DNA from: a virus | Taxonomy: Duplodnaviria > Caudoviricetes | Direction: 5' to 3' (one strand) | DNA length: 64,000 nucleotides | IMG/VR virus record: IMGVR_UViG_3300033075_000639 | Coordinates: 6,167-70,166 of that record | Shown here: in pieces, positions 1 to 64,000 of the stretch | Numbering within the stretch: position 1 is the stretch's first letter | How the letters are laid out: every line of letters starts with the position of its first letter | The notes under the pieces: model-generated | Told to the model about the DNA's origin: nothing | The model's database searches: none | The model's input: only the letters and a program-made list of their open reading frames with translations | Made by a program: the position numbers and the translations under genes

Positions 1-233
1 ACGCCATATTTTTTCAAACACGTAAGTTTTCTTTTTTCTTTACTTCTTTTTGGATGATTAGATTTCTGTCGTATCAGATTATTCGGAACAGCAACGAATT
101 CACCAAAATCAATATCAACAAACGTACATTTAGTTTTAGTATCAATATATGTTGATTCAACTAGTTCAACTATGCCACCATGACTTATGATTAGGCGGTC
201 TTTAATTTGTTGAACTGTTGGTCGTTTATGCAT
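1..233 (-). CDS. Homing-endonuclease-like protein, N-terminal part (runs off left edge)
   Basis: My translation from ATG 233: MHKRPTVQQIKDRLIISHGGIVELVESTYIDTKTKCTFVD...KRKLTCLKKYG. The open frame reaches base 1. The 'TCLKKYG' and 'Y..TKTKC' motifs resemble N-termini of phage endonuclease-like proteins. Not in the supplied ORF track. Confidence 0.45.
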   Translation of the reverse strand, partial: MHKRPTVQQIKDRLIISHGGIVELVESTYIDTKTKCTFVDIDFGEFVAVPNNLIRQKSNHPKRSKEKRKLTCLKKYG

Positions 234-291
234 AAATCATGAATTCTTCGCGGACGATACGTCGAATTTTTTCTTCAGATTGACTAGTCAT
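226..291 (-). CDS. Possible 21-aa peptide MTSQSEEKIRRIVREEFMIYA
   Basis: ATG at 291, TAA at 226-228. It fills the gap between two genes and carries the 'IRxIVREE' motif seen at the N-termini of neighbouring small proteins. Confidence 0.3.
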   Translation of the reverse strand: MTSQSEEKIRRIVREEFMIYA

Positions 292-297
292 TGATTA

Positions 298-672
298 TAA
301 AAATTTAACTCGATTAGCCATTTTACGATCTTCTGCATCACTTCCGCCGCCAATTTTTAGTTTGTGTTGCGGAGCTTTTCCACCTGAACGAAAATCACCT
401 TCTGCGACTCGCTGCTCAAGTTCAGGCAAAACATTTCTTGCGCACGACATAAGTGCATCTTTAAATTCTTCACATACGGCCATGAGTACATCGTCATCAT
501 CAGTATGTTCTTGAAAGTGTGTTTCGACTACGGGCATGATTGATTCTTCAACACAATTTATAAACCATTCATCGACACCGACATTATTTTTTACTTCAGT
601 CAATTTGTGTAGTTTTTTTACTTCAGTGGCAATTAGATTACGTAGTTGTTTTTGTGTAAGAATTTGTGACAT
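298..672 (-). CDS. Hypothetical protein with N-terminal QLxxLIxxE motif
   Basis: Likely start ATG 672 (MSQILTQKQLRNLIATEV). The upstream extension in the track contains an in-frame TTA (727-729). Ends TTT TTA TAA (standard end 295). Confidence 0.7.
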
Positions 673-673
673 A

Positions 674-1024
674 TTAATTTCCTTTTCCGGCGAGTGCTTC
701 TGACCATGAAGATTCAAGCACTTGACTAACTTTTGCAATTACACCTTCAGAATGTTTTTGAGCCAATGATTCAAGTTGATCATATGCCGCATCATCAAAT
801 TCGCGTGTTTCAGGATTGTACTTGTCTTTATGCTGCAACATTAGATTTGCTAGCAAAGAGCTACGATAAAATCGTTCAAGATCACCCAAAGCTTTACCGA
901 TGTTTTGTTTTTCTAGTGGTGATTCAACTGCTTTTTCATTTTGAAATGCAGGTGAAACACTCAACTCTTGAATAACGCTCTCACGAATAATAGAACGCAA
1001 TTGTTTGAGTGAAACTTTTTTCAT
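674..1024 (-). CDS. Hypothetical protein with N-terminal QLxxIIxE motif
   Basis: 116-aa ORF (MKKVSLKQLRSIIRESV), co-oriented and tightly packed, TAA stop. Confidence 0.75.
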   Translation of the reverse strand: MKKVSLKQLRSIIRESVIQELSVSPAFQNEKAVESPLEKQNIGKALGDLERFYRSSLLANLMLQHKDKYNPETREFDDAAYDQLESLAQKHSEGVIAKVSQVLESSWSEALAGKGN

Positions 1025-1413
1025 AAAAACCCTGCGGTTTCTTCAACTGCTAGCTTCATGTATTTTTCAATTACGGCTAGCAACTCAGTTTTCATATCAT
1101 TTGCATATTCATTGACTAGCATATGCATTGATTCGTCATCTTCAACATCAGGTGGTGATGCTTCGTATGCAATACTTCCAACAAGCGTGGTAAATTCCCC
1201 AACGACTGGGTCAAGTGCTTGTTCCATTAGTTCTCTGGCAGTCTCTTCAAAATTCCATGTGTGCATACCTGTCTGTTTGTCATCATCTTCGCCAGATGCA
1301 TCAAATGGACCAAACTTTTCTGTAAGCTTGGCTTTCTTCGAAAATTTTGAAACTTCTTCATTAACAAGTTTGTTTAGTAGTCGTGGTGTAATTTTGATTA
1401 TTTTGTTTTTCAT
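1024..1413 (-). CDS. Hypothetical acidic protein (ITPRLLNKLVNEE motif)
   Basis: Ends TTT TTA TGA; the TTA overlaps the next ATG as TTATG (standard end 1021). Confidence 0.75.
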
Positions 1414-1423
1414 AATTTTCTCT

Positions 1424-1873
1424 TAACTCGCTACGAATATCATCTGCACCAGTCGAGCCGGCAAAAATAACGGCTTCAGATCCCATACCCGCAGCCCATT
1501 CTTGAAGTGCACGCCTAATCGTTTCAAAGCAATCTCTTTGATGATCATCCATCATATCGTTATTTGTTAGTTCTTCATACAATTCAGAATATGTCACACG
1601 CGATGACGCGCCAGACATCGCGTGTTCATTCATTATTTTGACAATTATTCTTATTGCTGATTTGAAAAATTCATCCATGAATTGACTAGTTTGTTGATCA
1701 ATAGCCGATTCAAGACGCTCATTCAATACTTGATCGACTATTGACATGTCAACTGTCATTGGATCAGGTCCCTGTTCAAACAACGGCTTCTTTCTACGAG
1801 ATTCCATTATTGATTGAACTTCGTCCTGAATCATGTCATTAATAATTTTCGATTGTCGTGGCGTCAGTCTCAT
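1424..1873 (-). CDS. Hypothetical protein (MRLTPRQ...IQDEV)
   Basis: First in-frame TTA at 1424-1426, 10 nt before the next ATG. The standard-code reading runs to 1361, overlapping the next gene by 53 nt. Confidence 0.7.
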
Positions 1874-1898
1874 GAATAAAACTCCAATGATCTAAATA

Positions 1899-4376
1899 TA
1901 AAGAACATTTGCTATTGCCACAATCAAAGCACGTGACACAACCTTGTTCATATCTTAGATTAGATGTTGCGCCGCACTTTGGACATGATTTTACATGAAC
2001 TGGAACAGTTCCATCAGCAATGTAACTCTTTCCTAGAACACGAGCAATAACAGAAGAAAATGACGTAACATCACTATGCTTATCTTTTCTTAGTTGTTCA
2101 ACAAGATACTGAACTGGGACACCATGACGAAGTGCCAGTGACAACGTTCGTGTAAATGCGCCATAAACTGGATTGTCAAATAGATCAACGATATCCTTGA
2201 ACAGGAGTTCGGCCTCTCCTTCGACCTCAATTCGTAGATTGTATGTTGTTACACCTGATTTCTTGCCATTTTTTACAAGATAACCACGTGCCGCCTTTTT
2301 AGGCACTTCTACTTGTTCAGAAAGTCCAGCAAATATCTCATAAGGTCGCCCATCCATTAGTCCTACAAAAACAAGATATTGAACACCCTTTACAACTGCA
2401 CGATGAATATCACATTGCAGTTCTTTTGGACGCTTCGGTGCATGTGTTTCGATGATCAATTCACGTCCTTGCTCTGACGGCGTATCATCTTTCAACAGAA
2501 CACCATCACGTGAACCGTCACGATAAATTGTAACACCTTTGCAACCGGTTTCCCAACCGCGCATGTATACATCTTTTACGACGTCAACTGTTGTATCGCT
2601 TGGAATGTTCGTTGTGTTTGAAATTGCATGACAAATCCACTTCTGTGCAGCTGCTTGAACATCAATTTTCTTAACCCAGTTGATGTCATTGCTGGTTGCG
2701 CCCCAATATGGACTCTTCGTAGGATCTGTTTCGCCAGTTACGTCCATCCATTTTTTGAATCCTGGGTGATACACGGTATATTCTTGCCATTTGTCACCCA
2801 TGGCATCAACAAAATCCACACGTGCTTCTTGATCTCCAGGATTAATCTTTCTACGTCGTTTGTAGCTCGTAAGAAATGCAGGTTCACAACCGCTTGTGGT
2901 TTGTGTCAAAATTGAAACAGATCCTGCAGGTGCTGTTGTTGTCAATGCAATATTTCGTCGACCATAACGCCCATAATCTTCACGCATTTCATCATCACAT
3001 GACATTATTTGCTCAATAAATTCATGTCCACTTTCAAGAGAATAATCATACGCAGGAAATGGTCTACGATCACGAGCCATATCAATTGATTTACGATATG
3101 CATTAATCGCAAGATTCTTATAAATTTTTCCTGTCATCTCGACAGATTCGTCAGATCCGTACTTGATCCCCAAATATGCTAGCGTATCACCAAGCGCAGT
3201 AATACCAAGACCGGTACGTCGACCCAAAAGAGCAACACGTTGAATATCTTGCCATAGATTTAGTTCAACACTCTTAATGTCATCAGGTTCAGGATCTGAC
3301 TGAATTTTCTGTACTATCTTTTCAATAGCTTCAAGCTCAAGATCGATTAGATCATCCATCAATTGCTGCGCTTTTTGAACAACCGCAGCGTAACGTGGGA
3401 AATCAAATCTTGCATTTGATGTAAATGGATCAATAACAAAATTTGCAAGATTAACAAGCAGGAGTCGACACGAATCAAATGGGGAAAGACAGATTTCCCC
3501 ACACGGGTTCGTAGATGATGACAAAAAACTACGATAAATATCGGCAGGCCCGCGGCGGTGAACAGTATCCCAAAATAGCAAACCGGGTTCAGCAGATTCA
3601 TGTGCCGCAGAAATAATTTCATGCCACAGTTCTTTTGCTGAAACATATTCTGAAACGCTGTGTTTAACATCTTTTTCAACAGGAAAACGAAGTTGAACTG
3701 GTTCGTCGTTTTTAACAGCATTCATGAACTCATCTGTCAAACGAATTGAAATGTTCGCACCCGTGACTTTTTTCTTGTCTCGTTTGATGTTTATAAACGT
3801 TCGAATTTCTGGATGGTGTACAGAAATTGTCAACATTAGCGCACCGCGCCGACCACCCTGAGCAATACCACGAGTTGTTGTAGAAAATTGCTCCATGAAG
3901 ACGCCAATTCCGTCGGTTGTTCGAGCAGCATTTGCAGTTTCAACGCCCTTTGGTCGAATCGTAGAAATATCAAAACCAACACCACCACGACGCTTCATAA
4001 TTTGAGCGAGCTGTTCTGTTGTTCTGAAAATGCCACCGATTGAATCGTATGGTGGTTCGATAACAAAACAATTTGACAATGATTGATATTGAAATGGATT
4101 ACCAATTGCAGACATTGGTGAACCTTGTGGAACAACATCCCAATTTGCAAAAAGTTCATATATCTCATCATATGACATGGAGTTCGGATAATTTTGTTCA
4201 ATTCGAGCAAATTCCCTGGCCAACCTTTTATGCATGTCATCTGGTGAACTTTCATACCATTGACCACTTAGATCTTGTAGTGCATACTTAGAAGCAAATA
4301 CTTCGGCTGCAAGATCATCTCCATCAAAATAAACAAGTGATTCATCACGAACTTGTTGATACGTGAATTTCTTCAT
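1899..4376 (-). CDS. nrdJ: Class II (B12-dependent) ribonucleotide reductase with C-terminal Zn-ribbon
   Basis: Motifs SLSNCFV, GGVGFDIS, TNPCGEI and TTAPAGSVS; C-terminus CPKCG...CVTCFDCGNSKCS followed directly by TTA (1899-1901). Start ATG 4376 after GGAG, with an in-frame TTA immediately upstream of it. Confidence 0.92.
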
Positions 4377-4485
4377 TAAAATTTCTCCACAACGTAAAAT
4401 AGCATTGCGCTGGCCAAGCGATTTATCATGCTCTAGAGTAGACATAACTATCAGATAACTTGATTCAGAAACTAGAAAGTTTCTT

Positions 4486-5925
4486 TCATTTTTCATCATC
4501 ATCATTAGATGGTTTTTTCATATGGTTTCCGATGACGGGATCATTTTTTAGTTCGTTCCATTTTTCTCGTAGGGCACGTTTAACTTCGCTTTCGTCTTGT
4601 TTGATTGCAGTGTCAAGAGAACCTGCTTCACCAAGAATTTCGAAATTACTACGTGCTGTATCGATCCGAATTGGAAAAACTAGACCGTCACGACCCGCAC
4701 GATTCTTAGCAACGTACAATCGTCCAGCACCTGATGATTTCTCATGAGCCCGTCTTGAAATACTAAGAACAACGTCAGCAACCATCGCCTTTCCATATGC
4801 TTCACTCATATTTCCAAGATCGACAATATCACTAGCAGCACCCTCTTTGTTTGATTGTGAAGCAGTCCAAATTGGAACTGCTTTTTCAGATGCAAATCCA
4901 CGAAGTTCTTCATATACCAATTTTAGTTCGTGTCGCAATGAATCATATTGACGTGTAGATCTCATAATATCAGCATAATCAATTACTATCAGACCCGGGC
5001 GAAATCCCTTAACTTCAAGTCTTTCAATATGTGCTCTAATCGTATAGATGCTGCATGTATTTGTTGGAAATTCCTTAATGATTAGCCTTCCCAACTTCAT
5101 ATCTTTATACTTTTCTAGAACACTATCTTTGTTATCGATGACTTTATTTGAATCTAGATCACAAAGATTCGAGTCATAACGCAAACCTACTGCTGCTTCT
5201 GATAGCTCGAATGTATAATGAAGAACATCAACACCGCTACGAAGTGCTGCGGCACCAAGATACGTCAACATGTGTGACTTACCAACACCGGTGTTCGCAA
5301 GAATAATACCAATTTCACCGGCACCTAGACCACCATTCAGAATATCACGCCTGTCAAGTTCTGTTAGTCCAGTGGCGATTGCGTTTCTCTGCAATCGAGT
5401 AAATCTGCTTTCATAGTCATTAAAAAAGTCATGACCCAACTGTGGTGCTGTTCCAACCATCACAGCCTTTTTAATGCCTTCAACAATTGATTCGTACTTT
5501 TCAGCCTGAATCTGATCAACTGCAACTTCAAGTGCAGCCTTAAGAGCTTGCTTACGACAAAAATCAAGCGTTTTCTCTTTTACGAACTGCAAATCACCTG
5601 GATCAGGATTTGCTTTCATCCTCTGAAGATAATCGATAATCTGATCTTGTACGATCTTATCTGTTCCGATCTTCAATTCATCACGAATAATCGTGATAAG
5701 CAACTGCATCGTCGGATAAACCTTATATTTCTTAGCATAAGCAAAATACTTCTCAGCAAGAAATTGCAAATACTTTGGTTCCAAATACGAAACCTCAAAA
5801 ACTTCGAGCATCTGCTCAGCAAATACTTTGTCACTAAGAAGTGCTTGTACGATTTTTTCTTGAAAATATTTCCCCTGTGTTGCAAATGACGCCGACGTTT
5901 TAACTGCTGGTTTTTCTTCACTCAT
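4486..5925 (-). CDS. Replicative DNA helicase (T4 gp41/DnaB-like)
   Basis: Walker A ANTGVGKS, Walker B LIVIDYAD, TASQSN, VAKNRAGRDG. Confidence 0.92.
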   Translation of the reverse strand: MSEEKPAVKTSASFATQGKYFQEKIVQALLSDKVFAEQMLEVFEVSYLEPKYLQFLAEKYFAYAKKYKVYPTMQLLITIIRDELKIGTDKIVQDQIIDYLQRMKANPDPGDLQFVKEKTLDFCRKQALKAALEVAVDQIQAEKYESIVEGIKKAVMVGTAPQLGHDFFNDYESRFTRLQRNAIATGLTELDRRDILNGGLGAGEIGIILANTGVGKSHMLTYLGAAALRSGVDVLHYTFELSEAAVGLRYDSNLCDLDSNKVIDNKDSVLEKYKDMKLGRLIIKEFPTNTCSIYTIRAHIERLEVKGFRPGLIVIDYADIMRSTRQYDSLRHELKLVYEELRGFASEKAVPIWTASQSNKEGAASDIVDLGNMSEAYGKAMVADVVLSISRRAHEKSSGAGRLYVAKNRAGRDGLVFPIRIDTARSNFEILGEAGSLDTAIKQDESEVKRALREKWNELKNDPVIGNHMKKPSNDDDEK

Positions 5926-6898
5926 TATTTTTTCCTATTTTGACATTTTCAATACAGTTGAACGGATAAAAAAAATCTTCTACGTTGAAATCATTTATAC
6001 CTTCACGTACCAAGCATTTTATAAGCCCCATTTTATTGACTGAAGGCTCAAATGTATTGACAAGATGGTCAACTTTACTGGCTTGTGATTGTGACAACAT
6101 GCCGCCATCAAGATATACCAATTTCCAATTACGTTTCAATATATCTTCATGATCTGCAATTCGTTGATACAGTGGGCTTTCATCAGAATGTGAATGACAA
6201 AAATTAATGACGTCTTCAAGTAGAACATCATTTTCAAGTGTTATGAACGGCAAAACACGTGCAACTGTCTTAAATCCCATTCCTTTGATTCCAGGAATGT
6301 TATCTGATGGATCGCCACACAGGGCTTTAGCTAGTGCAAAATTCTTCGGTTGAACTCGAAATTCTTCGAGAACATCTTTGCTTGAAACATATGCTTTTTT
6401 ATGCAATGAATAAATCTTGGTGTTTTCATCCAGCAATTGGTACATGTCTTTATCAGATGATGCAATCACTTTTGGAACACTTGAAAACAATTGACGTGCT
6501 AGATACGCAACTACATCATCGCCTTCACAGTCAGATACGTACAATTGACATACTGGGATACATTTCAACATAGACAACAATGCAATTATCTGATGTTTCT
6601 TGTTTTCTTCTGAATCCGGCAAGTCATCGCCATAAAAACGATTTAGTTTTTCTGGTTTTCGTGACAACTTATATTCAGAATACAGCGCACGACGCTTATT
6701 AGATCCACCACCTTCCCATGCAATGTATACATGCGATGGACCAATTTCATTAACAAGTTTACGTAGCGTTTTTAGAAACCCAATAGTCCCACCCATATGA
6801 TAACCATGCGTACTCATTTGTGGGTACGCAGCATATGCACGTATAAAAACGTTCATCGCATCGATGATAAGAATTGGTCGTTGTTCAACTGATGACAT
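5918..6898 (-). CDS. 5'-3' exonuclease / flap endonuclease (T4 RNase H-like)
   Basis: IIDAMN, EGDDVVA, SSDKDMYQL, LCGDPSDNIPGIKGMG motifs. Confidence 0.9.
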   Translation of the reverse strand: MSSVEQRPILIIDAMNVFIRAYAAYPQMSTHGYHMGGTIGFLKTLRKLVNEIGPSHVYIAWEGGGSNKRRALYSEYKLSRKPEKLNRFYGDDLPDSEENKKHQIIALLSMLKCIPVCQLYVSDCEGDDVVAYLARQLFSSVPKVIASSDKDMYQLLDENTKIYSLHKKAYVSSKDVLEEFRVQPKNFALAKALCGDPSDNIPGIKGMGFKTVARVLPFITLENDVLLEDVINFCHSHSDESPLYQRIADHEDILKRNWKLVYLDGGMLSQSQASKVDHLVNTFEPSVNKMGLIKCLVREGINDFNVEDFFYPFNCIENVKIGKNNE

Positions 6899-6945
6899 AT
6901 ATCAATTCTACACAACGACCGTTTCTCAGTACACGACTATTAATT

Positions 6946-7386
6946 TAACTTGCCCGTTGAACCAAACCCACCTGAGGCTCTATCTGTCTCACTCAACGGC
7001 TCTTCAGACCGCCAGAATGATGCTCGATATACTTGTGAAAATACCAATTGGGCTATTCTGTCGCCTTTTCTGATAATAAATGGTTCAGTACCGTGATTGA
7101 TTAGAATCACCTTAACTTCACCGCGATAATCACTGTCGACAGTTCCTGGTGAATTTAGGACGACAACCTTGTGTTTGAGTGCCATTCCGGATCTAGAGCG
7201 AACTTGACCTTCGAACCCAGTTGGGATTTCAAGATAAAGACCGGTGCCAACAGCAGTAACACCTCCGTTTGGAGGAACAAAAGAGTCATGTGATGCAGCA
7301 AGATCACAACCAGCAGATTCCGCTGTCTGATACGTCGGTTGTTTTTCAACGCCACAAAACTTAACAAGAATTCCTTCGAGCATCAT
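6946..7386 (-). CDS. dut: dUTPase (trimeric)
   Basis: SAGCDL, RSRSG, GTVDSDYRGE; motif 5 RASGGFGSTGK followed directly by TTA (6946-6948; standard end 6940). Confidence 0.95.
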
Positions 7387-8603
7387 AACTCATCTCCTTC
7401 ATCATCGTCTGTAGGTGATTCACCTTCGTCACTAACTGCTTGGCCTCCGTGTGTAACATATGCAGCGTCAATAACTTTGTCAAGCCACGGCTTGTAAAGA
7501 GGGTCTTTAATCATGTCACCAAATTCAGATTTGTAGAACTTTTTCTCAAGAAATATTTCACCTGTTTCAACATCTGAAACCTTAAATTCTTTCCAAGCAC
7601 CCGTTCCAGCAACTGATATATCAACTTTTGATACATTCCCTTTTGCATCTTTGTATTCTGTCAACACTTTATTTGCTGCACAATGTGCCCTGACAGTATC
7701 AAAAATAAATTCATGTTCAACAATTCCCTTCCCAAAAATAATATCAAAGAAGTGCTTTCGGAAAGGTGGCGCAACTTTATTCTTCTTGGTCGTCATAATA
7801 ACATGAATACCAACAATATTTCCTTTTGCATCTTTTACTTGAGTTCCGGACGTCAAACGAATTCGAAGTGATGCATGATAAGGAATGGCTTTCCCGCCAG
7901 GTGTGATATCAGGATCACCATGTGTTACACCAATAGCTGTTCTTAGTTGATTAAGACATAGCAACGTAACATTATTTTGACCAATCACACCAGTCAATTT
8001 TCGCATACCCTTACTGATTACACGAGCTTGCAAACCAACTGTATTTTGATCATAATCACCGTCAAGTTCAGCCTTGGGTGATGAAGCGGCTACTGAGTCC
8101 CAAATTACGAGAATAGGAACGCCCTTTGCAACAATCTGTTTCGCTTTAAGAACAGTACTTTCAATGATTGAAAATACTTCTTCTGTGCAGTGTGTATCGC
8201 AATAAACAAATTTCTTAGCAACGTTGATACCCATGTCACGCAACTTTTCTATTGGCGTCGCGTTTTCTGTATCGATATAGACAACTAGACCGCCTTGAGC
8301 TTGCGTTACTGCCGCAGCATGATATGCTAGATGAGACTTACCAATAGAAGGCGGGCCAGAAATTTCAATAACTCTTCCTTCTGGATATCCTCCACCCGCA
8401 GCATTTCTGATCGCATAATTAAGCTGGATTGATCCTGTGTCTAGCCAACGTTTAACGGTTGTGGGTGCTTCATCAACACCCAGATTATATGCAACTCTTT
8501 GACCAAATTCTTTGTTTAGATCACGAATAAGATTTTTCGTTAGTTCGTCAACATCTGACTCAGACTTTACAGTGTCATCAACGTCTTTTTTAGCTTTTAC
8601 CAT
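7386..8603 (-). CDS. recA: RecA/UvsX-like recombinase
   Basis: GRVIEISGPPSIGKS, YIDTENA, WDSVAA, LNQLR, TPGGKAIPYHAS. Ends GAG TTA TGA with a TTATG overlap onto dut. Confidence 0.92.
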
Positions 8604-8637
8604 TTTGTCCTCATAAAAATTTCACTATCTTAGAAAT

Positions 8638-8693
8638 AGAAAAACTCGATATGACCTCATGAATAAACACAAGAATCAATATCGAGTTTTTCT
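8638..8693. terminator. 15-bp inverted repeat between SSB and recA (terminator or processing hairpin)
   Basis: agaaaaactcgatat (8638-8652) and atatcgagtttttct (8679-8693) are exact reverse complements with a 26-nt spacer. Confidence 0.6.
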
Positions 8694-8706
8694 CGATTAT
8701 CTGTTA

Positions 8707-9597
8707 TAACTCTTCGTCTGTTAGTTCTTTGAACGCATCATCAAGCGACATTTGCTTGGGAGTTGCCTTCGAAGAATCATCGTCTTCATCAACCGGTGGC
8801 TTCTTCTTTGAACGAGCCGGTTTGACATCTTCAACTACTGCGCCGCCTGAAGCCTGACTTCTTACGTCCTTGACTAGTGCATCAAGTGCATCAGCAGCAG
8901 GAGCGGCACCACGAGGAGTGCCTTCGTCGGCAGATGGCGTATCACCGCCACTTAGCCATGCGTTGAGGACGTTCTCAATTTCTTCCTTTGACTTCAAACG
9001 ATACATGTCGTCAATGTTCGGAACGCCTTCCAACCAAGCTTCCATCTGTTTTACATCGTCGCTTATTTTTGAAGTCTTCGCTCTAAAATCAACTGTGGTG
9101 TCTGCAAATTGCTTGCCGGGTTGCTGAGTAATAGTAACCTTAAGATCATGACCGTCAAGAGGGTCAAGAATATCTCCGCAATCTTCATCAACAAAAAATC
9201 CTAGTAGACGTTGGTACACAATTTTGCCAAACGACCAAACCATCACACCCTTTTCTTCTTCACCACGAACAATAACTGGCGTATATGCTCGCATCTTTGG
9301 TTGCAATTTCTTTGCTAGCTCACGATCTGCAGGCTTGCCAGAACTATACAATTTACGAATCAAATCGTCAATCGGATCAGGCTTGCCAAACTGTTTGGGC
9401 GTCAAAATTCCGGAATTTGTACCGATGTAATAAAACCATCGCTCAACAAATGGTTGACCATCAGTTACATTCTTCCAAGGCAAACAACGAATTTTATACT
9501 CACCTGGTCCTGGTTTCCAGAGTTGGACAGAAGACGTCTTCTTCGTCCCATTCAATTGCGCCATACGCTTACGAATCAAATCTAGATCTATAGCCAT
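8707..9597 (-). CDS. ssDNA-binding protein (T4 gp32-like)
   Basis: LWKP..GEY.IR.LP, DPIDD, WSFGK.VY, DILDP..G.DL and an acidic tail (DDAFKELTDEE). Ends GAG TTA TAA. Confidence 0.85.
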
Positions 9598-9696
9598 ATT
9601 TTCCTTTTCCTATTCCGAATATTGGAATCTGATCACATCATGTGACCTTTATCCATTCTATCAAACGTTCCTCAAAAGTTCAAAACTTTGAACTTA

Positions 9697-9903
9697 TAAT
9701 CTTCTCTTGTGTTGAACTTTGTTCGAAACAGCAGCACCTACTACTGCGCCCGTACCTGAAAATTCAACAACATCTTCCGCTTTACCGCTATCCTCTTGTT
9801 CACTCTCATTTTCTTGTGGCTCTAGAAGTTGATTTGGAACGCGAGCATCTCTGTCTGCTTCCAAAATCAACTTAACATATTGCACAAGAAGTTGTTTGTT
9901 CAC
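9697..9903 (-). CDS. Small hypothetical protein
   Basis: GTG start 5 nt after ATACTTA; ends AGA TTA TAA. Confidence 0.55.
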
Positions 9904-9926
9904 ATCAATAAGTATGGATTAACCCC

Positions 9927-10523
9927 TCAAGTTGATTCAAATTCTACGTTTTTTTCTTGTCTCGTTGACAAATAGTCTGCTGTCATAACAACATGTGCAA
10001 GGATCGGCTCCTTAAGACAATAAGGCTTATTTTCATCAATCACAAATCCATCATTTAGAAGAATGGCGAGAAATTCATCTTGGGTTAGTGTCAGACCATA
10101 ATGTTGACACAAAAACACACTACGATGTGGAACTGACATAAATTGCATTTTCTTGTTGTAACCATACAGTTCACCACGCTTCTGTTGCCAGTCTTCTGCA
10201 TTCACGTAATAGTCGTCAACATGATCGCCAACTTTACCTAGATCGTGAAAAAGACAACTAATGATAAGTGACTCCTTAGGGATCTTCCAACCAAAAGTTT
10301 TCTTTAGCTGAATTGCATTTCCAAGAACACGCAACGAATGATCGATCAATCCACCTGGGAAAGCATTATGATAGTCCTTTTTTCCTGACGCAGGACAAAG
10401 TGCAAATCTTTCACCAAGAGAATCAACTAGATTAAGTGCATGTTCACTACGATCACCAAGATTCGAACACAGTGATCGTACTTTATTGTAATTTTCTTCA
10501 ATTTCTTCTGCTGTTAGCGACAT
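9927..10523 (-). CDS. HD-domain phosphohydrolase
   Basis: HNAFPGGLIDHSL.V, FHDLGK, ADYLS motifs. Confidence 0.85.
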   Translation of the reverse strand: MSLTAEEIEENYNKVRSLCSNLGDRSEHALNLVDSLGERFALCPASGKKDYHNAFPGGLIDHSLRVLGNAIQLKKTFGWKIPKESLIISCLFHDLGKVGDHVDDYYVNAEDWQQKRGELYGYNKKMQFMSVPHRSVFLCQHYGLTLTQDEFLAILLNDGFVIDENKPYCLKEPILAHVVMTADYLSTRQEKNVEFEST

Positions 10524-10529
10524 ACAATG

Positions 10530-10559
10530 ATATTATTGCTATAGTGTTATTGTGTACAA
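10530..10559 (-). promoter_or_regulatory. Putative sigma70-type early promoter TTGTAC-N18-TAATAT
   Basis: -35-like hexamer at 10554-10559 and -10-like at 10530-10535, 6 nt before the HD ATG. The same TTGTACAC/N18 layout occurs at 49882-49911. Confidence 0.35.
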
Positions 10560-11764
10560 GCAAGTTTGGCTTTCAAGTAAAATGACTGTACGTAGCCAGG
10601 AACAGTGACCTTTTCTATGTTCAGAACATCTTGAATATTCTTTGCTGGAACATCTAGGATAAGTGCATCATGGAGAACAAAGAGCGGCTTTACTTCCGGG
10701 AAACACTTTACTTTTTCAACAATCGAACTAAATCCTAGCAAACTAACGTCGACGCCAGTAGATTGTGCATATGAATTGATAAGAATATGATCTAGCGGTG
10801 CAGAAGGAACTACTTTACGTCCATAACGATTTGTAACGTAACCAGTTTTGATAAAATCATCTTTAATACGTTTCTTTAGTTCGTTTGTTTTGAAAAAACG
10901 TTTCACTTTTCCAACGAATTCATCAAGTTCCTTACCTTCAATTCCAAGTTGTTCTCCCAAAAGATGTTTTCCGGAACCGTACAATTCTGAAATAACAGCA
11001 CCCTTAATTGCATCACGAGACGCAGTGCCACCAAATAGTTCTTGTGATATGTATGTATACATGTCGACATGATCGCATCGCATGCCAGCTTCATACAACA
11101 AAATTCGTGCTTCAAGTGCTGCAAAATCAATATAGACTATTTTCCCGTCATCATATGATGACTTGATAACGTCCCTATAGTCACGCTTCAATGTGAGAAT
11201 TTGTGGACCTGATTGAACAGTCAGTCGACCGGTAACTGTTCCAAAACGATCATAATCTACGTTGTCAGCAAACCCAACTTTATCTGGTTTAAACGACTGC
11301 AACGTTGTGACATTTGTTGTGACACTATTTACCAACTCTTTATAACGTACAATATCAATGCAGGCCGGTTGAAGAGACCTTAGAACAGTAGATTGTGGCA
11401 CCCACGTGTTCATATAATAATCTTTTGATATATGTGCCAATGCATCATTGGCTTGATTTATGAGATTTTTTATAAAGGCACGATGATCTTTGCCAGACAT
11501 CACATGTGACCAAGGAACACTATCAAGTGAACCAGAAATAACTTGTTTCATCATAATGATGAATTTTTCTGGTGGGTTCAAATTAAATTGAATTCCATTC
11601 AGCCTAAACAACGTATCTAGACAATGATTACTCTCTAGTTTAATTTCGCCTGACAAATGCCATGAATCTTTTGGTACAAAATTTGTCCAACGATAACCGT
11701 CGTCAATGATGAGATTACTGTCTGTTCCCATCAAACACGCATCAATGCAAAGTGATTCAGGCAC
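10547..11764 (-). CDS. Minimal family-A DNA polymerase domain protein
   Basis: TGRLT, motif A IDFAALEARIL, motif B-like AIKGAVISELYG, NSYAQSTG, motif C LHDALIL. GTG start; 405 aa, no recognisable exonuclease domain. Confidence 0.8.
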   Translation of the reverse strand: MPESLCIDACLMGTDSNLIIDDGYRWTNFVPKDSWHLSGEIKLESNHCLDTLFRLNGIQFNLNPPEKFIIMMKQVISGSLDSVPWSHVMSGKDHRAFIKNLINQANDALAHISKDYYMNTWVPQSTVLRSLQPACIDIVRYKELVNSVTTNVTTLQSFKPDKVGFADNVDYDRFGTVTGRLTVQSGPQILTLKRDYRDVIKSSYDDGKIVYIDFAALEARILLYEAGMRCDHVDMYTYISQELFGGTASRDAIKGAVISELYGSGKHLLGEQLGIEGKELDEFVGKVKRFFKTNELKKRIKDDFIKTGYVTNRYGRKVVPSAPLDHILINSYAQSTGVDVSLLGFSSIVEKVKCFPEVKPLFVLHDALILDVPAKNIQDVLNIEKVTVPGYVQSFYLKAKLACTQ

Positions 11765-11802
11765 TTATATACAATACAACTTGTGTATGCCAGACTACAT
11801 GT

Positions 11803-14790
11803 TAACTTATCTAGACCGGTAATCAATGATTTCAAATTACCAATAACAGATGGGGCAGCCTCATATTTTCCATATGCATCATAAAATGCCATAGTCAAAG
11901 ATGATTCAAATTTACCCGGTGAGAAATTATGATTAAGCCCAGATATACCGTAGATGTTATCAATTGTTGTTCCTGTGTTAAAATCGCAAAAAAACAATTG
12001 TGAATAATTTAGTAGTGGACAACCTATTGTTCTAATTGTCAGTGCTGCGGGTATTACTTTAAGTGGCAGTCCACCTTGACCGCCTCCCGCTGGCGTCGCT
12101 ATAACTTTTCTTCCAGAATTTAGCCCTAGAAGTTGCGCAGCCGTCAATTTTGCATCTTGTTTCGAAGAAATAGTAGCTTCAAGAACAGCTGATGCATTCA
12201 TACCATATATGATGCTCGGCACCATTTTCGAAACCATATTCTTAACTTGTTGATTATTAACGTCCGGTTCAATTCGCATATTTGTCAATTGAATTCCTGT
12301 ATTACCAGTCGAACTAATAACTTTCATGACATCTTTCATGACATTTTGTAGAACTTGTACAGTATTCTCTGTTTTCTTCTTGACCCATGGATCTGGGTCA
12401 ATTTCGACATAAGATGTTCCAGAAGATGAATCATGTCGTAGAATTTGCGCAGCTGTCTTATAAGGGTTAGCTGTCTTGTCATATATGTGAATACGAACAA
12501 TTTTCTTCAAATTTGAAAAGCCAGCGCTTTGTTGATCTTTTGAAGATGGATTTGTGCTAGGGCGTTTTCCAGGTTGTTCATAATATTGAAGAAGATCAAC
12601 TGCGTCTGTACCTTTAAATTTTTCATGTGTTGATTCAATATGAACTTCAATTTGTGGCATTTGAAATGTACCACGTTTACCGTTAATAGAAGACAACATC
12701 GATTCATACTGCTCACCTGTTTTTTTGTCTTTAGTCGTAGGATCTTTTTCTTTTGAATTCCATGGCTTAAAAACGCCGGCCGTACGAAAACCATATGGAA
12801 TTGCACGTGGATCATTTAGTTGTGCATCGACAGCAAGCTTTACAAATTCTTCAACTGCCATTGCTTCAGTTCCATTTGCTTCAATGACCTCTTTGTATTG
12901 ACGCATAAATACTGGTACGTCAATTGGGAATTCAGCAATATTTGTGCATGATGCTGGTCCACAACGATCATTCAACATATAAAACATGATCTGAAATTCA
13001 TCAATTGCCGGCAGTTGAATCAATGCATTTGTCATAAAAACACTAAACAACTTGCCAAAAGAACAGACTGTCTTTGACAGATTTTTCTCTTTTAGTTCTT
13101 TTATGAGTTCTTCACTAACTGAATCTTTTTGTGTATTGTATGCTTCAATATGTTTTAGAAGTGGATGATCATCATTTCCAGTTTCTGATTTCATTTTTTC
13201 ATTTTTTTCTTTGAAAATCAAAAATGGATCATATCCATTGCTAAGACTGCGAAATTTTTCATACGATATTGCTTTTGCTTGATTTGTAGCTGCTTCTTTG
13301 AACTTGAATTTATTTTCTTTTCCTTTGCCACCTTCTGGTGCATAAAGTTGTTCAAGTGCCTTTATAAGTGGATCAACATGACCTTTTTCGATTCGACCTG
13401 CAGCCTCGAGTGACTTACGTAGAGTAGCTATTGATTCTTTTATCTGTTTTGGATCTAGATCAGTAGGAAATTGACCGCTTTCTGCGGCGTCAAGAATCAT
13501 ATAGCCACGAATTTCTTTTGTCAAGCCGGGCGGATCAAGCTTGTATTTTTTACGCAAATCACCTATTTCTCTTGCAAGAGCTTCAATGTCTCTAGTAATA
13601 GACTTAAATGAATCTTTATCATCACTAATCTTCATGTCCCTGAGTTCAGAAACTGATTTTGTGAACAGTTCAAGTGTAATAGTAACTTGACCAACAGCAT
13701 CAAAAGAAAATCCTGCATTTTTAACGCCATATGCTTCTTTTGTAAGCATATTGTTATTAATGAAGTCTGCATAAGTTTCAGCAGATTTATCAGCAGAAGG
13801 TTCAAAGGGGTGTCTCCATCCATATGTCAACCAAACTGTTGTACGTGTATATGTTGTTGGTTGGATTAGATCGGCTAGTTCAGACAATCTGGAGCGATCA
13901 TGTAGCTTTATGACAGCAGTGGCTTTCTTAAATGACATGATTCCCTTGGTTGGGGCAACGTTGATTGCAACACTCTCTAGTGAAGCAAACGGTCGCGTTG
14001 GATCAAGAACGTCAACATATCTCGATCCTTCTTTTATTGGATTCATGTTCACTAGTGTTTGTGGCGACGTAAACATTTCCATGCCGGCAGATGATTTTGC
14101 ATTATCACCATCTGCCCATGCCCTTGACTTAAACATAACAGAATCAGGTGTTCCATCAGCAACTTCAACACCACCTAGCAAAAATTTCAACATACCTGCA
14201 GTCGTAAGTCTCTTTTCTGTTTCTTTGTCAAACCCACGATCAAATGCAAATTCTAGTTCAAGATATGGTACGCAACGCGACAACACAATTGATGGCAAAA
14301 AATTTAGAAATAGTTCTACTTTTTGTGCATCACGAACAAGAGGGCTCACAAATGGTGAATTAACAACGGTGATACTCATATCACGCTCGCCAAAATCTGA
14401 TTTTTTCAAACCCGATATTTGTTCAAAAGCTATGTTATCAGAAGCTTCTTTTGCCTTACCGTCAAGATACATGTAAGGATACTTTACGTCCGGTATTGGA
14501 CCTGATTTTAGCGAATAAAAATTGACAATTGAATCAAAGTCTTTTTTATCACCAACAACTGTTCCATCTGGGTTAGCTGATGCAGACGTTCGATATTCGT
14601 TTAGTTTAGAATGGATCATTGCAGAATTTGAAATTCCACCATTGGAATATTCCAGCAACAATTTTTGCAACAATCGTGACAAACTATTTTCTTTTGCAGG
14701 ATCACCAATACCAATTTTTTGTGCGATCAGGTAATCAGCAGGTGTCACCATTCTAAAAATTGAATCAAGTTTCGAAAAATCAGCGGCCAT
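11803..14790 (-). CDS. Large baseplate hub-like virion protein
   Basis: Located next to the LysM-like and tape measure genes; VWLTYGW and TIGCPLL..SQ.FF.DF.TGTTIDNIYGI..L.H.F..GKF.S motifs resemble hub proteins (family assignment by inference). Start ATG 14790; ends AAG TTA (standard end 11731 overlaps the next gene). Confidence 0.6.
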
Positions 14791-14794
14791 TTTG

Positions 14795-15088
14795 TAATCC
14801 CGTAATTGCAGCAATATCGTTAAGTTCAGGTATGTTAATAATCGTCCCAGGTGGAACTTGAAGACCCCATCCGATATCACTCGCCGCAGCAAGAACCCAC
14901 CAGTATCTTGAATCGCCATAAATACTACCCGCCAACGTATCCAATCTTTCAACACCCCTAACAACAAGTTGTTTGGTTTTGATACTGCCATTTGCAATTG
15001 CTTTACGAATTGAAACAACTGCTTCGGCAGTTCCATATTGGCGTCCATAATCGATTATTGCAGTTCTAGCGTAACGACTAAATGCCAT
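14795..15088 (-). CDS. LysM/tail-X-like baseplate wedge protein
   Basis: ERLDTLAGSIYGDSRYWWVLAAASDIGWGLQVPPGTII.IP. Ends GGA TTA, 4 nt before the next ATG (standard end 14780). Confidence 0.75.
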
Positions 15089-15091
15089 AAA

Positions 15092-18000
15092 TTAACCATT
15101 TTTCTTTTCTTGATCTTGACCATGAGCAAAGAATCCGACGGGATAAACAGGGCTCCTGTTATAACCCTGTGAATCAAGACCAGGTGATATATCATGAATT
15201 GGACTAAACGCAATTGTAACTTTGCACATTTTAGGAGCTTTTTTACCAGCGTCAGTATCCCAAACAACTTTGTCATACCAGTCAAAACTCAGAGATTCGA
15301 TAAATCCTGCAAGGCCCTTACCGCCAGCAGAACGAAATGATTTTACGACAGCATTATTTTCAATATCAAGAAATTTTGTAAGATCAGCAACTGCTTCATT
15401 TTCTTGTGCAAATGCATCATTGAATATTTTTTTTGCTGTTGCTTTTGATGGTTTCAATGAACTAATAGGAACGTAATACTTTCCTCCCATTATTTTCATT
15501 TTAGGATCATCATCATTTGCAAACTTTTGCTTAAGGCGTGATATTATTGCAGCTTGATTAGAAGGATCTAGAACACCAACATCCGACAAAAATGTAGCAG
15601 ACGGTAGTTCCGGAACAATAGACGCAAATAGTTCAGGATTATCAGAATCTAGATCGTCTATTCTGCAAGGAATAAATACTGCATCATTATCTATTGTCCA
15701 ATATGGTGCATTAGTCGGTCCCCCACTTCCAATGCCTACCGAACCGCCCTTTTTATCTTTGAGATCAAGTGTGCCACCACCAGTGACTGTCCAATCACCA
15801 GTTTTGTTTTTAACTGCATCAGCAACCTTATTTTTTAGATCAGCAATCTTGCTACCATCAAGAGACAATACTTTATTTCCGAATTGTGCATCTTTTAGTG
15901 TTGCACCAAATAGTCGAGCTAGAGCGAAACGTGAATAATTCGATCTGATCAAATTTCCAAGACGAATACGAACCATTGGTGAAGCACCAATCATTTGACT
16001 AAATGGCTGTGTGAAATTGAATTTTGAGTCTGGATCAGTTAGTCGACGACCTTCGGTGTATTGTGGATACACAAGCGTTACGAGTTTATTGATCTTAACC
16101 CACATATCATCAAAATCTGCTGGCGAAGTTGAAGCTACATAGAAACTTAGGCCGATTTTTCGAACAGTGTTCTTGTAAATTTTCACTGGTTCGACCCTAC
16201 CGTAGCCTTCGGATGATTCATATGCAGCTGAATAATCATCAGTCAATGATGACAGAAATGCATGAAATGATATGACTTCATTGGTGCGTACATCATGAAA
16301 ATAAAATGGAACGTATTCAGCATCCAGAATGTTTTCAATTTTTTGCAATGTATCAACATCAGATGTTGGTTCTGAATCACCATGAGGAATTCGATTTCCA
16401 TTTGTTTTTGCTTCATCGTCTGACAACAGTCGATAATATGAACGAGTTTTTTGTTCTTGCAAACCAAACCCGCTCTGAAATCCACCCAATGCTTGAGCTA
16501 CAGGTTGCAAACCAGCGACAGAATTTGGCAACAAATACAACGATGGAGAACGATTTGAAGCCCACGCTAGTTTTAGATCTGTACCGTCGCCCATTCTACT
16601 TTTCATAGAAGCAGCACCCGGAACATCATCACTAATCTTGTCAATTCGTGACTTACGAATTGGTTCTTCATCACGACCAGGTACAACATCATCTGGGTTT
16701 TCTGTCTTGATTGCATCGCCTAGTGCTGCAAATACATTGATCGCAGAAATTAGCTTGGAAGACTTTATCACGTCAATCAACGCAAGTATTTTCTTAACCG
16801 CTGCAACAAGATTGCCGCTGAATGCTTTTTTAATCTGTGCTATGATTGTAACAATTGATCTAATGATTGAACGAGCAATAACGCTGTTATATCCGGGCGA
16901 ATCATTGGGTTTGGTTACAGATTGAACAAGAGAACCCAACAAACCAGCATCTTCATCAATACCAAAAAATGCATGAACACCAGCAGAAACTGCTTTTTTA
17001 AGTGGTGTTATCGTGTAACGAATTCCCAACAATGACGCGATATCTAGACTTAGTAGTGCACCAAATCCACTCGTTTGTTGATGCTTGGTAACCGTTGAAC
17101 GACCCAGAATATAACGACCGTCGGGGTTCTTACGTGGTTCTGGTGTTGATTTTGCTAGGCCCAAGATTACTCCTAGACCTTCGAACAACAAATTAATGGA
17201 CGCAGTCAATGCTGCACTCAATGCAACCATTCCAAGCGCTGACATGCCATCATAATTGTCAAGAGAGTTATTCATAGAACCCCATGACAAATCAGAAATG
17301 TTCGTAAAATTTGCATTCGGAACTTCTGAATTACTGATGCTCGTCAGAACATCATGTGCTTCAAGAATTGCAACATCAACACGTTCTGCGCCCAATTGAT
17401 TGAAACTTGGCAATATTGCTTTTGCCTCTTGACCAGCAGAACTCGGATTTGCATTTCCGGCAGCAGAGTTCAATTCCCTGGATGATCTAATTGATAGGGC
17501 GACGCCAACTTGTGCAAGTCGATTGGTTGAAAACGTGCCGTATTTTGGTGAATGTAGCGTTGGATTGGAATTTTTACCATATGCATCTGCAAACTGAATC
17601 TCTGCGGTGAAACGATTGTTATTCAAAACACTCGTCGTATATCCTTTGACAGTTCCTAGACCTTGATTAGGCAATCCACCCTCGATTTGAGGTAGTAGAC
17701 TATTTCCCGTTACAGACCCGGGAGGAGCACCCATTTCTTTGCCCTTGCGAATTTTTGAAGTTTGTGGATCTACTGGGACAAATTTCTTGTCACCAGGACG
17801 ACCTTGCGTCATCCAATTTTTAAGATTTGGAGATGAAGTTGTTGAACCAGCGATATTGCTTTTACCACGTGTAAACCACGTTGAATTTTCAGTTGTATGT
17901 TCTGGTGACGGTATTGCTGGTGTTTCATTATTGTCAGCAGTTATTTTTATAGACGTTGCAGTTACATCTAGCGGGATATAGTTAACACTTGTTTTCTTTC

Positions 18001-18211
18001 CAAGGTAATCAGCAAGAGTTTTCTTGGTTGTCTTGCTAATGTCTTTTCTTGGTGGATCATTATCATCAACTGGAAAACTTCCATGATCCGTTGCAATTGG
18101 GTAATTTGGATCTGGTGGGGCGTCCGGATCACCAACGTCAAACGTATACGTTTTTCCGTCGATATCAAAACCGGGCGTCCCGGTGTCAATTTTTACTATT
18201 TTGGTTCCCAT
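15092..18211 (-). CDS. Baseplate / tail-tube-initiator-like virion protein
   Basis: FHAFLSSLTDDYSAAY...GYGR.EPV..YKNT.R.I..SF and KIN.LV.LVYPQY...PMVRIRLGNL resemble tube-like baseplate domains; synteny with tape measure. Confidence 0.6.
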   Translation of the reverse strand: MGTKIVKIDTGTPGFDIDGKTYTFDVGDPDAPPDPNYPIATDHGSFPVDDNDPPRKDISKTTKKTLADYLGKKTSVNYIPLDVTATSIKITADNNETPAIPSPEHTTENSTWFTRGKSNIAGSTTSSPNLKNWMTQGRPGDKKFVPVDPQTSKIRKGKEMGAPPGSVTGNSLLPQIEGGLPNQGLGTVKGYTTSVLNNNRFTAEIQFADAYGKNSNPTLHSPKYGTFSTNRLAQVGVALSIRSSRELNSAAGNANPSSAGQEAKAILPSFNQLGAERVDVAILEAHDVLTSISNSEVPNANFTNISDLSWGSMNNSLDNYDGMSALGMVALSAALTASINLLFEGLGVILGLAKSTPEPRKNPDGRYILGRSTVTKHQQTSGFGALLSLDIASLLGIRYTITPLKKAVSAGVHAFFGIDEDAGLLGSLVQSVTKPNDSPGYNSVIARSIIRSIVTIIAQIKKAFSGNLVAAVKKILALIDVIKSSKLISAINVFAALGDAIKTENPDDVVPGRDEEPIRKSRIDKISDDVPGAASMKSRMGDGTDLKLAWASNRSPSLYLLPNSVAGLQPVAQALGGFQSGFGLQEQKTRSYYRLLSDDEAKTNGNRIPHGDSEPTSDVDTLQKIENILDAEYVPFYFHDVRTNEVISFHAFLSSLTDDYSAAYESSEGYGRVEPVKIYKNTVRKIGLSFYVASTSPADFDDMWVKINKLVTLVYPQYTEGRRLTDPDSKFNFTQPFSQMIGASPMVRIRLGNLIRSNYSRFALARLFGATLKDAQFGNKVLSLDGSKIADLKNKVADAVKNKTGDWTVTGGGTLDLKDKKGGSVGIGSGGPTNAPYWTIDNDAVFIPCRIDDLDSDNPELFASIVPELPSATFLSDVGVLDPSNQAAIISRLKQKFANDDDPKMKIMGGKYYVPISSLKPSKATAKKIFNDAFAQENEAVADLTKFLDIENNAVVKSFRSAGGKGLAGFIESLSFDWYDKVVWDTDAGKKAPKMCKVTIAFSPIHDISPGLDSQGYNRSPVYPVGFFAHGQDQEKKNG

Positions 18212-18212
18212 A

Positions 18213-18476
18213 TTAACTCATTGATCCAGTAACAGCTTGTTCACTACTTTTAATTACTACTGTTTCTCCATTTAGACCCCTAGCAAGTTCAGACAATGCC
18301 TCTGGATCATTTTTGATTTCTTCAGTAAATTGTTCAAGCTGGTATACCACATCAATTACAAGTGACTCAATAATTGAATCGATTTGTTTCTTATCTTCAG
18401 GTGTTACGTTTTTTACTGCGCTACAGTACAACTCATCTGTCACCAGAAGGTCACGAATATCTTTTTTTGTTCGCAT
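18213..18476 (-). CDS. Hypothetical protein
   Basis: Likely start ATG 18476. The longer track version has an in-frame TTA at 18480-18482. Confidence 0.6.
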   Translation of the reverse strand: MRTKKDIRDLLVTDELYCSAVKNVTPEDKKQIDSIIESLVIDVVYQLEQFTEEIKNDPEALSELARGLNGETVVIKSSEQAVTGSMS

Positions 18477-18529
18477 ACCTAATTCTATATTCAATTTATG
18501 TAGAATAAACGAGTGTGTCACTCGTTTCA

Positions 18530-21500
18530 TCAACCGCCAACAGTCTGCAATGGACCGGTTGGACTGCTTGTGTTGTTAGGCAATGAAGGTGACGCTTCTT
18601 TTCCAGCTGTACCATTTCCGGTTGCAAAGTTTAGTCGTTCACGTATGATTGACTTGTCACGTAGAACTAGTGCTTTTTCCATATCAGCAGCATTAATGTT
18701 AACGTTCATTGAAATATCAATTGTTACACCCGGGTTCTTGATCTGATAATTGAATTTTCCGCCAATGCCCATGCTATTAGCAAGTGTTTTTAGTTTGGCA
18801 TCAAGTTTAATTCCTGGGAGTCTTCCAAGTGATTCATTCAATTCATTTGCTTTCGAAGCCATTTCACTAATTGCTAGCAAAGCTTGTCTCAAACCACCTT
18901 TTTCGATGTTATCGACAATGATTTGTGCTTGTGCAGAAGCGTCATCTGTCATTTTGGTAATTTCTGCCATTCTTTGTGACGCTTCTTTTGACATTGCTTC
19001 AACAGAATTTGTTGCACTCCATGCAGAACCCGGCTGTGAAACTTGTTTTGGTGCTTGTCTTGCAACATTAGCACCTGCAGCTGTCACTGAAGATCCGGCT
19101 GATTCAGTTTTTGCAGCCGACACTGTTTCTTTCATTTTCTCAGACATGGTTTTTGGCATGTCTTCAATACCCTTGCTAAAACCAGCCGTGATATTATCGC
19201 CAATGTCTTCAAAAACTTTTGAAGGCGAACTAATCTTGAAAACTTTCTTAGCAACATTAATCAAATCTTTGAATACTGGGATATCTAGAATTTTACTCAA
19301 TGTGTCTTTCATGGCATCAACAACGGCCGTAAAAAGAACTACAATTGGTGCTGTTGAAAATACATCAGAAATAATTTTCCATGCTGAAGCAGTTACTTCT
19401 TTAACGATCGTAACAATCTTCTGAAAGATGTTTGTTATAGGAGTAATGACTTCAGACGAAAACCACGATACCGCTGTCGACCAGACCCCTTTTACAAAGT
19501 CCCAAACTTCACCAAAATGTTTTCCAACAGCGCTAATTGCAAGGCCAATAGATCCAATGACGCCTGATTCTTTGAATGAATCTCCTATTGCACTAAGAAT
19601 TGAAGAAATTTTTCCAACTGCAGTTCCTATTGCTAGAAAATACATCGAAATCAACTTAAATAGTCCGCCAACGATTGGGATGTCCGCAGTGCTATTTCCT
19701 GCCTTTGCAAACAATTTACTCAAAACGAGCCAGAACGTACTAAGAACTTTTGTTCCGAATGCAAGAATTTTTACATACAATGTAGGCACCATTTCTAGCA
19801 ACCATAGAAACCAATTTCCTACATATTTCAAAAATTTGCCGCCAAGATCAACTAGTGCATCAGCGATATTGCTTTCATTACCGCTGAATATTTCTTTGAT
19901 CAAATTTCCAAATGATGCAAAAACATCCAATGCTGAGCCAATGTAATTTTTCAACTTTTGTGTAAATGTTTTCCCAAATACATTTTCAACAGCACCAAAT
20001 ATCAAAGTAGAAAGCTGTGCAATTGCAGCTGCAATTTCAGGGCCGGCCCAGTCTGGCAGCAGACCAAACGTAATTCCATCAATGATTCCAGCAGCGGCAC
20101 CACCCAATTTAGCTTCAGTAGATCCAAACGTCTTAAGAAGTTCTTGTTCATACTTTTTGATGCCAGCATCTGCACCCATTGCCGCGCCCGCAATTGCTGC
20201 AATAATTGCTGCTGGTCCAATAAATTTACCAAGACCACCCATCGCTTTGGACAACGTTCCACCCATCGCTTCAACGCCTTCGGTTGCACCTGCCTTAACA
20301 GCAGAAGAACCAAATGAGCTGGTAATCATTTTTGCAATTGCACCACCAAAATTAGAGATAATGCCACTCAATGCCATTCTAAAAACAGCCGGGCCAAAAA
20401 TAATTGCAAACGATCCAAATAGCGCCTTTTTAACGATACCCATGAACTTCTCGTTTTTAAGCGCGGCGCTCATGAGTTCACCAATCTTTGTAATTGCAAC
20501 ATCAACAAATTCTAGCAATGACGGACTAATAATGTTCCATGATGTTGCAAGTGCATTTCCAAGTGGTTTGATTATTGCAACAACTGTCGCTGCTACACTC
20601 CCGCCCTTTGTTGCAGCGTCCGATGCTGCCTTTGGGTTTAGAATAAACTTTGTAAGATCTGTCATAAATCCCGACAATTTTGTCGCCATCGCAGGAAGTG
20701 CATCAGATATTGCTTTTACGATATATTCAAAAAACTTGCCAAAACCAGCAAGAATCTTCTTACCAGGACCTTTTTGTGAATCAAAAAAATCAAGGAAGTG
20801 AATCTTGATCATGTCCATCATACCGGTAAATTGTTCTTCGCCTTTTGCAAATTTTTCAATTTCTTTGCTAATTCCACCAAACAACGTTGCAAACTTCTTT
20901 GGACTAAAAATACTTGCAATGTCACCAAGCAGTTCTTTAACTGGAGCGAGTTGAGCTAGTGCTCGGCCAAGTTTAACACCTGCCATTTCAGTTAGCATCA
21001 AAGCACGCTGGATATTCATAATGATCTTACGGAATTCATGTGAAGACTGCAAACCTCCTATAATTCCCTTAAAGAATCGTTCAAAGAATCCACCGTGTTG
21101 TGCACCACCACTTTTGACCATACGTTCAATTGAATCAGCTAGAGCTTTCATTGCTTCAGCTTGAGTCATTTGTTTCTTGGCCGCAGCGTCGCTCTTCTTC
21201 TTAACATCATCAAGACCTACGCCCTGATTCTTCATCGAAAATGCAAGCTTAGCTTGTTCTTCTGACAAACCCGTGCTACTTGCTAGCAATTGCAACTGTT
21301 GACGATTAAACTTCGAAGCATCTTGACCGGCTGTTGCAAAACTCTTGCGCAACATTTCAATTTGTGTTGCTGGGTCTTGTGCTTCCATCAACTTGAACGC
21401 ATCAATATTCAAACCGAACGCTTGCGACAACTTGGACGCATTGTCAGCTGCTGAATCGAATGTATCAAATGCATCAAGCGTTCCAGTGATATCATGCAAT

Positions 21501-22669
21501 TCTAGGCCTAGTTTACGTGCATAAACAGACGCTGATGCAATTTCTTTGACAGACGCACCAGCGAAGTGTTTTAGGTCCGCCATGGCCTTAACCATATCAC
21601 GTGAGATCAATTTTGAATCGATTCCAAATGCTTTACCAAGATCTTGTGCTTGTTTCTGGATTGGTAGCAACACAGAAGACATGCTCTTTCCCATGGCTTT
21701 TGCCGTCTGACCAATCGTTTTCATCATCTCATCAGATAGGCCTAGACCCTTTTGCCATGCAAGAATTGCACCGCCATTTGAACGAAATTCTTCACCAAAG
21801 TTTTGAAACGTTGGTCCCATCGCTTGAGCTAGTTTTAGGAATGCTTCAAGTCTTTCATGTAGATTTCCAAAGACTTGAAATGCACTGAGACCGGTGTCGG
21901 AGAAACCCTTTAGTTCGGTCGACATCTGCATGATGACTTTTGGAGAACCGGTTCCCAAAGCACCAAATTCTTTACGAAGATTTTCAATTGCTTGTAGCAA
22001 TTCATTTGACCCACCAGACGCTTTATTTGCAATGTCTATTAGACCATTAAACATCTTGAACGGAATTGCAAGAATGGCCATACCAATCGCGCCAATTCCT
22101 TCGACTGCAGTTGTCAAAAATCCTGTCAATCCTTTTCCGATCGCCATCAAGTTTTTGAAACCTTGAATCATGCCGGTGACAGCAGCACCAGCCATCATTG
22201 CACCTTTAGGAAATTTATTTTTGAATATTCCAACCAAGTCAACAATTTTTGTTTGAAACATTTTTGTAACGCCACCTGATTTTTCAATACTCGCAATGAA
22301 TTCATCCATTGGCGATTTATTGATGTTAGCAACGCCTTCTTTAGCGCCGGCCAGGCCACCAGTCAGTGCTTTTATTTTACTGTTTGCAGCTTCAGATTTT
22401 TTAGACATTTCTTCGAATGTCTCTTGTTGAGTCTTGTTAAGTTCAGATAGTTTTTCAACAACTTGTTTAACGTTTTGTGAAACTTCATTTAGTTCACCAA
22501 TAACAGCACGCATGTCAAATTGTGACATCACGGCAGCAAGTTCCTTCATTGATTCAACTTGCATCGTTTGCGATGAATCAATTTTACCGGTTGCAGCTGC
22601 CATGCGATCCATCAAGGACGCAAGCTTGGTTGCAATTTCTACTTGTTCTTTTGTTACTGGATCAGCCAT
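18530..22669 (-). CDS. Tape measure protein
   Basis: 1379 aa, helical Ala/Gly/Lys-rich with amphipathic repeats, located between baseplate-assembly genes. Confidence 0.85.
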   Translation of the reverse strand: MADPVTKEQVEIATKLASLMDRMAAATGKIDSSQTMQVESMKELAAVMSQFDMRAVIGELNEVSQNVKQVVEKLSELNKTQQETFEEMSKKSEAANSKIKALTGGLAGAKEGVANINKSPMDEFIASIEKSGGVTKMFQTKIVDLVGIFKNKFPKGAMMAGAAVTGMIQGFKNLMAIGKGLTGFLTTAVEGIGAIGMAILAIPFKMFNGLIDIANKASGGSNELLQAIENLRKEFGALGTGSPKVIMQMSTELKGFSDTGLSAFQVFGNLHERLEAFLKLAQAMGPTFQNFGEEFRSNGGAILAWQKGLGLSDEMMKTIGQTAKAMGKSMSSVLLPIQKQAQDLGKAFGIDSKLISRDMVKAMADLKHFAGASVKEIASASVYARKLGLELHDITGTLDAFDTFDSAADNASKLSQAFGLNIDAFKLMEAQDPATQIEMLRKSFATAGQDASKFNRQQLQLLASSTGLSEEQAKLAFSMKNQGVGLDDVKKKSDAAAKKQMTQAEAMKALADSIERMVKSGGAQHGGFFERFFKGIIGGLQSSHEFRKIIMNIQRALMLTEMAGVKLGRALAQLAPVKELLGDIASIFSPKKFATLFGGISKEIEKFAKGEEQFTGMMDMIKIHFLDFFDSQKGPGKKILAGFGKFFEYIVKAISDALPAMATKLSGFMTDLTKFILNPKAASDAATKGGSVAATVVAIIKPLGNALATSWNIISPSLLEFVDVAITKIGELMSAALKNEKFMGIVKKALFGSFAIIFGPAVFRMALSGIISNFGGAIAKMITSSFGSSAVKAGATEGVEAMGGTLSKAMGGLGKFIGPAAIIAAIAGAAMGADAGIKKYEQELLKTFGSTEAKLGGAAAGIIDGITFGLLPDWAGPEIAAAIAQLSTLIFGAVENVFGKTFTQKLKNYIGSALDVFASFGNLIKEIFSGNESNIADALVDLGGKFLKYVGNWFLWLLEMVPTLYVKILAFGTKVLSTFWLVLSKLFAKAGNSTADIPIVGGLFKLISMYFLAIGTAVGKISSILSAIGDSFKESGVIGSIGLAISAVGKHFGEVWDFVKGVWSTAVSWFSSEVITPITNIFQKIVTIVKEVTASAWKIISDVFSTAPIVVLFTAVVDAMKDTLSKILDIPVFKDLINVAKKVFKISSPSKVFEDIGDNITAGFSKGIEDMPKTMSEKMKETVSAAKTESAGSSVTAAGANVARQAPKQVSQPGSAWSATNSVEAMSKEASQRMAEITKMTDDASAQAQIIVDNIEKGGLRQALLAISEMASKANELNESLGRLPGIKLDAKLKTLANSMGIGGKFNYQIKNPGVTIDISMNVNINAADMEKALVLRDKSIIRERLNFATGNGTAGKEASPSLPNNTSSPTGPLQTVGG

Positions 22670-22678
22670 TTACGTTCC

Positions 22679-23395
22679 TAATAGTGGCCATTGAACGCCA
22701 AGTTGACGTTCAAATTCTTGTGCAGTCATGTGTTTAACACCCAATTTTTGCATTACAGATTCAACTGACGCACCTGGACGACGTAGTTCATCTTGAAATC
22801 TCCTTGACGCCAACATTGCGTTTGAAACAGCACGAACTTGTTCTTCTGAACCACGAATTTTTGTATTCACAGCCTTGCCTACAAGCCATGCACCAAGCGT
22901 TGCAAAGAAAATTTTTCCAAGCAAGTTAACATGCAATTCGTTAATTTGTTCTTTATCGTTCATGTTTACACTTTCATCCATGTTCCGCTCATCTAGATAT
23001 GCTTGAGCTCGCTTTAGAATACCAATATCTCGAGAATTTCCTGCATTTGAGAACAATTCTTGTGCCTCTTCAAATGTAACGAGACGCACTTCTTCCATTT
23101 CATGATCATGTGGACCCACTGGTCCTGTTCGAATCATCATGAAATAATGAGAAATACTATGTGTTCCAACACCAGAACCGAGACTGCCGCCATCGAGCAA
23201 CTTTGCTGGAACGCCTGCCTCTTCAGAAACTTCTCTGACAGCGGTTTGTTCCATGCTTTCTCCCGGATCAATTCTTCCTTTGGGGAAGCACCATGGCCCG
23301 TAATTATTTGAAGGTTTACAAACGTAAATCCTATATGGTTTTTCAAAGCTATCAAGAACAACGCCGCCGGCAGAAATCCACTTTTCTTTAGACAT
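22679..23395 (-). CDS. NUDIX hydrolase with C-terminal extension
   Basis: Nudix box FPKGRIDPGESMEQTAVREVSEEAG. Ends CTA TTA, then GGAACGTAA-ATG of the tape measure gene (standard end 22670). Confidence 0.85.
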
Positions 23396-23408
23396 ATAGA
23401 ACTAAGTA

Positions 23409-23708
23409 TTAGGTGAATCTTCTTAGACGCGACGGTGTTTGTGGTCTGTCTTTTCCCTGAAGAGCACGAACTTCAGGCGTGTTTTGATGCAATGCCTTTG
23501 TAAGAGGTTGAGGATTGTCAGATCCCTCTTTATCAGAACCCTTGTTGAGTTCTTTTACAATTCGTTCAATAAACCAACGTTTGTATGCAACGGGCAATCG
23601 ATAAACTTCGCCATACAAAAATCCCCCATAATACATCAGAAGGAACGTTGGTTCAAGAATTAGTTGTGCTTTATCGTCCGGCTGAAGGCCAAAGAAAGGT
23701 AACGCCAA
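23409..23708 (-). CDS. Small tail/baseplate assembly protein
   Basis: L..F.LMYYGGF.Y.EVY.LPV..KRWFI.RI motif; directly downstream of the gp26-like gene. Confidence 0.6.
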   Translation of the reverse strand: MALPFFGLQPDDKAQLILEPTFLLMYYGGFLYGEVYRLPVAYKRWFIERIVKELNKGSDKEGSDNPQPLTKALHQNTPEVRALQGKDRPQTPSRLRRFT

Positions 23709-24534
23709 GTGGCATTGTCACCTCCTCTGTATGTTTGCATGCTGGACATTCAGTTTCTTGTCGCATTGAAATTCCGGGCTCTGAGTTACGAATATAATTT
23801 CGTAGTGCTAGAGAATCTCGTGCCGGCATTACTCGAACAAAATTTGCAATCTTTGCTCGGTCATCAACGCCATCGACAGAAACAATCGCATACAACAAAT
23901 TTGATGTAACTGACGTATCAGCCGAAATACCCAACTTCTTTTGCTTCTCAGCAGTTGCAACAAGTTCTTCTTCATCTCGACCAGTAAGGAATTTGAAACG
24001 AACAACTTTTTTGCAATACGGCAACTTAAATTCGAATAGATTTTGGCCTTCAATTACCGGCTCAATCTCCATTCTCTTTAGTGGAAGAGCAGAGAGGTCA
24101 AATTGATGCGCCGCCTTAACACCACATTCCGGACATTCTATTTCTGCATCATATTCAGCGCCATAACCTGTAATTCGAATTGCAACCATCAGTGCATTAC
24201 GATCACCTGTTAGAAGATCTTTAACGTCGACGCTCTTGTCTGACAGACATGAACGAATTAGTTCAGAAATAACAGTACCCTTCTTAAGTAGAGCTTTACT
24301 CGTAAGAATATCTTCCTCACGAGTTGTCATTGACTTAATTTCAACAGTTTCAGCACCGTGCAAACTTGATCCAACGGGATAAACTTTACCGGCCGATGGC
24401 AATGGCACAACTTCGGTCGGAACATCGAGACCAAAATCTGACTTTGCTTGACCCGCAGCAGTTGTCTGCTGAATTCGTGGGTCGACTGTACCAGACTTAA
24501 AAACTTCATTACGTGTTTCACGCTCTTCTGACAT
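23671..24534 (-). CDS. Baseplate hub assembly protein (T4 gp26-like)
   Basis: LPS.GK.YP, MTTREEDIL, LL.GDRNALM.AIR..GYG, CPECG and CPAC zinc-like motifs. Confidence 0.8.
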   Translation of the reverse strand: MSEERETRNEVFKSGTVDPRIQQTTAAGQAKSDFGLDVPTEVVPLPSAGKVYPVGSSLHGAETVEIKSMTTREEDILTSKALLKKGTVISELIRSCLSDKSVDVKDLLTGDRNALMVAIRITGYGAEYDAEIECPECGVKAAHQFDLSALPLKRMEIEPVIEGQNLFEFKLPYCKKVVRFKFLTGRDEEELVATAEKQKKLGISADTSVTSNLLYAIVSVDGVDDRAKIANFVRVMPARDSLALRNYIRNSEPGISMRQETECPACKHTEEVTMPLGVTFLWPSAGR

Positions 24535-24608
24535 TTGTATTCCTCTTATTCAATGGTATCAATCAGACACCATTGCGTAAATAGGAACAGTACGCGATCT
24601 CAACCTTT

Positions 24609-24908
24609 TTAGACGCCGTGTGCAATTTTTAGATCTCGTGGCGCAATCAACACGTATACATGTGATCCAGGCTCAGCTCCAATTCGCAACAGTTCAGATC
24701 CTGTAGCAGCTCGTATCTGACCGGTCTCCTGTAGATACACTGCATAATGCTCAGCCTTTTGCAATGATATCCCAGCCTCAATAGAAAACTCCCCCAAAAA
24801 TACCGGGCGTATTACCTTATGTAGATGTCGAAGAATTTTTTCTACTACCATCTCGTGGTCTAGATTGGTCGATCTGGCGATCCACCGTGGCATTTCGTCA
24901 TATTTCAT
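24609..24908 (-). CDS. Hypothetical protein (possible winged HTH)
   Basis: 99-aa ORF with pattern EFSIEAGISLQKAEHYAVYLQETGQI. Confidence 0.5.
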   Translation of the reverse strand: MKYDEMPRWIARSTNLDHEMVVEKILRHLHKVIRPVFLGEFSIEAGISLQKAEHYAVYLQETGQIRAATGSELLRIGAEPGSHVYVLIAPRDLKIAHGV

Positions 24909-24926
24909 ATGCCACTATATTGTACA

Positions 24927-25211
24927 CTAGTTTTGAACGCGTGGTTTGGCTGGAATGTTACGTAGATGATCTACAAAATCCCAACGGCGATCAATTTCAT
25001 TCTCAAATTCAGATGATGACCAACCAGCCGCTCGCAATATATCAGAATATTCTGCGTTGAATTCCATTTCCGACATTTCTCCACGTGACAAGCGTTGTTC
25101 TAGGTCTGTTAGCAGTGGTGACATTTGATCAAATGGCAATTTCATACCTTGACGTGATGCCATGTGTTCTAGAACAAGTTCTCGCAGAAGCGACTTAAGA
25201 GATGATGACAT
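24927..25211 (-). CDS. Hypothetical protein (LKSLLRELV motif)
   Basis: Likely start ATG 25211, 4 nt after ATATTTA; TAG stop. Confidence 0.55.
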   Translation of the reverse strand: MSSSLKSLLRELVLEHMASRQGMKLPFDQMSPLLTDLEQRLSRGEMSEMEFNAEYSDILRAAGWSSSEFENEIDRRWDFVDHLRNIPAKPRVQN

Positions 25212-25225
25212 GAAGTAAATATGTA

Positions 25226-26881
25226 TCACAAGCGCATTTCGAAAACTAGATTAGAACAACCATAAATTCGATTGACATTTTTAGCCTGAGCTGCTTGTTT
25301 TTCAGTTATGTTATTTTTTGAATCTGCCTTGACAGAAAATCTATCATAACGATCATAATTGTCAGTCCACCAAAATCTTGGTGTGGTTGAGCTAACAATA
25401 GAAAATCCTGCTTTTTTGTAACCTTCTCCATTGCCCAAACGTGAATCAACATATGTCATCAATTGATTTATTCCTTTAGATTTAACCCACGTCGTAGCAG
25501 GTTTCAACAATTTTGAAAGTGCACCTGCTACGACAATATCACTAGCTGAACAAAATCTTGCAATTTCATAAGAATCAACGTATTTTTTATGAACAGGTCG
25601 ACGTAGTGACAAAACAGACACAAGTTTTTTATTATGCCACAACCCCCACGAAATTGTTGAAGGAGTGTCACCTTCGAGATGTGATGCATTCAAAAATTCA
25701 GAACGTTCATTTTTTGTCAACTGTTGAACTGTACATTCTCTAGCACCAATTTTCGTAGTTATAGTTCCCAATCGATGACGAATCATATTTTCAATAATTG
25801 GTCGTTTATTTCTCCATTCGTCTTCAAAAACATGAAATAGGTTTATACCATTTTTAATTGCCAAATCGTGTTTTGCTTGACTACGCCTAATATTTCCTTC
25901 TACTTCTTCAGAGTGCCAATACAAACCATTGTATTCTATTCCGAATTTTTTTGATGGAATGTATATATCAATTTCTTTTGGAGAAATTACTGTTCGATCG
26001 GACAATATAACATCTGGATTAGACTGTTTGATAAACTCATAAAGTTCAAGTTGACCCTTTGATTCTTTTGGATGGCATTCAAAACAAACGGGGGTGTCTT
26101 CCAACATTGCAAGACTTTTATATTGAACTGAGTTACAATCAACACATCGAAACGTCATTTTCAATACTCGACGTTTTCTATAATCATCAAGTGATGATAT
26201 CAAAATCAGATTGTTTGAACAAGCTTTAATTCGCGCATCTAGATCATCTGATGTTATTCTTCTACCTATTTCACGAGATTCGTAACTTTTTGATATTTGT
26301 TTTGCAATTTGCGCAACTTTAGGACTTGTATCTTTGGTCAGACCTCTATTCCAGACGTTGTTCTGAACACCATTGCTTTGATTTATTTTTTTTGTGGTTG
26401 ATATTTTCTCGCCAGCGCGTTTTGCTTTATCCGGATCTATTTCACGCCAATTTACAAGACGCCCACTAGCATAACCCTCGTTAAGTGTTGCAGCAATTTT
26501 TTGCGAAGCCGCAGCAACAACTTCTGACGTCTCCTTTGTGAGACCGGAATTCCAAACAACATTACGCCCCGTAGCGTACCCCTCAAGTCTTTTTTCTACA
26601 AATTGCTTTTGCTTTTCTGGGTCATGCCAACAGCTATCAATCCGAGCATTATGTCCACGAACATATTTGCTAGTGAAACCCTTCTTCCAGCCGGCCCACT
26701 TCAATATTTCTGTACATGAATCTGAACAAGAACAAGTTGGATGAATACCACCATGATTGATACACAGATATAGTCCCAAGTGATCAGTTATGCCATGAAT
26801 GTCAGTTAGGTGATCTAGCAAACGACATTCTTGACCAAAATCTGATTCACAATTCGGACATTTCAAACGTCCTTTAATCAT
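25226..26881 (-). CDS. Hef-like homing endonuclease (Zn finger, WNxGLTKET repeats, DUF559/Vsr-like nuclease, C-terminal GNAT-like domain)
   Basis: CPNC..H..H, WNSGLTKET/WNRGLTKDT, EIDIYIPSKKFGIEYNGLYWHS, HVFEDEW, YEIARFC, TYVDSRLG.G.GY...GF. Confidence 0.75.
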   Translation of the reverse strand: MIKGRLKCPNCESDFGQECRLLDHLTDIHGITDHLGLYLCINHGGIHPTCSCSDSCTEILKWAGWKKGFTSKYVRGHNARIDSCWHDPEKQKQFVEKRLEGYATGRNVVWNSGLTKETSEVVAAASQKIAATLNEGYASGRLVNWREIDPDKAKRAGEKISTTKKINQSNGVQNNVWNRGLTKDTSPKVAQIAKQISKSYESREIGRRITSDDLDARIKACSNNLILISSLDDYRKRRVLKMTFRCVDCNSVQYKSLAMLEDTPVCFECHPKESKGQLELYEFIKQSNPDVILSDRTVISPKEIDIYIPSKKFGIEYNGLYWHSEEVEGNIRRSQAKHDLAIKNGINLFHVFEDEWRNKRPIIENMIRHRLGTITTKIGARECTVQQLTKNERSEFLNASHLEGDTPSTISWGLWHNKKLVSVLSLRRPVHKKYVDSYEIARFCSASDIVVAGALSKLLKPATTWVKSKGINQLMTYVDSRLGNGEGYKKAGFSIVSSTTPRFWWTDNYDRYDRFSVKADSKNNITEKQAAQAKNVNRIYGCSNLVFEMRL

Positions 26882-26946
26882 AAGTTATAGATATATCAAA
26901 ATTCAACATATGTACTATCCAGTTAGCACTATTATGTAAAATACGC

Positions 26947-26969
26947 AAAGGGCCCTTTTAAGGCCCTTT
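26947..26969 (-). terminator. Hairpin downstream of tail tube gene
   Basis: aaagggcc / ggcccttt 8-bp stem with a 7-nt loop. Confidence 0.55.
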
Positions 26970-27008
26970 TATTACTGTAACGTACAGTAGCGCTATCGAA
27001 TCGCAATC

Positions 27009-27500
27009 TAAAAATTGCAAAACCGCGTTGTCAAATCGCAACGTTAGTGCGATTTCTGTCACTCCACCATCTTCATACGTTAGTTCTCCAAAATTCACTT
27101 CTGTTGCAAATGCACCCTTGATATCCCAGAGCTCCACAACTGTACCGACAGGATCCAACATTTTCAACTGAACATCTCTCTTATAGAAGTCAGCGTAACC
27201 TGCTCGACCAGAAACGCTTTCATAACATGTACGAACCCATTCCATGACCTGCTGAGCGCCTGATGGTGCAATTGGATCATGCAACGTAACAGCAATTGTG
27301 TTAAACGTTGTTTTACCAGCTAGATAACGTGTAGCATTGATAAACGGAACAACAACTTCTTCAGTTGTGATCGTTGGTCGTGCCGCTGTTTTAATGATAT
27401 AGGCGTCAACACCTTCGATCATAAGCACCCAACGATTTTTCCTCTTTGGTTCAAACTTATTCGGAATCATTGACGTAACGTCTAGTGTTTCTGCTGGCAT
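27009..27500 (-). CDS. Tail tube protein (T4 gp19-like)
   Basis: FEPKRKNRW, YLAGKT.F, LHDPIAPSGAQQVMEW, YKRDVQLKMLDPVG.VVE.W, LTLRFD.AVLQF followed by TTA (27009-27011; standard end 26958). Confidence 0.9.
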
Positions 27501-27611
27501 GTGTTTTTCCTTTTTTTACGCTTATGAATAAGCGACTAAACTTAACTATGCACTTAGTACAATTTTAAGATAAACATATGTCACAAAATATAATACAATA
27601 CATTAGTATCT

Positions 27612-29333
27612 ATGGGTGCCATTCAAGGGAAAAAGCTAGAACCGGTTATTTGTCCACTGTGTAATGAATTTTCAACAAAAAGATTGACTAACTTTGAAAA
27701 ACATCTTAATGATGAGCATTCAACTACAGCACAAAAACTATGGGATAAATTGAATGGCGGGCCTCATAAATGTCAATGTCAATGTGGATCTGAAACACTT
27801 TGGAATGGATGGAAAACTGGCTATAGCAAATTCATTATTGGACATAATGCCAACGTTTATTCTTCTTACGCAAAAGAAGAGGCTGAACGAATAATTGAAC
27901 AACGATCTGCGGCACTTCGGGGTAGACCTACTTGGTCTAAGGGTCTTACTAAAGACACGGATGAAAGAGTAAAGAAGCGTGCCGAAGCAACAAGTATCGG
28001 TGTTAAAGAATCATTTGCAAATGGAAGAATTGCATGGTCTAAGGGTCTTACTAAAGACACAGATGAAAGAGTTGCTGCTGCTGCTGCAACGACCAAAGAA
28101 GCATATGCAACAGGAACAAGAACACAATGGCATGTTGGATTGTCTGCAAAAACAGATGAAAGAATTTCAAAAAAGAATTCTGAACTCAAACAAAAATATG
28201 CAAGTGGTGAATTGACGCAATGGCACGCGGGTAAAACAACCACAGATGATCCTAGAATTGCAAAATTCTGGGCAGCAAGAGATCCAGTATCAGAATATTC
28301 TCATATACGTTTCACCAATGAAGAAATTGAAAAACAACTTGAAAATAATGTTTCTCTTTCTCTAGAACGTATTGATTCATATCGTAATGATAGAAAACCT
28401 GCATTGCATGTTAGATGTAGAACGTGTAATTGGACATCAAAAGTTGCACTAATTTTTGCTCGAATAGATCGATGCCCTGTTTGTTCTCCCTCTGGTTCTA
28501 TTGGACAAAATCAAATTGCAGACTGGCTACAATCGCTAGGAATTAAAATTGGTAGAAATGTTGCTGGTATTATTGGTCGACAAGAACTAGACATTTATAG
28601 CTTGCAACACAAATTTGCAATTGAATTCAACGGTCTATATTTTCATAACGTTGCGGCCGGAAAAGATACTCATTATCATCAAACAAAAACAGAGCGTTGT
28701 CAAAAACTCGGCATAAGTTTGTTTCACGTTTTTGAAGATGAATGGTATGAAAAATCTGAAATAATCAAATCAATTATTTCTCATCGACTAAAGCTTAGTA
28801 ACAATAAGATTCACGCTAGAAAATGTTCAATTGTTGAACTTTCAATACAGGAACGTCGTAATTTCTTTACTGCAAACCATATTGATGGTGACACAAACGC
28901 TCTATTTTCTTATGGTCTTAAATACAATGAACAAATTGTTGCTGCGATAAGTGTTAGAAAACCGCTTCACAGTGAAGCAAATACACTTGAAATTGCACGT
29001 TGTTGTACGCTATTGAATACGTCAATAGCAGGATTTGTTAGTAAACTAATGAACATTGTTAAAAAAGAAACAATCACTAGAAACTTTAAAACACTTATAA
29101 CATATGTTGATACTCGATTTGGAGGTACCGGAATTGCATATGAAAATGCAGGTTTTACAAAAATTGGAACTACTCCTCCAAGATTTTGGTGGACTGATAA
29201 TCACACACGTTTCAATCGTTTCAAAATTCGTGCAGATTCTTCTCGAGGTCTAACAGAAGCTCAAGTCGCTGAAGAACATGGTGTTGTTCGAATCTATGGT
29301 TGCAATAATTCCGTGTATCGTCTAACACTATAA
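27612..29333 (+). CDS. Hef-like homing endonuclease (paralog), opposite strand
   Basis: CPLC..H..H, WSKGLTKDTDER x2, ELDIYSLQHKFAIEFNGLYFH, HVFEDEW, LEIARCC, TYVDTRFG. Confidence 0.75.
   Translation: MGAIQGKKLEPVICPLCNEFSTKRLTNFEKHLNDEHSTTAQKLWDKLNGGPHKCQCQCGSETLWNGWKTGYSKFIIGHNANVYSSYAKEEAERIIEQRSAALRGRPTWSKGLTKDTDERVKKRAEATSIGVKESFANGRIAWSKGLTKDTDERVAAAAATTKEAYATGTRTQWHVGLSAKTDERISKKNSELKQKYASGELTQWHAGKTTTDDPRIAKFWAARDPVSEYSHIRFTNEEIEKQLENNVSLSLERIDSYRNDRKPALHVRCRTCNWTSKVALIFARIDRCPVCSPSGSIGQNQIADWLQSLGIKIGRNVAGIIGRQELDIYSLQHKFAIEFNGLYFHNVAAGKDTHYHQTKTERCQKLGISLFHVFEDEWYEKSEIIKSIISHRLKLSNNKIHARKCSIVELSIQERRNFFTANHIDGDTNALFSYGLKYNEQIVAAISVRKPLHSEANTLEIARCCTLLNTSIAGFVSKLMNIVKKETITRNFKTLITYVDTRFGGTGIAYENAGFTKIGTTPPRFWWTDNHTRFNRFKIRADSSRGLTEAQVAEEHGVVRIYGCNNSVYRLTL
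27933..28072 (+). repeat. 38-nt direct repeat encoding WSKGLTKDTDER
   Basis: tggtctaagggtcttactaaagacac(g/a)gatgaaagagt at 27933 and 28035; 37/38 identical, period 102 nt. Confidence 0.9.
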
Positions 29334-29555
29334 TCGCCTCATTGAGGCCCACTCGACTGCTCTAGTAAATTCTTCGTCAATAAGCTGTTGTAGCTCCAAC
29401 ATCGATATATTTGAATTATCGGTGCCCTCTTGAAGTGAGAGAACACGTGGTGGTTGATGAATATAGGTGCCATAGCGCTTATATTCATCAACCTTTATTT
29501 CTACTGTTTGAGCAATTAGCTCACGTAGACCACGTGGTGTTATCAAACGACGCAT
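29331..29555 (-). CDS. Small hypothetical protein (ITPRGLRELI motif)
   Basis: Start ATG 29555; ends CGA TTA TAG. The TTA is the reverse complement of the convergent gene's TAA. Confidence 0.55.
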
Positions 29556-29557
29556 GT

Positions 29558-29860
29558 TAAGTTTCGACGATGACCAGGATCCGACCAAGGATCTTGTGTT
29601 AGTTCAGGCATCTTGTCAAGTTGTGCCATGATTCTGTCAATATATGACAACAGAGCTTCTGCTTGCTTCGTAGCAGTTGGATCAGAAACTTGTTGATATA
29701 GATTACCCAAGTCCTTTTTTGCAAGATTTAGGTGTGTAACAAAATCCTTAAGAGGACCTTCAACTTTTGCAGCCTTCATTGAAGGTGCCTCTTCTAGCGC
29801 ATACTGTTCCTTAAGAACACTGCGAATCACTTGTCGTAGTTGTCGTTGAGTAATTTTCAT
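29558..29860 (-). CDS. Hypothetical protein (MKITQRQLRQVIRSVLKE motif)
   Basis: Ends AAC TTA, 2 nt before the next ATG (standard end 29543). Confidence 0.7.
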
Positions 29861-29878
29861 TATCTAACTTTCTATTTG

Positions 29879-32800
29879 TAACAACGTTGTCGTAATGTTG
29901 TTCGAAACAACAAAGTCAAGAGAAACGAATTCGATAGACTTGGTTGGTTGAACAAAGATCTTACCACGAATTGTATTGTTTTCAATGTCTTGTTGAGTCG
30001 TTGTTGACGAGTCAATAATGACCTTGAACTTCTCTAGACCAGCCTGTGCTTGAACACGTTGTAGTCTTGGCGTTACAGCTGCCGTAAATCGAGCTAGTGT
30101 TGATGCTCTGTTAGGTTCGAAGATAATCGTTTGAGTGATATCTCTAACCTGACGACGTAGTTCAATTAGAAGTCTACGAACATTGACACGATCTAGAGCA
30201 CTTGCTGCTGCTTGAAGTGTCTTCTGTCCCCAAACAACTACACCACCCTTTGGATTAGTGCCACCCGTTGCTCCACCTGGGAATGCAACTAGTGGATTGA
30301 TGCTTACATCATATAGAGCGTCCATGTTTGTCTTGGACAATTGAACTCGTGCTTCAAGTGTCGTAGACAGAGCTCCTCGAGTCGTACCTGCAGGTGCAAA
30401 CCATGGGTGACCAATCTTATCGTTAAGTGCTAGTGCACCTAGAACTGCGACAGAAGGAGGTGTAACAAGGTTTGTCTTCGTATTTGGATCAGACATGATA
30501 ACGTCTGGGAAATACGCAGCTGCAAAGTTGTTATCGATTGCACGGTCTGCAAAATTCTGTGCAGTTAGTGCAACCGATGGTAGTTGACTGTCAAGTTCAA
30601 CCTCTGCAGCATTGTTATCAAGTTGTTCAATGTCCATGATGTATAGAGCATCGAATCGTTCTTTCACGGCATCAGCTGCAGCGTCAGTTACAATTGGATG
30701 TCTGATTCCTGGAATTGCTAGCAACTGAATGTCAGTGTTAACAACATTCTGCATGATTTGTAGAGCCTTTGCGTATGCTCTAACGTTTGGTCCTTGATCA
30801 CGCCCTCTTGTTGTTGAGTTCATATCTGCAGTTACTGCAGTATTGTTGATTTCAGCAGAATCTCTATCGAATAGATTGATTCCATCGAATCCACCCTGAA
30901 CAAAGAACGTAAACTTTGCAAATCGACGATTTGCTTGAATCAAGTCGTCAACTGTAAACAATCTTGTCTTGGCAGTGTCATTTGCAACTACTGCTGCAGC
31001 ACCTGCCCTGACGTATGTTGCAGAGTCCCATTCAGCAGGATCTGCTAGCGTTGTTGAAGCAGTTACAACTAGAATATTTTCTAGTGAGAACATGTTCGTA
31101 CAGAATCTGTCTGCATCAATGATACCATTCTCTGCTGTGTCAACATCGCCCGTATTGTCACCAACAACAAAGTTTTGCAACGTTGTTGAGAAGTTAGGGA
31201 AATACTTTGCAAATGCCTTTAGCGAATCATTCTTAAGCGTAGAAGCATTTGGCGTTGACAAACTTGTAACGTGTTCGAACTGAGTTCCCCAATAGAGTAG
31301 TGGGTTAACTTGAACTTTCTGACCAGATCCAGCAGTGATATTTGAACGCATTGGAAGTGGTGGAGTTACTGCACGCTTCACAAAGTTATCACTTAGTTGT
31401 GTTCCTGAAACACAAGTTAGAGGTGAAGAACCAGAAGTAACAAGGTGATCAATACCTCTGAAACCCATTGGAAGAGCTTCAGGATCGATATTCTGATTTT
31501 CGACACCGGTATCGACTTCAACTCTTACGTAGTTTGAACGTGCTGGGTAATTTCCGTCGACAACAACCTTTTGTGCAGGTTCTGCACGATCGAAGTCAAA
31601 GAATACGTGTGCATCTCCAATTGCCTTAGCAATATAGCGATCTGAATTTGGGTCTAGATTAACTCCTCTAAACTGTTCGAGAGGTTGTTGTGCGGCGTCT
31701 CTATCGTTCCAGTCACGTAGAACAACATCGAATGAACCATAAAGATTTGCTGGATCAGTTGATGGTGCTAGATTTTCGATTGAAACCTTGTATAGGGTCG
31801 AAACGCCGGCGCCTGCATCAATTGCATGCAATCTGAATAGATTTGCCGCAGCACCACCAAACTTTTGTGAGATGACCCAAGGCGACTTAGCGTGACTGAA
31901 TCTATCAGTGAACGCTTCATAATTTGGAACAACACTTGTTCCGGTGTTTCTAGAAGTTGATCCGGTCGTTAGGAATGCGGATGACTCCGTTCCTGTCTTT
32001 GCAACTCGTGATCCTCCAGCGCCTGAAACCGTGTGAATGATTCCAGATCCAGTAACAACTGCAGTTGAAGGATGAATGTCCCACGCAGCATACAAATAAT
32101 GTCCGGCTTCTTGAACCTTATAAGGATCAGTGTTCAGAACATTTGTAAAGTAATTTGGGCTTGTCATGTCGAATGATGCCGTAATTACGTTTGGATATAG
32201 TGGATCAGTTCCTCTATGACCATTTAGCAACATTACAAAGTCTTGTTTTGCAACTGATCCGTTTGACAGAACAACACCGCCAATTATGCTTCCGGAAGCA
32301 ACTGTATCATTTGCAACTAGTGTTGATGCTGGTTGCGCGTTAACACCCTCAGCAGAAGAAGACAGTCTGATTATAACACCAGAAGGTGCCATAACAACAC
32401 CACGAATGATTGGAACTGCAGTGTTAAGACCAGGTGTAACTGAACCTACACCTTGTAGACCAGCCGATGAAAACAATGTTGAACCAGCAGACTCAGACAT
32501 GAATGCACCCAAGAAGTAAGTTCTTCCTAGTGGCGCTCCAAGGGTTCCGGAATTTGCATAGGTATTACCAGCGAGCGCTCCATCAGATGAGCGTGGTTGT
32601 AGGGCGCCAACAGTAAAACCTGCTGATGTAACCGATCCACCGGTTTGTCCATCCGCGACTCTTGTTTTACCATCACCGGCACCAAGCACTCTCAAGTATG
32701 TAACTGCAGATGCATTTCTCAACCACTCAGTTACAGCGAGTGGACCGAACTTCTTTCCGTCTGTTTTTCCAAACTTTGCGTAAAAATCATCAATTGTTCC

Positions 32801-32944
32801 AACCGTTACAGGGACAAATGCGGGTCCCTTCAACGCAGTACCAACGATTCCCGCAGGAACACCTACTGGTTCCTGTTGAACAGGTCCCGAAAGATCAATT
32901 TCCTTTGCTGTAACGCCGGCGCTTCCAAATTTTAGCTGTGCCAT
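29879..32944 (-). CDS. Tail sheath protein 1 (T4 gp18-like, large insertions)
   Basis: SAGV...EIDLS, WFAPAG..RG, VVVWGQKTL...SALDRVNVRRLL, IIFEPN, IFVQPTKSIEF..LDF. Ends ACG TTG TTA (standard end 29864). Confidence 0.92.
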
Positions 32945-33014
32945 CCTATGCTCCCAGTCTAATGACTAACTATTCACTTCAACTCAATAACTTTGATTCA
33001 ATCGTAAGAGTTTT

Positions 33015-36000
33015 TCAGACGAATGCAATTCCGGAATTTGTAATGATAAAATCAACCGCAATATATTCAATAGTGCGCGTTGGAACAACAACAACTTTTC
33101 CGACCAATCTGTTAAGATCGACATCTTCTTGTGTGTTATTCGTTTCATTCATAATAACCTGGAAACCTTCTACACCCGCTTGGATCTGAATCATTCCTAG
33201 TTGTAGTACAGCGTCTGCAACAAACTTGTTGCGAACGTCTGGCGTGTTTTGCTCAAACACCATTTTACGAGCAATTTCAATAATGATTCGCTTTACTTCA
33301 AGTAGAAGTCTACGAACATTTACTCGATCAAGTGCAGACTTGTTAACTTTCAACGTCTTCTGTCCGTAGATAACGAATCCAAGGCGTGGGAAAGTTGCGA
33401 TTGGGTTAATTCGTGAATCATATAGACGATCACGATCACTTACGTTCAAGCGAACACCGACATTTGTTACAAAATCAAGCGCTGCTCTGTTGAAACCTGC
33501 AGGTGCAAACCACGGATATGCAACTTTATCATTGAATGCAAGAGCACCCATTGCTGCAACAGACGCTGGTACTTTGATACGGCGACGATTGGTTGCGTCA
33601 TCAATAACAACGTCTGGGTAGTATGTTCCAGCGTAATCATTATCAATTGCACGAGAATCAAACTGGCTTGCTGTTTGATCAATGCTTGGACGAGCCGTTG
33701 AATCATCATATAGACGATTTGCAGAATCATCGTAAGCAGCAATATCCATTACGTAATATGCCAATCCGTAATCTCTAACTTTACCCATTGCATACTCAGT
33801 AATAAAGCTTTCACGAATTCCTGGGATTGCTAGGATATTTGTGTTAACTGTCATTGGATCAGTCATAATATCGACAGCAGTCTTGTAGCTTGATACCGTA
33901 CTGTTAGATTGACCGGTACCAGAAGGATTAATTCCAAGACCTGGTGCTGTATATCCAACCGCGGCTCCACCGCCACTGTCAAATGATGCAGCTTTGTCAT
34001 TCAGACGTCGAGCATCTCTATCAAGGATGTTTGTTCCGTCCCAACCACCTGCCATGAACGTTGCAAACTTTGTGAATGGCGAAAACTTATTGAAGTCTGC
34101 GGCAGTTCCTTGTGCTAGCAGCGTTGCCAACGTAATTCTGCTACCGAGTGCTGTACTGTTAACAGTGTAATTCGAAAGATCTAGAACACCATCTCTAATG
34201 TATGCAGCTTCTTTCATATGATCATTTACTGATGACGTAAGATGCGTCAATGAACCATTTGAAAATGCAACCTTTGCTAGAGTAAACTTATCATTGTTTA
34301 GTATGTCTGCACCAGAACCTGACACTAGTGTATCAAGCTTGGAAATACCCAAGAACTTTGCGTAATTTTCTAGCAATGCATTCTTTTCATTCACAAGATT
34401 TGGATTTAGTGGCAGTGTGTTTCGTTCAAACTTAACACCCCAGTAAAACAAAGGCAACGTTAGTTCTGTTGTCCCTGGTTGACCCAACCATGCTGCTCCG
34501 ACCGGTACATCACCCTTCGTTACTTTTGTTCTGAAAGGAACAGGTGGCATGATAGAACCTGAAAGTGAAGATGCAACTGTCGGTCCCAACGAACCTGCTA
34601 GACGTGATTGTGCAGCTGTTGCGTGTGGCGTATCAGTTAGAGTGTCATTCGTCTTAAGAACTGGATGACCTCTGAATCCGAAAGGCAATGTCTTCTGTGG
34701 CACAAGAGCACGTTCGACAGCGTCAGCCATGACAATTCTTACATATGAAGATTTATTTTCATACTTGCCAAATGTTACAATTCTACGTTCAGAATCAGTT
34801 GTTGCATCAAAGTTGAAAGTAACTTTACGATCGCCAACTAGTTTAGCAACATAATTTGCAGCGTTTGGATTCAATGAACAGTTCGGAAACGACTCTAGAA
34901 CTAGAGGATTCACGTCTGTATCATTCCAATCACGAATTTGAACTGTAAAAGTTCCATATGGATTCGAATCATCTAGTGACGCTTTTAGATTCGTAATTGC
35001 AATCTTGTAGAGCGTATTTGCATATGTGCCATCATCTAGCGCTTCGAACTTGAACAAGTCATATTCTGTTGCACCAAATGGTTGCGAGATAAAGTATGTT
35101 GTTGATGGTGCACGGAATCGTGTATCAAACGCACCGTATGCTTTACGAGTTACTAGCGTTGTATCGCCACTATTTGGGCTGGTCTTGTTAGAACCCGAAA
35201 CAGCAGCTACTATTGTCGCAGTTGCTAGTTCATCATCAACAGGGAAATCAGCATAAACAAGATGTTGTTCAGAAACAAACTTGTCAGGATCAGTATTTAG
35301 GATCTTTCCAAAATAATCGGCACTTGATGGATTTAGCGATGCTGTGAATATCTTGACACCCGGGTTACCGTCTGTATTCCAGAACGTATTGCCTAGTGTT
35401 GAAGAGATCGCTAGCTTAAACTTTCCACTTACAAGCGTTGCAGCATCGATATTACTACCATTGAATGCGCCGACTGCAGAACCGTTACCGTCAAGAACCA
35501 TGACTCTTGACGAAGTTGGAGTCATAATCATGCCTCTAACAAGATTTACTGTAGATCCAGCGAATGAATCATTATCAGTAAACATTGGAATTCCATACGC
35601 TTCATTTGTTTGAAGAGTGTGTCGTGCCGTTAGGAATTGAACAACGCCTGTATGACGTCCCAAGTTATCATGTGTTGCGGTCGTTCCATCTAGATAAAAT
35701 CCAGCAGAAACAACTCGACCTGTCAATTCAGTTGTTGCAATGTCAGTTCCCGTCGTATTTGCGCCGGCGCCTAGAACACGCATATAAGTCAAAGAAGTCT
35801 TGTGCTTCAAAAATTCATTTACAGCATATGGTCCAAATCTTTTTGGATCTAGATTACCGAATGTTGCAACAAATTCGTCAAAATTTCCAACAGTTACTGG
35901 AACAAAAGCTGGACCTTTGTTAGCAGTTCCAATAACACCTGCTGGCGTACCCACAGGACCTTGTGGGGCTCTTGCCGAAAGGTCGATTTCACGTTGATAA

Positions 36001-36032
36001 AAATTTGGTGACCTAAAAGTCTGTTCAGGCAT
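33015..36032 (-). CDS. Tail sheath protein 2 (T4 gp18-like)
   Basis: SPN.Y.REIDLS, WFAPAGFNR, INPIATFP..GFVIYGQKTL...SALDRVNVRRLL, FEQN, VVPTRTIEYI.VDF. Confidence 0.92.
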   Translation of the reverse strand: MPEQTFRSPNFYQREIDLSARAPQGPVGTPAGVIGTANKGPAFVPVTVGNFDEFVATFGNLDPKRFGPYAVNEFLKHKTSLTYMRVLGAGANTTGTDIATTELTGRVVSAGFYLDGTTATHDNLGRHTGVVQFLTARHTLQTNEAYGIPMFTDNDSFAGSTVNLVRGMIMTPTSSRVMVLDGNGSAVGAFNGSNIDAATLVSGKFKLAISSTLGNTFWNTDGNPGVKIFTASLNPSSADYFGKILNTDPDKFVSEQHLVYADFPVDDELATATIVAAVSGSNKTSPNSGDTTLVTRKAYGAFDTRFRAPSTTYFISQPFGATEYDLFKFEALDDGTYANTLYKIAITNLKASLDDSNPYGTFTVQIRDWNDTDVNPLVLESFPNCSLNPNAANYVAKLVGDRKVTFNFDATTDSERRIVTFGKYENKSSYVRIVMADAVERALVPQKTLPFGFRGHPVLKTNDTLTDTPHATAAQSRLAGSLGPTVASSLSGSIMPPVPFRTKVTKGDVPVGAAWLGQPGTTELTLPLFYWGVKFERNTLPLNPNLVNEKNALLENYAKFLGISKLDTLVSGSGADILNNDKFTLAKVAFSNGSLTHLTSSVNDHMKEAAYIRDGVLDLSNYTVNSTALGSRITLATLLAQGTAADFNKFSPFTKFATFMAGGWDGTNILDRDARRLNDKAASFDSGGGAAVGYTAPGLGINPSGTGQSNSTVSSYKTAVDIMTDPMTVNTNILAIPGIRESFITEYAMGKVRDYGLAYYVMDIAAYDDSANRLYDDSTARPSIDQTASQFDSRAIDNDYAGTYYPDVVIDDATNRRRIKVPASVAAMGALAFNDKVAYPWFAPAGFNRAALDFVTNVGVRLNVSDRDRLYDSRINPIATFPRLGFVIYGQKTLKVNKSALDRVNVRRLLLEVKRIIIEIARKMVFEQNTPDVRNKFVADAVLQLGMIQIQAGVEGFQVIMNETNNTQEDVDLNRLVGKVVVVPTRTIEYIAVDFIITNSGIAFV

Positions 36033-36106
36033 TTCCGTTCTCCTGTTCTACAGTGTAGAAACACAATGATAAGTATCATGGGTTATTGTCAAAAACTAAC
36101 TGACTA

Positions 36107-37402
36107 TCAATCCTCAATGACTACAATAGACATATCACCCAAATCTGTTCCTGGTGAGTACACAGTTTCACCTGTATTTGAATTAATTGATGATATTCTT
36201 ACGAGTCGTGTAACAAGTGCTCCATTGGAATTTCTTGACACAATTCTTTTAAAATTCGCAGGAATTCTTCCACGTGGCAATGACAAAAGGGCAGGATCAT
36301 TAGGGTCAATTTCGTCAGATGAAACAAACAATCGTCCTTTACCAGTTCTACGTTGATCAGCTCTTTTTGTTTGTGATTCATTTGTTGGCAATGTTGGATC
36401 GTCCGAACCCAACGTTGGATCATCAACTGAATTTACGTCTGTTTCTTCTGCGAGAGGAAGGCCCATTGAAAATGATATGTCAGGTGAACTAACATATTTT
36501 TTGACTGTTATTGGAACACCGGGTGCAGACGATGCTAGCATATATGCCGGCACTTTTACGTTTATTTTGTATTTCATGAAACGTTCAGCACCAGACATGT
36601 CTTCAAAATTTGTTTCTGCACTAAAAATATCATCTGTTACAGTCGCAACAAACCAATAACCTTTAGACGTCTCAATCTTCCAACCTTGTGTTTGCGGCAA
36701 AAAAGACGACATCAACGTCTCAAGAACTTGGTTCATATGTGTTGTAAATTGAGTCCAAATTGTAATCTCGTAATTTGCAGTAAAAAACTGTGGTGAAGGA
36801 ATTACAACAGTTTCATATATGTTGTTTTTTCTATTTCCGAGAAGATAACCACCGTCTTCAATAATGCCATCATCTGACAAATCGCCTATCGCTCGAGCCG
36901 TCGTTAGTTGATTAACATCACCTTCTTCAGATGGCACTGCGAGCCCACTCTGGTGCTTCAAATATATTCGATTAATTAGATTTTGGTAACCCCGGTCTGA
37001 TTTATCAAGTTTTCTTCTAATGACAATCTCACCACTTCGTTGGTTTATGCCTCTTCCGGTTATATCTTCATTAGGTGTCTGAGCAATATTTTGTCGACCA
37101 ATTGTTATGATAGGCAATATTAGTGCCCCATTTTTATCGCGCATTGGTCGATTTCTTTTAAGCAATGCCCATTTCTCACCGCCGGCAAAAACAATTGGAA
37201 CTTTCTTAAATTCAGAACTGCCTTCACCACCAACTGCAAATTTGATTTCCTTATCAAACAGGTTAAAAATTCCAACGTCAACATCTTCAATTCCAACCGG
37301 CGGGATAACAAATTCAGAAACACCGCCGCCTTCAGAATATCCTGTAGGAAGCGGTTCAATTCCATAATTTGTTCTAGCACCTGTTTTAAATCTTGTTGCC
37401 AT
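36107..37402 (-). CDS. Tail completion / sheath terminator (gp15-like)
   Basis: IEDVD.GIF, VPI..AGGEKW, LILPII.I.R, P.F....YEITIWT; located between neck and sheath genes. Confidence 0.65.
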   Translation of the reverse strand: MATRFKTGARTNYGIEPLPTGYSEGGGVSEFVIPPVGIEDVDVGIFNLFDKEIKFAVGGEGSSEFKKVPIVFAGGEKWALLKRNRPMRDKNGALILPIITIGRQNIAQTPNEDITGRGINQRSGEIVIRRKLDKSDRGYQNLINRIYLKHQSGLAVPSEEGDVNQLTTARAIGDLSDDGIIEDGGYLLGNRKNNIYETVVIPSPQFFTANYEITIWTQFTTHMNQVLETLMSSFLPQTQGWKIETSKGYWFVATVTDDIFSAETNFEDMSGAERFMKYKINVKVPAYMLASSAPGVPITVKKYVSSPDISFSMGLPLAEETDVNSVDDPTLGSDDPTLPTNESQTKRADQRRTGKGRLFVSSDEIDPNDPALLSLPRGRIPANFKRIVSRNSNGALVTRLVRISSINSNTGETVYSPGTDLGDMSIVVIED

Positions 37403-37409
37403 GTATTAC

Positions 37410-38075
37410 TCATTCGTCATAAAAAGAAGATCCAGCGGGGGTAGGATCACCGCTAGGCGATACTTCTCTAGGACCCGTTAGAGGTGGATCCAACACACCA
37501 TTTTTTACTAGATCTCTAACGTCTGCTGTTGGTCCCTGAGAGTTCTCAGATACACCGCGCTGTTGAACAAATGTTTTTTGTACTGCGTCAGGTTCATCAT
37601 AAGAAATATCTGTCGGACCAATAGTCAATGCTTCAAATACACCCTCTCTTGCACGTGTTCCAACAAGTTTGATACCATCTTTATGATCTGGTAGACCATA
37701 TATGTTTCTCATGATGATATTTTCAGTAATTTCATAAAAGACATCAGAAAACGAAAAATAGTCACCAATAGAAATCCGAATTCCCTTTTCAATCATATCA
37801 CGATATTGAATGAAAACTTCAAGCTTAAAATTTGTATCAACACCAAATTGATTAATAACAGTATCAGATTGGCTCTTACTATCGACCAGCGCATCGATTG
37901 CAATAGGATTATCAAATACCTTCTTAAGAGATTCATTATAAACGCCATGAACTTGTGTTTTATGTTCTGAAATTGGGTAATAATAAATCTTCTGACCATT
38001 AACATCTTTGATCAGTTCCTTTGTGATATCTGAGATAAAATTCAGTTCACGAGCAGTAATAAAAAGTCGACTCAT
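37410..38075 (-). CDS. Neck / head-closure protein (gp14-like)
   Basis: KELI..V.GQ...YY, VY.ES..K, I..GDYF.F....YEI; synteny. Confidence 0.65.
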   Translation of the reverse strand: MSRLFITARELNFISDITKELIKDVNGQKIYYYPISEHKTQVHGVYNESLKKVFDNPIAIDALVDSKSQSDTVINQFGVDTNFKLEVFIQYRDMIEKGIRISIGDYFSFSDVFYEITENIIMRNIYGLPDHKDGIKLVGTRAREGVFEALTIGPTDISYDEPDAVQKTFVQQRGVSENSQGPTADVRDLVKNGVLDPPLTGPREVSPSGDPTPAGSSFYDE

Positions 38076-38078
38076 TGT

Positions 38079-39260
38079 TTATCCAATCGTAATGGCTTTT
38101 CCATTCGGAATAGGAATGTACTTCAATTGTTTCTGCATCGACTCAGCCAACAACGCTTGTTGTTCCATCAACTTAACGTTAGTTAGCGTCTCCAAAAACT
38201 CTTTCAATTGTGTAATCAATTTTTCTTTGTCTTCACGACCTTGTGTTACAAGCGCGTCACCATTCAATTGAAGATCGGCATTTGGTATTGGGATCGACTG
38301 AAACTTAGACCTAATCAAACCCAACAATTCACGACAAAGTGCTAGTGTATATTGTCTAATCCATTGTCGACCTGGTTGTGTAATACTTGTGAAAGGTATA
38401 TTCCCATACGGCACATTTTGTGGACCAGAAATTCCATAAACAGACTGATCTAGACCCTGCAGTGCCGTCGCGTTAAGAGGATCTAGATTACCGGCTTGAA
38501 CTTTTACGTACAGTCGACCCGTTTGAAGTTCAGTTACCGGGATTGGAAATATACGAATATTGCTACCGATAATTTCATAACTGTAATTTGAACGTCGTAC
38601 CTTGTTTGCTGTTTCTAGCATTCCACGTCGAAGAACGTCTTCAAATACAGGCAGAACATAAAATACAGTACTATTAACATAGCTTTCATAGTTAAAGTTT
38701 GTTGCAAGAAAATTTGTAATATTTGAAGCATTTAGTAGTGTTGATTGTGCAGCTGTTGGTTCAAAGTGATAAACTTCCATAACACGAATTTGACTCTTGG
38801 TTGTCATCGTGTTGTACAAAACTGTTCCGGAAGCTGCATGAATCAATTCAGTGTAGATGTTGTAATCTTGTCGACCAGACTCAAGATTGAAATAACACAA
38901 CGTTGAATCATAAACACCCCCAACACCAGCATAAGTTGAATATGGCGATGCTTGTCTCATCAAAAATTCAAGCGTTTGATTAAGATAACGATTTGTTAGA
39001 TCCGTGCTTCCTGTTGGCATTCCAAGAACATTTGCCAACTCAGATTGTATTTTCATTTCATGAATTTTACGAGAATATTCACAACATGCTTCTTCAAAAC
39101 ATGCCCAAATTTCTTTTCTCGTAAGTTCAACAGACAATACATCATCACCAAGTTTTCTTTTGACAAATGTAACCATACCATCTGCTTCTGAAGCAAAAGC
39201 TAGATCGCTATCAAAAAATCCAAAAGGCGTGGGACTTATTGTTTGAACAAAACTCGACAT
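38079..39260 (-). CDS. Neck / head-tail adaptor protein (gp13-like)
   Basis: R.LG...LSVELT, WIRQYTLALCRELLG.IRSKF..IP.P...L.LNG..L...G motif. Confidence 0.75.
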   Translation of the reverse strand: MSSFVQTISPTPFGFFDSDLAFASEADGMVTFVKRKLGDDVLSVELTRKEIWACFEEACCEYSRKIHEMKIQSELANVLGMPTGSTDLTNRYLNQTLEFLMRQASPYSTYAGVGGVYDSTLCYFNLESGRQDYNIYTELIHAASGTVLYNTMTTKSQIRVMEVYHFEPTAAQSTLLNASNITNFLATNFNYESYVNSTVFYVLPVFEDVLRRGMLETANKVRRSNYSYEIIGSNIRIFPIPVTELQTGRLYVKVQAGNLDPLNATALQGLDQSVYGISGPQNVPYGNIPFTSITQPGRQWIRQYTLALCRELLGLIRSKFQSIPIPNADLQLNGDALVTQGREDKEKLITQLKEFLETLTNVKLMEQQALLAESMQKQLKYIPIPNGKAITIG

Positions 39261-39356
39261 GTTATCTTCTTAAGATAGGTATAGTTGATCTAACGTCGAG
39301 GATCTTTATCGATTTATTATGCGTAACTATTGTTCACGTTTCATTAGGATAAAACT

Positions 39357-39746
39357 ATGATGTACAAAGTTGGTGATGAAGTTGTCGTAATTATTTACGA
39401 TACTTTTGGTTATGGAAATATAAAAAATGATCGAATGCTTAAACTTCAAGTTATTGGCATTGACAGTTATGAATTGTCAATGAATTACTTGTGTTATGTG
39501 CCACACTATATGAATCATCCACATTCAAATAAACTTGATGATTATACTCTCAGGCGCTACAAAGTAGACAAAAAGTTTCTTGGAGAACAATGTGTATCGA
39601 TGTCAGTATATGAACCAGTAGCACGTCATATTCCTTGTGCTACCGGTGAAAAGTGTGATCGTTGTCAAGAATTTATTCCTGGTGGAATACGACAAGATTT
39701 CATTAAATTTCATTGTAGAAATTGCAGAGAAAATCCGTGGCGATTA
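39357..39746 (+). CDS. Hypothetical protein with C-terminal CxxC...CxxC zinc ribbon
   Basis: AGGA RBS. First in-frame TTA (39744-39746) follows CRNCRENPWR; the standard reading extends 114 nt further (to 39860), antisense into the convergent gene. Confidence 0.6.
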
Positions 39747-40325
39747 TTTGTCACTTCGAATAAATCCACGTGCAATTCGACGTACAAGATCTTCATCAGT
39801 CAGAACGGCTTTTTCAATCTGAGGTTTTTTAGATTCATAACGTTCTTTAAGTGTTTTTGAAACCGGTTGTTTTACTTCATTGTTTGATGATTTTTCAACA
39901 ACACGTTGTGAAATTACAGCAGGTTGTGGCTTAACGCTAGTTTGTCTGACTTGAATTGGTGCAGCTGTAACAGAAATTTTTGGTTGCGCTGGTCGTTGGG
40001 CAAAATTAATAGATTCAGCAACAACACTTACTGTTTTCTTAAAATTAAGTTGAAATTGCACCGGTGCAAAATATCTGTTTTCTATTAGCACTTCAACTTT
40101 GGCATGATAAAGACCTTCTTTTAGTTTGTCTTTCATTTGTGGCAACTGAAATGAAACTACGTCATCACCGCTTGAATATCCATCAAACATATATGATATA
40201 TCAGAGCTTTCACAAACAAGTCTAGCTTTTGCAGGTGCTGAAGCGCTACCTTCAATTTTGATCTTAAATGCAAGTTCATTTGCTTCTTCAATGTCTAGAT
40301 CAATCGTTTCAACAAGTTGTTCCAT
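39744..40325 (-). CDS. Hypothetical virion-module protein
   Basis: 193-aa ORF, ATG 5 nt after ATACTTA. Confidence 0.7.
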   Translation of the reverse strand: MEQLVETIDLDIEEANELAFKIKIEGSASAPAKARLVCESSDISYMFDGYSSGDDVVSFQLPQMKDKLKEGLYHAKVEVLIENRYFAPVQFQLNFKKTVSVVAESINFAQRPAQPKISVTAAPIQVRQTSVKPQPAVISQRVVEKSSNNEVKQPVSKTLKERYESKKPQIEKAVLTDEDLVRRIARGFIRSDK

Positions 40326-40330
40326 AAAGT

Positions 40331-40337
40331 TAAGTAT
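40331..40337 (-). promoter_or_regulatory. Representative ATACTTA site of a recurrent (A/C)TANTTA upstream motif
   Basis: Also seen at 1893, 9909, 23403, 24578, 25216, 27543, 32967, 36070, 44964, 47992, 48436, 50935, 56432 and 57311, in each case upstream of a minus-strand gene or RNA. Confidence 0.55.
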
Positions 40338-40696
40338 TACTTAAGGCGCTGAATTGAAATTTTCACGTCTTCCCAAGTCTTTCTAGTTCTTGAAGAAATA
40401 AATTCAGTTAGCGTTATAGCATAATGCGCTATTGAATTTGTACGTACGTTACCAATAATTTTAGGAGGATTGATATCGTTATTAACACGTATCAATTTGG
40501 CCCAAACAACAACTTCATTAACTTCGTCAACAACACGTTTAGCACCAGAACGTCCAATCCTAACAATTCTATCGACTTGTTCTAGAACAAATGCCAATAC
40601 AGAATTATTACCAAACCCAGAAGTAACAAGGCCTGGTGAATTTTCATCATTTCGTGGTGCAGCCATACCACGCATAATAATCTGATTACGAAACAT
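40337..40696 (-). CDS. Hypothetical protein
   Basis: 119-aa ORF whose ATG is coupled to the upstream TTA (TTATG). Confidence 0.65.
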   Translation of the reverse strand: MFRNQIIMRGMAAPRNDENSPGLVTSGFGNNSVLAFVLEQVDRIVRIGRSGAKRVVDEVNEVVVWAKLIRVNNDINPPKIIGNVRTNSIAHYAITLTEFISSRTRKTWEDVKISIQRLK

Positions 40697-41175
40697 AATA
40701 CTTTCTGTCGATCAAATACTGCACCCATAGATGGTGCACCCATATCATCATAAAGATTATATGTAGCAACTACAGTTGAATTATCGTCCTTGTAAAAAAT
40801 CATCTGATTCGCAACAATCTTCCAACGACCATATTGAATATCATACAGTTGACCAATTGTTCCGGACATTTGTGTAACTTTTGTATCGATTGAATCGATT
40901 TTTGGATTATTTTCTTCTACGTTATATTGTTCGCTGGCATATGAGGCTGTGACAAATGCTGATCCTGTATCCCATAGAATTTGTCCTCGAAAATTGTCTG
41001 GAAACGAAATATATGCAGCGTAGATTCCCAACCCGGTTTGATAAACTCCAGTTGTAGTTCGTGCAGAAACAATCGATCCTGCCGTATCTAGAACTGTGTA
41101 TCCAACTCCCGATGAACCCGTAGCATATGCTCGAGACCTACCAAAATTGACATTTCGAAGTTGCTGCAATGTCAT
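40696..41175 (-). CDS. Hypothetical tail/fibre-associated protein
   Basis: Ends GAVFDRQKV then TTA (40696-40698), overlapping the next ATG. The standard reading runs to 40582, deep inside the next gene. Confidence 0.7.
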
Positions 41176-43229
41176 AATTCAAAATATCCATCAATAAATA
41201 CAGTGCCACGAAATTGCAATGATGCTGTTGCAGCGCCTGACCAACACTTATATCCTACGTGCAAAACCGTTTGTGACAAACATGTTATTGGTTGTTTGGG
41301 ATAAAATTCAACTGCTTCACCAGTAAAAACAGCACCGATCGCCGCGGCGGCGGCAACTGTCTGCAACCCAGACAATGGAATTCGAATTGCATTTGTTGCA
41401 GATGAAAGGTTCGCTGATGATGCCCCATGAACTACAAACCACTGCAAATTTGTTCTAGTACCTACAGCAGCGCCAAGAACAACAGGCAACTGAATTCGAA
41501 TTCCTGTCAAGTTAAAAACATATGGATTCGGAATTGTAAATCCAAATATGGTCAACATTGTTTCCGCACCTGCAGTTGCGTTAACAAGATATTCACCACC
41601 AAGTGTTGTATAAGGCGCTGTTGTATTTGATGGTGTTTGTGCTGCAGGTGCGGCCGCATTTGCAAGTTGACAATTTTGTGCGTATGTTGTTGGATTAACA
41701 GAACCATATCGATTGACGCCAGACATCTGATCTGCCCATGGTTTATTATGTGTCGTATCAAGCATATGAACAATATGTTCTGATATCAACAACTTAGCAG
41801 CTGTACCACCGCCAGTGGCATCAACATACAATCGAGCATATGATGGCAAATGTGACAACAAAAACAAATTTTGATTTGTTGATAGTGCAGGAATAATCAT
41901 ATCAACAAGTGGTGCCGCAGTCGTTGCAGACGACATTACAAAACGTACATAATCATCATGAATTGTAACATCATACATGTAATATGCAGATGTAGAAATA
42001 ACGCCTTGTGCAAGAACTTGCACAACAGTTTCAGTTCCGCCGACAGCAACCACTGCAGCCAATGTTCCATCAACTCTCCATCTGAAACAACAACCATTAC
42101 TAATATTTGCAGTAGCACTATTAATACTACTAAATCCCATCTCTGATACAATGTGTTGACCAGCTGTATTACTAGTCAAACGAGCTTTAAATCTCAAACT
42201 TATAGGTGTTCGAGGCAATTTCTGAAATTGCTTAATTGTTGTAATTATGCTATATGAACTAGCTGTTGTTAGTGAACCATTGTTCAACGTAATAATACAT
42301 GATGATTGTGCAATGGTTTGTGAATTAGTTAGTTGTCGAATCCATGGATTAATTGTTGATCCTTCAATTGCATCTTGAAACATTATCATTTCAGACGTTG
42401 TTCGAAGACTATTTCCGTCAACACGCAACTGTCGAATAATTCCACCACCAACAGACTGTTCAACTCCGCCAACCATTGCAGTAGTAGGAGGTGATACAGA
42501 CCCAGACATAACAGCGTAAAGAAGTGATGGATCAAGTGCCATCGACCCCCTTACTGTACAGTTTGCAGTACCAGAAGTATATGCTGAAACACGTATTCTA
42601 ACTTGACCGGTACCAGCATTAAGAATAATTGCTTGAGTTGTTGCAGTGTTACTAGCAGTATATTGAATTGCATTCTTCTTTTGTCCCGTAACAGCATCAT
42701 CAAAATACGTTCCAACCCAAGTCGTGCCGCCGTCAACAGACACTTCTGCAACCAAAACGCCAATTAGCGTACCAGCAGCAAGTTGCATTGACACACCATT
42801 CAAACCTGCCATGTTCAATGTAACTGCAGCGTTTAGAGCACCAAGCGCGCCGGTTGAAACATTATCCGGAACTGAAGATGAAACAATAGTGTTTGGTGAA
42901 ACTGAAACAACAAGTGCTGGATCTGTTGATAGCGCAGCCGTTGATGCCGCTTTCCCTCGAAGGGAAATCATGTTTGTTCCGTCACTTACACCCATTAGCA
43001 AAGCGGAAGTGGGAACAGCGGCGCCAGTTGATCCCTGAGAGGCTAGCGATACAGTGCCAGAAATTAGTTGGGCGCCCTGTGTATACACAGAAATTGACCC
43101 AGAAACCAACTGAGCGCCTTGCGTGAAGACGCCAATTGAACCTGACACTTGAACTGCTAGCGGATTTGTATTGACGCCAATTGGATTCCCATTGACGTCA
43201 AATTGTGTTATTGATGGTGTTAGAGGCAT
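41175..43229 (-). CDS. Tail fibre / receptor-binding-like protein
   Basis: 685 aa, Ser/Gly/Thr/Ala-rich, beta-rich C-terminal region; N-terminus shared with the adjacent gene. Ends GAA TTA TGA. Confidence 0.65.
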
Positions 43230-43249
43230 ATATGCTCTAATCTATACTA

Positions 43250-44263
43250 TAACGTTAGTTCTGTAACCCGCGCAGAACCGTTTGCAGTATCCCAAATACC
43301 ATCGATGATCCCAGTATATCCAAATGGAACTTCGTAGTAACCACGGGCTGTAATTTGTGCCGAGAAGCTTGTTGATGATGCTGTTGCACCAAGTTTAATG
43401 CTTAGCGTTTTGTTTCCATCGTTAAAGATCGTTGCACCCTTGCGTGCTGAGTTAGCCGCAAGAATTGTTACGTTCGTTGCTGATGCCGCAACTGAAGATT
43501 GCGTTCCCGTTGTTGATGCAGCAGGTGTAACAGAAACTGCACCAGCAGTATCAGTTCGTAGAGTTCTAACAAATCCTGTAACGTCAGTTCCTGCAACAAT
43601 GACAGGAGCAGCGTTTGCTGCTGTTGATCCTGACAACGTCGTGCCGACAACAATTTGTCGACCTGATGAATCCATCAACATTCCCCGAACGAATCCTGAT
43701 ACGTCTGCGCCAGCCATCAATACAGGATTTGCAGTAGCTGTCGTTCCGGAAGCATTATTACCAACAACAGTAATAGTCCCGGGGATCGTAGTGTTAACAT
43801 TTAGTCGACCGTTAAAATCAGTCGAAAGTGCTCGAGTAAGATTTCCACCATCAACGCCACCCATCAACACAGGTGCGAATGTTGCAGCCGAACCGGAAGC
43901 AATAACACCTGCAACAGCTGCTGGACTTTCAAGTGTAACAGATCCTGAAACAAATAGTTTTCCGGACGTATCTGTTCTAAGACCTCTAAGAATTCCATTA
44001 GTGTCTGTACCACCTACAAGGGTTGGAAAACCGAGAGCAGTAGAACCAGATTGAACGGTGTTCAAAATTGAAATAGTGCCTGAAATTAGTTGCGCACCTT
44101 GAGTATAAACTGACACAGAACCAGAAATTAGCTGAGCTCCATGTGTATACACGTTCGTACCCGCCAAAGAGCCGGATACTTGAACTGCTAGTGGATTGGT
44201 GTTAACACCAATTGAATTTCCGTTAACGTCAATAAGAATTGCTGCTGGATTTGTAATCGTCAT
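43250..44263 (-). CDS. Tail fibre-like protein with internal repeats
   Basis: Four approximate repeats of SGS.A...PV..GG.D..G..R.L.TD..G. Ends ACG TTA TAG. Confidence 0.65.
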
Positions 44264-44922
44264 GTAATTGTCCTTGTTCTACTAGTTTCAAATATGCCAG
44301 AATATGTAATATTGTCTGTTGCAGTTGCAATCGGTGTAACACCGTCTGAAGCATAAACACGCCATTGAATTTGTGAAATAGTTCGATTTGAATTGTATGT
44401 CACAAGTTGTTCTACAATTTTTTGTGTCATACTATTGTCTGTATACCATATACTAGCCGTGGGAAAAGGAATAGGACCAGTTTGACAAAATGACGATGCA
44501 AAGGTCTCAAAAGGTCCACTATCATCTGCAAAATGTGCAAGTTGCCGTAGTGCAGCATGTTCATTTGCGTTTATTCCAAGTTCACGAATAACTCCTTGTT
44601 CAAAAAATCGAAAACCAGAACCTGAAATATATGTAATTTCTCCATTTTTTGCTGGTTGATTAGTTCCGGAAAGTATGTAAATACTAGACACTTCACCACT
44701 AGCAGATGAAGCAGATAGAACAAGATCGCCACCAGGGCCTGAATCGATTATTGTTATTCCCGGGCCAGCGACAAGATTACGCGCATTAGGAGGCGTTGGC
44801 CCAGAGGTGCCTGAAACAATAATCCAAGGAGTATTATTGACATATGAATCGAGTTGCGAGTGTGAAACTACACCCGAATTCTCAAGTTCATTATGATCAT
44901 CTATTACCCTATGGGCTGTCAT
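44260..44922 (-). CDS. Virion structural protein (fibre-associated)
   Basis: 220 aa, SGTS/SGSG-rich, within the fibre cluster. Confidence 0.55.
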   Translation of the reverse strand: MTAHRVIDDHNELENSGVVSHSQLDSYVNNTPWIIVSGTSGPTPPNARNLVAGPGITIIDSGPGGDLVLSASSASGEVSSIYILSGTNQPAKNGEITYISGSGFRFFEQGVIRELGINANEHAALRQLAHFADDSGPFETFASSFCQTGPIPFPTASIWYTDNSMTQKIVEQLVTYNSNRTISQIQWRVYASDGVTPIATATDNITYSGIFETSRTRTIT

Positions 44923-45083
44923 CTAATTCTCGTTTAACCACGCAGTAAGATTATACAAACCCATAATTATCTTGAACTAGATATTACTCTAACATTCATG
45001 ACCTATAGAAGAATTCATAAATAAAACCAACAGTAGCCACAACATAATTTCCGGAATTATATTCGTGGGCTTACTGTGACCAT

Positions 45084-45863
45084 CTAGGGTATCAATTTAT
45101 AACACTCAAAATGCATGCCATCAGGTCTTGTGGGATAGTGCCCTCCCCAAAACATACCATATTCATATGCAATTTCTACAAGCTCTCGCACAGACCCATG
45201 TTGACCAAACAACGCAGGTTGAACTCCCAACCCATTCCATTGTGCGTTAATATCAAATGCTGTGCCCCATGAATGATTTGACAAATAAGTCCTGGATCCT
45301 CTTACATAACGAGGCACCCAAGAACCACTCCACGTAATAATTTTGTCAATCAACCCTGCTTCTTCCCATGCAGTAAACAAACATTGAACCTGTGGTGCTA
45401 TTAGCTTATGAAATTGAACTTGTGAAGCATGCAGTTTTTCAAGCTGTGGTATTTGAACAGTTACAATATTTTCAGATACCCATCCATCAGTAATATTGAT
45501 TGCTTCTGGGTTATTTTTCAACGGTGCTGGTACGAATGCAAATGTTCCGAACGTTGCAGCCCTTTCGTTTGGATTCATTTGCGTTACACCCACGGGTTTA
45601 ACTGGCCAATTGGGTCCATTTTGATCTAGACGAATATCAACTAGCGGATTAAAGCCCAAAGCTAGTGCTTTTGACAATGTCATAGGACCAACAGTACCAT
45701 CAGCAGAAATACCTGAAGCTCGTTGAAAAGTTTGTGTCCAAAGTTTTGTTGTTGCGTCAAATATACCCGTTGCAACAACATTGCTTCGTGGTGATATCCC
45801 CCTAAGAAAGTTCTGCCAGGCAACAACGTCTTCACCTTCAAGTCCCAAATATAGAACTCTCAT
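45084..45863 (-). CDS. Endolysin: peptidoglycan-binding domain plus M15-family peptidase
   Basis: N-terminal G..G.DV..WQ..L ... FQ...GI.ADG.VGP.T; C-terminal SGSW..R, SNHSWGTAFDIN, DGMHFE. Confidence 0.85.
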   Translation of the reverse strand: MRVLYLGLEGEDVVAWQNFLRGISPRSNVVATGIFDATTKLWTQTFQRASGISADGTVGPMTLSKALALGFNPLVDIRLDQNGPNWPVKPVGVTQMNPNERAATFGTFAFVPAPLKNNPEAINITDGWVSENIVTVQIPQLEKLHASQVQFHKLIAPQVQCLFTAWEEAGLIDKIITWSGSWVPRYVRGSRTYLSNHSWGTAFDINAQWNGLGVQPALFGQHGSVRELVEIAYEYGMFWGGHYPTRPDGMHFECYKLIP

Positions 45864-45865
45864 GA

Positions 45866-46468
45866 TAAAATATTAAACTTTCCAAGAACAATAGGTTCAC
45901 CGACTATTGGTTTAGACATTCTCCATTGAGGATTAGACTTGACAAATTCATCAACTGCAATCTTTACACCACACTTCTTACTCTTTTTACGTTTAGTTGC
46001 AGTTTTTACACCAGAATATTCTGGGCGCTCTGAATACCACATATCTTTCTCCGACCATTTACCATCATAATCGTCTATAACAATAATAGAATGATCATAT
46101 GTAATGTCATTCAACGTATTTAGTTCTTTACTTACTGTATGATAGTTGTGATCACCATCGATCAAAATCAAATCAAATTTCAATCCTTCTTTTTGAAAAA
46201 CTGGCAATACTTCTAGACTTGAATTTTCAACTATTGATATAGATTGTTTGTCTTTAACGGGTGTTAGTCCTTCAAGGGTCATAAGAACATGTTGTTGAAG
46301 TAGTACGTCCAATCCAATCAATCTAAAATTTTCTTTATTCGAAATCAAGTGTGCCGCAATAGGAATAAATGTAACACCTCGATCTATTCCAATTTCTAGA
46401 ACTGATGGTGCATGTGGAAGATCACTTATAAACTTCTTCATTAGCGGAATGTAACCATGATATGCCAT
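45866..46468 (-). CDS. Class I SAM-dependent methyltransferase
   Basis: VLEIGIDRG.T, FDLILIDGDH.Y, IIVIDDY. Ends ATT TTA, 2 nt before the endolysin ATG (standard end 45860). Confidence 0.8.
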
Positions 46469-46737
46469 TATGAAATCCTACGTAGATAAATTTTCTTTTC
46501 GTTGTATTGATTAACATAAATTACGTGATATTTCTCACTACGTTTAACAACTCGATATCGAGCCAAAATAATCCTACGAAGGAGACGTTTTGTTGAATTT
46601 TTTTCACCCTTCTCAGTCGTAGTAATAACTGTTATAATCGTTCTAATTTCTTTTGTGTAAATTCCCTCACCTTGATTCAAAAAATAAACTCTCGTATCGG
46701 TTACTCGTTCTTCCGGTTTGTCGGTGAGATTTGTCAT
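46468..46737 (-). CDS. Hypothetical protein
   Basis: 89-aa ORF coupled to neighbours on both sides (TAATG at its end). Confidence 0.5.
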   Translation of the reverse strand: MTNLTDKPEERVTDTRVYFLNQGEGIYTKEIRTIITVITTTEKGEKNSTKRLLRRIILARYRVVKRSEKYHVIYVNQYNEKKIYLRRIS

Positions 46738-46961
46738 AACATTCCTGATATCAATGCTTGAACTGCAGTTTCTACACGTGCTCTGAGATCAGCTGGAAGC
46801 GCAGACAACAGGACATATGCCTCTGATTTTATCGGTGCAGCGTAGGTGCCGCCTGTTGTATACATATCAGCATTCTGAACAGCAACACGTAGAACAAGTG
46901 GAGCAGGTCCCTTTTTGTCTGCCGCGATTGGTTTATACAAATCAACTTTTTGAAATTCCAT
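46737..46961 (-). CDS. Hypothetical protein
   Basis: Ends ATG TTA TGA with a TTATG overlap. Confidence 0.6.
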
Positions 46962-46963
46962 TA

Positions 46964-47143
46964 TAATCCTTTCAAGATCTGTCGGCCTTCATTTAGGGCT
47001 GCATTAGAAACATTCAAACGTTCCATAAGTTCTGAATAAGTTTTACGCAATGTCGCATGAAAACCAACAAAAGGTTCGGGCTCATTCAATTTACGTTCAA
47101 TATCTCTAATTTGTTCTGCTAGTAGTTCAACTGATGCTGACAT
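46964..47143 (-). CDS. Small coiled-coil hypothetical protein
   Basis: Ends GGA TTA TAA. Confidence 0.55.
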
Positions 47144-47202
47144 ATTTCACCTTTATGTTATGGTAACCTACTGTTACCAGAGTGTATAAGTAACAGATTA
47201 AA

Positions 47203-47246
47203 TGACATGATGCACCAACAATTTTATTCTGTGGTGCATCATGTCA
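47203..47246. terminator. 15-bp inverted repeat downstream of GIY-YIG gene
   Basis: tgacatgatgcacca / tggtgcatcatgtca, exact, 14-nt loop. Confidence 0.6.
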
Positions 47247-47263
47247 ACCGAACAACTTCATGT

Positions 47264-47986
47264 TTATTTAATTGCATCTTTTTTCAAACGTTTCAAAGTT
47301 GAATATGAAACATTAAACTCAATTTGCAAATCAATCAACCTATCGCCTTGTGATATACGAGCTATAATTTTATCATATGGTATTTTACTATTGCTCAAAT
47401 TTTTCAAAGATTGTCTTACTTTTTCTTTTGTTTCTGGTGTGTGAATTCTGACGTGCGCACATTTACTCGAACATGTTTTTCTAGTACGATACTTTCTATT
47501 TGTAACTAGAACCTCAAATATATTTCCACACAAACATGTTCTTTTTTCTATTTTTTCTTCTCTAATGCCAAGTCTTTTTTCAATCACAATTCGCCAACAT
47601 TTTTTTAGTTTTTCGCACGTTTCTTTAGTTGCAACCCTTCCAACACAGTGTGTATTTCCTTTAAGGACGTCAGAAAGTTTTTTACGTGTTTTATTTGTAA
47701 CGCCACGACCACCAGGCTCAATGTTATAACCAAATTCTCGATTACAAGAATCATAATATGATATCCAATAAATTTCACGATCATCAACTTGATCATCAGA
47801 ACATTCTTCTATAACTTCAAAAGAAAAATTTTCTACACCATGTTTTTGAATGGATCGATAAAAAGGATGATCGATTTGCTTTTTTGTATTTGAAAAATGT
47901 CCAGAGCAGCGACGCCAAGGATTACAGGATTGTCCTATATAAACTTTATGATTAACTAGATTACGAATCAAGTAGACGTATCTCAT
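47264..47986 (-). CDS. GIY-YIG homing endonuclease (Seg-like)
   Basis: YVYLIRNLVNHKVYIGQS..P.RR...H, RE.YWI..Y, GYNI..GG, NUMOD3-like segment, CxC..CS..C. Confidence 0.85.
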   Translation of the reverse strand: MRYVYLIRNLVNHKVYIGQSCNPWRRCSGHFSNTKKQIDHPFYRSIQKHGVENFSFEVIEECSDDQVDDREIYWISYYDSCNREFGYNIEPGGRGVTNKTRKKLSDVLKGNTHCVGRVATKETCEKLKKCWRIVIEKRLGIREEKIEKRTCLCGNIFEVLVTNRKYRTRKTCSSKCAHVRIHTPETKEKVRQSLKNLSNSKIPYDKIIARISQGDRLIDLQIEFNVSYSTLKRLKKDAIK

Positions 47987-48018
47987 ACAATTAAATATAA
48001 CATACGTCTACTTGATTC
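47965..48018 (-). promoter_or_regulatory. 17-bp hairpin covering the GIY-YIG translation start
   Basis: gaatcaagtagacgtat (47965-47981) and atacgtctacttgattc (48002-48018) are exact reverse complements. The 20-nt loop contains the ATG and an ATATTTA motif. Confidence 0.75.
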
Positions 48019-48026
48019 ACAAATTC

Positions 48027-48391
48027 TGGAAGCGTCGGGTACTGCCCCCGCGTCCACAACAAATCCTTCGCTAACTTCTTCACAAGCTTGACCCATCTAT
48101 ATGCTCGACCTCAGGGTGGGTCTATCGATGGTAATTTAACGTCTTTCATCTCAATGACGACACTACGTTTTACGTCCAGTGTTTTGACGTTTTTGAACAG
48201 AGATCGCTCCACTCACCGCCTAATTTTCTGTTTGCAGGTTATTAGGAAACCCATTCCTCATGCCACTAGGGCGAGAGGAGCCACGCTGTTGTCGTTAGCA
48301 TGTATACGTCACATGAGTTTTTAACTGGACTCTCGTGCACCAGTGCTTGCAGTTATCGCTATCATCACCGTGTCGAAACTATTTCGCCCCC
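48027..48391 (-). ncRNA. ssrA: tmRNA (one-piece)
   Basis: 5' GGGGGCGAAATAGTTTCGAC and 3' GACGCGGGGGCAGTACCCGACGCTTCCA form a 7-bp acceptor stem with G3.U70. Tag frame 48299-48258 encodes ANDNSVAPLALVA-TGA. CCA not encoded. Confidence 0.92.
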
Positions 48392-48449
48392 GTGAAAATA
48401 AACCAGAAAATCAAATTGTCAAAGATCTTGTTTCTTAAGTATCAGTTCG

Positions 48450-48941
48450 TAACTTCTTATGTTTTCCACGCCACTTTCTATTTTTAGGTAGTTGTGGTGG
48501 AGGTGGTGCTGGACGATGTTTACGTGGATACGATTGAGTAGGATCGTCCTTAAGGTCCTCCTCATCAAGTGTCAGAAAATTTGGAAGCGACGCTAGTTTA
48601 GATTCAGCAACAGTTACTTCAGTTTCCTTTACGTCTGACTTATCTTTTGACCATTCAACTCCTCCAAAACTAACCGTGTTAACAGGTGCAGTCTTTAGCG
48701 ATTCAATCTTGGCTTTTTGATCATTTTCCCACTCATTAAAAAGTCTATCAGTAATTTCTGTATGTGTGGCATCGCGCTTGTCGCTTTCTTCTTTACGAAG
48801 AAGTGCAGAAATAAGACATGAATGCATACGATCAACAACTATACGTACATTCATTCGATCTTGTATGTTAACCTGACCGTCAAGTTTAACCAATGTTGAA
48901 TACAGTGCCATAAATTCTGGTGGTGTTAGATTCAAACGCAT
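48450..48941 (-). CDS. Hypothetical protein, basic Pro-rich C-terminus
   Basis: Likely start ATG 48941; ends AAG AAG TTA (standard end 48435). Confidence 0.6.
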
Positions 48942-49468
48942 TTGTATACCTTTCCACATTCTAGCGTATCAATCCAATCACTTGGAAACTTAGACACAGT
49001 GTATATGTCCCAATAATTATGATTATCAATCACATTACTAATCTTAGGTATATCCCTCTTTGATAGGACATACAACTTTTTACCGCTGCGCTTAATATAT
49101 TTCACATGTGAATTCAATTCATACGATATATTGTTAGGTTTAAAAATTTCGATCAAATCTAGATGATTTGATGTTTTCTCAAACTTAAACTTTCCATCGT
49201 AGTATTTCACTGTCATTCGAGGAAGATCACACAGTTGAGAAATGGAAATGATATTATCATAACCCGGTTGTACCTCGTCGTTCGTATCAATATCTTCGAC
49301 TTTCTTATCACATTCATCATCTGACAAAATGCTGTCATTAAGTTGACGTTGCACATCACGAACAGCAACATCGAGCTCAACATTATCAGAAAGCGAGTTT
49401 TTGATAAGTTGCTCATAATGAAACAACACTTTAACAAGAAACAATGCAGTAGATTTATCGATTTTCAT
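48932..49468 (-). CDS. Hypothetical protein
   Basis: 178-aa ORF, co-oriented. Confidence 0.55.
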   Translation of the reverse strand: MKIDKSTALFLVKVLFHYEQLIKNSLSDNVELDVAVRDVQRQLNDSILSDDECDKKVEDIDTNDEVQPGYDNIISISQLCDLPRMTVKYYDGKFKFEKTSNHLDLIEIFKPNNISYELNSHVKYIKRSGKKLYVLSKRDIPKISNVIDNHNYWDIYTVSKFPSDWIDTLECGKVYKCV

Positions 49469-49545
49469 TTGTTGCCTTTGTTTAACGACCTATGGCCGAC
49501 AACTACATTTCTGTAATCATCGGCCGAAGATGTTAACGGTAAATC

Positions 49546-49830
49546 TAACCAGGTCTTGCCAGCAACTGCGTAATGCTTCTGTAGCAAATTGTAGAGCGTA
49601 CGTGCCTCCGAACCCGAGAGGGTAATCGTGGTTCCCTCAGGAAGATCAACAAACAATCGAGTGCGATTCACATTCTTTGCGGTTGAAGCCGCGAAGTTCG
49701 TGGTATACGCATCCCGACGAGCAGTTTCCGTACGTAGCTTACCCACTCGATCAGTTCGGGTACGAATAATCGCATTGCGGTTCGTAGAATCAGAGCGAAA
49801 CTTCTTCTTGGACATTGTGGTCTTCTTCAT
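49546..49830 (-). CDS. Small basic hypothetical protein
   Basis: Likely start ATG 49830. Ends AGKTW TTA; the standard-code tail after it contains two more in-frame TTA. Confidence 0.55.
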
Positions 49831-49881
49831 TTTGTTTTTTCTTTCATTTAGGAAGCTCTTTACTTGTCTTCCGTAATATGA

Positions 49882-49911
49882 ACTGTACACCCGAGATCAA
49901 GAAGTGTACAA
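49882..49911 (-). promoter_or_regulatory. Putative sigma70-type early promoter TTGTAC-N18-TACAGT
   Basis: AT-rich UP-like tract immediately upstream; same layout as 10530-10559. Confidence 0.35.
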
Positions 49912-49941
49912 ATTATTTTTTGTTGGCCCACGAATATTCGT

Positions 49942-50337
49942 TTAATCTCCGAACAATTCCTCTATATAGGAAATACGCGAATTATTTCTAGGGGCCGCCT
50001 GAGTGACCGAATACTGTAGCTGAAACAGCTTAAACCATATTGCTTCAAGTATGGTTGCCCTGGGTTTACCCAAAACAGATTCAACTTCGCTTTTGAAGTT
50101 TGTATAATCAATATCGCTTGCGCTAGCACTGACAACTCGGGCCCACTCTTCGCGCCATACAGAAATACGATATTTGTAATCTGTTCCGGAATCAACTGTG
50201 ATTCCATTCGTTGAGACGTCATATGTTTCAATCAACCGTTTTAGGTCGTCTTCAACACGGGCTCGAACCCATATAATACGATCGTCATATCGATCTTGAA
50301 CTGCACTGTAAAACCCATCAAGTGTAAATAGCCACAT
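49942..50337 (-). CDS. Conserved phage hypothetical protein
   Basis: MW.FT..GFYS.V...D....VRAR...DL ... TDY.YR ... IDY.NFK pattern. Confidence 0.65.
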   Translation of the reverse strand: MWLFTLDGFYSAVQDRYDDRIIWVRARVEDDLKRLIETYDVSTNGITVDSGTDYKYRISVWREEWARVVSASASDIDYTNFKSEVESVLGKPRATILEAIWFKLFQLQYSVTQAAPRNNSRISYIEELFGD

Positions 50338-50441
50338 ATATGATAATCATAACAATCTCACGTGACCATTGCACTGCTAGAAATGCAAAGTGGGTTCGAC
50401 AATGAAGACGAACCCAACAGGTGCATAACACAGGGTTGTTA

Positions 50442-50912
50442 TAATGCGTTGTTACCAGCTAGCGTCATAGAACCTGATCCGCCAGTAATACACCAGTGAA
50501 GACCGTCAGACACTAGAATAATAGAACCACCTGCATTCATTTTAACAGTGCCACCGCCCAAAGCAGATGGAGGAGCACCGCCCATAGAACCCGACATCTT
50601 AACAAATAGTGCACGACCATTTGTTGGTGCTGATCCTGACAATAGCCAGTCAAATGAACCATTATCAGTTGTTCCTGCAAAAATCAATGATGCACCTGGG
50701 AATGACGCTGGTGATGGGACAGAGCCCGTAAAATAGCCTGCGCCAGAAGAACCGGTACAAGGAACATAGAAAAAACCAGCAGTTGAAATTGTAATTGAAC
50801 CTGAGCTAGACAATGTCTGTGCTGAATATGTGTGTTGCTTGGCCTGTGCTGTACCTGCAACAATCATATCTGATGAACCATCATCTACAAAACCACCACG
50901 TGTATATGCCAT
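50442..50912 (-). CDS. SGS-rich virion structural protein
   Basis: GGAG RBS; ends GCA TTA TAA. Confidence 0.65.
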
Positions 50913-51005
50913 AATCTGTAATCTCCCTGCGATTTAAATAGGAAGATATCAACAGAAGATCAAATTTAATTTACAAATTCGAAAAGATATTACGTTAAAA
51001 TTTCA

Positions 51006-52430
51006 TCAGATGTGCAACTTAAAAATAAGTGAACCGCAGCCCCAAATTTTCGAAACTCCTGCGGCAATTGCAACCTCTTTTTCAGACTGAGTTGCTGTTG
51101 CACGAAATTTGAATCGATCATATCGATATCGATTATCCGTATACCAATAGTCAATACCAGTCTCACCACACGGAATAAAACCACACGCAAGATAACCATG
51201 TCCGTCACCAAAACGTCGATCTACATAAGTCATTATTGTTGAAATTGATTTCTTTTTTGAATATTCAATTGCTTGTTTCATTAGTCGATTTAGTCCACCT
51301 GAAATATGATAACCTGGTCGTGTTGCAAAACGAGCTACTTCAAGACAATTTTCATATTTGCTTTGTCGTGGTTTGCGTAGACTTATAGCGGCAAGCACTT
51401 CGCCATTGCTATTAATCAACCCGTAACATATACTTGATGGTGTATATCCAGAAATATGTGAAGAATCAAAGAACAATCGTTGTTCTGAACTAGACAATTC
51501 TGATATTTTCAATTCTCTAGCACCAATCTTATATATCGAGACGCCCAATCGATGATCAATAATCGATTCGCATATTGTCCTTTTGTCTCTCCATTCATCA
51601 TCAAAAAATTGAAATAGTTTGATGTGTTTTTCATTTGCAAGATTCAGTTTGTTCAAGCTATAACTTTTGTCTGTTTCACCTCGAGGTGACCCATCTGAGT
51701 GCCAATACAAGCCATGACATTCAAATCCAATATTCTTTGATGGAACATATACATCAATTTCTTTTGGAGAAATTGCTGATCGATCACCAGATATAGTGTC
51801 AGAACACTTCGACTTTACATAATTGAAAACTTCAAGTTCCCAATTTGATTTCGAAACAGGATGACAAATATAACAACGAGAACCTCGTTCAAAAGCCTGG
51901 AGTGTTTTTGGTTGAACTGTTTTACAAACAACGCATTTGAACTGAAGATATTGAAGCTGCCTAGATGAATACTCTTCAAGAGGTGTTATCAATTCAAATT
52001 CATTTGAACGTTCTAGAAGTCTATTTTCTAGATCAACTGATTGCAATGATTTGGCTTTAGATATTTGATTTTTTGTTTGTATTGAATGTGTTTTGCCAAA
52101 AAATGGATTGCCAACACCAGACATCTGTATAGACTGAAGTTTAATTCGTTCATCAGTCTCTTTTGTTAGACCAACATTCCATGCCGTTGCTTTTCCGCCA
52201 ATTGTTCCACCTTCCATCATTGCTAGTCGAGCATGATCTTTACAGTATTTTTTAAATGTATATGAAACGTATCGTACCGGTCCAGAACATTGGGCACAAG
52301 TAGGAAGTACACCATTATGAAATTGATTAATTGTATATTGTTCAGAAGACAATGAATGAACAGATCGTAGATGATCAGAAAATCGTTTGAGATTATCATT
52401 TTCAAATTCATTGCAAATAAGACATTTCAT
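51006..52430 (-). CDS. Hef-like homing endonuclease (third paralog)
   Basis: CLIC..H..H, WNVGLTKETDER, NPFFGKTH, EIDVYVPSKNIGFECHGLYWHS, FFDDEW, LEVARFA, TYVDRRFG. Likely start ATG 52430. Confidence 0.75.
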   Translation of the reverse strand: MKCLICNEFENDNLKRFSDHLRSVHSLSSEQYTINQFHNGVLPTCAQCSGPVRYVSYTFKKYCKDHARLAMMEGGTIGGKATAWNVGLTKETDERIKLQSIQMSGVGNPFFGKTHSIQTKNQISKAKSLQSVDLENRLLERSNEFELITPLEEYSSRQLQYLQFKCVVCKTVQPKTLQAFERGSRCYICHPVSKSNWELEVFNYVKSKCSDTISGDRSAISPKEIDVYVPSKNIGFECHGLYWHSDGSPRGETDKSYSLNKLNLANEKHIKLFQFFDDEWRDKRTICESIIDHRLGVSIYKIGARELKISELSSSEQRLFFDSSHISGYTPSSICYGLINSNGEVLAAISLRKPRQSKYENCLEVARFATRPGYHISGGLNRLMKQAIEYSKKKSISTIMTYVDRRFGDGHGYLACGFIPCGETGIDYWYTDNRYRYDRFKFRATATQSEKEVAIAAGVSKIWGCGSLIFKLHI

Positions 52431-52489
52431 ATTATACCATTCCTTGGTATAGTTATTATAGTCTTGTAGTACTAACATGTTTAAATGAC

Positions 52490-52511
52490 GAAAGGCCCGT
52501 TAGGGCCTTTC
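52490..52511 (-). terminator. Hairpin downstream of MCP
   Basis: gaaaggccc-gtta-gggcctttc, 9-bp stem. Confidence 0.65.
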
Positions 52512-52539
52512 CAGTCATTTTATGTTGTTAAACAACTCG

Positions 52540-54435
52540 TAAGATTACATTCATATCTAGGACTGTTACAGTTCCGAAGAAGTCTGTACGGACCATCTTC
52601 TTACCGTATCGGGTCATCACACCCTTTCGAGGAGTGAAATCTTCAGGTGCGAAGATCGTAGGAGTCACGATAAGCGGAACGTATGGACTGTATACGTATC
52701 CCGTCTCTAGGTAAGATCCGCCCTTGTACCCAACAAGAATCTTGTTGCGTGGGAAGTATGGATCCTTGTAAACAGTGAATCGGTTTGAAACAGTTCCGAT
52801 CGCCTCTGCACCAATGGTGAATGGCGTTGAAACTTGTCCTTCGCCGTCCATTGAGAACTTTGGCTTGTAGAGAACAGAGCTCTCTAGGATCGTGCAAACA
52901 TCTGGGCCAGTAACCATGAAGTTAGCTGATCCGCGTAGCGTCTTACGGTGGATGGTGTTTGCCACATCGATAACAGTCTCGATTAGGGTCTCATACCATT
53001 CACGAACAGTTCCTGTGAACTGTGGTCCGATGCTCAAGCTTGAAGCAAGCGTCTGACGATCACCGGTGACCTTGTTGACAAAACGTCCTGGTGAACGGCT
53101 CCAGAAGTAGTTAGCTCCGTTTGCCTGTGTCACTAGATCGTTTAGAATCTCGCGGTCGATTTCTAGAGCAATCTGCTCTGAAAGAATGCTGGTCAACTCA
53201 ACTTCTGCGTCCATTGAGTGATATGCATTCAAGTCCTGTGCAAGCTCTGGTGACCAACGAGCACGTAGCTTTCGTGTCACTGCAGTGATTGCAATTGCCT
53301 CGATCTTGATATCAATCTCTGGAATTGCAGGCGATGGGGTTGATCCAAAGTCTGTTTCGAAAGAAGGAACCGTTAGGGTTGCTCCTGATCCGCTGTCGAC
53401 GGTTAGACCGTCCGTGATTGCCATTGAAACCTTGGTTACCGCAGTACCCATGGTTGGAACTGAACCACCGTTAGATAGTCGTAGAACCATCTGGATGTGC
53501 GTTCCGTTTAGAGGATTCAATGTAAACACTGAACCGGTCCAATCGCCACGCTTGTTTAGACGACGTAGGTTGTAAACTCCCGTTCCTGACTGGTAGCTTG
53601 AGCCCCATGCAGTTACGCTGTTTGCAGCCGTGAAGCCGAAGACAGAGATTTGCTCTGGTGCTAGGAAGTCACCCTTTGGAATACCGGCCTGAATTGCAGC
53701 AACCGTTAGGTGCAAGAATGCAACGTCAAGTGTACCATCGCTTAGGTCGACTTCAATCTGTGGATCGAAGTTCAACATTCTTGCGTTGGTTCCGGAAAAG
53801 TCCGTTAGTGCAGCAACGGTTCCAGCAACAGTCCATGCATTTGATGCACCGGTCCAAGCACCGCAATCTGCGTTCGATCCAGAGATCGTTAGAGATGCCG
53901 AGTGAACCTTTGAATAACCAACGTTAACGAGGTCATACATACCACCAGCAACTTGTGAACCTGACTGAACTCCCTTACCAACTGGGTTGTTATAGATCGA
54001 CTGTCCACGCTGATATGTGTCGTAGGTTGCTGAGTTGCTTAGACCCAAACCTGCGTCACCACCAACGTTTGATCCGTAGGTGTAATCTAGGTAGAAGATT
54101 AGACCGGATGGTAGTGACATTGGCTGAATTGAAACGAGTTCATTTGCAACCAAACCACCGAAGACTCTACGAACGATTGGAAATGCAATGTTCGAGAAAC
54201 CCTGAATCTGTCCGGAAGAGGTAACTGCGCCGCCTCCAGTCGACAATGAACCTGCTTCCTTTAGAACCTGTGCAGCCTGGTTCTCAAGTAGCTGGGACAT
54301 CATCTCACGCTTATTACCTTCAAGGCCGCGAAGCAAGCCGGTTCGGCTCCACTTCTCGGTGAGGCGAGCTCGCTCAGCACCAACGTGCTTTTCGCGAATT
54401 CCTTGTGCTAGTTGATCTAGTGAAAAAAACTTCAT
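52540..54435 (-). CDS. Major capsid protein (T4 gp23-like)
   Basis: KW..TGLL.GL, PIVRRVF..L.ANELVS.QPM..PSGLIFYLD, RKLRARWSPELAQDL.AYHS.DAE.EL, EIDREI, GYVYSPYVPL, P.KG.MTRYG. Start ATG 54435 after GGAG; ends ATC TTA (standard end 52528). Confidence 0.96.
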
Positions 54436-54491
54436 TTTATTCTCCAATATCTTTCTTTGTTAATCAGTAACGTTAATTCAATGTTCATGCA

Positions 54492-56405
54492 TCACTTATT
54501 GATGCCTGCGAGCCTTGCCCATCTATCAGTTTCATATCCCTCATTTAGTGAGGTCGATGCTGGACGTGTTGCTCTTGATGAGGAGCCGATGATCTTGCGA
54601 TCAGTGCTCTCCGTTAGAGAACGTGAGGTGCCTGCCAAAGTCTTGGATAGGCTCTCATAGACAAGCTTGACTTCACGAAGTGTGTTTGCTTCTTCAAGGC
54701 GTTGAATAACAGCAGCTTTCTGCTTCTTAGACAATGTCTCATTTTGTAGCAACTTGTTCGTATAGACTAGCTTCGCGTTGAACAGATTCGTTTCTGTCAA
54801 CTTAGTGCGGAGTGTTCTTTCAGCCAATGTCTCCGCGGGCTGTGTTGACTTACCATTCGTGGTAGAGCCTTTGTTTGCCTTGGCTTCAGTCAAGGTCTTC
54901 ATCAAATTTGTTTCACGCTTCGTTGATTCAACAAAACGCTTACGCAACGTAGCATTCTCATTCTTAAGAGTTGCTAGTTTACGTGAATCCTTCTTAGCAG
55001 ATGCTTTTGCAGCTTCAGTCTTTAGAGCTGCAGCACGAGCCTTAATGCGCTCTTGTAGACGCTTCTCAAAAGAAACTCGACGTTTAATAGACTCAAGCGT
55101 TTGTCCTGGTTCACGTGACTGCTTATTCGTTGCTGCGCCAGGATTTCCCTTGCCAGCAACATTACCGCCACTTGAACGTTGATCTTGTGCTTGATCCATT
55201 TCTTCTAGATCGTCAGCTTCGTCCATGGTAAGATCACCATCAACTTCGTCCATCATATCAGCTTCTTCAAGGTCAGCGCCGTCACTCTCAGTGGTGACAT
55301 CACCATCAAGGAACGCATCGCCTTCGCCCTTACCACCACCAAATGCATCCAAAACAGCATTTGCGCCATTTCCCTTGGTTGATGGAACTGCTTCTTCACG
55401 AAGCTTCTTCATACGTGAAATTTCTCGACGTAGCATACCTTCATCGATTTCAACAATGGTGTCATCACTTAGTCTACGTGATTCCATTTGCGTGTCATCT
55501 CCTTGGTCATCTCCACCAAGATCAAGACCATCTAGATCTAGGTCGTCACCCCCACCTTCTGCACCTTCATCACCAGAAAGATCAAGATCTTCATCTCCAC
55601 CTTCTAGGTCGTCACCCTCTTCACCTTCACCGGTGACAAGGTCAACTCCAACAGAATCAAGGTCAATATCATCTGGTAGACCGGTTAGTTTAAGTGTAAC
55701 ATCACCTTCGTTCATTAGATCTTTTAGGCTTTTCTTAGACATCTTTCGCTCCTGGAGCATTGTTAGTTCTTGGAAATAGGTTTCGAGTTTGGATTCGTAC
55801 GCACTCTTTTTGCGAGAATCAGTTATTGATTCTTGCACGTAGTCATACATATTCTCTACACGAGAAATCATACGACTGATTTCATCAAAATATCCACGAG
55901 ATTCTTTTACTAGCTTCCCAGCAGAAGAAAATTGTTTGATATTTTCACCAAGTCTATACAAACCAACTTCCAATTCCTTAGAAGTAAAAGACTTAGTTGC
56001 ATTCATAATAGGTGTTAGAGCATCAATAGACTCAAGGCTCAATTCATATTCATCAGTAACTGTTGGTTCACCAAACATTGGTGGTGACACAGCAACACCT
56101 GCAGGATCAGTTGACAATGAATCTAGATCCAAAGTAACTTTGCCTTCTTCATCTGGTGTTGACATTCCGGACGCAACTGATTCTGAATCACCAACACCCG
56201 GTACACTTAGAACAGGAACATCAACGTTATCCATTTCATTATCAAGAACAAAATCTTCATCTGATTCACGAAGAAGTTCTTTCTCGATAAGATCACGAAT
56301 TCGCGGTGTAACCGCCTCTACCAAAGCACGCTTAGCATTATCTTCAGCTACTTCTTGTAGCCGTTTGACATCTGCTAGTGCCTCTTCGTAAAGCTCCTTT
56401 GACAT
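54492..56405 (-). CDS. Prohead scaffolding protein (gp22-like)
   Basis: Acidic and coiled-coil, directly upstream of MCP; C-terminal NL.NAKL.Y.NKL ... RWARLAGI. Confidence 0.75.
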   Translation of the reverse strand: MSKELYEEALADVKRLQEVAEDNAKRALVEAVTPRIRDLIEKELLRESDEDFVLDNEMDNVDVPVLSVPGVGDSESVASGMSTPDEEGKVTLDLDSLSTDPAGVAVSPPMFGEPTVTDEYELSLESIDALTPIMNATKSFTSKELEVGLYRLGENIKQFSSAGKLVKESRGYFDEISRMISRVENMYDYVQESITDSRKKSAYESKLETYFQELTMLQERKMSKKSLKDLMNEGDVTLKLTGLPDDIDLDSVGVDLVTGEGEEGDDLEGGDEDLDLSGDEGAEGGGDDLDLDGLDLGGDDQGDDTQMESRRLSDDTIVEIDEGMLRREISRMKKLREEAVPSTKGNGANAVLDAFGGGKGEGDAFLDGDVTTESDGADLEEADMMDEVDGDLTMDEADDLEEMDQAQDQRSSGGNVAGKGNPGAATNKQSREPGQTLESIKRRVSFEKRLQERIKARAAALKTEAAKASAKKDSRKLATLKNENATLRKRFVESTKRETNLMKTLTEAKANKGSTTNGKSTQPAETLAERTLRTKLTETNLFNAKLVYTNKLLQNETLSKKQKAAVIQRLEEANTLREVKLVYESLSKTLAGTSRSLTESTDRKIIGSSSRATRPASTSLNEGYETDRWARLAGINK

Positions 56406-56464
56406 TTATTGTTTCCCTATGATCTTGAAGTTAAGTATCATACTAAATTGTAAAATATTACGAA

Positions 56465-57010
56465 TCAAACACCAGACTTGCCTGGGACGGTATCCGAACC
56501 AAGTGTATTTGCATCATAAAGCTTTGTCCCAGCGTCTGAAGGGTTCTTTGTATTGTCATCAGTACCCGGAACAATATTTGGTTTAATTTCAGCAGCAGAT
56601 ATATGTGGATCAACAGACTTATCAATTCCATCTGTCTTACCCGGTCCGGGTGATGTAATATCTGGTACATATGAGTTAGCAGGATCGCCTGGTTTTGTCC
56701 ATGCACCTTCTGATCCGGCAACCTTGTTAGGAATTGAAACAGTTGCAGTTGCTCCGGTATAACTTAGATCAACTCCCGTTGGAAAGTGACCTGGGTCACC
56801 AGCAGTTATTCCATTATTTGCAGCTGCTCGAAGAATTGCATTACCTCGAGCAACAGCACTGTCAACATTTTTTGGGTCAATGGCTTTTGCTTGATCCATG
56901 CCCTGAAATGGTGGCGTAACACTTGAATCACCAGCATAACACTTTTCTAGAAAGCTCTTTCTTGGTGAAGCAGGTGCATTGAATGTTGTATATTTACCTT
57001 TTCCTGACAT
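56465..57010 (-). CDS. Hypothetical head-module protein
   Basis: 181 aa, Pro/Gly/Asp-rich. Confidence 0.6.
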   Translation of the reverse strand: MSGKGKYTTFNAPASPRKSFLEKCYAGDSSVTPPFQGMDQAKAIDPKNVDSAVARGNAILRAAANNGITAGDPGHFPTGVDLSYTGATATVSIPNKVAGSEGAWTKPGDPANSYVPDITSPGPGKTDGIDKSVDPHISAAEIKPNIVPGTDDNTKNPSDAGTKLYDANTLGSDTVPGKSGV

Positions 57011-57028
57011 AGTATCATCCTCTTCTTA

Positions 57029-57277
57029 TAAAGCCTTACGAATTGTCTTAAGAACACGAGTTCGTGTTTCGACAATTTTTGCAAGACGAGCACGAAGTCT
57101 AGACTCTTCGACTTTAAGTGCTTTTGCATAATCAATCTTTTTTTCTAGTGCATCAGCATATTCATCAGCATCTGTTTCTTCGGTGTCTTTTGCACGATCT
57201 TCAACATCGTCCATATCACCAAACTTTGAAACTTCTTCTTCGATAATTTGCTTAAGCAATTTTGATGTCAATTTCAT
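57029..57277 (-). CDS. Small protein (MKLTSKLLKQIIEEEV motif)
   Basis: Start ATG 57277 after GGAG; the track's upstream extension has an in-frame TTA. Ends GCT TTA TAA. Confidence 0.7.
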
Positions 57278-57332
57278 TTTTGCACGTTCTCCTGTTATAT
57301 GTGCTACGTTTAAATAGGTTGTCGACAAACAA

Positions 57333-57818
57333 TTACGATGATTTCTTACTTGGGGGTGTTGCAAATGCAAGATCAGCCCATTTAGATGTCATTTGTGTTC
57401 CAAATATTTCTTCAGGTGTTCCATTTATTTGTTCTTGTTGTTGAACACGTGATGCTGAACCACGTTCTGACGAAGATTCATTCGCAATTTGTTCTTGCAA
57501 TGTTGTCATTGCAGTGTCTGCAAGAATATCTGCCATTACAGAATTTCCACCAGCAGTCTGTCTAACTGCTTCAGCAAGCGCACCTGACGGGCCCCTATTT
57601 TGACTTTGACCGTGAACTGTTGCAGGTAGGTCTAGTGGTGAAATTCTTCTTTTTTGTTGCTGTTGATTAACTTGTTGACGGCGAACTTCATGAACTGGCA
57701 GTGTTACACCCATAGATTGTGACGATCCTGAACCTAGACCTTCTTGCAACAACTCTACGAGACATTCTTTTACTAGGGCCTTTAGTTGAAGCCTAGACAA
57801 TTTATTTCCTGTTGACAT
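57333..57818 (-). CDS. Hypothetical protein (QLKALVKE motif)
   Basis: 161-aa ORF in the head module. Confidence 0.7.
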   Translation of the reverse strand: MSTGNKLSRLQLKALVKECLVELLQEGLGSGSSQSMGVTLPVHEVRRQQVNQQQQKRRISPLDLPATVHGQSQNRGPSGALAEAVRQTAGGNSVMADILADTAMTTLQEQIANESSSERGSASRVQQQEQINGTPEEIFGTQMTSKWADLAFATPPSKKSS

Positions 57819-57820
57819 AA

Positions 57821-58318
57821 TAACCCTATAGCAATTTTTGAAAGATTTTTTAGTACCGTTCTGTGTTCAACAGGTGCAGCACGATCAATCAACAGAATAC
57901 CGTCTAGATGATCGATCTCGTGTTGTATAATTCGAGCTGTCAGACCAGAATACAAACCGTAACGTTGTGTGCCACTTATGTCTGAATATTCAACTTCAAT
58001 TTCTGAATTTCGACATATGTTCAATTGAACATTAGGCATTGACAAACAGCCCTCGACTTTTGTTTCGATGTCATTTGATGACCACATAATTTTTGGATTG
58101 ATCATTACAATCAATGAATGTGCAGACTGACCAGAGGTTGAATCAACAACTATCAATCTTTCATTTATTCCAATTTGTGGTGCAGCAAGTCCTACACCGT
58201 TATTTGTATACATCGTATCAATCATAGCTGCTACTGTAGCGCGTAGAGAATGATCAAAATTCTCTACGGCTATAGATTTTGCACGCAAAATATCTGATGG
58301 ATACGTTATGATATGCAT
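57821..58318 (-). CDS. def: Peptide deformylase
   Basis: GVGLAAPQIG, EGCLS, QHEIDHLDG. Start via TGATG coupling at 58318; ends GGG TTA TTA, the second TTA overlapping the next ATG (standard end 57782). Confidence 0.92.
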
Positions 58319-59010
58319 CATTGCTTCTTTCTTGCGAAGTAACACTTAGGCGAACAGTATTTCTGATTCTTTTTTGTCATTGTGAACTGTCTTCGACAAG
58401 AACAACATGTTGCAATCTGTCGTTGTTTCTTTGGTCTAGACTTCAACTTTTCAGATATCTTTTTTCGTGTTTCTTCTGAAACTACATGTCCCTTTAGAGT
58501 TTTACTAATTTTTGTACATCGATCAGACCAGCCTGATTCAGTATTCGCAATTACTTCAGGACGTTGCATTGCTGCACGAGTACGATCAGATATTTTCTTT
58601 CGTACTTTTAGATCTTTCATTGCTTCTTTTTGACGTTTTTTATGCTCTGGCCCCAATAGTGCCATGGCTTCTCTTGTTCGTTCAGAAATTAGTTTACGAG
58701 TAAGTTCACAAGGCCCTTCACCGCCATTTGTCATATTATATCCATGCGGCCAAACAGTGTTATGTTCACTAATAAATTGTCGTTCTTTTATATGTAGTTC
58801 GTCTGAAGTTTCACACTCACAAAGAACTGTTCCAACAAATGACTTTATGCCATATTCACGAATTGCTTTAGGAAATTCCCATATAGAACCAGTCTCAGCA
58901 GCTCGCACATGTCCTTTCAAGCGCTGTTTAAGTGTAGTAACTGTTTTTCCAATATAACTTAGACCTGTTTTTTCACATGTCCACTTATATATAATACCAC
59001 CGGATTTCAT
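58318..59010 (-). CDS. GIY-YIG homing endonuclease
   Basis: GIIYKWTC..TG.SYIGKT, KER.FI, GYNMT.GGEG, H.VSEETRKKIS (NUMOD3-like), C..C...KYCS..C. Likely start ATG 59010. Confidence 0.8.
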   Translation of the reverse strand: MKSGGIIYKWTCEKTGLSYIGKTVTTLKQRLKGHVRAAETGSIWEFPKAIREYGIKSFVGTVLCECETSDELHIKERQFISEHNTVWPHGYNMTNGGEGPCELTRKLISERTREAMALLGPEHKKRQKEAMKDLKVRKKISDRTRAAMQRPEVIANTESGWSDRCTKISKTLKGHVVSEETRKKISEKLKSRPKKQRQIATCCSCRRQFTMTKKNQKYCSPKCYFARKKQ

Positions 59011-59417
59011 CCTACACCAATCCATCCGGGATCGCCATTGCTCAATGTTCCTGTCATAACTGGCATTTGACGTGCATCAATATTTGTAAGTCCTGCCGCA
59101 ACAGAAACACGAACGTTATTTACGGTATCCCCAGCAAGGTACACACTTGTTACACGATAATCAAACGTAATATCTTTTGTTCCGTCGACTAGAACATAAT
59201 TTCCATTTGTCATACCATTACGAGTAAAACCGACTCGAACGTGTTGACCCGCCGAACCAAGATTTACAACTGTTATAAATCGAGAAACTTTTGCAAAATC
59301 GATTCTCGTAATTCCAGAAGAAACAAGCGGTACTTGACTACTCGTAACATATGGCAATGCAGACGTTTGAAATTCTGCTGCATAACCGAGCCCACCTTGT
59401 GGATTATTTAGTCCCAT
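59007..59417 (-). CDS. Hypothetical virion protein
   Basis: 136 aa, beta-rich, between protease and GIY-YIG. Confidence 0.6.
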   Translation of the reverse strand: MGLNNPQGGLGYAAEFQTSALPYVTSSQVPLVSSGITRIDFAKVSRFITVVNLGSAGQHVRVGFTRNGMTNGNYVLVDGTKDITFDYRVTSVYLAGDTVNNVRVSVAAGLTNIDARQMPVMTGTLSNGDPGWIGVG

Positions 59418-59420
59418 ATA

Positions 59421-60071
59421 TCACCTTTTATTGTATGACAAAATATCATTCAAAACACGATCAAGACGATCTGTTTTATTGAAAATACGCTTTAGTTCAC
59501 CCTCTTGCAATTTACGTCCTTCAGGGATCATAAATGCACCAGGTGTTGACGGTTCGGAAACATAATCCCAACAAATCAACTGAAAATCATCTTGAACAAC
59601 GTAATAGTCGCCTTGTTTCTTAGTTGACCCTACACCCCTGGAAGAGATTCCAAGCTTAACTCCGCTTTCAACTAGTGATTGTAGGATCTCGCCTGAAGGG
59701 GTGTTTAGGATTTCAACCGTTCCAACAACTGTTCCACTTTCTAGATGCGCTTCACGTATAATATGTGATACGTTCTTTAGATTGACAACTGATGAATCTG
59801 GATGATCGAGTTCTCCGAGTGCTCGATTCTCAATGATAAATTTTTGATAATTTCGAACCTCTCGTTCCAAAACATGCATAGGATATATGCGACCATTTTG
59901 ATTAAGTGTGTCCGCTTTTTGCAAGATACCCTTCATCATTACTCTCTTAACGGCAGGGATCTTAACTGTATTTCCTCTGTCGTCTTCTGAAATAATTTCA
60001 GGCTTAACAACTTCTGTAATTACGCTGTATTCAAATACATCATATGTATTTAGTAGTCTTTGGTCACTCAT
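59421..60071 (-). CDS. Prohead core protease (T4 gp21-like)
   Basis: N.NGRIYP, ALGELDHP, LGISSRGVGS, WDYVSEPSTPGA. Confidence 0.92.
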   Translation of the reverse strand: MSDQRLLNTYDVFEYSVITEVVKPEIISEDDRGNTVKIPAVKRVMMKGILQKADTLNQNGRIYPMHVLEREVRNYQKFIIENRALGELDHPDSSVVNLKNVSHIIREAHLESGTVVGTVEILNTPSGEILQSLVESGVKLGISSRGVGSTKKQGDYYVVQDDFQLICWDYVSEPSTPGAFMIPEGRKLQEGELKRIFNKTDRLDRVLNDILSYNKR

Positions 60072-60074
60072 AAT

Positions 60075-60944
60075 TTACTCTTCCTCACTCATGAGTTCAG
60101 AACTCAACTTTGTATACAACATAAAACGAGTCACTACATCGTCATCAATCGATTCAATATTTTCTGCAAGAAGTTGATTGTTAACATCATTGATCTTGTT
60201 ATTGATATATGTGTTATCTGGGTGTTCAGTAGTATATGCTGACATCTTTTCAATCAATGATTTGCGAATTTCAACAAGCTTATCACGAATAAGCTGTTCA
60301 TTTGAATTTGCAGTTGCAAAAATATATGCCTTAAACAATGATCTTTGATCTTCATTCAAAACTCCAGCATATTTCTCGTTCAATTTTTTCGTCATGACTT
60401 TCATCAATAGACGAGAAGTACCATTAGACTCTTCACTCAAAATTTGATCTGCAGGACTAACTTTTTCTGTCGTTAGGTGTTTAACAAGACGATCTTCATA
60501 TTCTGCAAGTTTTAGCAAGTCCTTGTTTGTCGAACGCCAATTATTAAGCAGCGTTTGAACAGTTGCATACATACGATATTCATTAACCTGTTGGTCATAA
60601 AATGATTCATCCTTTAGTGAATAGTTGATTTGTTTAATCAACAATGATTTTTCACGATCAAGGCCTGTCATATTATATGATTTGGCCGCTGCCTTTGCTT
60701 CACTGATAATCGATCCGGCAACTGTTTCTGAAGAAACCGTAGTCTTTATAAGAGCATTGATTAGACGGAATTCTTTGTAAAGTTCAGAACCAGGCTTAAA
60801 ATATCGACGAAGAATTTTAAGTGCAGTTGCAGATTTTTTCTGGTCACCTTCAACTAGAGCAGTTGAAATTGTTCTGACCAAAAATTCATAAAGCAATCCA
60901 GTGTTTCTCTTTTTGTTATGTGAACTAACCGTAGACTTCGACAT
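60075..60944 (-). CDS. Conserved head-module hypothetical protein
   Basis: SHNKKRNTGLLYEFLVR N-terminus; located between portal and protease. Confidence 0.75.
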   Translation of the reverse strand: MSKSTVSSHNKKRNTGLLYEFLVRTISTALVEGDQKKSATALKILRRYFKPGSELYKEFRLINALIKTTVSSETVAGSIISEAKAAAKSYNMTGLDREKSLLIKQINYSLKDESFYDQQVNEYRMYATVQTLLNNWRSTNKDLLKLAEYEDRLVKHLTTEKVSPADQILSEESNGTSRLLMKVMTKKLNEKYAGVLNEDQRSLFKAYIFATANSNEQLIRDKLVEIRKSLIEKMSAYTTEHPDNTYINNKINDVNNQLLAENIESIDDDVVTRFMLYTKLSSELMSEEE

Positions 60945-61012
60945 TCTGTCAATGCCCTTTCATTGACTGCGAACATGTCATTTCGTAACATGTCATTGAA
61001 CCGCAGCTGTTT

Positions 61013-64000
61013 TTATTCATCATCTGCACCATCATCATCAATGATAAGTACATCTTCATCATCATCGATATTTGAATTAATTTTTGAAGACGCATCTTCG
61101 CTCAGAAGGACATTGTTAAGTTGATTACCTTGAACGCCTGAACCACCTTTGCTCTTAGTCCAATTATTCAACATTGACATTACGTCAGACGTAATATTTG
61201 TCTTATAGTTCGTACGTGATTCACCAAATGGATTACTGACAACAGACTTAATCCAATCATTATCATATGGATCTTCCATTGCATGATTATCATTAGAAGT
61301 CATTTTCTGGAAGTCAGGCATATGTGTTTTGCTAGCGCCATGTGTTCTATGTCGTCCACGATTATAAAGAACACGATCAAGTTGGCGTTGTGCCTTAAGT
61401 GGCACTTCCATCTCCTTGTCAGACAATTTTAGACCAAAATGTTCGTCATCATCATTACGATCGGCCGACGTTAGAAGTTCAGTTCCCGGTTCGACTTCTT
61501 CCTCGGGTTCTTCACCTGCGTTTTCTTCTGGTGGGAGATCATCAGCCGGTGCTTCAGTTTCATCTCCACCAAGATCGCCTCCACCTGCGTCGCCAAACAA
61601 GTCATCATCACCGCCTGCATCACCCATATCACCTTCTGGTGCAGACGCAGATTCAATTGTCCCATCAACAATCTTGTCCTTAAGACGAGCCTTGTCGATT
61701 TGTTTACACTCTTCATCATTCAAGCCCCAGATTTCTTTTCGAACAAAGTCTTTGTTGACATAACCTTCTGGTGCAGAACCACCAATCTCAAACTTTGTCC
61801 TCCACAATTCCAGCTTTTGTTGTTGCGCAATCGTTGAAGGATTAGAGAGACGTAGTGTGAAATTTTGTAGATCGTCTTGATCAAAGCCATGAGCATACAG
61901 ATGAATGATTGCAAGTTTATTGAGTTCTGCAATCATTACTTTTTGAATAACACTTATTGTACGTGAAAATCGTATATCTTCTTGTGCAAGAGTTGCTTTT
62001 GAACCTAGCATCTCATCATAACCAAGATATGCACGCGGTATTTTTAGAGCAGCGAAAAGCTTTTTCTGAATATAGGCAACGTCTTCAACAGCTGCTGTAT
62101 TTTGGCCGCCGGCGAGAGTATCAATTTTTGTTCCGGAGTCAGTTCCACGTACGGGGATAAAATAATCTTCGTCTACGCTTTGTTTAACAAATACAATACC
62201 TTGCGCACCATCTTGACCTTGTACTGCAACATTGTGGCGATCATGTTCACCTTCCGGGCCGACAACTGTCATACAGTATACATCATCAATATCAGACAAA
62301 ATTTCAACTTTTAGAACTTGATGATTTATTGGCGCTGCATTATGAATTGCGTACTTTCGAAATCCTCTAAAGTCAGTACTATTAATAACGCCCATTCGAT
62401 TCAATTTCGAAATGACAGCATTAACATGAAACTTTGAAACGTCTCTCTTGTTGCTCGAATTTGCTGTTTTCAATGATTCAAAAACACTCGAATTCAATCG
62501 AATTTTTTCTGACAATTCTTCACGACCAATTTTTGGATTAAGCTTGACCTGATCAAAAACAAATGAAACAACTTCATTTGGAATCATCCATTGCATCTTT
62601 TCAGAACGCTGTTTCTTGTTTGTTATCCAACTTTTGTTTTGTGCTTCTCTTCTAATTTCATTATGTGATGCATGCAATTCTGATCCATTATAAGACGCCA
62701 TTGCTGCAACTGAATTTCGTTTCTTATTTAGTTCAACTGTTCGTGCTCTTTTTTCAGGAGACCTGTTATAACGAACAATATTTTCTTTTCCGATCGATGC
62801 ATGATACTTCCAATGATCTTCATTGGTCATCCATTGCAAATTTTCCGGATTTGCATTTAGATGATTAAAGTCTTTGTGGTGAACAACTAGATTGTGATGT
62901 CCTTTGTTAATTCTTTTTTGTTGTTCAATATTTTTTTCAATTTTCAAAACTTCATTTGCAACAATTCGATGTACAAATTGAAATTTTTCAGAAAAATGAT
63001 CATAAACAATTGGATATCCGTCAATATCATGGCCGTCATTAATCGAACTTAGTTTTTTATTAAGCGGCATCAAACTATCACCAACCGCTAGTTCATCTGC
63101 TCTCTTCGAAGAACCATCACGCATTACAAATGGATGTTCAGGCGCAGTGTCGATATAGCTTTTATCGTCTAGCCAAACGCGATATATGTTATCACATGTA
63201 TAATTTTTTCCACACCAGATAACTTTTCCAGGAACAATTTTATGTGTTTCATCTTGAACAGAATAAACCCAATTTTGTTTATTCATATCAAATTCATTTG
63301 CAAGTTCTTTAATTGTTATTGTTCGACCGTCCAACAGAGGTACCAACGTATTTTGTCTGACAGGCAACGGATTATAGCGCAAGTCGACCCTACCAGATGA
63401 TCGATCAACAACTTGATTGCTACGTAGATTCTTACGTTGTTCTTCCATGTACACAGGAATGTCTGCCGCTGGTATGTTTGCAACGTCTATGTAAAACACA
63501 CGTCTTTCAGGGGCACGGACAACACGATAAACCAACATTGCGTCTTCAATAAGAATAAGTTGTCGCCAGATTCTACGAGCTGGTTCAATAACTGATGAAC
63601 CATATGGCAAAAACATATCATTACCAAGAAGACGAAAATGTGTAACTTCCCAGTTTTCAAGAACACGATTACCAAGCGTTACCCAACGATAACGAACTGC
63701 GAATGGATCATCACGATCATAATTTTCTTCACGTTCAATCTCATTTACTGGGATTGGAAATGCAGAAACAACACCATAATGTTGTGAAACGTCATTATAG
63801 AGAAAAAAATCACCATACTTGACTAGATTTCTAGCCCATGATCGTAGATTGAATTCTGTATTAAGAGTATTGTAGAAAAGATCTTCAAGTATCTCTTTAA
63901 CTTTTTCGTTATCAGAGTAAATGTGTAGACAACGACCTTTTTCATCTGCTGCAACAGTTTCATCTGCATATATGTCAAGAGCAGCTGCTATTTCAGGTGT
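61013..64000 (-). CDS. Portal protein (T4 gp20-like), 5'-truncated by the window, intein-containing
   Basis: Frame stays open to 64000 (PEIAAALDIYADE...KYGDFFL...HFRL); EDAMLVYRVVRAPERRVFYIDV, EDYFIPVRG, LAGGQN, LF.ALKIP..YL, QEDIRFSR.I. Confidence 0.93.
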   Translation of the reverse strand, partial: TPEIAAALDIYADETVAADEKGRCLHIYSDNEKVKEILEDLFYNTLNTEFNLRSWARNLVKYGDFFLYNDVSQHYGVVSAFPIPVNEIEREENYDRDDPFAVRYRWVTLGNRVLENWEVTHFRLLGNDMFLPYGSSVIEPARRIWRQLILIEDAMLVYRVVRAPERRVFYIDVANIPAADIPVYMEEQRKNLRSNQVVDRSSGRVDLRYNPLPVRQNTLVPLLDGRTITIKELANEFDMNKQNWVYSVQDETHKIVPGKVIWCGKNYTCDNIYRVWLDDKSYIDTAPEHPFVMRDGSSKRADELAVGDSLMPLNKKLSSINDGHDIDGYPIVYDHFSEKFQFVHRIVANEVLKIEKNIEQQKRINKGHHNLVVHHKDFNHLNANPENLQWMTNEDHWKYHASIGKENIVRYNRSPEKRARTVELNKKRNSVAAMASYNGSELHASHNEIRREAQNKSWITNKKQRSEKMQWMIPNEVVSFVFDQVKLNPKIGREELSEKIRLNSSVFESLKTANSSNKRDVSKFHVNAVISKLNRMGVINSTDFRGFRKYAIHNAAPINHQVLKVEILSDIDDVYCMTVVGPEGEHDRHNVAVQGQDGAQGIVFVKQSVDEDYFIPVRGTDSGTKIDTLAGGQNTAAVEDVAYIQKKLFAALKIPRAYLGYDEMLGSKATLAQEDIRFSRTISVIQKVMIAELNKLAIIHLYAHGFDQDDLQNFTLRLSNPSTIAQQQKLELWRTKFEIGGSAPEGYVNKDFVRKEIWGLNDEECKQIDKARLKDKIVDGTIESASAPEGDMGDAGGDDDLFGDAGGGDLGGDETEAPADDLPPEENAGEEPEEEVEPGTELLTSADRNDDDEHFGLKLSDKEMEVPLKAQRQLDRVLYNRGRHRTHGASKTHMPDFQKMTSNDNHAMEDPYDNDWIKSVVSNPFGESRTNYKTNITSDVMSMLNNWTKSKGGSGVQGNQLNNVLLSEDASSKINSNIDDDEDVLIIDDDGADDE
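62180..63364 (-). mobile_element. Atypical intein (395 aa) with HNH endonuclease inside portal
   Basis: Interrupts DLRYNPL|SVDEDYF. Begins PVRQNTLV; block B TAPEHPF; HNH-like HHKDFNHLNANPENL; block F DVYCMTV; ends FVKQ before Ser. Confidence 0.85.

Follow-up and report, generated by a model that had tools for sequence, protein, structure and literature searches.

In this report, we present evidence that the leucine codon UUA most likely marks the end of translation, in addition to UAA, UGA, and UAG, during infection by an uncultured T4-like jumbo phage. The window, which is the entire stretch of 64,000 nucleotides that was analyzed, is contained in a contig that represents ~21% (about one-fifth) of a phage genome of roughly 300 kb and has a GC content of 40%. 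The original prediction of a four-stop code, made from these letters alone, is supported by the stop positions of homologous genes, by the interchange of TTA with ordinary stops, by fewer gene overlaps, and by near-identical assemblies. The reference standard-code relative was G003 (309 kb, 56% GC), which is the nearest one and is syntenic with the window. The contig was also compared with two other TTA-ending phages, G001 and G006. No description of UUA as a stop codon outside of organelles was found in the literature searched.

TTA is missing from the interior of the genes. In the table-11 ORFs of at least 150 amino acids, after 30 codons were trimmed from each end, TTA was found in frame 11 times, whereas the other two frames contain it 504 and 193 times. 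The in-frame counts for CTA and TTG in the same ORFs were determined to be 378 and 434, respectively, and the least frequent of the other sense codons was CGG with 15 occurrences; no other codon is near zero. The 11 residual TTAs are located in 5′ extensions or 3′ tails of these ORFs, and the spurious 5′ extensions noted earlier at 727, 4377, and 18480 contain TTA as described. When the gene models were built with four stops, TTA was present in 0 of 21,865 body codons versus 8 of 224 tail codons (Fisher p = 1e-16); from relatives of similar GC content, 440–730 would be expected in the body codons. The claim that TTA is absent within genes and common in the other frames was therefore borne out. 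The in-frame TTA codons of the relatives were aligned to window codons at 572 positions, and the window has TTA at none of these. Leucine is retained at 377 of the 572 columns, where it is encoded by CTT (127), CTA (111), TTG (104), CTG (19), and CTC (16).

TTA is the first stop-like codon in 28 of the 70 genes of the contig (~40%), including that for the major capsid protein (Table 1). The other stops were predicted to remain in use, and TAA, TGA, and TAG indeed end 22, 19, and 2 of the gene models, respectively, in alignment with the stops of the relatives. Across the three TTA-ending phages, TTA closes 32–40% of the genes and is more common than TAA in each (TTA/TAA ends of 28/22, 38/15, and 65/36). 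All 28 positions listed in the original prediction carry the triplet, and for 26 of these the gene model has no earlier stop-like codon; the TTAs at 9697 and 29331 close only small uncorroborated ORFs.

Table 1. TTA codons at the ends of genes and reading frames in the window, with the sequence context and the ends of homologous genes.
TTA	Strand	Gene or ORF	Context	Homologous ends
298..300	-	139-aa ORF, 298..717; no homologue to map end	TAA directly 3′	
1024..1026	-	129-aa ORF, 1024..1413	TTATGA; A opens ATG of next gene	
1424..1426	-	149-aa ORF, 1424..1873	TTA as Leu gives 53-nt overlap with next gene	
1899..1901	-	ribonucleotide reductase large subunit, 1899..4376 (Pfam)		TGA in G003, TAA in G006, exact position
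6946..6948	-	dUTPase/dCTP-deaminase-like, 6946..7386 (Pfam)		TTA also in G001, G006; G003 TGA one codon later; 11/20 relatives stop here
7386..7388	-	RecA/UvsX-like, 7386..8603 (Pfam)	TTATGA overlaps next start	C-terminus variable among relatives; 5/19 stop at position
8707..8709	-	gp32-like SSB, 8707..9597	then TAA	G003 TAA, exact; relatives 11/22 here, 6 one codon later
9697..9699	-	68-aa ORF, 9697..9903; gene status uncorroborated		no homologue found
11803..11805	-	995-aa protein, 11803..14790	...LDK-TTA	G003 ...LDK-TGA; G001 TAA at position
14795..14797	-	97-aa protein, 14795..15088		G003 TGA, G001 TGA, G006 TAA
22679..22681	-	NUDIX hydrolase, 22679..23395 (Pfam)		G003 TGA, G001 TTA at position
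27009..27011	-	conserved 163-aa protein, 27009..27500	TTA as Leu adds 17 residues	G003 TAA, G001 TGA, G006 TGA, exact
29331..29333	-	85-aa ORF, 29331..29588; doubtful because triplet doubles as + strand stop	also ordinary TAA stop of + strand endonuclease gene 27612..29333	
29558..29560	-	100-aa protein, 29558..29860		G003, G001 TGA one codon earlier
29879..29881	-	conserved 1021-aa protein, 29879..32944		G003 TGA at -1, G006 TTA at -2
39744..39746	+	129-aa ORF, 39357..39746	also TAA stop of convergent gene 39744..40325; TTA as Leu runs 38 codons further	2/2 relatives and G001 (TAA) stop here
40696..40698	-	159-aa protein, 40696..41175	TTATG common to next start; TTA as Leu gives 115-nt overlap	G001 TTA, G006 TGA here; G003 TGA at +1
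41175..41177	-	684-aa protein, 41175..43229	TTATGA	no C-terminal homologue
43250..43252	-	337-aa protein, 43250..44263	then TAG	G003 TGA, G001 TTA
45866..45868	-	200-aa protein, 45866..46468		G003 TAG at position
46737..46739	-	74-aa protein, 46737..46961	TTATGA	G003, G001 TGA here; TTA-using relatives stop at TTA, not at following TGA
46964..46966	-	59-aa protein, 46964..47143	then TAA	2/2 relatives and G003 (TGA) stop here
48450..48452	-	169-aa protein, 48450..48959		G003 homologue only 30% identical, stop 5 codons later
49546..49548	-	114-aa protein, 49546..49890	26-codon tail with 3 more TTA	G003 TAA at position; 10/23 relatives stop here
50442..50444	-	156-aa protein, 50442..50912	then TAA	G001 TGA at position
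52540..52542	-	gp23-like major capsid protein, 52540..54447	...DMNVI-TTA	TTA also in L001, L003, G006; sequence downstream unrelated
57029..57031	-	82-aa protein, 57029..57277; TTA probably replaced last sense codon	then TAA	most relatives stop one codon later
57821..57823	-	peptide deformylase, 57821..58321 (Pfam)	TTA-TTATG before next start	G003 TAA

Alignment of the conserved proteins demonstrated that the TTA columns of the window coincide with the stop codons of the homologues, as had been anticipated. Relatives that use TTA as a sense codon stop on the window TTA in 48 of 48 cases for the major capsid protein (with TAA, TAG, or TGA), 16 of 16 for the gene at 46737, 14 of 15 for the gene at 14795, and 6 of 8 for the ribonucleotide reductase. 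Of the 21 genes that could be compared with G003, 14 have the G003 stop (TGA, TAA, or TAG) exactly on the window TTA, and a further 5 have it no more than one codon away; in the control comparison, window genes with ordinary stops were matched exactly by G003 in 15 of 31. If TTA were leucine and translation ran on to the next ordinary stop, offsets of +4 to +38 codons would be expected. TTA and ordinary stops replace one another in both directions at orthologous ends in the three TTA-ending phages, and G001 and G006 themselves show TTA versus TGA or TAA. The junctions with the next start follow the same usage, with TTATG mirroring TAATG. When genes were called again with TTA as a stop, the overlaps of at least 8 nt decreased from 10 to 4, as foreseen in the original prediction, and the coding density went up in the contig, G001, and G006 and down in G003.

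TTA might still be read as leucine and simply be avoided, if its tRNA were scarce, regulated, or attacked (by a host anticodon nuclease or through bldA-like control), with the terminal TTAs representing tolerated stop-loss mutations that add short C-terminal tails. Avoidance alone would be enough for an empty coding frame, G003 demonstrates that a very low TTA content occurs in this family with TTA as a sense codon, and short tails are frequent (17 of 27 genes have 0–4 codons between TTA and the ordinary stop that comes next). We nevertheless judge this explanation to be very unlikely. It does not predict the enrichment of TTA at 28 gene ends exactly on the stop positions of homologues; plain avoidance would leave the codon rare everywhere with no preference for gene ends. 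The tails of 17–38 codons would overlap the next gene, and it would be costly for the capsid gene to finish on a codon whose tRNA is scarce. The stretch from TTA to the next ordinary stop looks like non-coding sequence in its composition and conservation: the tails carry TTA at the non-coding rate and are not conserved among the window, L001, and L003. An artefact, either assembly and base-calling errors of TAA to TTA or an unnatural record, is extremely improbable. A single substitution separates TTA from TAA, but such errors would be unable to remove several hundred in-frame leucine TTAs. Moreover, four assemblies, including JGI 3300033074 and the Logan assemblies of two SRA runs, yield sequences that are 99.96–100% identical. 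The same pattern is found on other contigs (G001, G006, L003, L161, and more), including diverged relatives from other metagenomes with protein identities of 55–86% and GC contents of 35–51%.

The outcome for the proteins would be identical if UUA were an unassigned "hungry" codon with neither a tRNA nor a release factor, at which the stalled ribosome is freed by codon-independent rescue through an ArfB-type hydrolase or peptidyl-tRNA drop-off; the code would then have a vacant codon rather than a fourth stop. Several observations would suit this arrangement. No release-factor (RF-1) domain was found on the contig, G001, or G006, all three of which are fragments. G003 contains 49 tRNA genes without a tRNA-Leu(UAA) and yet reads its few TTA codons as leucine. 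L113, which groups with the window as its sister in the RecA tree, completely lacks in-frame TTA and exhibits the vacant state. The phage also possesses translation-rescue equipment in the form of a tmRNA with the tag ANDNSVAPLALVA. An ordinary stop directly follows TTA at 9 of 27 sites versus 3 of 42 on the contig, and such an excess of back-up stops would be compatible with slow release. However, slow stall-and-rescue is hard to square with a codon that closes so large a share of the genes, including that of the major capsid protein, and that outnumbers TAA. Rescue by tmRNA would mark the products for degradation, and the same tmRNA is present in G003. No ArfB-type GGQ domain was found on the contig, G001, or G006. 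The frequency of back-up stops in G001 (1 of 36) and G006 (8 of 63) shows no excess, and that on the contig is therefore not a general property. Leaky termination could conceivably account for the latter, although it more likely reflects TTA mutations that were tolerated at the last codon. The predominance of TTA over TAA in three phages, together with the lack of a back-up excess in two of these, argues for efficient termination, and we regard a vacant codon as unlikely.

A fourth stop would require two changes. The tRNA that reads UUA would have to be inactive in the infected cell, and a class I release factor from the phage or the host, with broadened recognition of the second base, may free the peptide. 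Such a factor would parallel the organellar RF2 in which the serine of the SPF motif is substituted. The short RF1-type gene of the family was seen in TTA-using relatives only, and 80 of the 80 loci that carry it use TTA as leucine. No tRNA genes were found on the contig, and none of the 12 tRNAs on the fragment of G006 is for leucine. The new stop probably originated through codon capture, in a lineage that already had few or no TTA codons, as is suggested by the few TTAs and the missing tRNA-Leu(UAA) of G003 and by the absence of in-frame TTA from L113. [quoted passage not shown] A host of similar GC content would normally supply a tRNA-Leu(UAA) that is able to read UUA. It is possible, though somewhat unlikely, that the phage imposes the four-stop code on a standard-code host by removing or disabling this tRNA and by supplying or retargeting a release activity for UUA. 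UUA-rich messages of the host or of rival phages would then be cut short while the TTA-free phage genes are read whole, and the code change would function as a weapon for host shut-off or exclusion. Close relatives differ in whether they have the trait. This patchy distribution and the family's large sets of tRNAs would fit a phage-borne determinant.

If UUA is a stop codon in this phage, then the bacterial translation apparatus can gain a fourth stop, which prompts the question of the factor that recognizes a second-position U. Standard gene callers would mis-annotate ~40% of the genes of these phages by giving them spurious C-terminal tails and overlaps and incorrect starts, and code-inference tools that seek only amino acid meanings will miss the change. 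The family would constitute a natural series of a code change in which TTA is used, then rare, then vacant, and finally a stop. A new axis of phage–host conflict would also be suggested, and engineered genetic firewalls would have a precedent in nature.

The published alternative codes of phages and bacteria convert a stop to sense or swap amino acids, and for the change from sense to stop the only known cases are a few mitochondria and plastids. UUA is a stop codon in labyrinthulean (Thraustochytrium) mitochondria (NCBI table 23) and pedinoflagellate plastids, and both UUA and UUG are stops in the mitochondria of Marsupiomonadales and Pseudoscourfieldia (PMC12574857; PMC6821328). The organellar change has been tied to a substituted Ser204 in the SPF motif of RF2 or to a remodelled mtRF1a (PMC12574857, in which the mtRF1 paralogue is also mentioned). 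The organelles and the window phage share the same codon, the conversion of leucine to stop, the retention of the ordinary stops, and the large fraction of genes that are ended in this way. The evidence is also of the same kind, namely, a codon that is absent inside genes and present at the stops of homologues. The organelles have small genomes and nuclear-encoded factors, whereas the window phage is a virus of bacteria with a genome of ~300 kb and a trait that is patchy among its relatives.

In large phages, including the crAss-like and Lak phages, stops have been described as recoded from TAG to Gln (code 15) and from TGA to Trp (code 4) (bioRxiv 10.1101/2021.08.26.457843; PMC10607447). The statement that the described phage recodings proceed from stop to sense agrees with the literature searched. 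As in those phages, the code of the window phage possibly differs from that of its host, and its relatives are equipped with large sets of tRNAs, with suppressor tRNAs, and with release-factor genes. The direction is the opposite, however, since stop-to-sense recoding needs a suppressor tRNA while the window phage would have lost a tRNA function and gained a release activity, and there are no in-frame TAG or TGA codons that need readthrough. Codes 15 and 4 were considered for the window and rejected: table-11 ORFs cover it as long open genes, the largest of which has 1,379 amino acids, the TAG and TGA ends align with the stops of relatives, and the window lacks tRNA genes.

G003 and L113 look like intermediates of the type represented by bacteria with unassigned codons, in which a codon vanishes from the coding sequence along with its tRNA. 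Examples are CGG in Mycoplasma capricolum and AGA/AUA in Micrococcus luteus, and codon capture is the model of Osawa and Jukes. In such bacteria the codon is just absent, whereas in the window phage it has returned in quantity at the ends of genes. In Streptomyces, with genomes of >70% GC, TTA is a rare and regulated sense codon that is read by the bldA tRNA-Leu(UAA) and is not found at gene ends. The likeness consists of the near-absence of TTA from most genes and of decoding that depends on a single tRNA; the window phage differs in its GC content of 40% and in having TTA at stop positions. In human mitochondria, AGA and AGG occur at gene ends, for which a -1 frameshift at a hungry codon and recognition by mtRF1 have been proposed. 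A frameshift of this type onto an ordinary stop was rejected for the window, where the base after TTA is A or G at only 7 of 27 sites and the upstream base is not constant. In both systems reading frames end at sense codons, which in the window phage would likewise have no cognate tRNA, and the affected genes are far more numerous in the window phage.

Within the table-11 reading frames of credible genes in the window, TTA is confined to positions near the two ends. Minus-strand ORFs called with table 11 and at least 100 aa long contained 63 TTA in 19,817 codons, versus 513 for TTG, 464 for CTT, and 454 for CTA, and in credible genes every TTA sits in the first 82 or the last 40 codons of the ORF. 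When ORFs of at least 150 aa were trimmed by 30 codons at each end, 11 TTA codons were left in frame, compared with 504 and 193 in the two alternative frames, and no further sense codon was near zero. With four-stop gene models, the 21,865 codons upstream of the stops contain no TTA, which bears out the original prediction that genes lack it internally. The tails, defined as the codons between the TTA and the next ordinary stop (TAA, TGA, or TAG), hold 8 further TTA codons in 224 (3.6%), and this is the rate of unconstrained sequence. At the codon level, 572 in-frame TTA codons from sixteen relatives that read TTA as Leu inside genes were aligned to the window. None of the matching window codons is TTA, and 377 of them still encode Leu (CTT 127, CTA 111, TTG 104, CTG 19, and CTC 16).

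At gene ends the codon is common. By our own gene models, 28 of the 70 genes on the whole contig end in TTA, 22 in TAA, 18 in TGA, and 2 in TAG; the three ordinary stops remain in use, as had been stated. Once TTA is treated as a stop, the ORFs neatly cover the strand one after another, with TTATG junctions at 1024, 7386, 40696, 41175, and 46737, and gene overlaps of at least 8 nt fall from 10 to 4, the reduction expected from re-calling the genes. The triplet is present at all 28 of the end sites originally listed, but those at 9697 and 29331 close just small, uncorroborated ORFs; the latter doubles as the TAA stop of a plus-strand gene. One triplet also ends two convergent genes, as TTA on one strand and as TAA on the other (see table).

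The window comprises 64 kb of the 70,166 bp in one IMG/VR virus record (G000), for which CheckV estimates 21% completeness; the record is therefore a fragment of a phage of ~300 kb. Its GC content is 40%, and nearly all genes are carried on the minus strand. Genes that could be identified include those for a ribonucleotide reductase, a DnaB-like helicase, a 5'-3' exonuclease, RecA/UvsX, a gp32-like SSB, a family-A polymerase, and a NUDIX hydrolase. Others encode a gp23-type major capsid protein, a gp13-like neck protein, a gp21-like prohead protease, and a portal protein with an inserted endonuclease; a peptide deformylase and several homing endonucleases are also present. Identity of the capsid protein to those of cultured phages does not exceed 42%, the nearest being Flavobacterium and Microcystis phages, and is 52% for that of an uncultured 484-kb phage. 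For host clues, the genome collection searched yielded only a 1.8-kb MAG contig. The nearest standard-code relative, G003 (309 kb, 91% complete), is syntenic across the whole window with 50-89% protein identity. From IMG/VR, 140 related loci were taken around the capsid and RecA genes, and most of these relatives use TTA freely as Leu; in locus L005 (GC 36%) it accounts for 119 of 322 Leu codons.

Comparison with these relatives places ordinary stops where the window has TTA. In all 48 TTA-using relatives, TAA, TAG, or TGA comes directly after the capsid C-terminus ...DMN(V/I)I; at that same codon, the window and loci L001 and L003 have TTA, with unrelated sequence downstream. For gene 46737 (named, like the others, by the lower coordinate of its terminal TTA), 16 of 16 relatives stop at the TTA position and not at the next TGA. 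The stops coincide in 14 of 15 relatives for gene 14795 and in 6 of 8 for the ribonucleotide reductase, and other genes behave likewise. Of 21 TTA-ended window genes with G003 orthologues that reach the C-terminus, 14 have the ordinary stop of G003 precisely at the TTA position and 5 more have it no further than one codon away; among control genes that end in ordinary stops, the positions agree exactly in 15 of 31. Reading TTA as Leu would give offsets of +4 to +38 codons. Among orthologues of the TTA-ending phages, TTA is exchanged with TGA or TAA in both directions. The homologue alignments, taken with this exchange and the absence of TTA from all 572 aligned window codons, favor the proposal that UUA is a fourth stop codon, which is well supported by comparison and probably correct.

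The TTA pattern is not an artefact: JGI metagenome 3300033074 and the Logan assemblies of SRR32380200 and SRR32380201 contain contigs that are 99.96-100% identical over the compared parts. The same pattern is found in two relatives, G001 (104 kb, GC 45%) and G006 (187 kb, GC 43%), where TTA ends 38 of 104 and 65 of 201 genes, respectively. With TTA as a stop, coding density rises in G000, G001, and G006 and falls in G003. No relatives were found for the last protein of G006. Further TTA-free loci are L003, L112, L113, L115, L158, L161/L163 (GC 35%), L358, L361, and L377. In a quick RecA tree the TTA-free state appears in at least four separately supported places, and the capsid tree is compatible with one origin for the nearest group of the window; RecA may have recombined, so these places may not equal the number of origins.

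A variant in which UUA is simply a vacant codon would have the same outcome as a fourth stop, and we consider it unlikely for the window. Locus L113 (IMGVR_UViG_3300031772_000310, GC 51%), which branches as sister to the window in the RecA tree, lacks in-frame TTA in 13 large genes, gene ends included, and has 58 off frame; it may be a vacant-codon intermediate. G003 has very few in-frame TTA codons, and one of these falls within the conserved FEN motif IPGVKG-L-GFKT, where it encodes Leu; G003 is thereby ruled out as a TTA-ending phage. The states of L113 and G003 look like stages expected under codon capture. For the fourth-stop reading, TTA ends more genes than TAA does in the window contig, G001, and G006, which argues for efficient termination. 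An ordinary stop directly follows TTA in 9 of 27 genes of the window contig, versus 3 of 42 after ordinary stops; there is no such excess in G001 (1 of 36) or G006 (8 of 63), so a general need for back-up stops is ruled out. A frameshift onto an ordinary stop was also rejected, with A or G following TTA at just 7 of 27 sites. In gene 57029 the stop of most relatives falls one codon past the window TTA. We infer that some TTA stops in this AT-rich genome probably originated when the last sense codon mutated, a change that would be harmless if TTA is a stop.

In full-text literature searches, UUA or other sense-to-stop changes were found in mitochondria and plastids only, and phage recoding was found only as stop-to-sense. 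Organellar termination at UUA has been linked to a replaced serine in the SPF motif of RF2 or to a remodelled mtRF1a, with the cognate tRNA lost as well (PMC12574857). By analogy, the most likely mechanism for the phage would be release at UUA by an RF2 with a substituted SPF serine or by a remodelled RF1-type factor, combined with loss of the cognate tRNA. No tRNA gene was found in the window contig, and of ten TTA-free records searched only G006 was positive, with 12 tRNA genes and none for Leu. G003 has 49 tRNA genes, with the Leu anticodons CAG, UAG, and CAA present and UAA absent. The release-factor/ArfB-type domain (PF00472) was not found in G000, G001, G002, G006, or the others searched. 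The only genes common to the TTA-ending contigs and absent from G003 are an endolysin, homing endonucleases, and small unknown ORFs, none of which looks translational.

The short RF1-type factor of G003 lacks domain 1 and has the motif PPT and an intact GGQ; its full reading needs a prfB-like +1 frameshift at AGGGGT-CTT-TGA-G, although factors of the RF1 type are not expected to recognize UGA. The gene was traced in IMG/VR to 80 further loci, including the contig G016. No TTA-ending carrier was found, and since all 80 use TTA as Leu, this factor cannot be linked to the trait. The window also encodes a one-piece tmRNA with the tag ANDNSVAPLALVA, ending in TGA; it is not trait-specific, because G003 has a near-identical one with the tag ANDNGVAPLALAA.

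Coordinates of RNA genes, the release-factor gene, and other features in the window and its relatives
Feature	Location (strand)	Remarks
Suppressor and unusual tRNA genes	G003:C1:228801-228949, 288775-288850, 265523-265618; L265:7418-7489 (G006)	
Short RF1-type gene	L081:1453-2125 (-) = G003:C1:260.5-261.2 kb	inside tRNA array
One-piece tmRNA	window 48024-48391 (-)	Rfam RF00023, 51.9 bits; missed by ARAGORN
tmRNA tag frame	window 48299-48258	
Convergent genes sharing triplet 39744-39746	window 39357..39746 (+); 39744..40325 (-)	ends as TTA (+) and TAA (-)
Homing-endonuclease genes	window 25226-26881 (-); 27612-29333 (+); 51006-52430 (-); 47264-47986 (-); 58318-59025 (-)	
Portal gene with insert	window 61013-64000 (-)	HNH endonuclease in insert

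Among the suppressor tRNAs of relatives, G003 has two for amber (anticodon CUA) and one for ochre (UUA, 76 nt), and G006 has one for amber (CUA). Few genes of the TTA-ending phages close with TAG (2/70, 6/104, and 6/201). G003 also has a 96-nt tRNA-like gene to which ARAGORN assigns the four-base anticodon GTTC.

Three of the five homing endonucleases are of the PHROG 3339/559 type with a Mom-like region and two are GIY-YIG enzymes. All five lack internal TTA and end in TGA or TAA, never TTA, a number too small for significance. The insert that interrupts the portal gene, originally described as an atypical intein, was recognized from a PHROG portal match split in two and from HNH families. 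Four independent assemblies all break at the same two positions, window 64000 (the contig end) and position 1 of G000. One of these common break points falls inside the portal/endonuclease-insert region, and the shared breaks suggest a repeat, a polymorphic mobile insert, or strain variation there.

Follow-up and report, generated by a model that had tools for sequence, protein, structure and literature searches.

Does the leucine codon TTA end genes in the phage represented by IMG/VR record IMGVR_UViG_3300033075_000639? The stretch of DNA analysed here (hereafter the window; 64,000 nucleotides, positions 6,167 to 70,166 of the record) derives from a fragment with a GC content of 0.40 that is part of a large T4-like phage. 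A preliminary description of the window claimed that TTA falls at the ends of five conserved proteins and read this as recoding of the codon to a gene end. The placement of TTA held at all five sites. The coding strand is the minus strand in each case, the plus strand letters being TAA at 1899-1901, 6946-6948, 27009-27011, 29879-29881 and 52540-52542, and the residues originally quoted around each TTA were correct at five of five sites. The five genes are listed below, with each junction given as upstream residues/TTA/standard-code tail.

1899..4376, minus strand: ribonucleotide reductase (RNR), 825 aa, TTA at 1899..1901, CGNSKCS/TTA/YLDHWSF..., Pfam Ribonuc_red_lgC; homologs lack anything like the 20-aa standard-code tail, which would run 35 nt into the next gene
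6946..7386, minus strand: dUTPase, 146 aa, TTA at 6946..6948, GGFGSTGK/TTA/N; the Pfam dUTPase match extends to residue 145 of 146
27009..27500, minus strand: tail tube, 163 aa, TTA at 27009..27011, AVLQF/TTA/DCDSIALL...; related contig L082 has TTA at the same site
29879..32944, minus strand: tail sheath paralog 1, 1021 aa, TTA at 29879..29881, NNITTTL/TTA/QIES; Pfam Phage_sheath_1C reaches residue 1013
52540..54447, minus strand: gp23-like major capsid protein (MCP), 635 aa, TTA at 52540..52542, LDMNVI/TTA/RVV

As a separate observation made by eye, terminator-like hairpin sequences lie within ~30 nt after the TTA of the MCP gene.

The recoding reading predicts that homologs should end at the residue before TTA, and it would be refuted by conserved extensions starting with Leu in standard-code homologs. 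The alignment proposed in the preliminary description was run on 262 related IMG/VR loci, and homolog ends were counted in the standard-code relatives among them, with offset 0 as the residue just before TTA. This residue is the commonest terminal column in four of the five proteins. MCP homologs end at offset 0 in 68 of 78 cases (wider set), and the sequence ...DMN[IV]I is followed by TGA, TAA or TAG in 77 of 79 IMG/VR relatives. Tail tube homologs end there in 42 of 47 cases, with ...VLQ[FY] preceding a canonical stop, as do 57 of 80 RNR homologs, with 12 more at -1. Ends are more dispersed for sheath 1 (offset 0 in 28/64, -1 in 16/64). No conserved Leu-starting extension was found in standard-code homologs. 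A tail of the form 'L...' after the MCP occurs only in relatives sharing the TTA stop, and these tails are mutually unrelated (LRVV, LR, LTITAT). The recoding reading is therefore supported by homolog ends for four of the five proteins. The dUTPase was a weak example, as its standard-code tail is just two residues and its relatives end at 0 (14), +1 (21) or +2 (3), so that this site alone cannot discriminate.

With TTA called as a stop, 29 of the 71 genes on the contig (~40%) end in TTA. The further TTA ends are as follows, with homolog ends given where available.

TTA 298..300, minus strand: 139-aa gene, followed by TAA; no homologs found
TTA 1024..1026, minus strand: 129-aa gene, TTATG overlap
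TTA 1424..1426, minus strand: 149-aa gene; standard code gives a 53-nt overlap with the next gene
7386..8603, minus strand: RecA-like gene, TTA at 7386..7388, TTATG overlap with the dUTPase start; C-terminus varies among homologs
8707..9597, minus strand: gp32-like gene, TTA at 8707..8709, followed by TAA; homologs 25/59 at offset 0, 11 at +1
TTA 9697..9699, minus strand: doubtful 68-aa ORF, followed by TAA; no homologs and a competing plus-strand ORF, hence an uncertain gene call
11803..14790, minus strand: 995-aa structural gene, TTA at 11803..11805; homolog ends vary, and standard code gives a 34-nt overlap with the next gene
14795..15088, minus strand: 97-aa gene, TTA at 14795..14797; homologs 31/42 at offset 0, TTA at the same site in L143
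22679..23395, minus strand: NUDIX gene, TTA at 22679..22681; homologs 34/42 at offset 0, ...[WF]PL then a canonical stop, TTA at the same site in L082
29331..29588, minus strand: 85-aa gene, TTA at 29331..29333, followed by TAG; TTA at the same site in L082
29558..29860, minus strand: 100-aa gene, TTA at 29558..29560; TTA at the same site in L082
39357..39746, plus strand: gene with TTA at 39744..39746; 4/5 homologs at offset 0
TTA 40696..40698, minus strand: 159-aa gene, TTATG overlap with the next start; 5/10 homologs at offset 0, and standard code gives a 115-nt overlap
TTA 41175..41177, minus strand: 684-aa gene, TTATG overlap; C-terminus reached by no homolog
TTA 43250..43252, minus strand: 337-aa gene, followed by TAG; 3 homologs, offsets 0 and +1
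45866..46468, minus strand: methyltransferase gene, TTA at 45866..45868; 11/22 homologs at offset 0
TTA 46737..46739, minus strand: 74-aa gene, TTATG overlap; homologs 31/32 at offset 0
TTA 46964..46966, minus strand: 59-aa gene, followed by TAA; one homolog, offset 0
TTA 48450..48452, minus strand: 169-aa gene; just one homolog
TTA 49546..49548, minus strand: 114-aa gene; offset 0 is the commonest homolog end (12/42), and the 27-aa standard-code tail is unmatched
TTA 50442..50444, minus strand: 156-aa gene, followed by TAA; 5/10 homologs at offset 0
TTA 57029..57031, minus strand: 82-aa gene, followed by TAA; homologs mostly at +1, hence an ambiguous site
57821..58321, minus strand: peptide deformylase gene (Pfam Pep_deformylase), TTA at 57821..57823, directly followed by a second TTA; 13/15 homologs at -2, 2 at +13

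UUA sits where homologs have their stop codon, as is shown for MCP, tail tube, RNR, NUDIX and the 74-aa gene. No homolog alignment crosses a TTA without a stop in the subject sequence, and TTA occupies no conserved Leu position and never aligns with Leu. The standard-code tails (4-38 residues) are missing from nearly all homologs and are unconserved within the TTA clade. A TTA at genome position 3610, beyond the edge of the window, seemed internal to a conserved 233-aa frame, but this was rejected: the frame holds two genes, and the relatives' sequences show a stop at that point. TTA stops occur in replication, nucleotide-metabolism and late structural genes alike.

Codon counts show that no coding position retains TTA. 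Among standard-code ORFs of 150 aa or longer, TTA occurs 34 times in frame versus 560 in frame 2 and 213 in frame 3, an imbalance that chance cannot account for; relatives matched in GC content predict ~360-450 in-frame copies. All 34 lie at ORF margins, either among the final codons of the standard-code ORF or ahead of the true start, and these margins make up 1.7% of ORF codons. Usage is 1.6 per 1000 codons compared with 22-26 per 1000 in relatives (GC 0.39-0.40). Gene layout follows the same boundary. The gap from TTA to the next gene has a median of 19 nt, as it does for canonical stops, and there are six TTATG stop/start overlaps; read with the standard code, 8 of 28 genes would instead extend more than 10 nt into their neighbour. 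In six gene pairs compared with relatives, the summed substitutions by codon position are 86/50/230 upstream of TTA, a third-position bias, and a flat 64/54/58 downstream, where indels also occur. Protein-level selection ends at TTA. Genes are open under table 11 for up to 1379 aa with no need for in-frame TAG or TGA, and homolog ends match the canonical stops.

These data bear directly on the alternative that TTA is still Leu, very rare and slowly read in the manner of bldA-dependent genes, its C-terminal placement being coincidental or regulatory. In favour of this, a canonical stop comes directly after TTA in ~12 genes, so that terminal Leu and termination cannot be distinguished there, and homologs are one residue longer for dUTPase and for the 82-aa gene at 57029. 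Against it, the genome has 40% GC, at which relatives use TTA at the ordinary frequency given above, no TTA stands at a conserved Leu, and the tails are unconserved, evolve like non-coding DNA and would overlap downstream genes. We consider this alternative all but excluded. A canonical stop lies right after TTA in 10 of 28 cases in this contig but right after a canonical stop in only 3 of 44 (p = 0.0035), which leaves it possible that UUA termination here is leaky. Back-up stops were rejected as a clade-wide sign of leakiness, as the enrichment is significant in this contig only and is missing from the other clade loci (1/31 vs 8/84).

At least five other IMG/VR contigs show the same trait (L001/L266, L003, L263, L082), as L087, L143 and L081 probably do. 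As these come from other metagenomes, an artefact of a single assembly is excluded. In L001 and L003 the in-frame TTAs align with stops in up to ten standard-code relatives, and at orthologous gene ends TTA interchanges with TGA or TAA among related phages. Close sister phages use the standard code, and the distribution is patchy even at 84-87% MCP identity. The closest complete relative, contig L048 (309 kb), was considered as a TTA-stop phage and rejected, since TTA in its 5'-3' exonuclease-like gene aligns with V, L, A or I across 79 homologs. A search with the MCP for a host among genome contigs returned one unclassified MAG fragment and was uninformative.

A second alternative is that the DNA differs from the translated message, with UUA edited to UAA, or with a modified base or sequencing artefact turning TAA into TTA. 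Organellar precedent lends this some support, as some in-frame UUA codons there undergo RNA editing (PMC12574857). However, the effect is frame-specific and strand-independent, and it recurs in independent assemblies from several samples. The plus-strand gene at 39357..39746 also ends in TTA, which excludes a strand-specific DNA effect; bases 39744..39746 double as the TAA stop of a convergent minus-strand gene at 39744..40325. U-to-A editing is not known to occur in bacteria or phages. Even were editing or an artefact responsible, sense TTA has been purged, so TTA would still mean stop at the DNA level. We regard this alternative as very unlikely.

The favoured reading is that UUA is a termination signal alongside UAA, UGA and UAG in this phage, which is very likely although inferred from sequence alone. 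Mechanistically, the likeliest agent of termination at UUA is a class-I release factor with relaxed recognition of the second codon base, at which U would now be tolerated. This is proposed by analogy with RF2 Ser204 substitutions, which have been linked to UUA as a stop in labyrinthulean mitochondria and peDinoflagellate plastids (PMC12574857). Decoding by Leu-tRNA(UAA) would be absent or removed in the infected cell. Whether the factor comes from a host whose own code lacks UUA-Leu or is borne by the phage cannot at present be decided, both being similarly plausible. In the latter case it might be a changed copy of the short RF1-type gene of relatives, encoded in the ~79% of the genome that lies off this contig. 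The 21% completeness estimated by CheckV puts the whole genome at ~330 kb.

The machinery for UUA termination is unseen in our data, and support at the protein level, for example from C-terminal peptides, is lacking. No gene with an RF-1 domain was found in this contig and related fragments (G000-G005 and G010), which are 5-29% complete and silent on the whole genome. Similarly, no tRNA genes, suppressor tRNA included, were found on this contig or four related fragments, with the same ~79% of the genome out of view. A short RF1-type gene is present in three of three near-complete standard-code relatives. Its recognition motif in 120 database homologs is the ordinary PPT in most and the variant PPN in 18, and the inspected genes from relatives carry one of these two forms. 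The altered PPN motif was tried as a marker of the trait and rejected, as PPN-encoding contigs use TTA inside genes, that is, as sense. No TTA-clade member was found among 80 more closely inspected IMG/VR loci with an RF1-type gene.

A third alternative is that UUA is unassigned, no tRNA reading it, and that stalled ribosomes are freed by rescue through an ArfB/PTH-type hydrolase or tmRNA without any codon-reading factor. A tmRNA is encoded in the window (Rfam, 51.9 bits), a PTH2 gene is kept in the release-factor operon of relatives, and no release factor is visible on these contigs. The comparative evidence from homolog ends, gene gaps and substitution pattern fits this model equally well. 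However, the most abundant virion proteins (MCP, sheath and tube) end in TTA, and stalling followed by rescue would be slow. The tmRNA would also add a tag ending in LVA; tags of this kind are of the degradation type. Rescue factors require an empty A site and do not act on intact codons. In addition, unassigned codons known so far are merely avoided, whereas TTA closes ~40% of genes here. The rescue model is consequently judged unlikely.

A bolder version of the termination reading, which we offer only as a possibility, is that the phage itself imposes the code change during infection. The phage would remove UUA-Leu decoding, for example by destroying host tRNA-Leu(UAA), and supply a UUA-reading release factor. 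UUA-rich host messages would then be cut short while UUA-free phage genes are translated normally, amounting to host shut-off by a private genetic code. Such a scheme would account for the difference in code between sister phages whose capsid proteins are 84-87% identical, for the presence in the phage family of a short RF1-type gene of its own, and for the canonical back-up stops directly after many TTA in this contig.

A phage lineage with a fourth stop codon would extend sense-to-stop changes to viruses and perhaps to bacterial hosts. In phages of this kind, standard gene callers fuse or over-extend ~40% of genes. A sense-to-stop change is also likely to escape alternative-code screens in which the amino-acid meaning of a codon is inferred from alignments, although this is our inference; UUA is unmentioned in the Codetta paper (PMC8629427). 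The patchy spread of the trait among near-identical phages provides a natural system for studying the speed of code switching and its role in host range, defence evasion or host shut-off.

The closest known parallels are the labyrinthulean/Thraustochytrium mitochondria and peDinoflagellate plastids, in which the same codon is absent inside genes and found at the stop position of homologs while canonical stops are retained (PMC12574857). The labyrinthulean/Thraustochytrium mitochondrial code is NCBI table 23. Those systems are organelles, whereas the present case is a large tailed phage of bacteria with a trait patchy among very close relatives. We found no report of a UUA-to-stop change in phages in the literature searched, where published cases were confined to mitochondria and plastids; the plastid case was described in 2025 as the first sense-to-stop change outside mitochondria (PMC12574857). 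Recoding in Lak and crAss-like phages (TAG to Gln, TGA to Trp) is likewise lineage-specific and scattered among relatives (bioRxiv 10.1101/2021.08.26.457843; PMC8346664), and these phages are likewise large, with release factors, tRNAs and other translation genes found in their relatives. The direction there is from stop to sense, the opposite of the sense-to-stop change proposed here. The unassigned CGG codon of Mycoplasma capricolum (Oba et al. 1991, cited in PMC8629427) is similarly gone from coding positions, but TTA in this phage is not just avoided, as it closes 29 of 71 genes, with canonical stops taking its place at orthologous sites. Finally, in-frame TTA is also very rare in Streptomyces with its bldA system (PMC4932002, PMC10732093). 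Those genomes are GC-rich and TTA is Leu inside a subset of genes, whereas here, at 40% GC, TTA is never aligned with Leu.

Translation of the TTA-ended genes stops at UUA, a conclusion that rests on comparative data without protein or transcript data. The preliminary description placed TTA exactly where five conserved proteins should end, namely ribonucleotide reductase (1899), dUTPase (6946), tail tube (27009), sheath 1 (29879) and major capsid protein (52540), and all five sites are confirmed as described. Given that these genes lie on the minus strand, TTA here denotes the coding-strand codon and the plus strand reads TAA at these positions. It was further expected that homologs would terminate at the residue preceding TTA. 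For this comparison 262 related IMG/VR loci were gathered using capsid, sheath, a 995-aa structural protein and reductase as anchors, and each homolog's C-terminus was projected onto the window proteins, with offsets taken as ungapped projections from tblastn alignments. Capsid, tube, reductase and sheath 1 support the expectation. For the capsid protein, 77/79 relatives end ...DMN[IV]I followed by TGA, TAA or TAG, the exact residue before the window's TTA, while ...VLQ[FY] is the end in 42/47 tail tube homologs. Reductase homologs end at the residue before TTA in 57 of 80 cases and one residue earlier in 12 (...SKC or ...SKCx), and the equivalent counts for sheath 1 are 28 and 16 of 64. The dUTPase example is a real site but uninformative, as the standard code would lengthen the protein by just two residues; homolog offsets are 0, +1 and +2. 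Homolog ends also match at other TTA-ended genes, including a NUDIX gene (34/42), a 97-aa gene (31/42), a 74-aa gene (31/32) and the plus-strand TTA-ended gene (4/5). Homolog ends agree equally well at genes closed by a canonical stop; a TTA end is thus no worse than an ordinary one.

TTA is depleted within genes: standard-code ORFs of 150 aa or longer hold 34 in-frame copies, versus 560 and 213 copies in the two remaining frames, and this frame-specific loss concerns translation rather than DNA composition. TTA is the rarest Leu codon (1.6 per 1000 codons in a 40% GC genome), whereas related phages with a GC content of 0.39–0.40 use it at 22–26 per 1000, a rate that predicts about 360–450 copies here. 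The 34 in-frame copies are not scattered but fall among the last codons of ORFs or ahead of the true start, in margins amounting to 1.7% of ORF codons. An internal TTA at genome position 3610 (full-record numbering, outside the window) was considered as an exception and rejected, as the relatives' stop aligns with it and two genes share one frame.

Gene layout and the pattern of substitution change at TTA. With TTA read as a stop, the 71 genes of the contig end in TTA (29), TAA (22), TGA (18) or TAG (2), and the median gap to the next start after TTA is 19 nt, equal to that after canonical stops. If the standard code applied, 8/28 TTA-ended genes would run more than 10 nt into the following gene, reaching 115 nt at most within the window. 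Six junctions read TTATG, mirroring the well-known TAATG stop/start overlap. In six gene pairs compared against relatives having the same TTA site, substitutions by codon position in the 240 nt upstream are third-position-heavy (86/50/230), whereas those in the 45 nt downstream are flat (64/54/58) and accompanied by indels. By our own reading of the sequences, three phages have hairpin-like, terminator-typical stretches trailing the capsid gene. One convergent gene pair shares a single triplet:

39744–39746: TTA stop for the gene at 39357..39746 (+) and TAA stop for the gene at 39744..40325 (−)

The plus-strand gene thus also ends in TTA, making the effect independent of strand. TAA reads TTA on the complementary strand, which with such a code makes each TAA stop a potential stop there as well.

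The TTA stops are not an artefact of a single assembly. Searching for the C-terminal capsid pattern plus TTA recovered four further IMG/VR contigs from other samples, and gene-by-gene inspection found the same usage in the related loci L001/L266 (10/27 genes), L082 (7/12), L263 and L003; L087, L143 and L081 probably use TTA stops as well. In-frame TTAs of L001 and L003 align with the stop symbol in up to ten standard-code relatives, and orthologous gene ends exchange TTA in one member for TGA or TAA in another, the behaviour expected of synonymous stop signals. A quick capsid tree joins the window and L001 as a pair (SH-aLRT 90) within a small group that also contains the standard-code phages L048 and L004/L005, the latter with TTA-Leu at 26–32 per 1000 codons; L263 lies far off at the end of a long branch. 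This mixing of carriers with standard-code phages makes the trait patchy, with several gains or losses. Separately, L143/L189 (IMGVR_UViG_3300031772_000310, GC 0.51) has zero in-frame TTA in ~8,500 interior codons and just one TTA-ended gene; it might be a GC-richer member with TTA purged yet rarely a stop, or an intermediate state.

The window is a piece of a large T4-like phage. It spans bases 6167–70166 of its source record, which is single, linear and 70,166 bp long, with a CheckV completeness estimate of 21%, and nearly all genes, called here by simple ORF rules, are on the minus strand. Pfam identifies ribonucleotide reductase, DnaB-like helicase, 5'-3' exonuclease, dUTPase, RecA-type recombinase, a gp32-like protein, a small family-A polymerase, a baseplate protein, a gp19-like tail tube, a gp15-like protein, two sheath paralogs of ~1000 aa each, M15 endolysin, prohead protease and peptide deformylase; the capsid protein is gp23-like. 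Further features are:

29879–32944 and 33015–36032 (−): two tail sheath paralogs in tandem (1021 and 1005 aa), each with a Phage_sheath_1C match
47264–47986 and 58318–59025 (−): two GIY-YIG homing-endonuclease-like genes, adjoining the tmRNA and deformylase genes
48024–48391 (−): phage-encoded tmRNA, Rfam RF00023, 51.9 bits against a gathering threshold of 47, full-length model
51006–52430 (−): NUMOD3 plus GNAT protein, adjoining the capsid gene

One sheath paralog stops with TTA and the other with TGA. The location of the GIY-YIG genes and the NUMOD3/GNAT protein suggests mobile-element traffic in the head module. Across the contig, an SD-like 4-mer (AAGG/AGGA/GGAG/GAGG) lies at −18..−5 in 27/71 starts versus 9% of random positions, which makes Shine-Dalgarno use moderate.

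Comparative data are silent on how termination at UUA happens. Ribosomes could stall at an unassigned UUA codon and then be rescued, but this weaker rival is very unlikely given that TTA closes the genes of the most abundant virion proteins. The tmRNA, which ARAGORN does not report at 48024–48391, has a tag that we read as ANDNSVAPLALVA, closed by UGA and with CUC/CUA for Leu, and it provides no evidence for or against any mechanism. Contig-wide, a canonical stop directly follows TTA in 10/28 genes versus 3/44 after canonical stops (p = 0.0035), with TTATGA overlaps accounting for 4/10. This excess is absent from other clade loci (1/31 versus 8/84), and back-up stops point only weakly, if at all, to leaky termination.

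Rather than stalling, the likeliest agent would be a class-I release factor with relaxed second-base reading, by analogy with organelles, where UUA as stop is tied to a Ser204 substitution in RF2-type factors (PMC12574857). No release factor or tRNA genes were found on the contig or related fragments, all of which are just 5–29% complete. In 3/3 near-complete standard-code relatives a short RF1-type gene, whose product has GGQ and either PPT or PPN as motifs, sits in an operon with YAcAr, NADAR and PTH2 genes, which makes a phage-borne factor plausible. In the related loci L268-L270 and L271-L354 it encodes about 170–200 aa, with a 37-aa mini-ORF upstream and YAcAr, NADAR and PTH2 downstream. 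The N-terminal part of the L268 gene is in a different frame, suggesting a frameshift. A search for the TTA clade's own copy of this gene did not find one. PPN replaces PPT in 18 of the 120 closest database homologs, and was rejected as a marker of TTA stops since it does not go with the trait. Whether host or phage supplies the mechanism is finely balanced. Supply by the host is supported by sense TTA being avoided, and TTA stops used, in replication/nucleotide-metabolism and late structural genes alike; supply by the phage is supported by a code switch that falls between sister phages and by inspected carriers whose GC content spans 0.40 to 0.52.

No sense-to-stop change in a phage or bacterium was reported in the literature searched, and UUA is not mentioned in the Codetta screen. 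The known parallel is organellar: UUA as a stop in plastids has been called the first case outside mitochondria (PMC12574857).

Follow-up and report, generated by a model that had tools for sequence, protein, structure and literature searches.

UUA as a probable fourth stop codon in a small T4-like jumbo phage clade

Several kinds of departure from the standard use of codons have been described in phages and bacteria. In stop-recoded phages, which include crAss-like and Lak phages among others, TAG or TGA is read as an amino acid. In bacteria with genomes of extreme GC or AT content, a sense codon can become unassigned, as is the case for UUA in Micrococcus luteus and CGG in Mycoplasma capricolum. 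In the bldA system of Streptomyces, which has a GC-rich genome, a handful of regulatory genes contain rare TTA codons that are read by a regulated tRNA-Leu(UAA). The use of UUA as a stop codon has been described in organelles, and the mitochondrial code of labyrinthuleans (Thraustochytrium) is listed as NCBI table 23. According to PMC12574857, UUA and UUG are stop codons in the mitochondria of Marsupiomonadales, UUA and UCA are stop codons in peDinoflagellate plastids, and in two peDinoflagellate species UUA or UCA ends more than half of the plastid coding sequences. The same paper links the use of UUA as a stop, including that in labyrinthulean mitochondria, to a substitution of Ser204 in the organellar RF2. 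According to PMC6821328, UCA, and possibly UCG, is a stop codon in green-algal mitochondria and UUR is reassigned in Pycnococcus, with changes in release factors; organellar sense-to-stop changes are also linked to an altered mtRF1a in both sources (PMC12574857, PMC6821328). In the full-text literature searched, with subscription journals lying outside the search, there is no report of a phage or a free-living bacterium in which UUA or any other sense codon serves as a stop. The gene ends and the codon usage presented here indicate that a small group of related T4-like jumbo phages has very probably reassigned UUA from leucine to stop.

The window analysed, a stretch of 64,000 nt, comprises bases 6167-70166 of a virus record of 70,166 bases (contig G000), which has a GC content of 39.6% and, as estimated by CheckV, represents ~21% of the genome. 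Almost all genes of the window are on the minus strand, and several of them could be named from Pfam and PHROGs matches. These include a gp20-like portal with an intein (61013-63616), a gp23-like major capsid protein (MCP; 52543-54435, minus strand), a UvsX/RecA-like recombinase (7389-8603, minus strand), the large subunit of ribonucleotide reductase (1902-4376, minus strand), a peptide deformylase (PDF; 57824-58321, minus strand), a tail tube protein matching the PHROG tail tube family (27012-27500, minus strand) and two tail-sheath paralogues of ~1000 aa each, as well as a head protease, a tape-measure-like protein, a DnaB-like helicase, a single-strand-binding protein, a dUTPase and several homing endonucleases. 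The phage from which the window comes is a T4-like jumbo phage. A contig of sequencing run X1, which may be the source of the window, matches it over 18.1 kb and differs at 5 positions, and runs from two other studies contain a strain diverged by ~5%; the sequence of the window is therefore real. Contigs of the capsid region also occur in an RNA library, ending 22 nt short of the capsid TTA, and are proof neither of transcription nor of termination. Two relatives of G000 are used throughout: G001, a contig of 104 kb with a GC content of 45% and an estimated completeness of 29%, and G002, a sister phage of 309 kb that is 91% complete and has a GC content of 55.6%.

The initial annotation had pointed to the junction at 40694-40698, where a gene seemed to end in a TTA overlapping the ATG of the next gene and would overlap this gene by 115 nt if the TTA were read as leucine. 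Both points are confirmed on the minus strand. The text leading to 40698-40694 is AAA GTA TTA TG, with the TTA in frame with the gene starting at 41175, and the A of this TTA (40696) also opens the next ATG (40694-40696). With translation table 11, the ORF continues to 40582 and comprises 197 aa, which produces the overlap of 115 nt. With the TTA at 40696-40698 (minus strand) as terminator, the gene at 40699-41175 (minus strand) encodes a conserved protein of the structural region of 159 aa, for which no PHROG or Pfam family was matched. The downstream gene (40337-40696, minus strand; 119 aa), whose start codon is the overlapping ATG, is terminated by TAA, and its homologue in G002 has the same end. 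The tail of 38 codons added by table 11, at 40582-40695, contains three more TTA.

The homologues of the 197-aa table-11 product, 288 in a large protein collection, are informative regarding the true end of the gene. Among the best 120 of these 288, 108 stop exactly at the counterpart of residue 159, just before the TTA; the other 12 comprise four that end one residue later, four whose alignments end early and four that run on. In the four nearest homologues (66-85% identical), an L is followed by unrelated tails, a signature of gene callers having read through the TTA in what are probably further members of the clade. Judged from these homologues, the 197-aa ORF is an artefact of TTA readthrough. 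The orthologous junction was also read in 16 related loci. It is GTT TTA TGG in G001 and in L273, a contig from another record, TGATG in four loci (L276, L283, L284 and L285) and TAATG in two (L278 and L279), and the remaining eight have a standard stop at the junction site or one codon later. As relatives exhibit TGATG or TAATG at the same place, TTATG probably stands in for them, which supports the earlier proposal that TTA acts as a stop here and that TTATG behaves like the TAATG and TGATG overlaps.

The other TTATG overlaps that had been listed are all present, as TTATGA at 1024, 7386, 41175 and 46737 and as GGG TTA TTA TG at 57818. The caveat attached to them, that TTATGA is also compatible with an ordinary ATGA overlap, is fair in general, but it does not concern the junctions at 40694 and 57818, which, unlike the other four of the six, are not TTATGA, and it does not stand at 46737. 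There, the TTA (46737-46739, minus strand) ends a gene of 74 aa (46740-46961). This TTA is also where 19 of its 20 homologues end, and the junction in G002 is TGATG, the stop falling on the TTA codon. The TTA of the UvsX/RecA-like gene (7386-7388, minus strand) and that of gene 1027-1413 (1024-1026, minus strand), which has no homologue in the local set of related loci, are both ambiguous with an ordinary ATGA overlap. At 41175-41177 (minus strand), the TTA of a 684-aa gene (41178-43229) overlaps the start of the gene at 40699-41175. The PDF gene ends in a double TTA (57818-57823, minus strand), the second of which overlaps the ATG of gene 57336-57818. Counted from the first TTA, its homologues end at positions -13 to 0 and none ends at the table-11 end (+13), and G002 has TAA at the same codon.

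Five further minus-strand TTA had been noted as lying 2-10 nt before the next ATG. The distances are indeed 10 nt for the TTA at 1424-1426, 4 nt for 14795-14797, 9 nt for 22679-22681, and 2 nt for both 29558-29560 and 45866-45868. The codon at 14795-14797 corresponds to TGA in G001 and G002, that at 22679-22681 to TTA in G001 and TGA in G002, and that at 45866-45868 to the TAG of aat att TAG in G002. More generally, the initial annotation had suggested comparing the gaps between TTA and the next ATG with those of the usual stops. These gaps are -1 in five cases and +2 in four, followed by 4, 9, 10 and larger values, and their distribution resembles that of the TAA and TGA gaps. Purine-rich stretches, possibly of the Shine-Dalgarno type, are observed just upstream of junctions, such as AAGGAG before 7386.

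Inside genes, TTA is missing. Across the whole G000 contig, 27 ORFs reach at least 250 aa, and 0 of their 979 mid-ORF leucine codons is TTA, at a GC content where TTA is expected to be common: in related loci with a GC content of 0.385-0.415, TTA accounts for 16-40% of the leucine codons. The other two frames of the same long ORFs contain 579 and 216 TTA, so the triplet as such is not avoided. Leucine is encoded in 53 minus-strand table-11 ORFs by 42 TTA, 487 TTG, 449 CTT and 445 CTA codons, and the 42 in-frame TTA are mostly at the ends of these ORFs. When each sense codon was tried in turn as a fourth stop and the retained ORF mass was measured, TTA kept 96.2%, the highest value of all sense codons, with CGG second at 90.3%. 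The coding fraction of G000 changes from 0.967 with table 11 to 0.945 with TTA also a stop; in low-GC relatives the same change cuts it far more, from 0.894 to 0.336 in L006, from 0.925 to 0.337 in L008 and from 0.932 to 0.298 in L033. An aligned-site test gave the same picture. At 979 positions occupied by TTA in sixteen low-GC relatives, the codon in G000 is TTG (20%), CTA (17%), CTT (16%), CTC (3%), CTG (3%) or a non-leucine codon (41%), and at none of them is it TTA. Out-of-frame and antisense ORFs also align between relatives, and the comparisons of codons and of gene ends were restricted to real frames.

At the ends of genes, TTA is frequent. If TTA is counted as a stop, the terminators of the 70 non-nested minus-strand genes are TTA in 28 cases, TAA in 22, TGA in 18 and TAG in 2, that is, ~40% of the genes end in TTA. 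We compared the gene ends with those of homologous ORFs in ~160 related loci and in G002. For most of the 25 TTA-ended genes with homologues, the median offset of the homologue end is 0, and the offsets are as tight as those of TAA-ended and TGA-ended genes; the sole outlier, at +24, is an antisense ORF. Twelve minus-strand genes have both a homologue and a table-11 extension of at least 5 residues, and in 0 of these 12 does any homologue run along the extension. Among reciprocal-best orthologues with the same C-terminal end, all 20 TTA ends of G000 face a standard stop in G002 (15 TGA, 4 TAA and 1 TAG), and nine TTA/TTA ends are common to G000 and G001. By comparison with their homologues, the functional proteins thus appear to end at TTA. 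The share of TTA ends is similar among replication-side genes (9 of 22) and structural-side genes (19 of 48), which argues against a timed switch.

The surroundings of the terminal TTA were also considered. A T at the base following the stop codon (+4) is typical of release-factor signals, and it is found after 17 of 28 TTA, 9 of 22 TAA and 9 of 18 TGA terminators. A standard stop lies directly behind the terminator in 11 of 28 cases for TTA, 0 of 22 for TAA and 3 of 18 for TGA in G000, and four of these 11 stops are the TGA of an overlapping ATGA. The rest may back up a terminator that leaks, be remnants of old tandem stops or follow a last leucine codon; in one case, TTA TAG in G000 is opposite TGA TGA in G002. 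Back-up stops are present behind only 2 of 38 terminal TTA in G001. Where a standard stop adjoins the TTA, the latter could simply be the final leucine codon, which counts against reassignment.

Several genes allow the end to be located precisely. The TTA of the MCP gene (52540-52542, minus strand) coincides with the ends of its homologues, at least 60 of 75 matches having an end offset of 0 and all offsets listed being 0, and with a stop in G002: the gene ends in aat gta atc TTA in G000, aat gtg att TTA in G001 and aac gtc atc TGA in G002. For the large subunit of ribonucleotide reductase, reading through the TTA (1899-1901, minus strand) with table 11 adds 20 residues; the orthologue in G002 ends at the same codon with TGA, and the PHROG match reaches residue 824 of 825. 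Similarly, 24 residues are added by table 11 to the 995-aa product of gene 11806-14790, beyond the TTA at 11803-11805 (minus strand), a codon that is TGA in G002 (ctc gat aag TGA) and TAA in G001. For the tail tube gene, 17 residues would be added beyond the TTA at 27009-27011 (minus strand), and the same codon is TAA in G002 and TGA in G001. The 94-aa product of gene 49549-49830 would be extended beyond the TTA at 49546-49548 (minus strand) by 27 residues, with three more TTA inside the extension; the ends of 39 homologues lie between -1 and +6, with 19 at 0 and not one at +27. Further minus-strand TTA terminators are at 298-300, 6946-6948, 8707-8709, 29331-29333, 29879-29881, 43250-43252, 46964-46966, 48450-48452, 50442-50444 and 57029-57031. 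On the plus strand, gene 39357-39743 (129 aa; 167 aa with table 11) ends in the TTA at 39744-39746, and one homologue ends 4 residues past this TTA, not 38. One gene, 57032-57277, has 11 homologues, including that of G002, that are one residue longer, with a residue opposite the TTA (V in G002), which counts against a stop at this position. An in-frame TTA aligned to L upstream of this gene was discarded as part of an untranslated leader, the start ATG being at 57277 behind AGGAG.

The trait is not confined to G000. In G001, 34 of 90 main-strand genes end in TTA, and several neighbouring genes in the same frame are parted by a TTA alone; in one of these pairs, the TTA is the end point of 41 of 48 homologues. 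In L273, which exhibits the same TTATG junction and was added as a carrier of the trait by the search with the 159-aa protein, 9 of 15 genes end in TTA. Among the relatives collected with the capsid gene (80 viral, 80 metagenome and 8 genome-contig loci), the trait was found only in L003, which is G001. A quick tree of the MCP places G000 and G001 as sisters (SH-aLRT 96) with G002 and L006 next, a sister relation that rests on this one single-gene tree. Amino-acid identity is ~60% for all pairs among G000, G001 and G002, G002 being as near to G000 as G001 is, and proteins that have diverged to this degree suggest that the trait is old within its small clade. TTA is a sense codon in the next relatives. 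It is rare in G002, where it occurs, for example, as codon 375 of a 577-aa ORF, aligned to I, V or L in 14 homologues, and it accounts for 15% of the leucine codons in L006 (GC content of 37%). L188 (GC content of 0.467), in which 4 of 97 leucine codons are TTA, was considered as a further member and rejected, its TTA being inside ORFs. The trait therefore appears to belong to a small clade represented by at least three contigs (G000, G001 and L273) and to extend to all gene classes.

If UUA is a stop codon in these phages, it would be a fourth one beside TAA, TGA and the rarely used TAG, and the TTATG junctions would be stop-start overlaps like TAATG and TGATG. By analogy with organelles, release at UUA may be carried out by a class-I release factor whose codon recognition has been widened and whose gene lies in the host genome or in the ~80% of the phage genome beyond the contig, and no tRNA-Leu(UAA) reading UUA should then be present in the infected cell. 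The absence of TTA from gene interiors and its presence at gene ends would fit equally well with an unassigned UUA, at which ribosomes stall for want of a tRNA and the peptide is freed by rescue, whether by tmRNA, by ArfB-like factors or by drop-off. G002 does encode a tmRNA and a short RF-like gene without the first domain, and the standard stops following TTA more often than TAA (11/28 vs 0/22) could be a back-up for a poor terminator. Nevertheless, stalling and tagging would be costly in a phage where the most highly expressed gene, that of the MCP, and ~40% of all genes end in TTA, 17 of the 28 without an adjacent stop. In addition, the rarity of back-up stops in G001 (2/38) and the enrichment of T at +4 after TTA (17/28), as after TAA and TGA, speak against this explanation, which we regard as unlikely.

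A leaky or conditional terminator, read at some stage by a special tRNA so that extended isoforms or fusions are made, is very unlikely in our view. Its appeal lies in the in-frame neighbours parted only by TTA: a continuation of 151 codons exists in G000 outside the window, and in-frame continuations of 170 to 1081 codons exist in G001. However, the tails are not conserved, those of the four nearest homologues of the flagged gene being unrelated after the L, the 38-codon tail at 40582-40695 is itself interrupted by three further TTA, extensions would cut across the start sites of the genes that follow, replication and structural genes make similar use of TTA, and no tRNA was found in the G000 and G001 fragments. 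As for the standard code, under which TTA would be a strongly avoided leucine codon and the terminal TTA would be chance or mutational leftovers, the tandem TTA-stop and TTATGA sites are readable in that way, but neither the 0 TTA among 979 mid-ORF leucine codons at 39.6% GC, compared with 16-40% in relatives, nor the stops found at the TTA codon in 20 of 20 comparable orthologues of G002, nor the 108 of the best 120 homologues of the flagged gene that end before the TTA, agree with it. An assembly or sequencing artefact is at odds with the near-identical contig in run X1 and the diverged strain in other studies, and the same trait in the independent contigs G001 and L273 speaks against artefact and standard code alike; we consider both extremely improbable. 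A frameshift at TTA was also envisaged and dropped, since the +4 base is mostly T, which creates no stop in the +1 frame.

With UUA taken as a reassigned stop codon, the question is what reads it. Searches of the whole contigs with aragorn yielded no tRNA gene in G000 (~21% complete) or G001 (~29%), and no RF-1 domain was found in either contig. G002 encodes 49 tRNAs, in which the leucine anticodons are CAG, TAG and CAA and not TAA, as well as three suppressor-type tRNAs, a tmRNA and a short RF1-like gene without the first domain. Among the 80 viral loci fetched with the release factor of G002, that of G002 included, none combines a low GC content with near-zero TTA, and nearly all contain the recognition stretch ...RVPPTE... 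in this factor. A second protein of G002, adjoining its tRNA array, matched only itself when used as a query. The genes present in G000 and G001 but absent from G002 comprise an endolysin-like peptidase, two family-less proteins and homing endonucleases, none of them linked to translation. That TTA terminates replication genes too favours a cell in which UUA is a stop from the very start of infection, although this is no more than a hint. It is conceivable, but in our opinion rather doubtful, that the code change is imposed by the phage through a factor encoded in the unseen part of its genome instead of being inherited from the host. Such a phage would produce a release factor with widened recognition and possibly remove the tRNA-Leu(UAA) of its host; UUA-rich host messages would be truncated while the TTA-free phage genes would be read normally, making a sense-to-stop code a weapon for the takeover of the host. 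The alternative, a free-living bacterial lineage that itself reads UUA as a stop, would be about equally new.

These results have practical consequences as well. Gene calls made with table 11 for these phages would contain spurious C-terminal tails, overlaps and gene fusions, and such tails are already visible in the four nearest database homologues of the 159-aa protein. The TTA-ended capsid gene and the TTATG junctions are the test objects that this clade offers. Sense-to-stop changes are known from organelles and, if the present reading is true, such a change would also be possible in a virus that relies on a bacterial ribosome, which raises the question of whether UUA is read by a factor of the host or by one borne by the phage.

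The phages can be compared with the known systems in several respects. The closest likeness is with labyrinthulean mitochondria and peDinoflagellate plastids, in which, as described in PMC12574857, UUA has changed from leucine to stop, is absent inside genes and ends many of them, and in which translation is of the bacterial type and no cognate tRNA (anticodon UAA) is encoded. Unlike these organelles, which have a few dozen genes, the phage probably has a genome of more than 300 kb and is translated in a bacterial cell. The cause has been traced to Ser204 of RF2 in the organelles, according to PMC12574857, whereas the phage is known from fragments without a release factor or tRNA gene. As in the mitochondria of Marsupiomonadales, Pseudoscourfieldia (Pycnococcus) and Sphaeropleales, the last of which have UCA as a stop (PMC12574857, PMC6821328), the reassignment is recognised by the C-terminal ends of homologues. 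In Marsupiomonadales and Pseudoscourfieldia, both UUA and UUG are affected, whereas TTG is a main leucine codon in the phage (487 in 53 ORFs).

Other systems resemble the phage in part. The loss of a sense codon from gene interiors is shared with M. luteus and M. capricolum, in which the codon is simply unused; in contrast, TTA marks gene ends in the phage, at a GC content of 39.6% where it would be expected to be common. Regulation of the bldA type does not correspond to what is observed, as the GC content is 39.6% and TTA is at the ends of 40% of the genes, including capsid and replication genes. With the stop-start overlaps TAATG, TGATG and ATGA, the TTATG junctions share the overlap of one base, the terminator being TTA and the coupling putative. 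Like stop-recoded phages, these phages would deviate from table 11 and yield wrong proteins with standard gene callers, and their relative G002 has a large tRNA set, suppressor tRNAs and a release-factor gene. Reading of TAG or TGA as sense is not seen in G000, as its genes are intact under table 11 and the ends in TAA, TGA and TAG match the homologue ends. The change appears to have occurred in the opposite direction, from sense to stop, with the three standard stops still ending genes.

An 82-aa gene on the minus strand at genome positions 3610-3858, beyond the window, lies in the same frame as the next gene and is separated from it only by a TTA codon. The standard bacterial code (table 11) joins this gene to its neighbour, adding a continuation of 151 codons. 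The counterparts of the two genes in G002, the sister phage that uses the standard code, are two separate ORFs. Over the whole contig, TAG terminates only 2 of the 70 minus-strand genes. Two leucine codons, each a single transition from TTA, are raised: CTA accounts for 29% of mid-ORF leucines, against 3-15% in relatives of similar GC, and TTG for 32%, against 9-25%.

Two tail-sheath paralogues adjoin each other in the window, the first (29879-32944, 1021 aa) ending in TTA and the second (33015-36032, 1005 aa) in TGA. Three large homing-endonuclease-like genes (PHROG 3339/559) are paralogous to one another and are located at 25226-26881 and 51006-52430 on the minus strand and at 27612-29333 on the plus strand, the latter being one of only two plus-strand genes. 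The genes at 25226-26881 and 27612-29333 exhibit a weak Mom-like stretch (PHROGs), and that at 51006-52430 exhibits GNAT acetyltransferase and NUMOD3 domains (Pfam). No in-frame TTA is present in any of the three. The GIY-YIG homing endonuclease gene at 47264-47986 is a mobile insertion absent from another strain, as a contig of sequencing run X3, from a strain about 5% diverged, links position 47258 directly to 48027 and the 768 nt that it omits correspond precisely to this gene. The gp20-like portal gene (61013-63616) contains an intein that itself includes an HNH endonuclease domain (Pfam: Intein_splicing, residues 93-453, and HNH_3).

Gene 57032-57277 has a leader (57278-57330, CCTATTTAAACGTAGCACATATAACAGGAGAAC) that appears to be conserved among relatives, since some of them give an alignment with its spurious translation. 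This leader may consist of a late-promoter-like element and, after it, a Shine-Dalgarno site.

The tRNA arrays of G002 (about 228.8, 255-266 and 286-290 kb; L088-L103) comprise 49 tRNA genes and one tmRNA with the tag ANDNGVAPLALAA. Suppressor-type tRNAs are present with anticodons CTA (two) and TTA (one). The leucine anticodons are CAG, TAG and CAA, and none of the 49 genes encodes a leucine tRNA with anticodon TAA. An RF1-like release-factor gene sits within a tRNA array on the minus strand (L101:532-1507, G002 260532-261507). Its product lacks the first domain and retains GGQ, with the recognition stretch RVPPTE. When 80 loci were retrieved with this release factor, a set that includes G002's own, a pattern match showed the same stretch in 54. 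The gene is divided between two frames at AGGGGT CTT TGA G, which reproduces the programmed +1 frameshift site of the prfB type.
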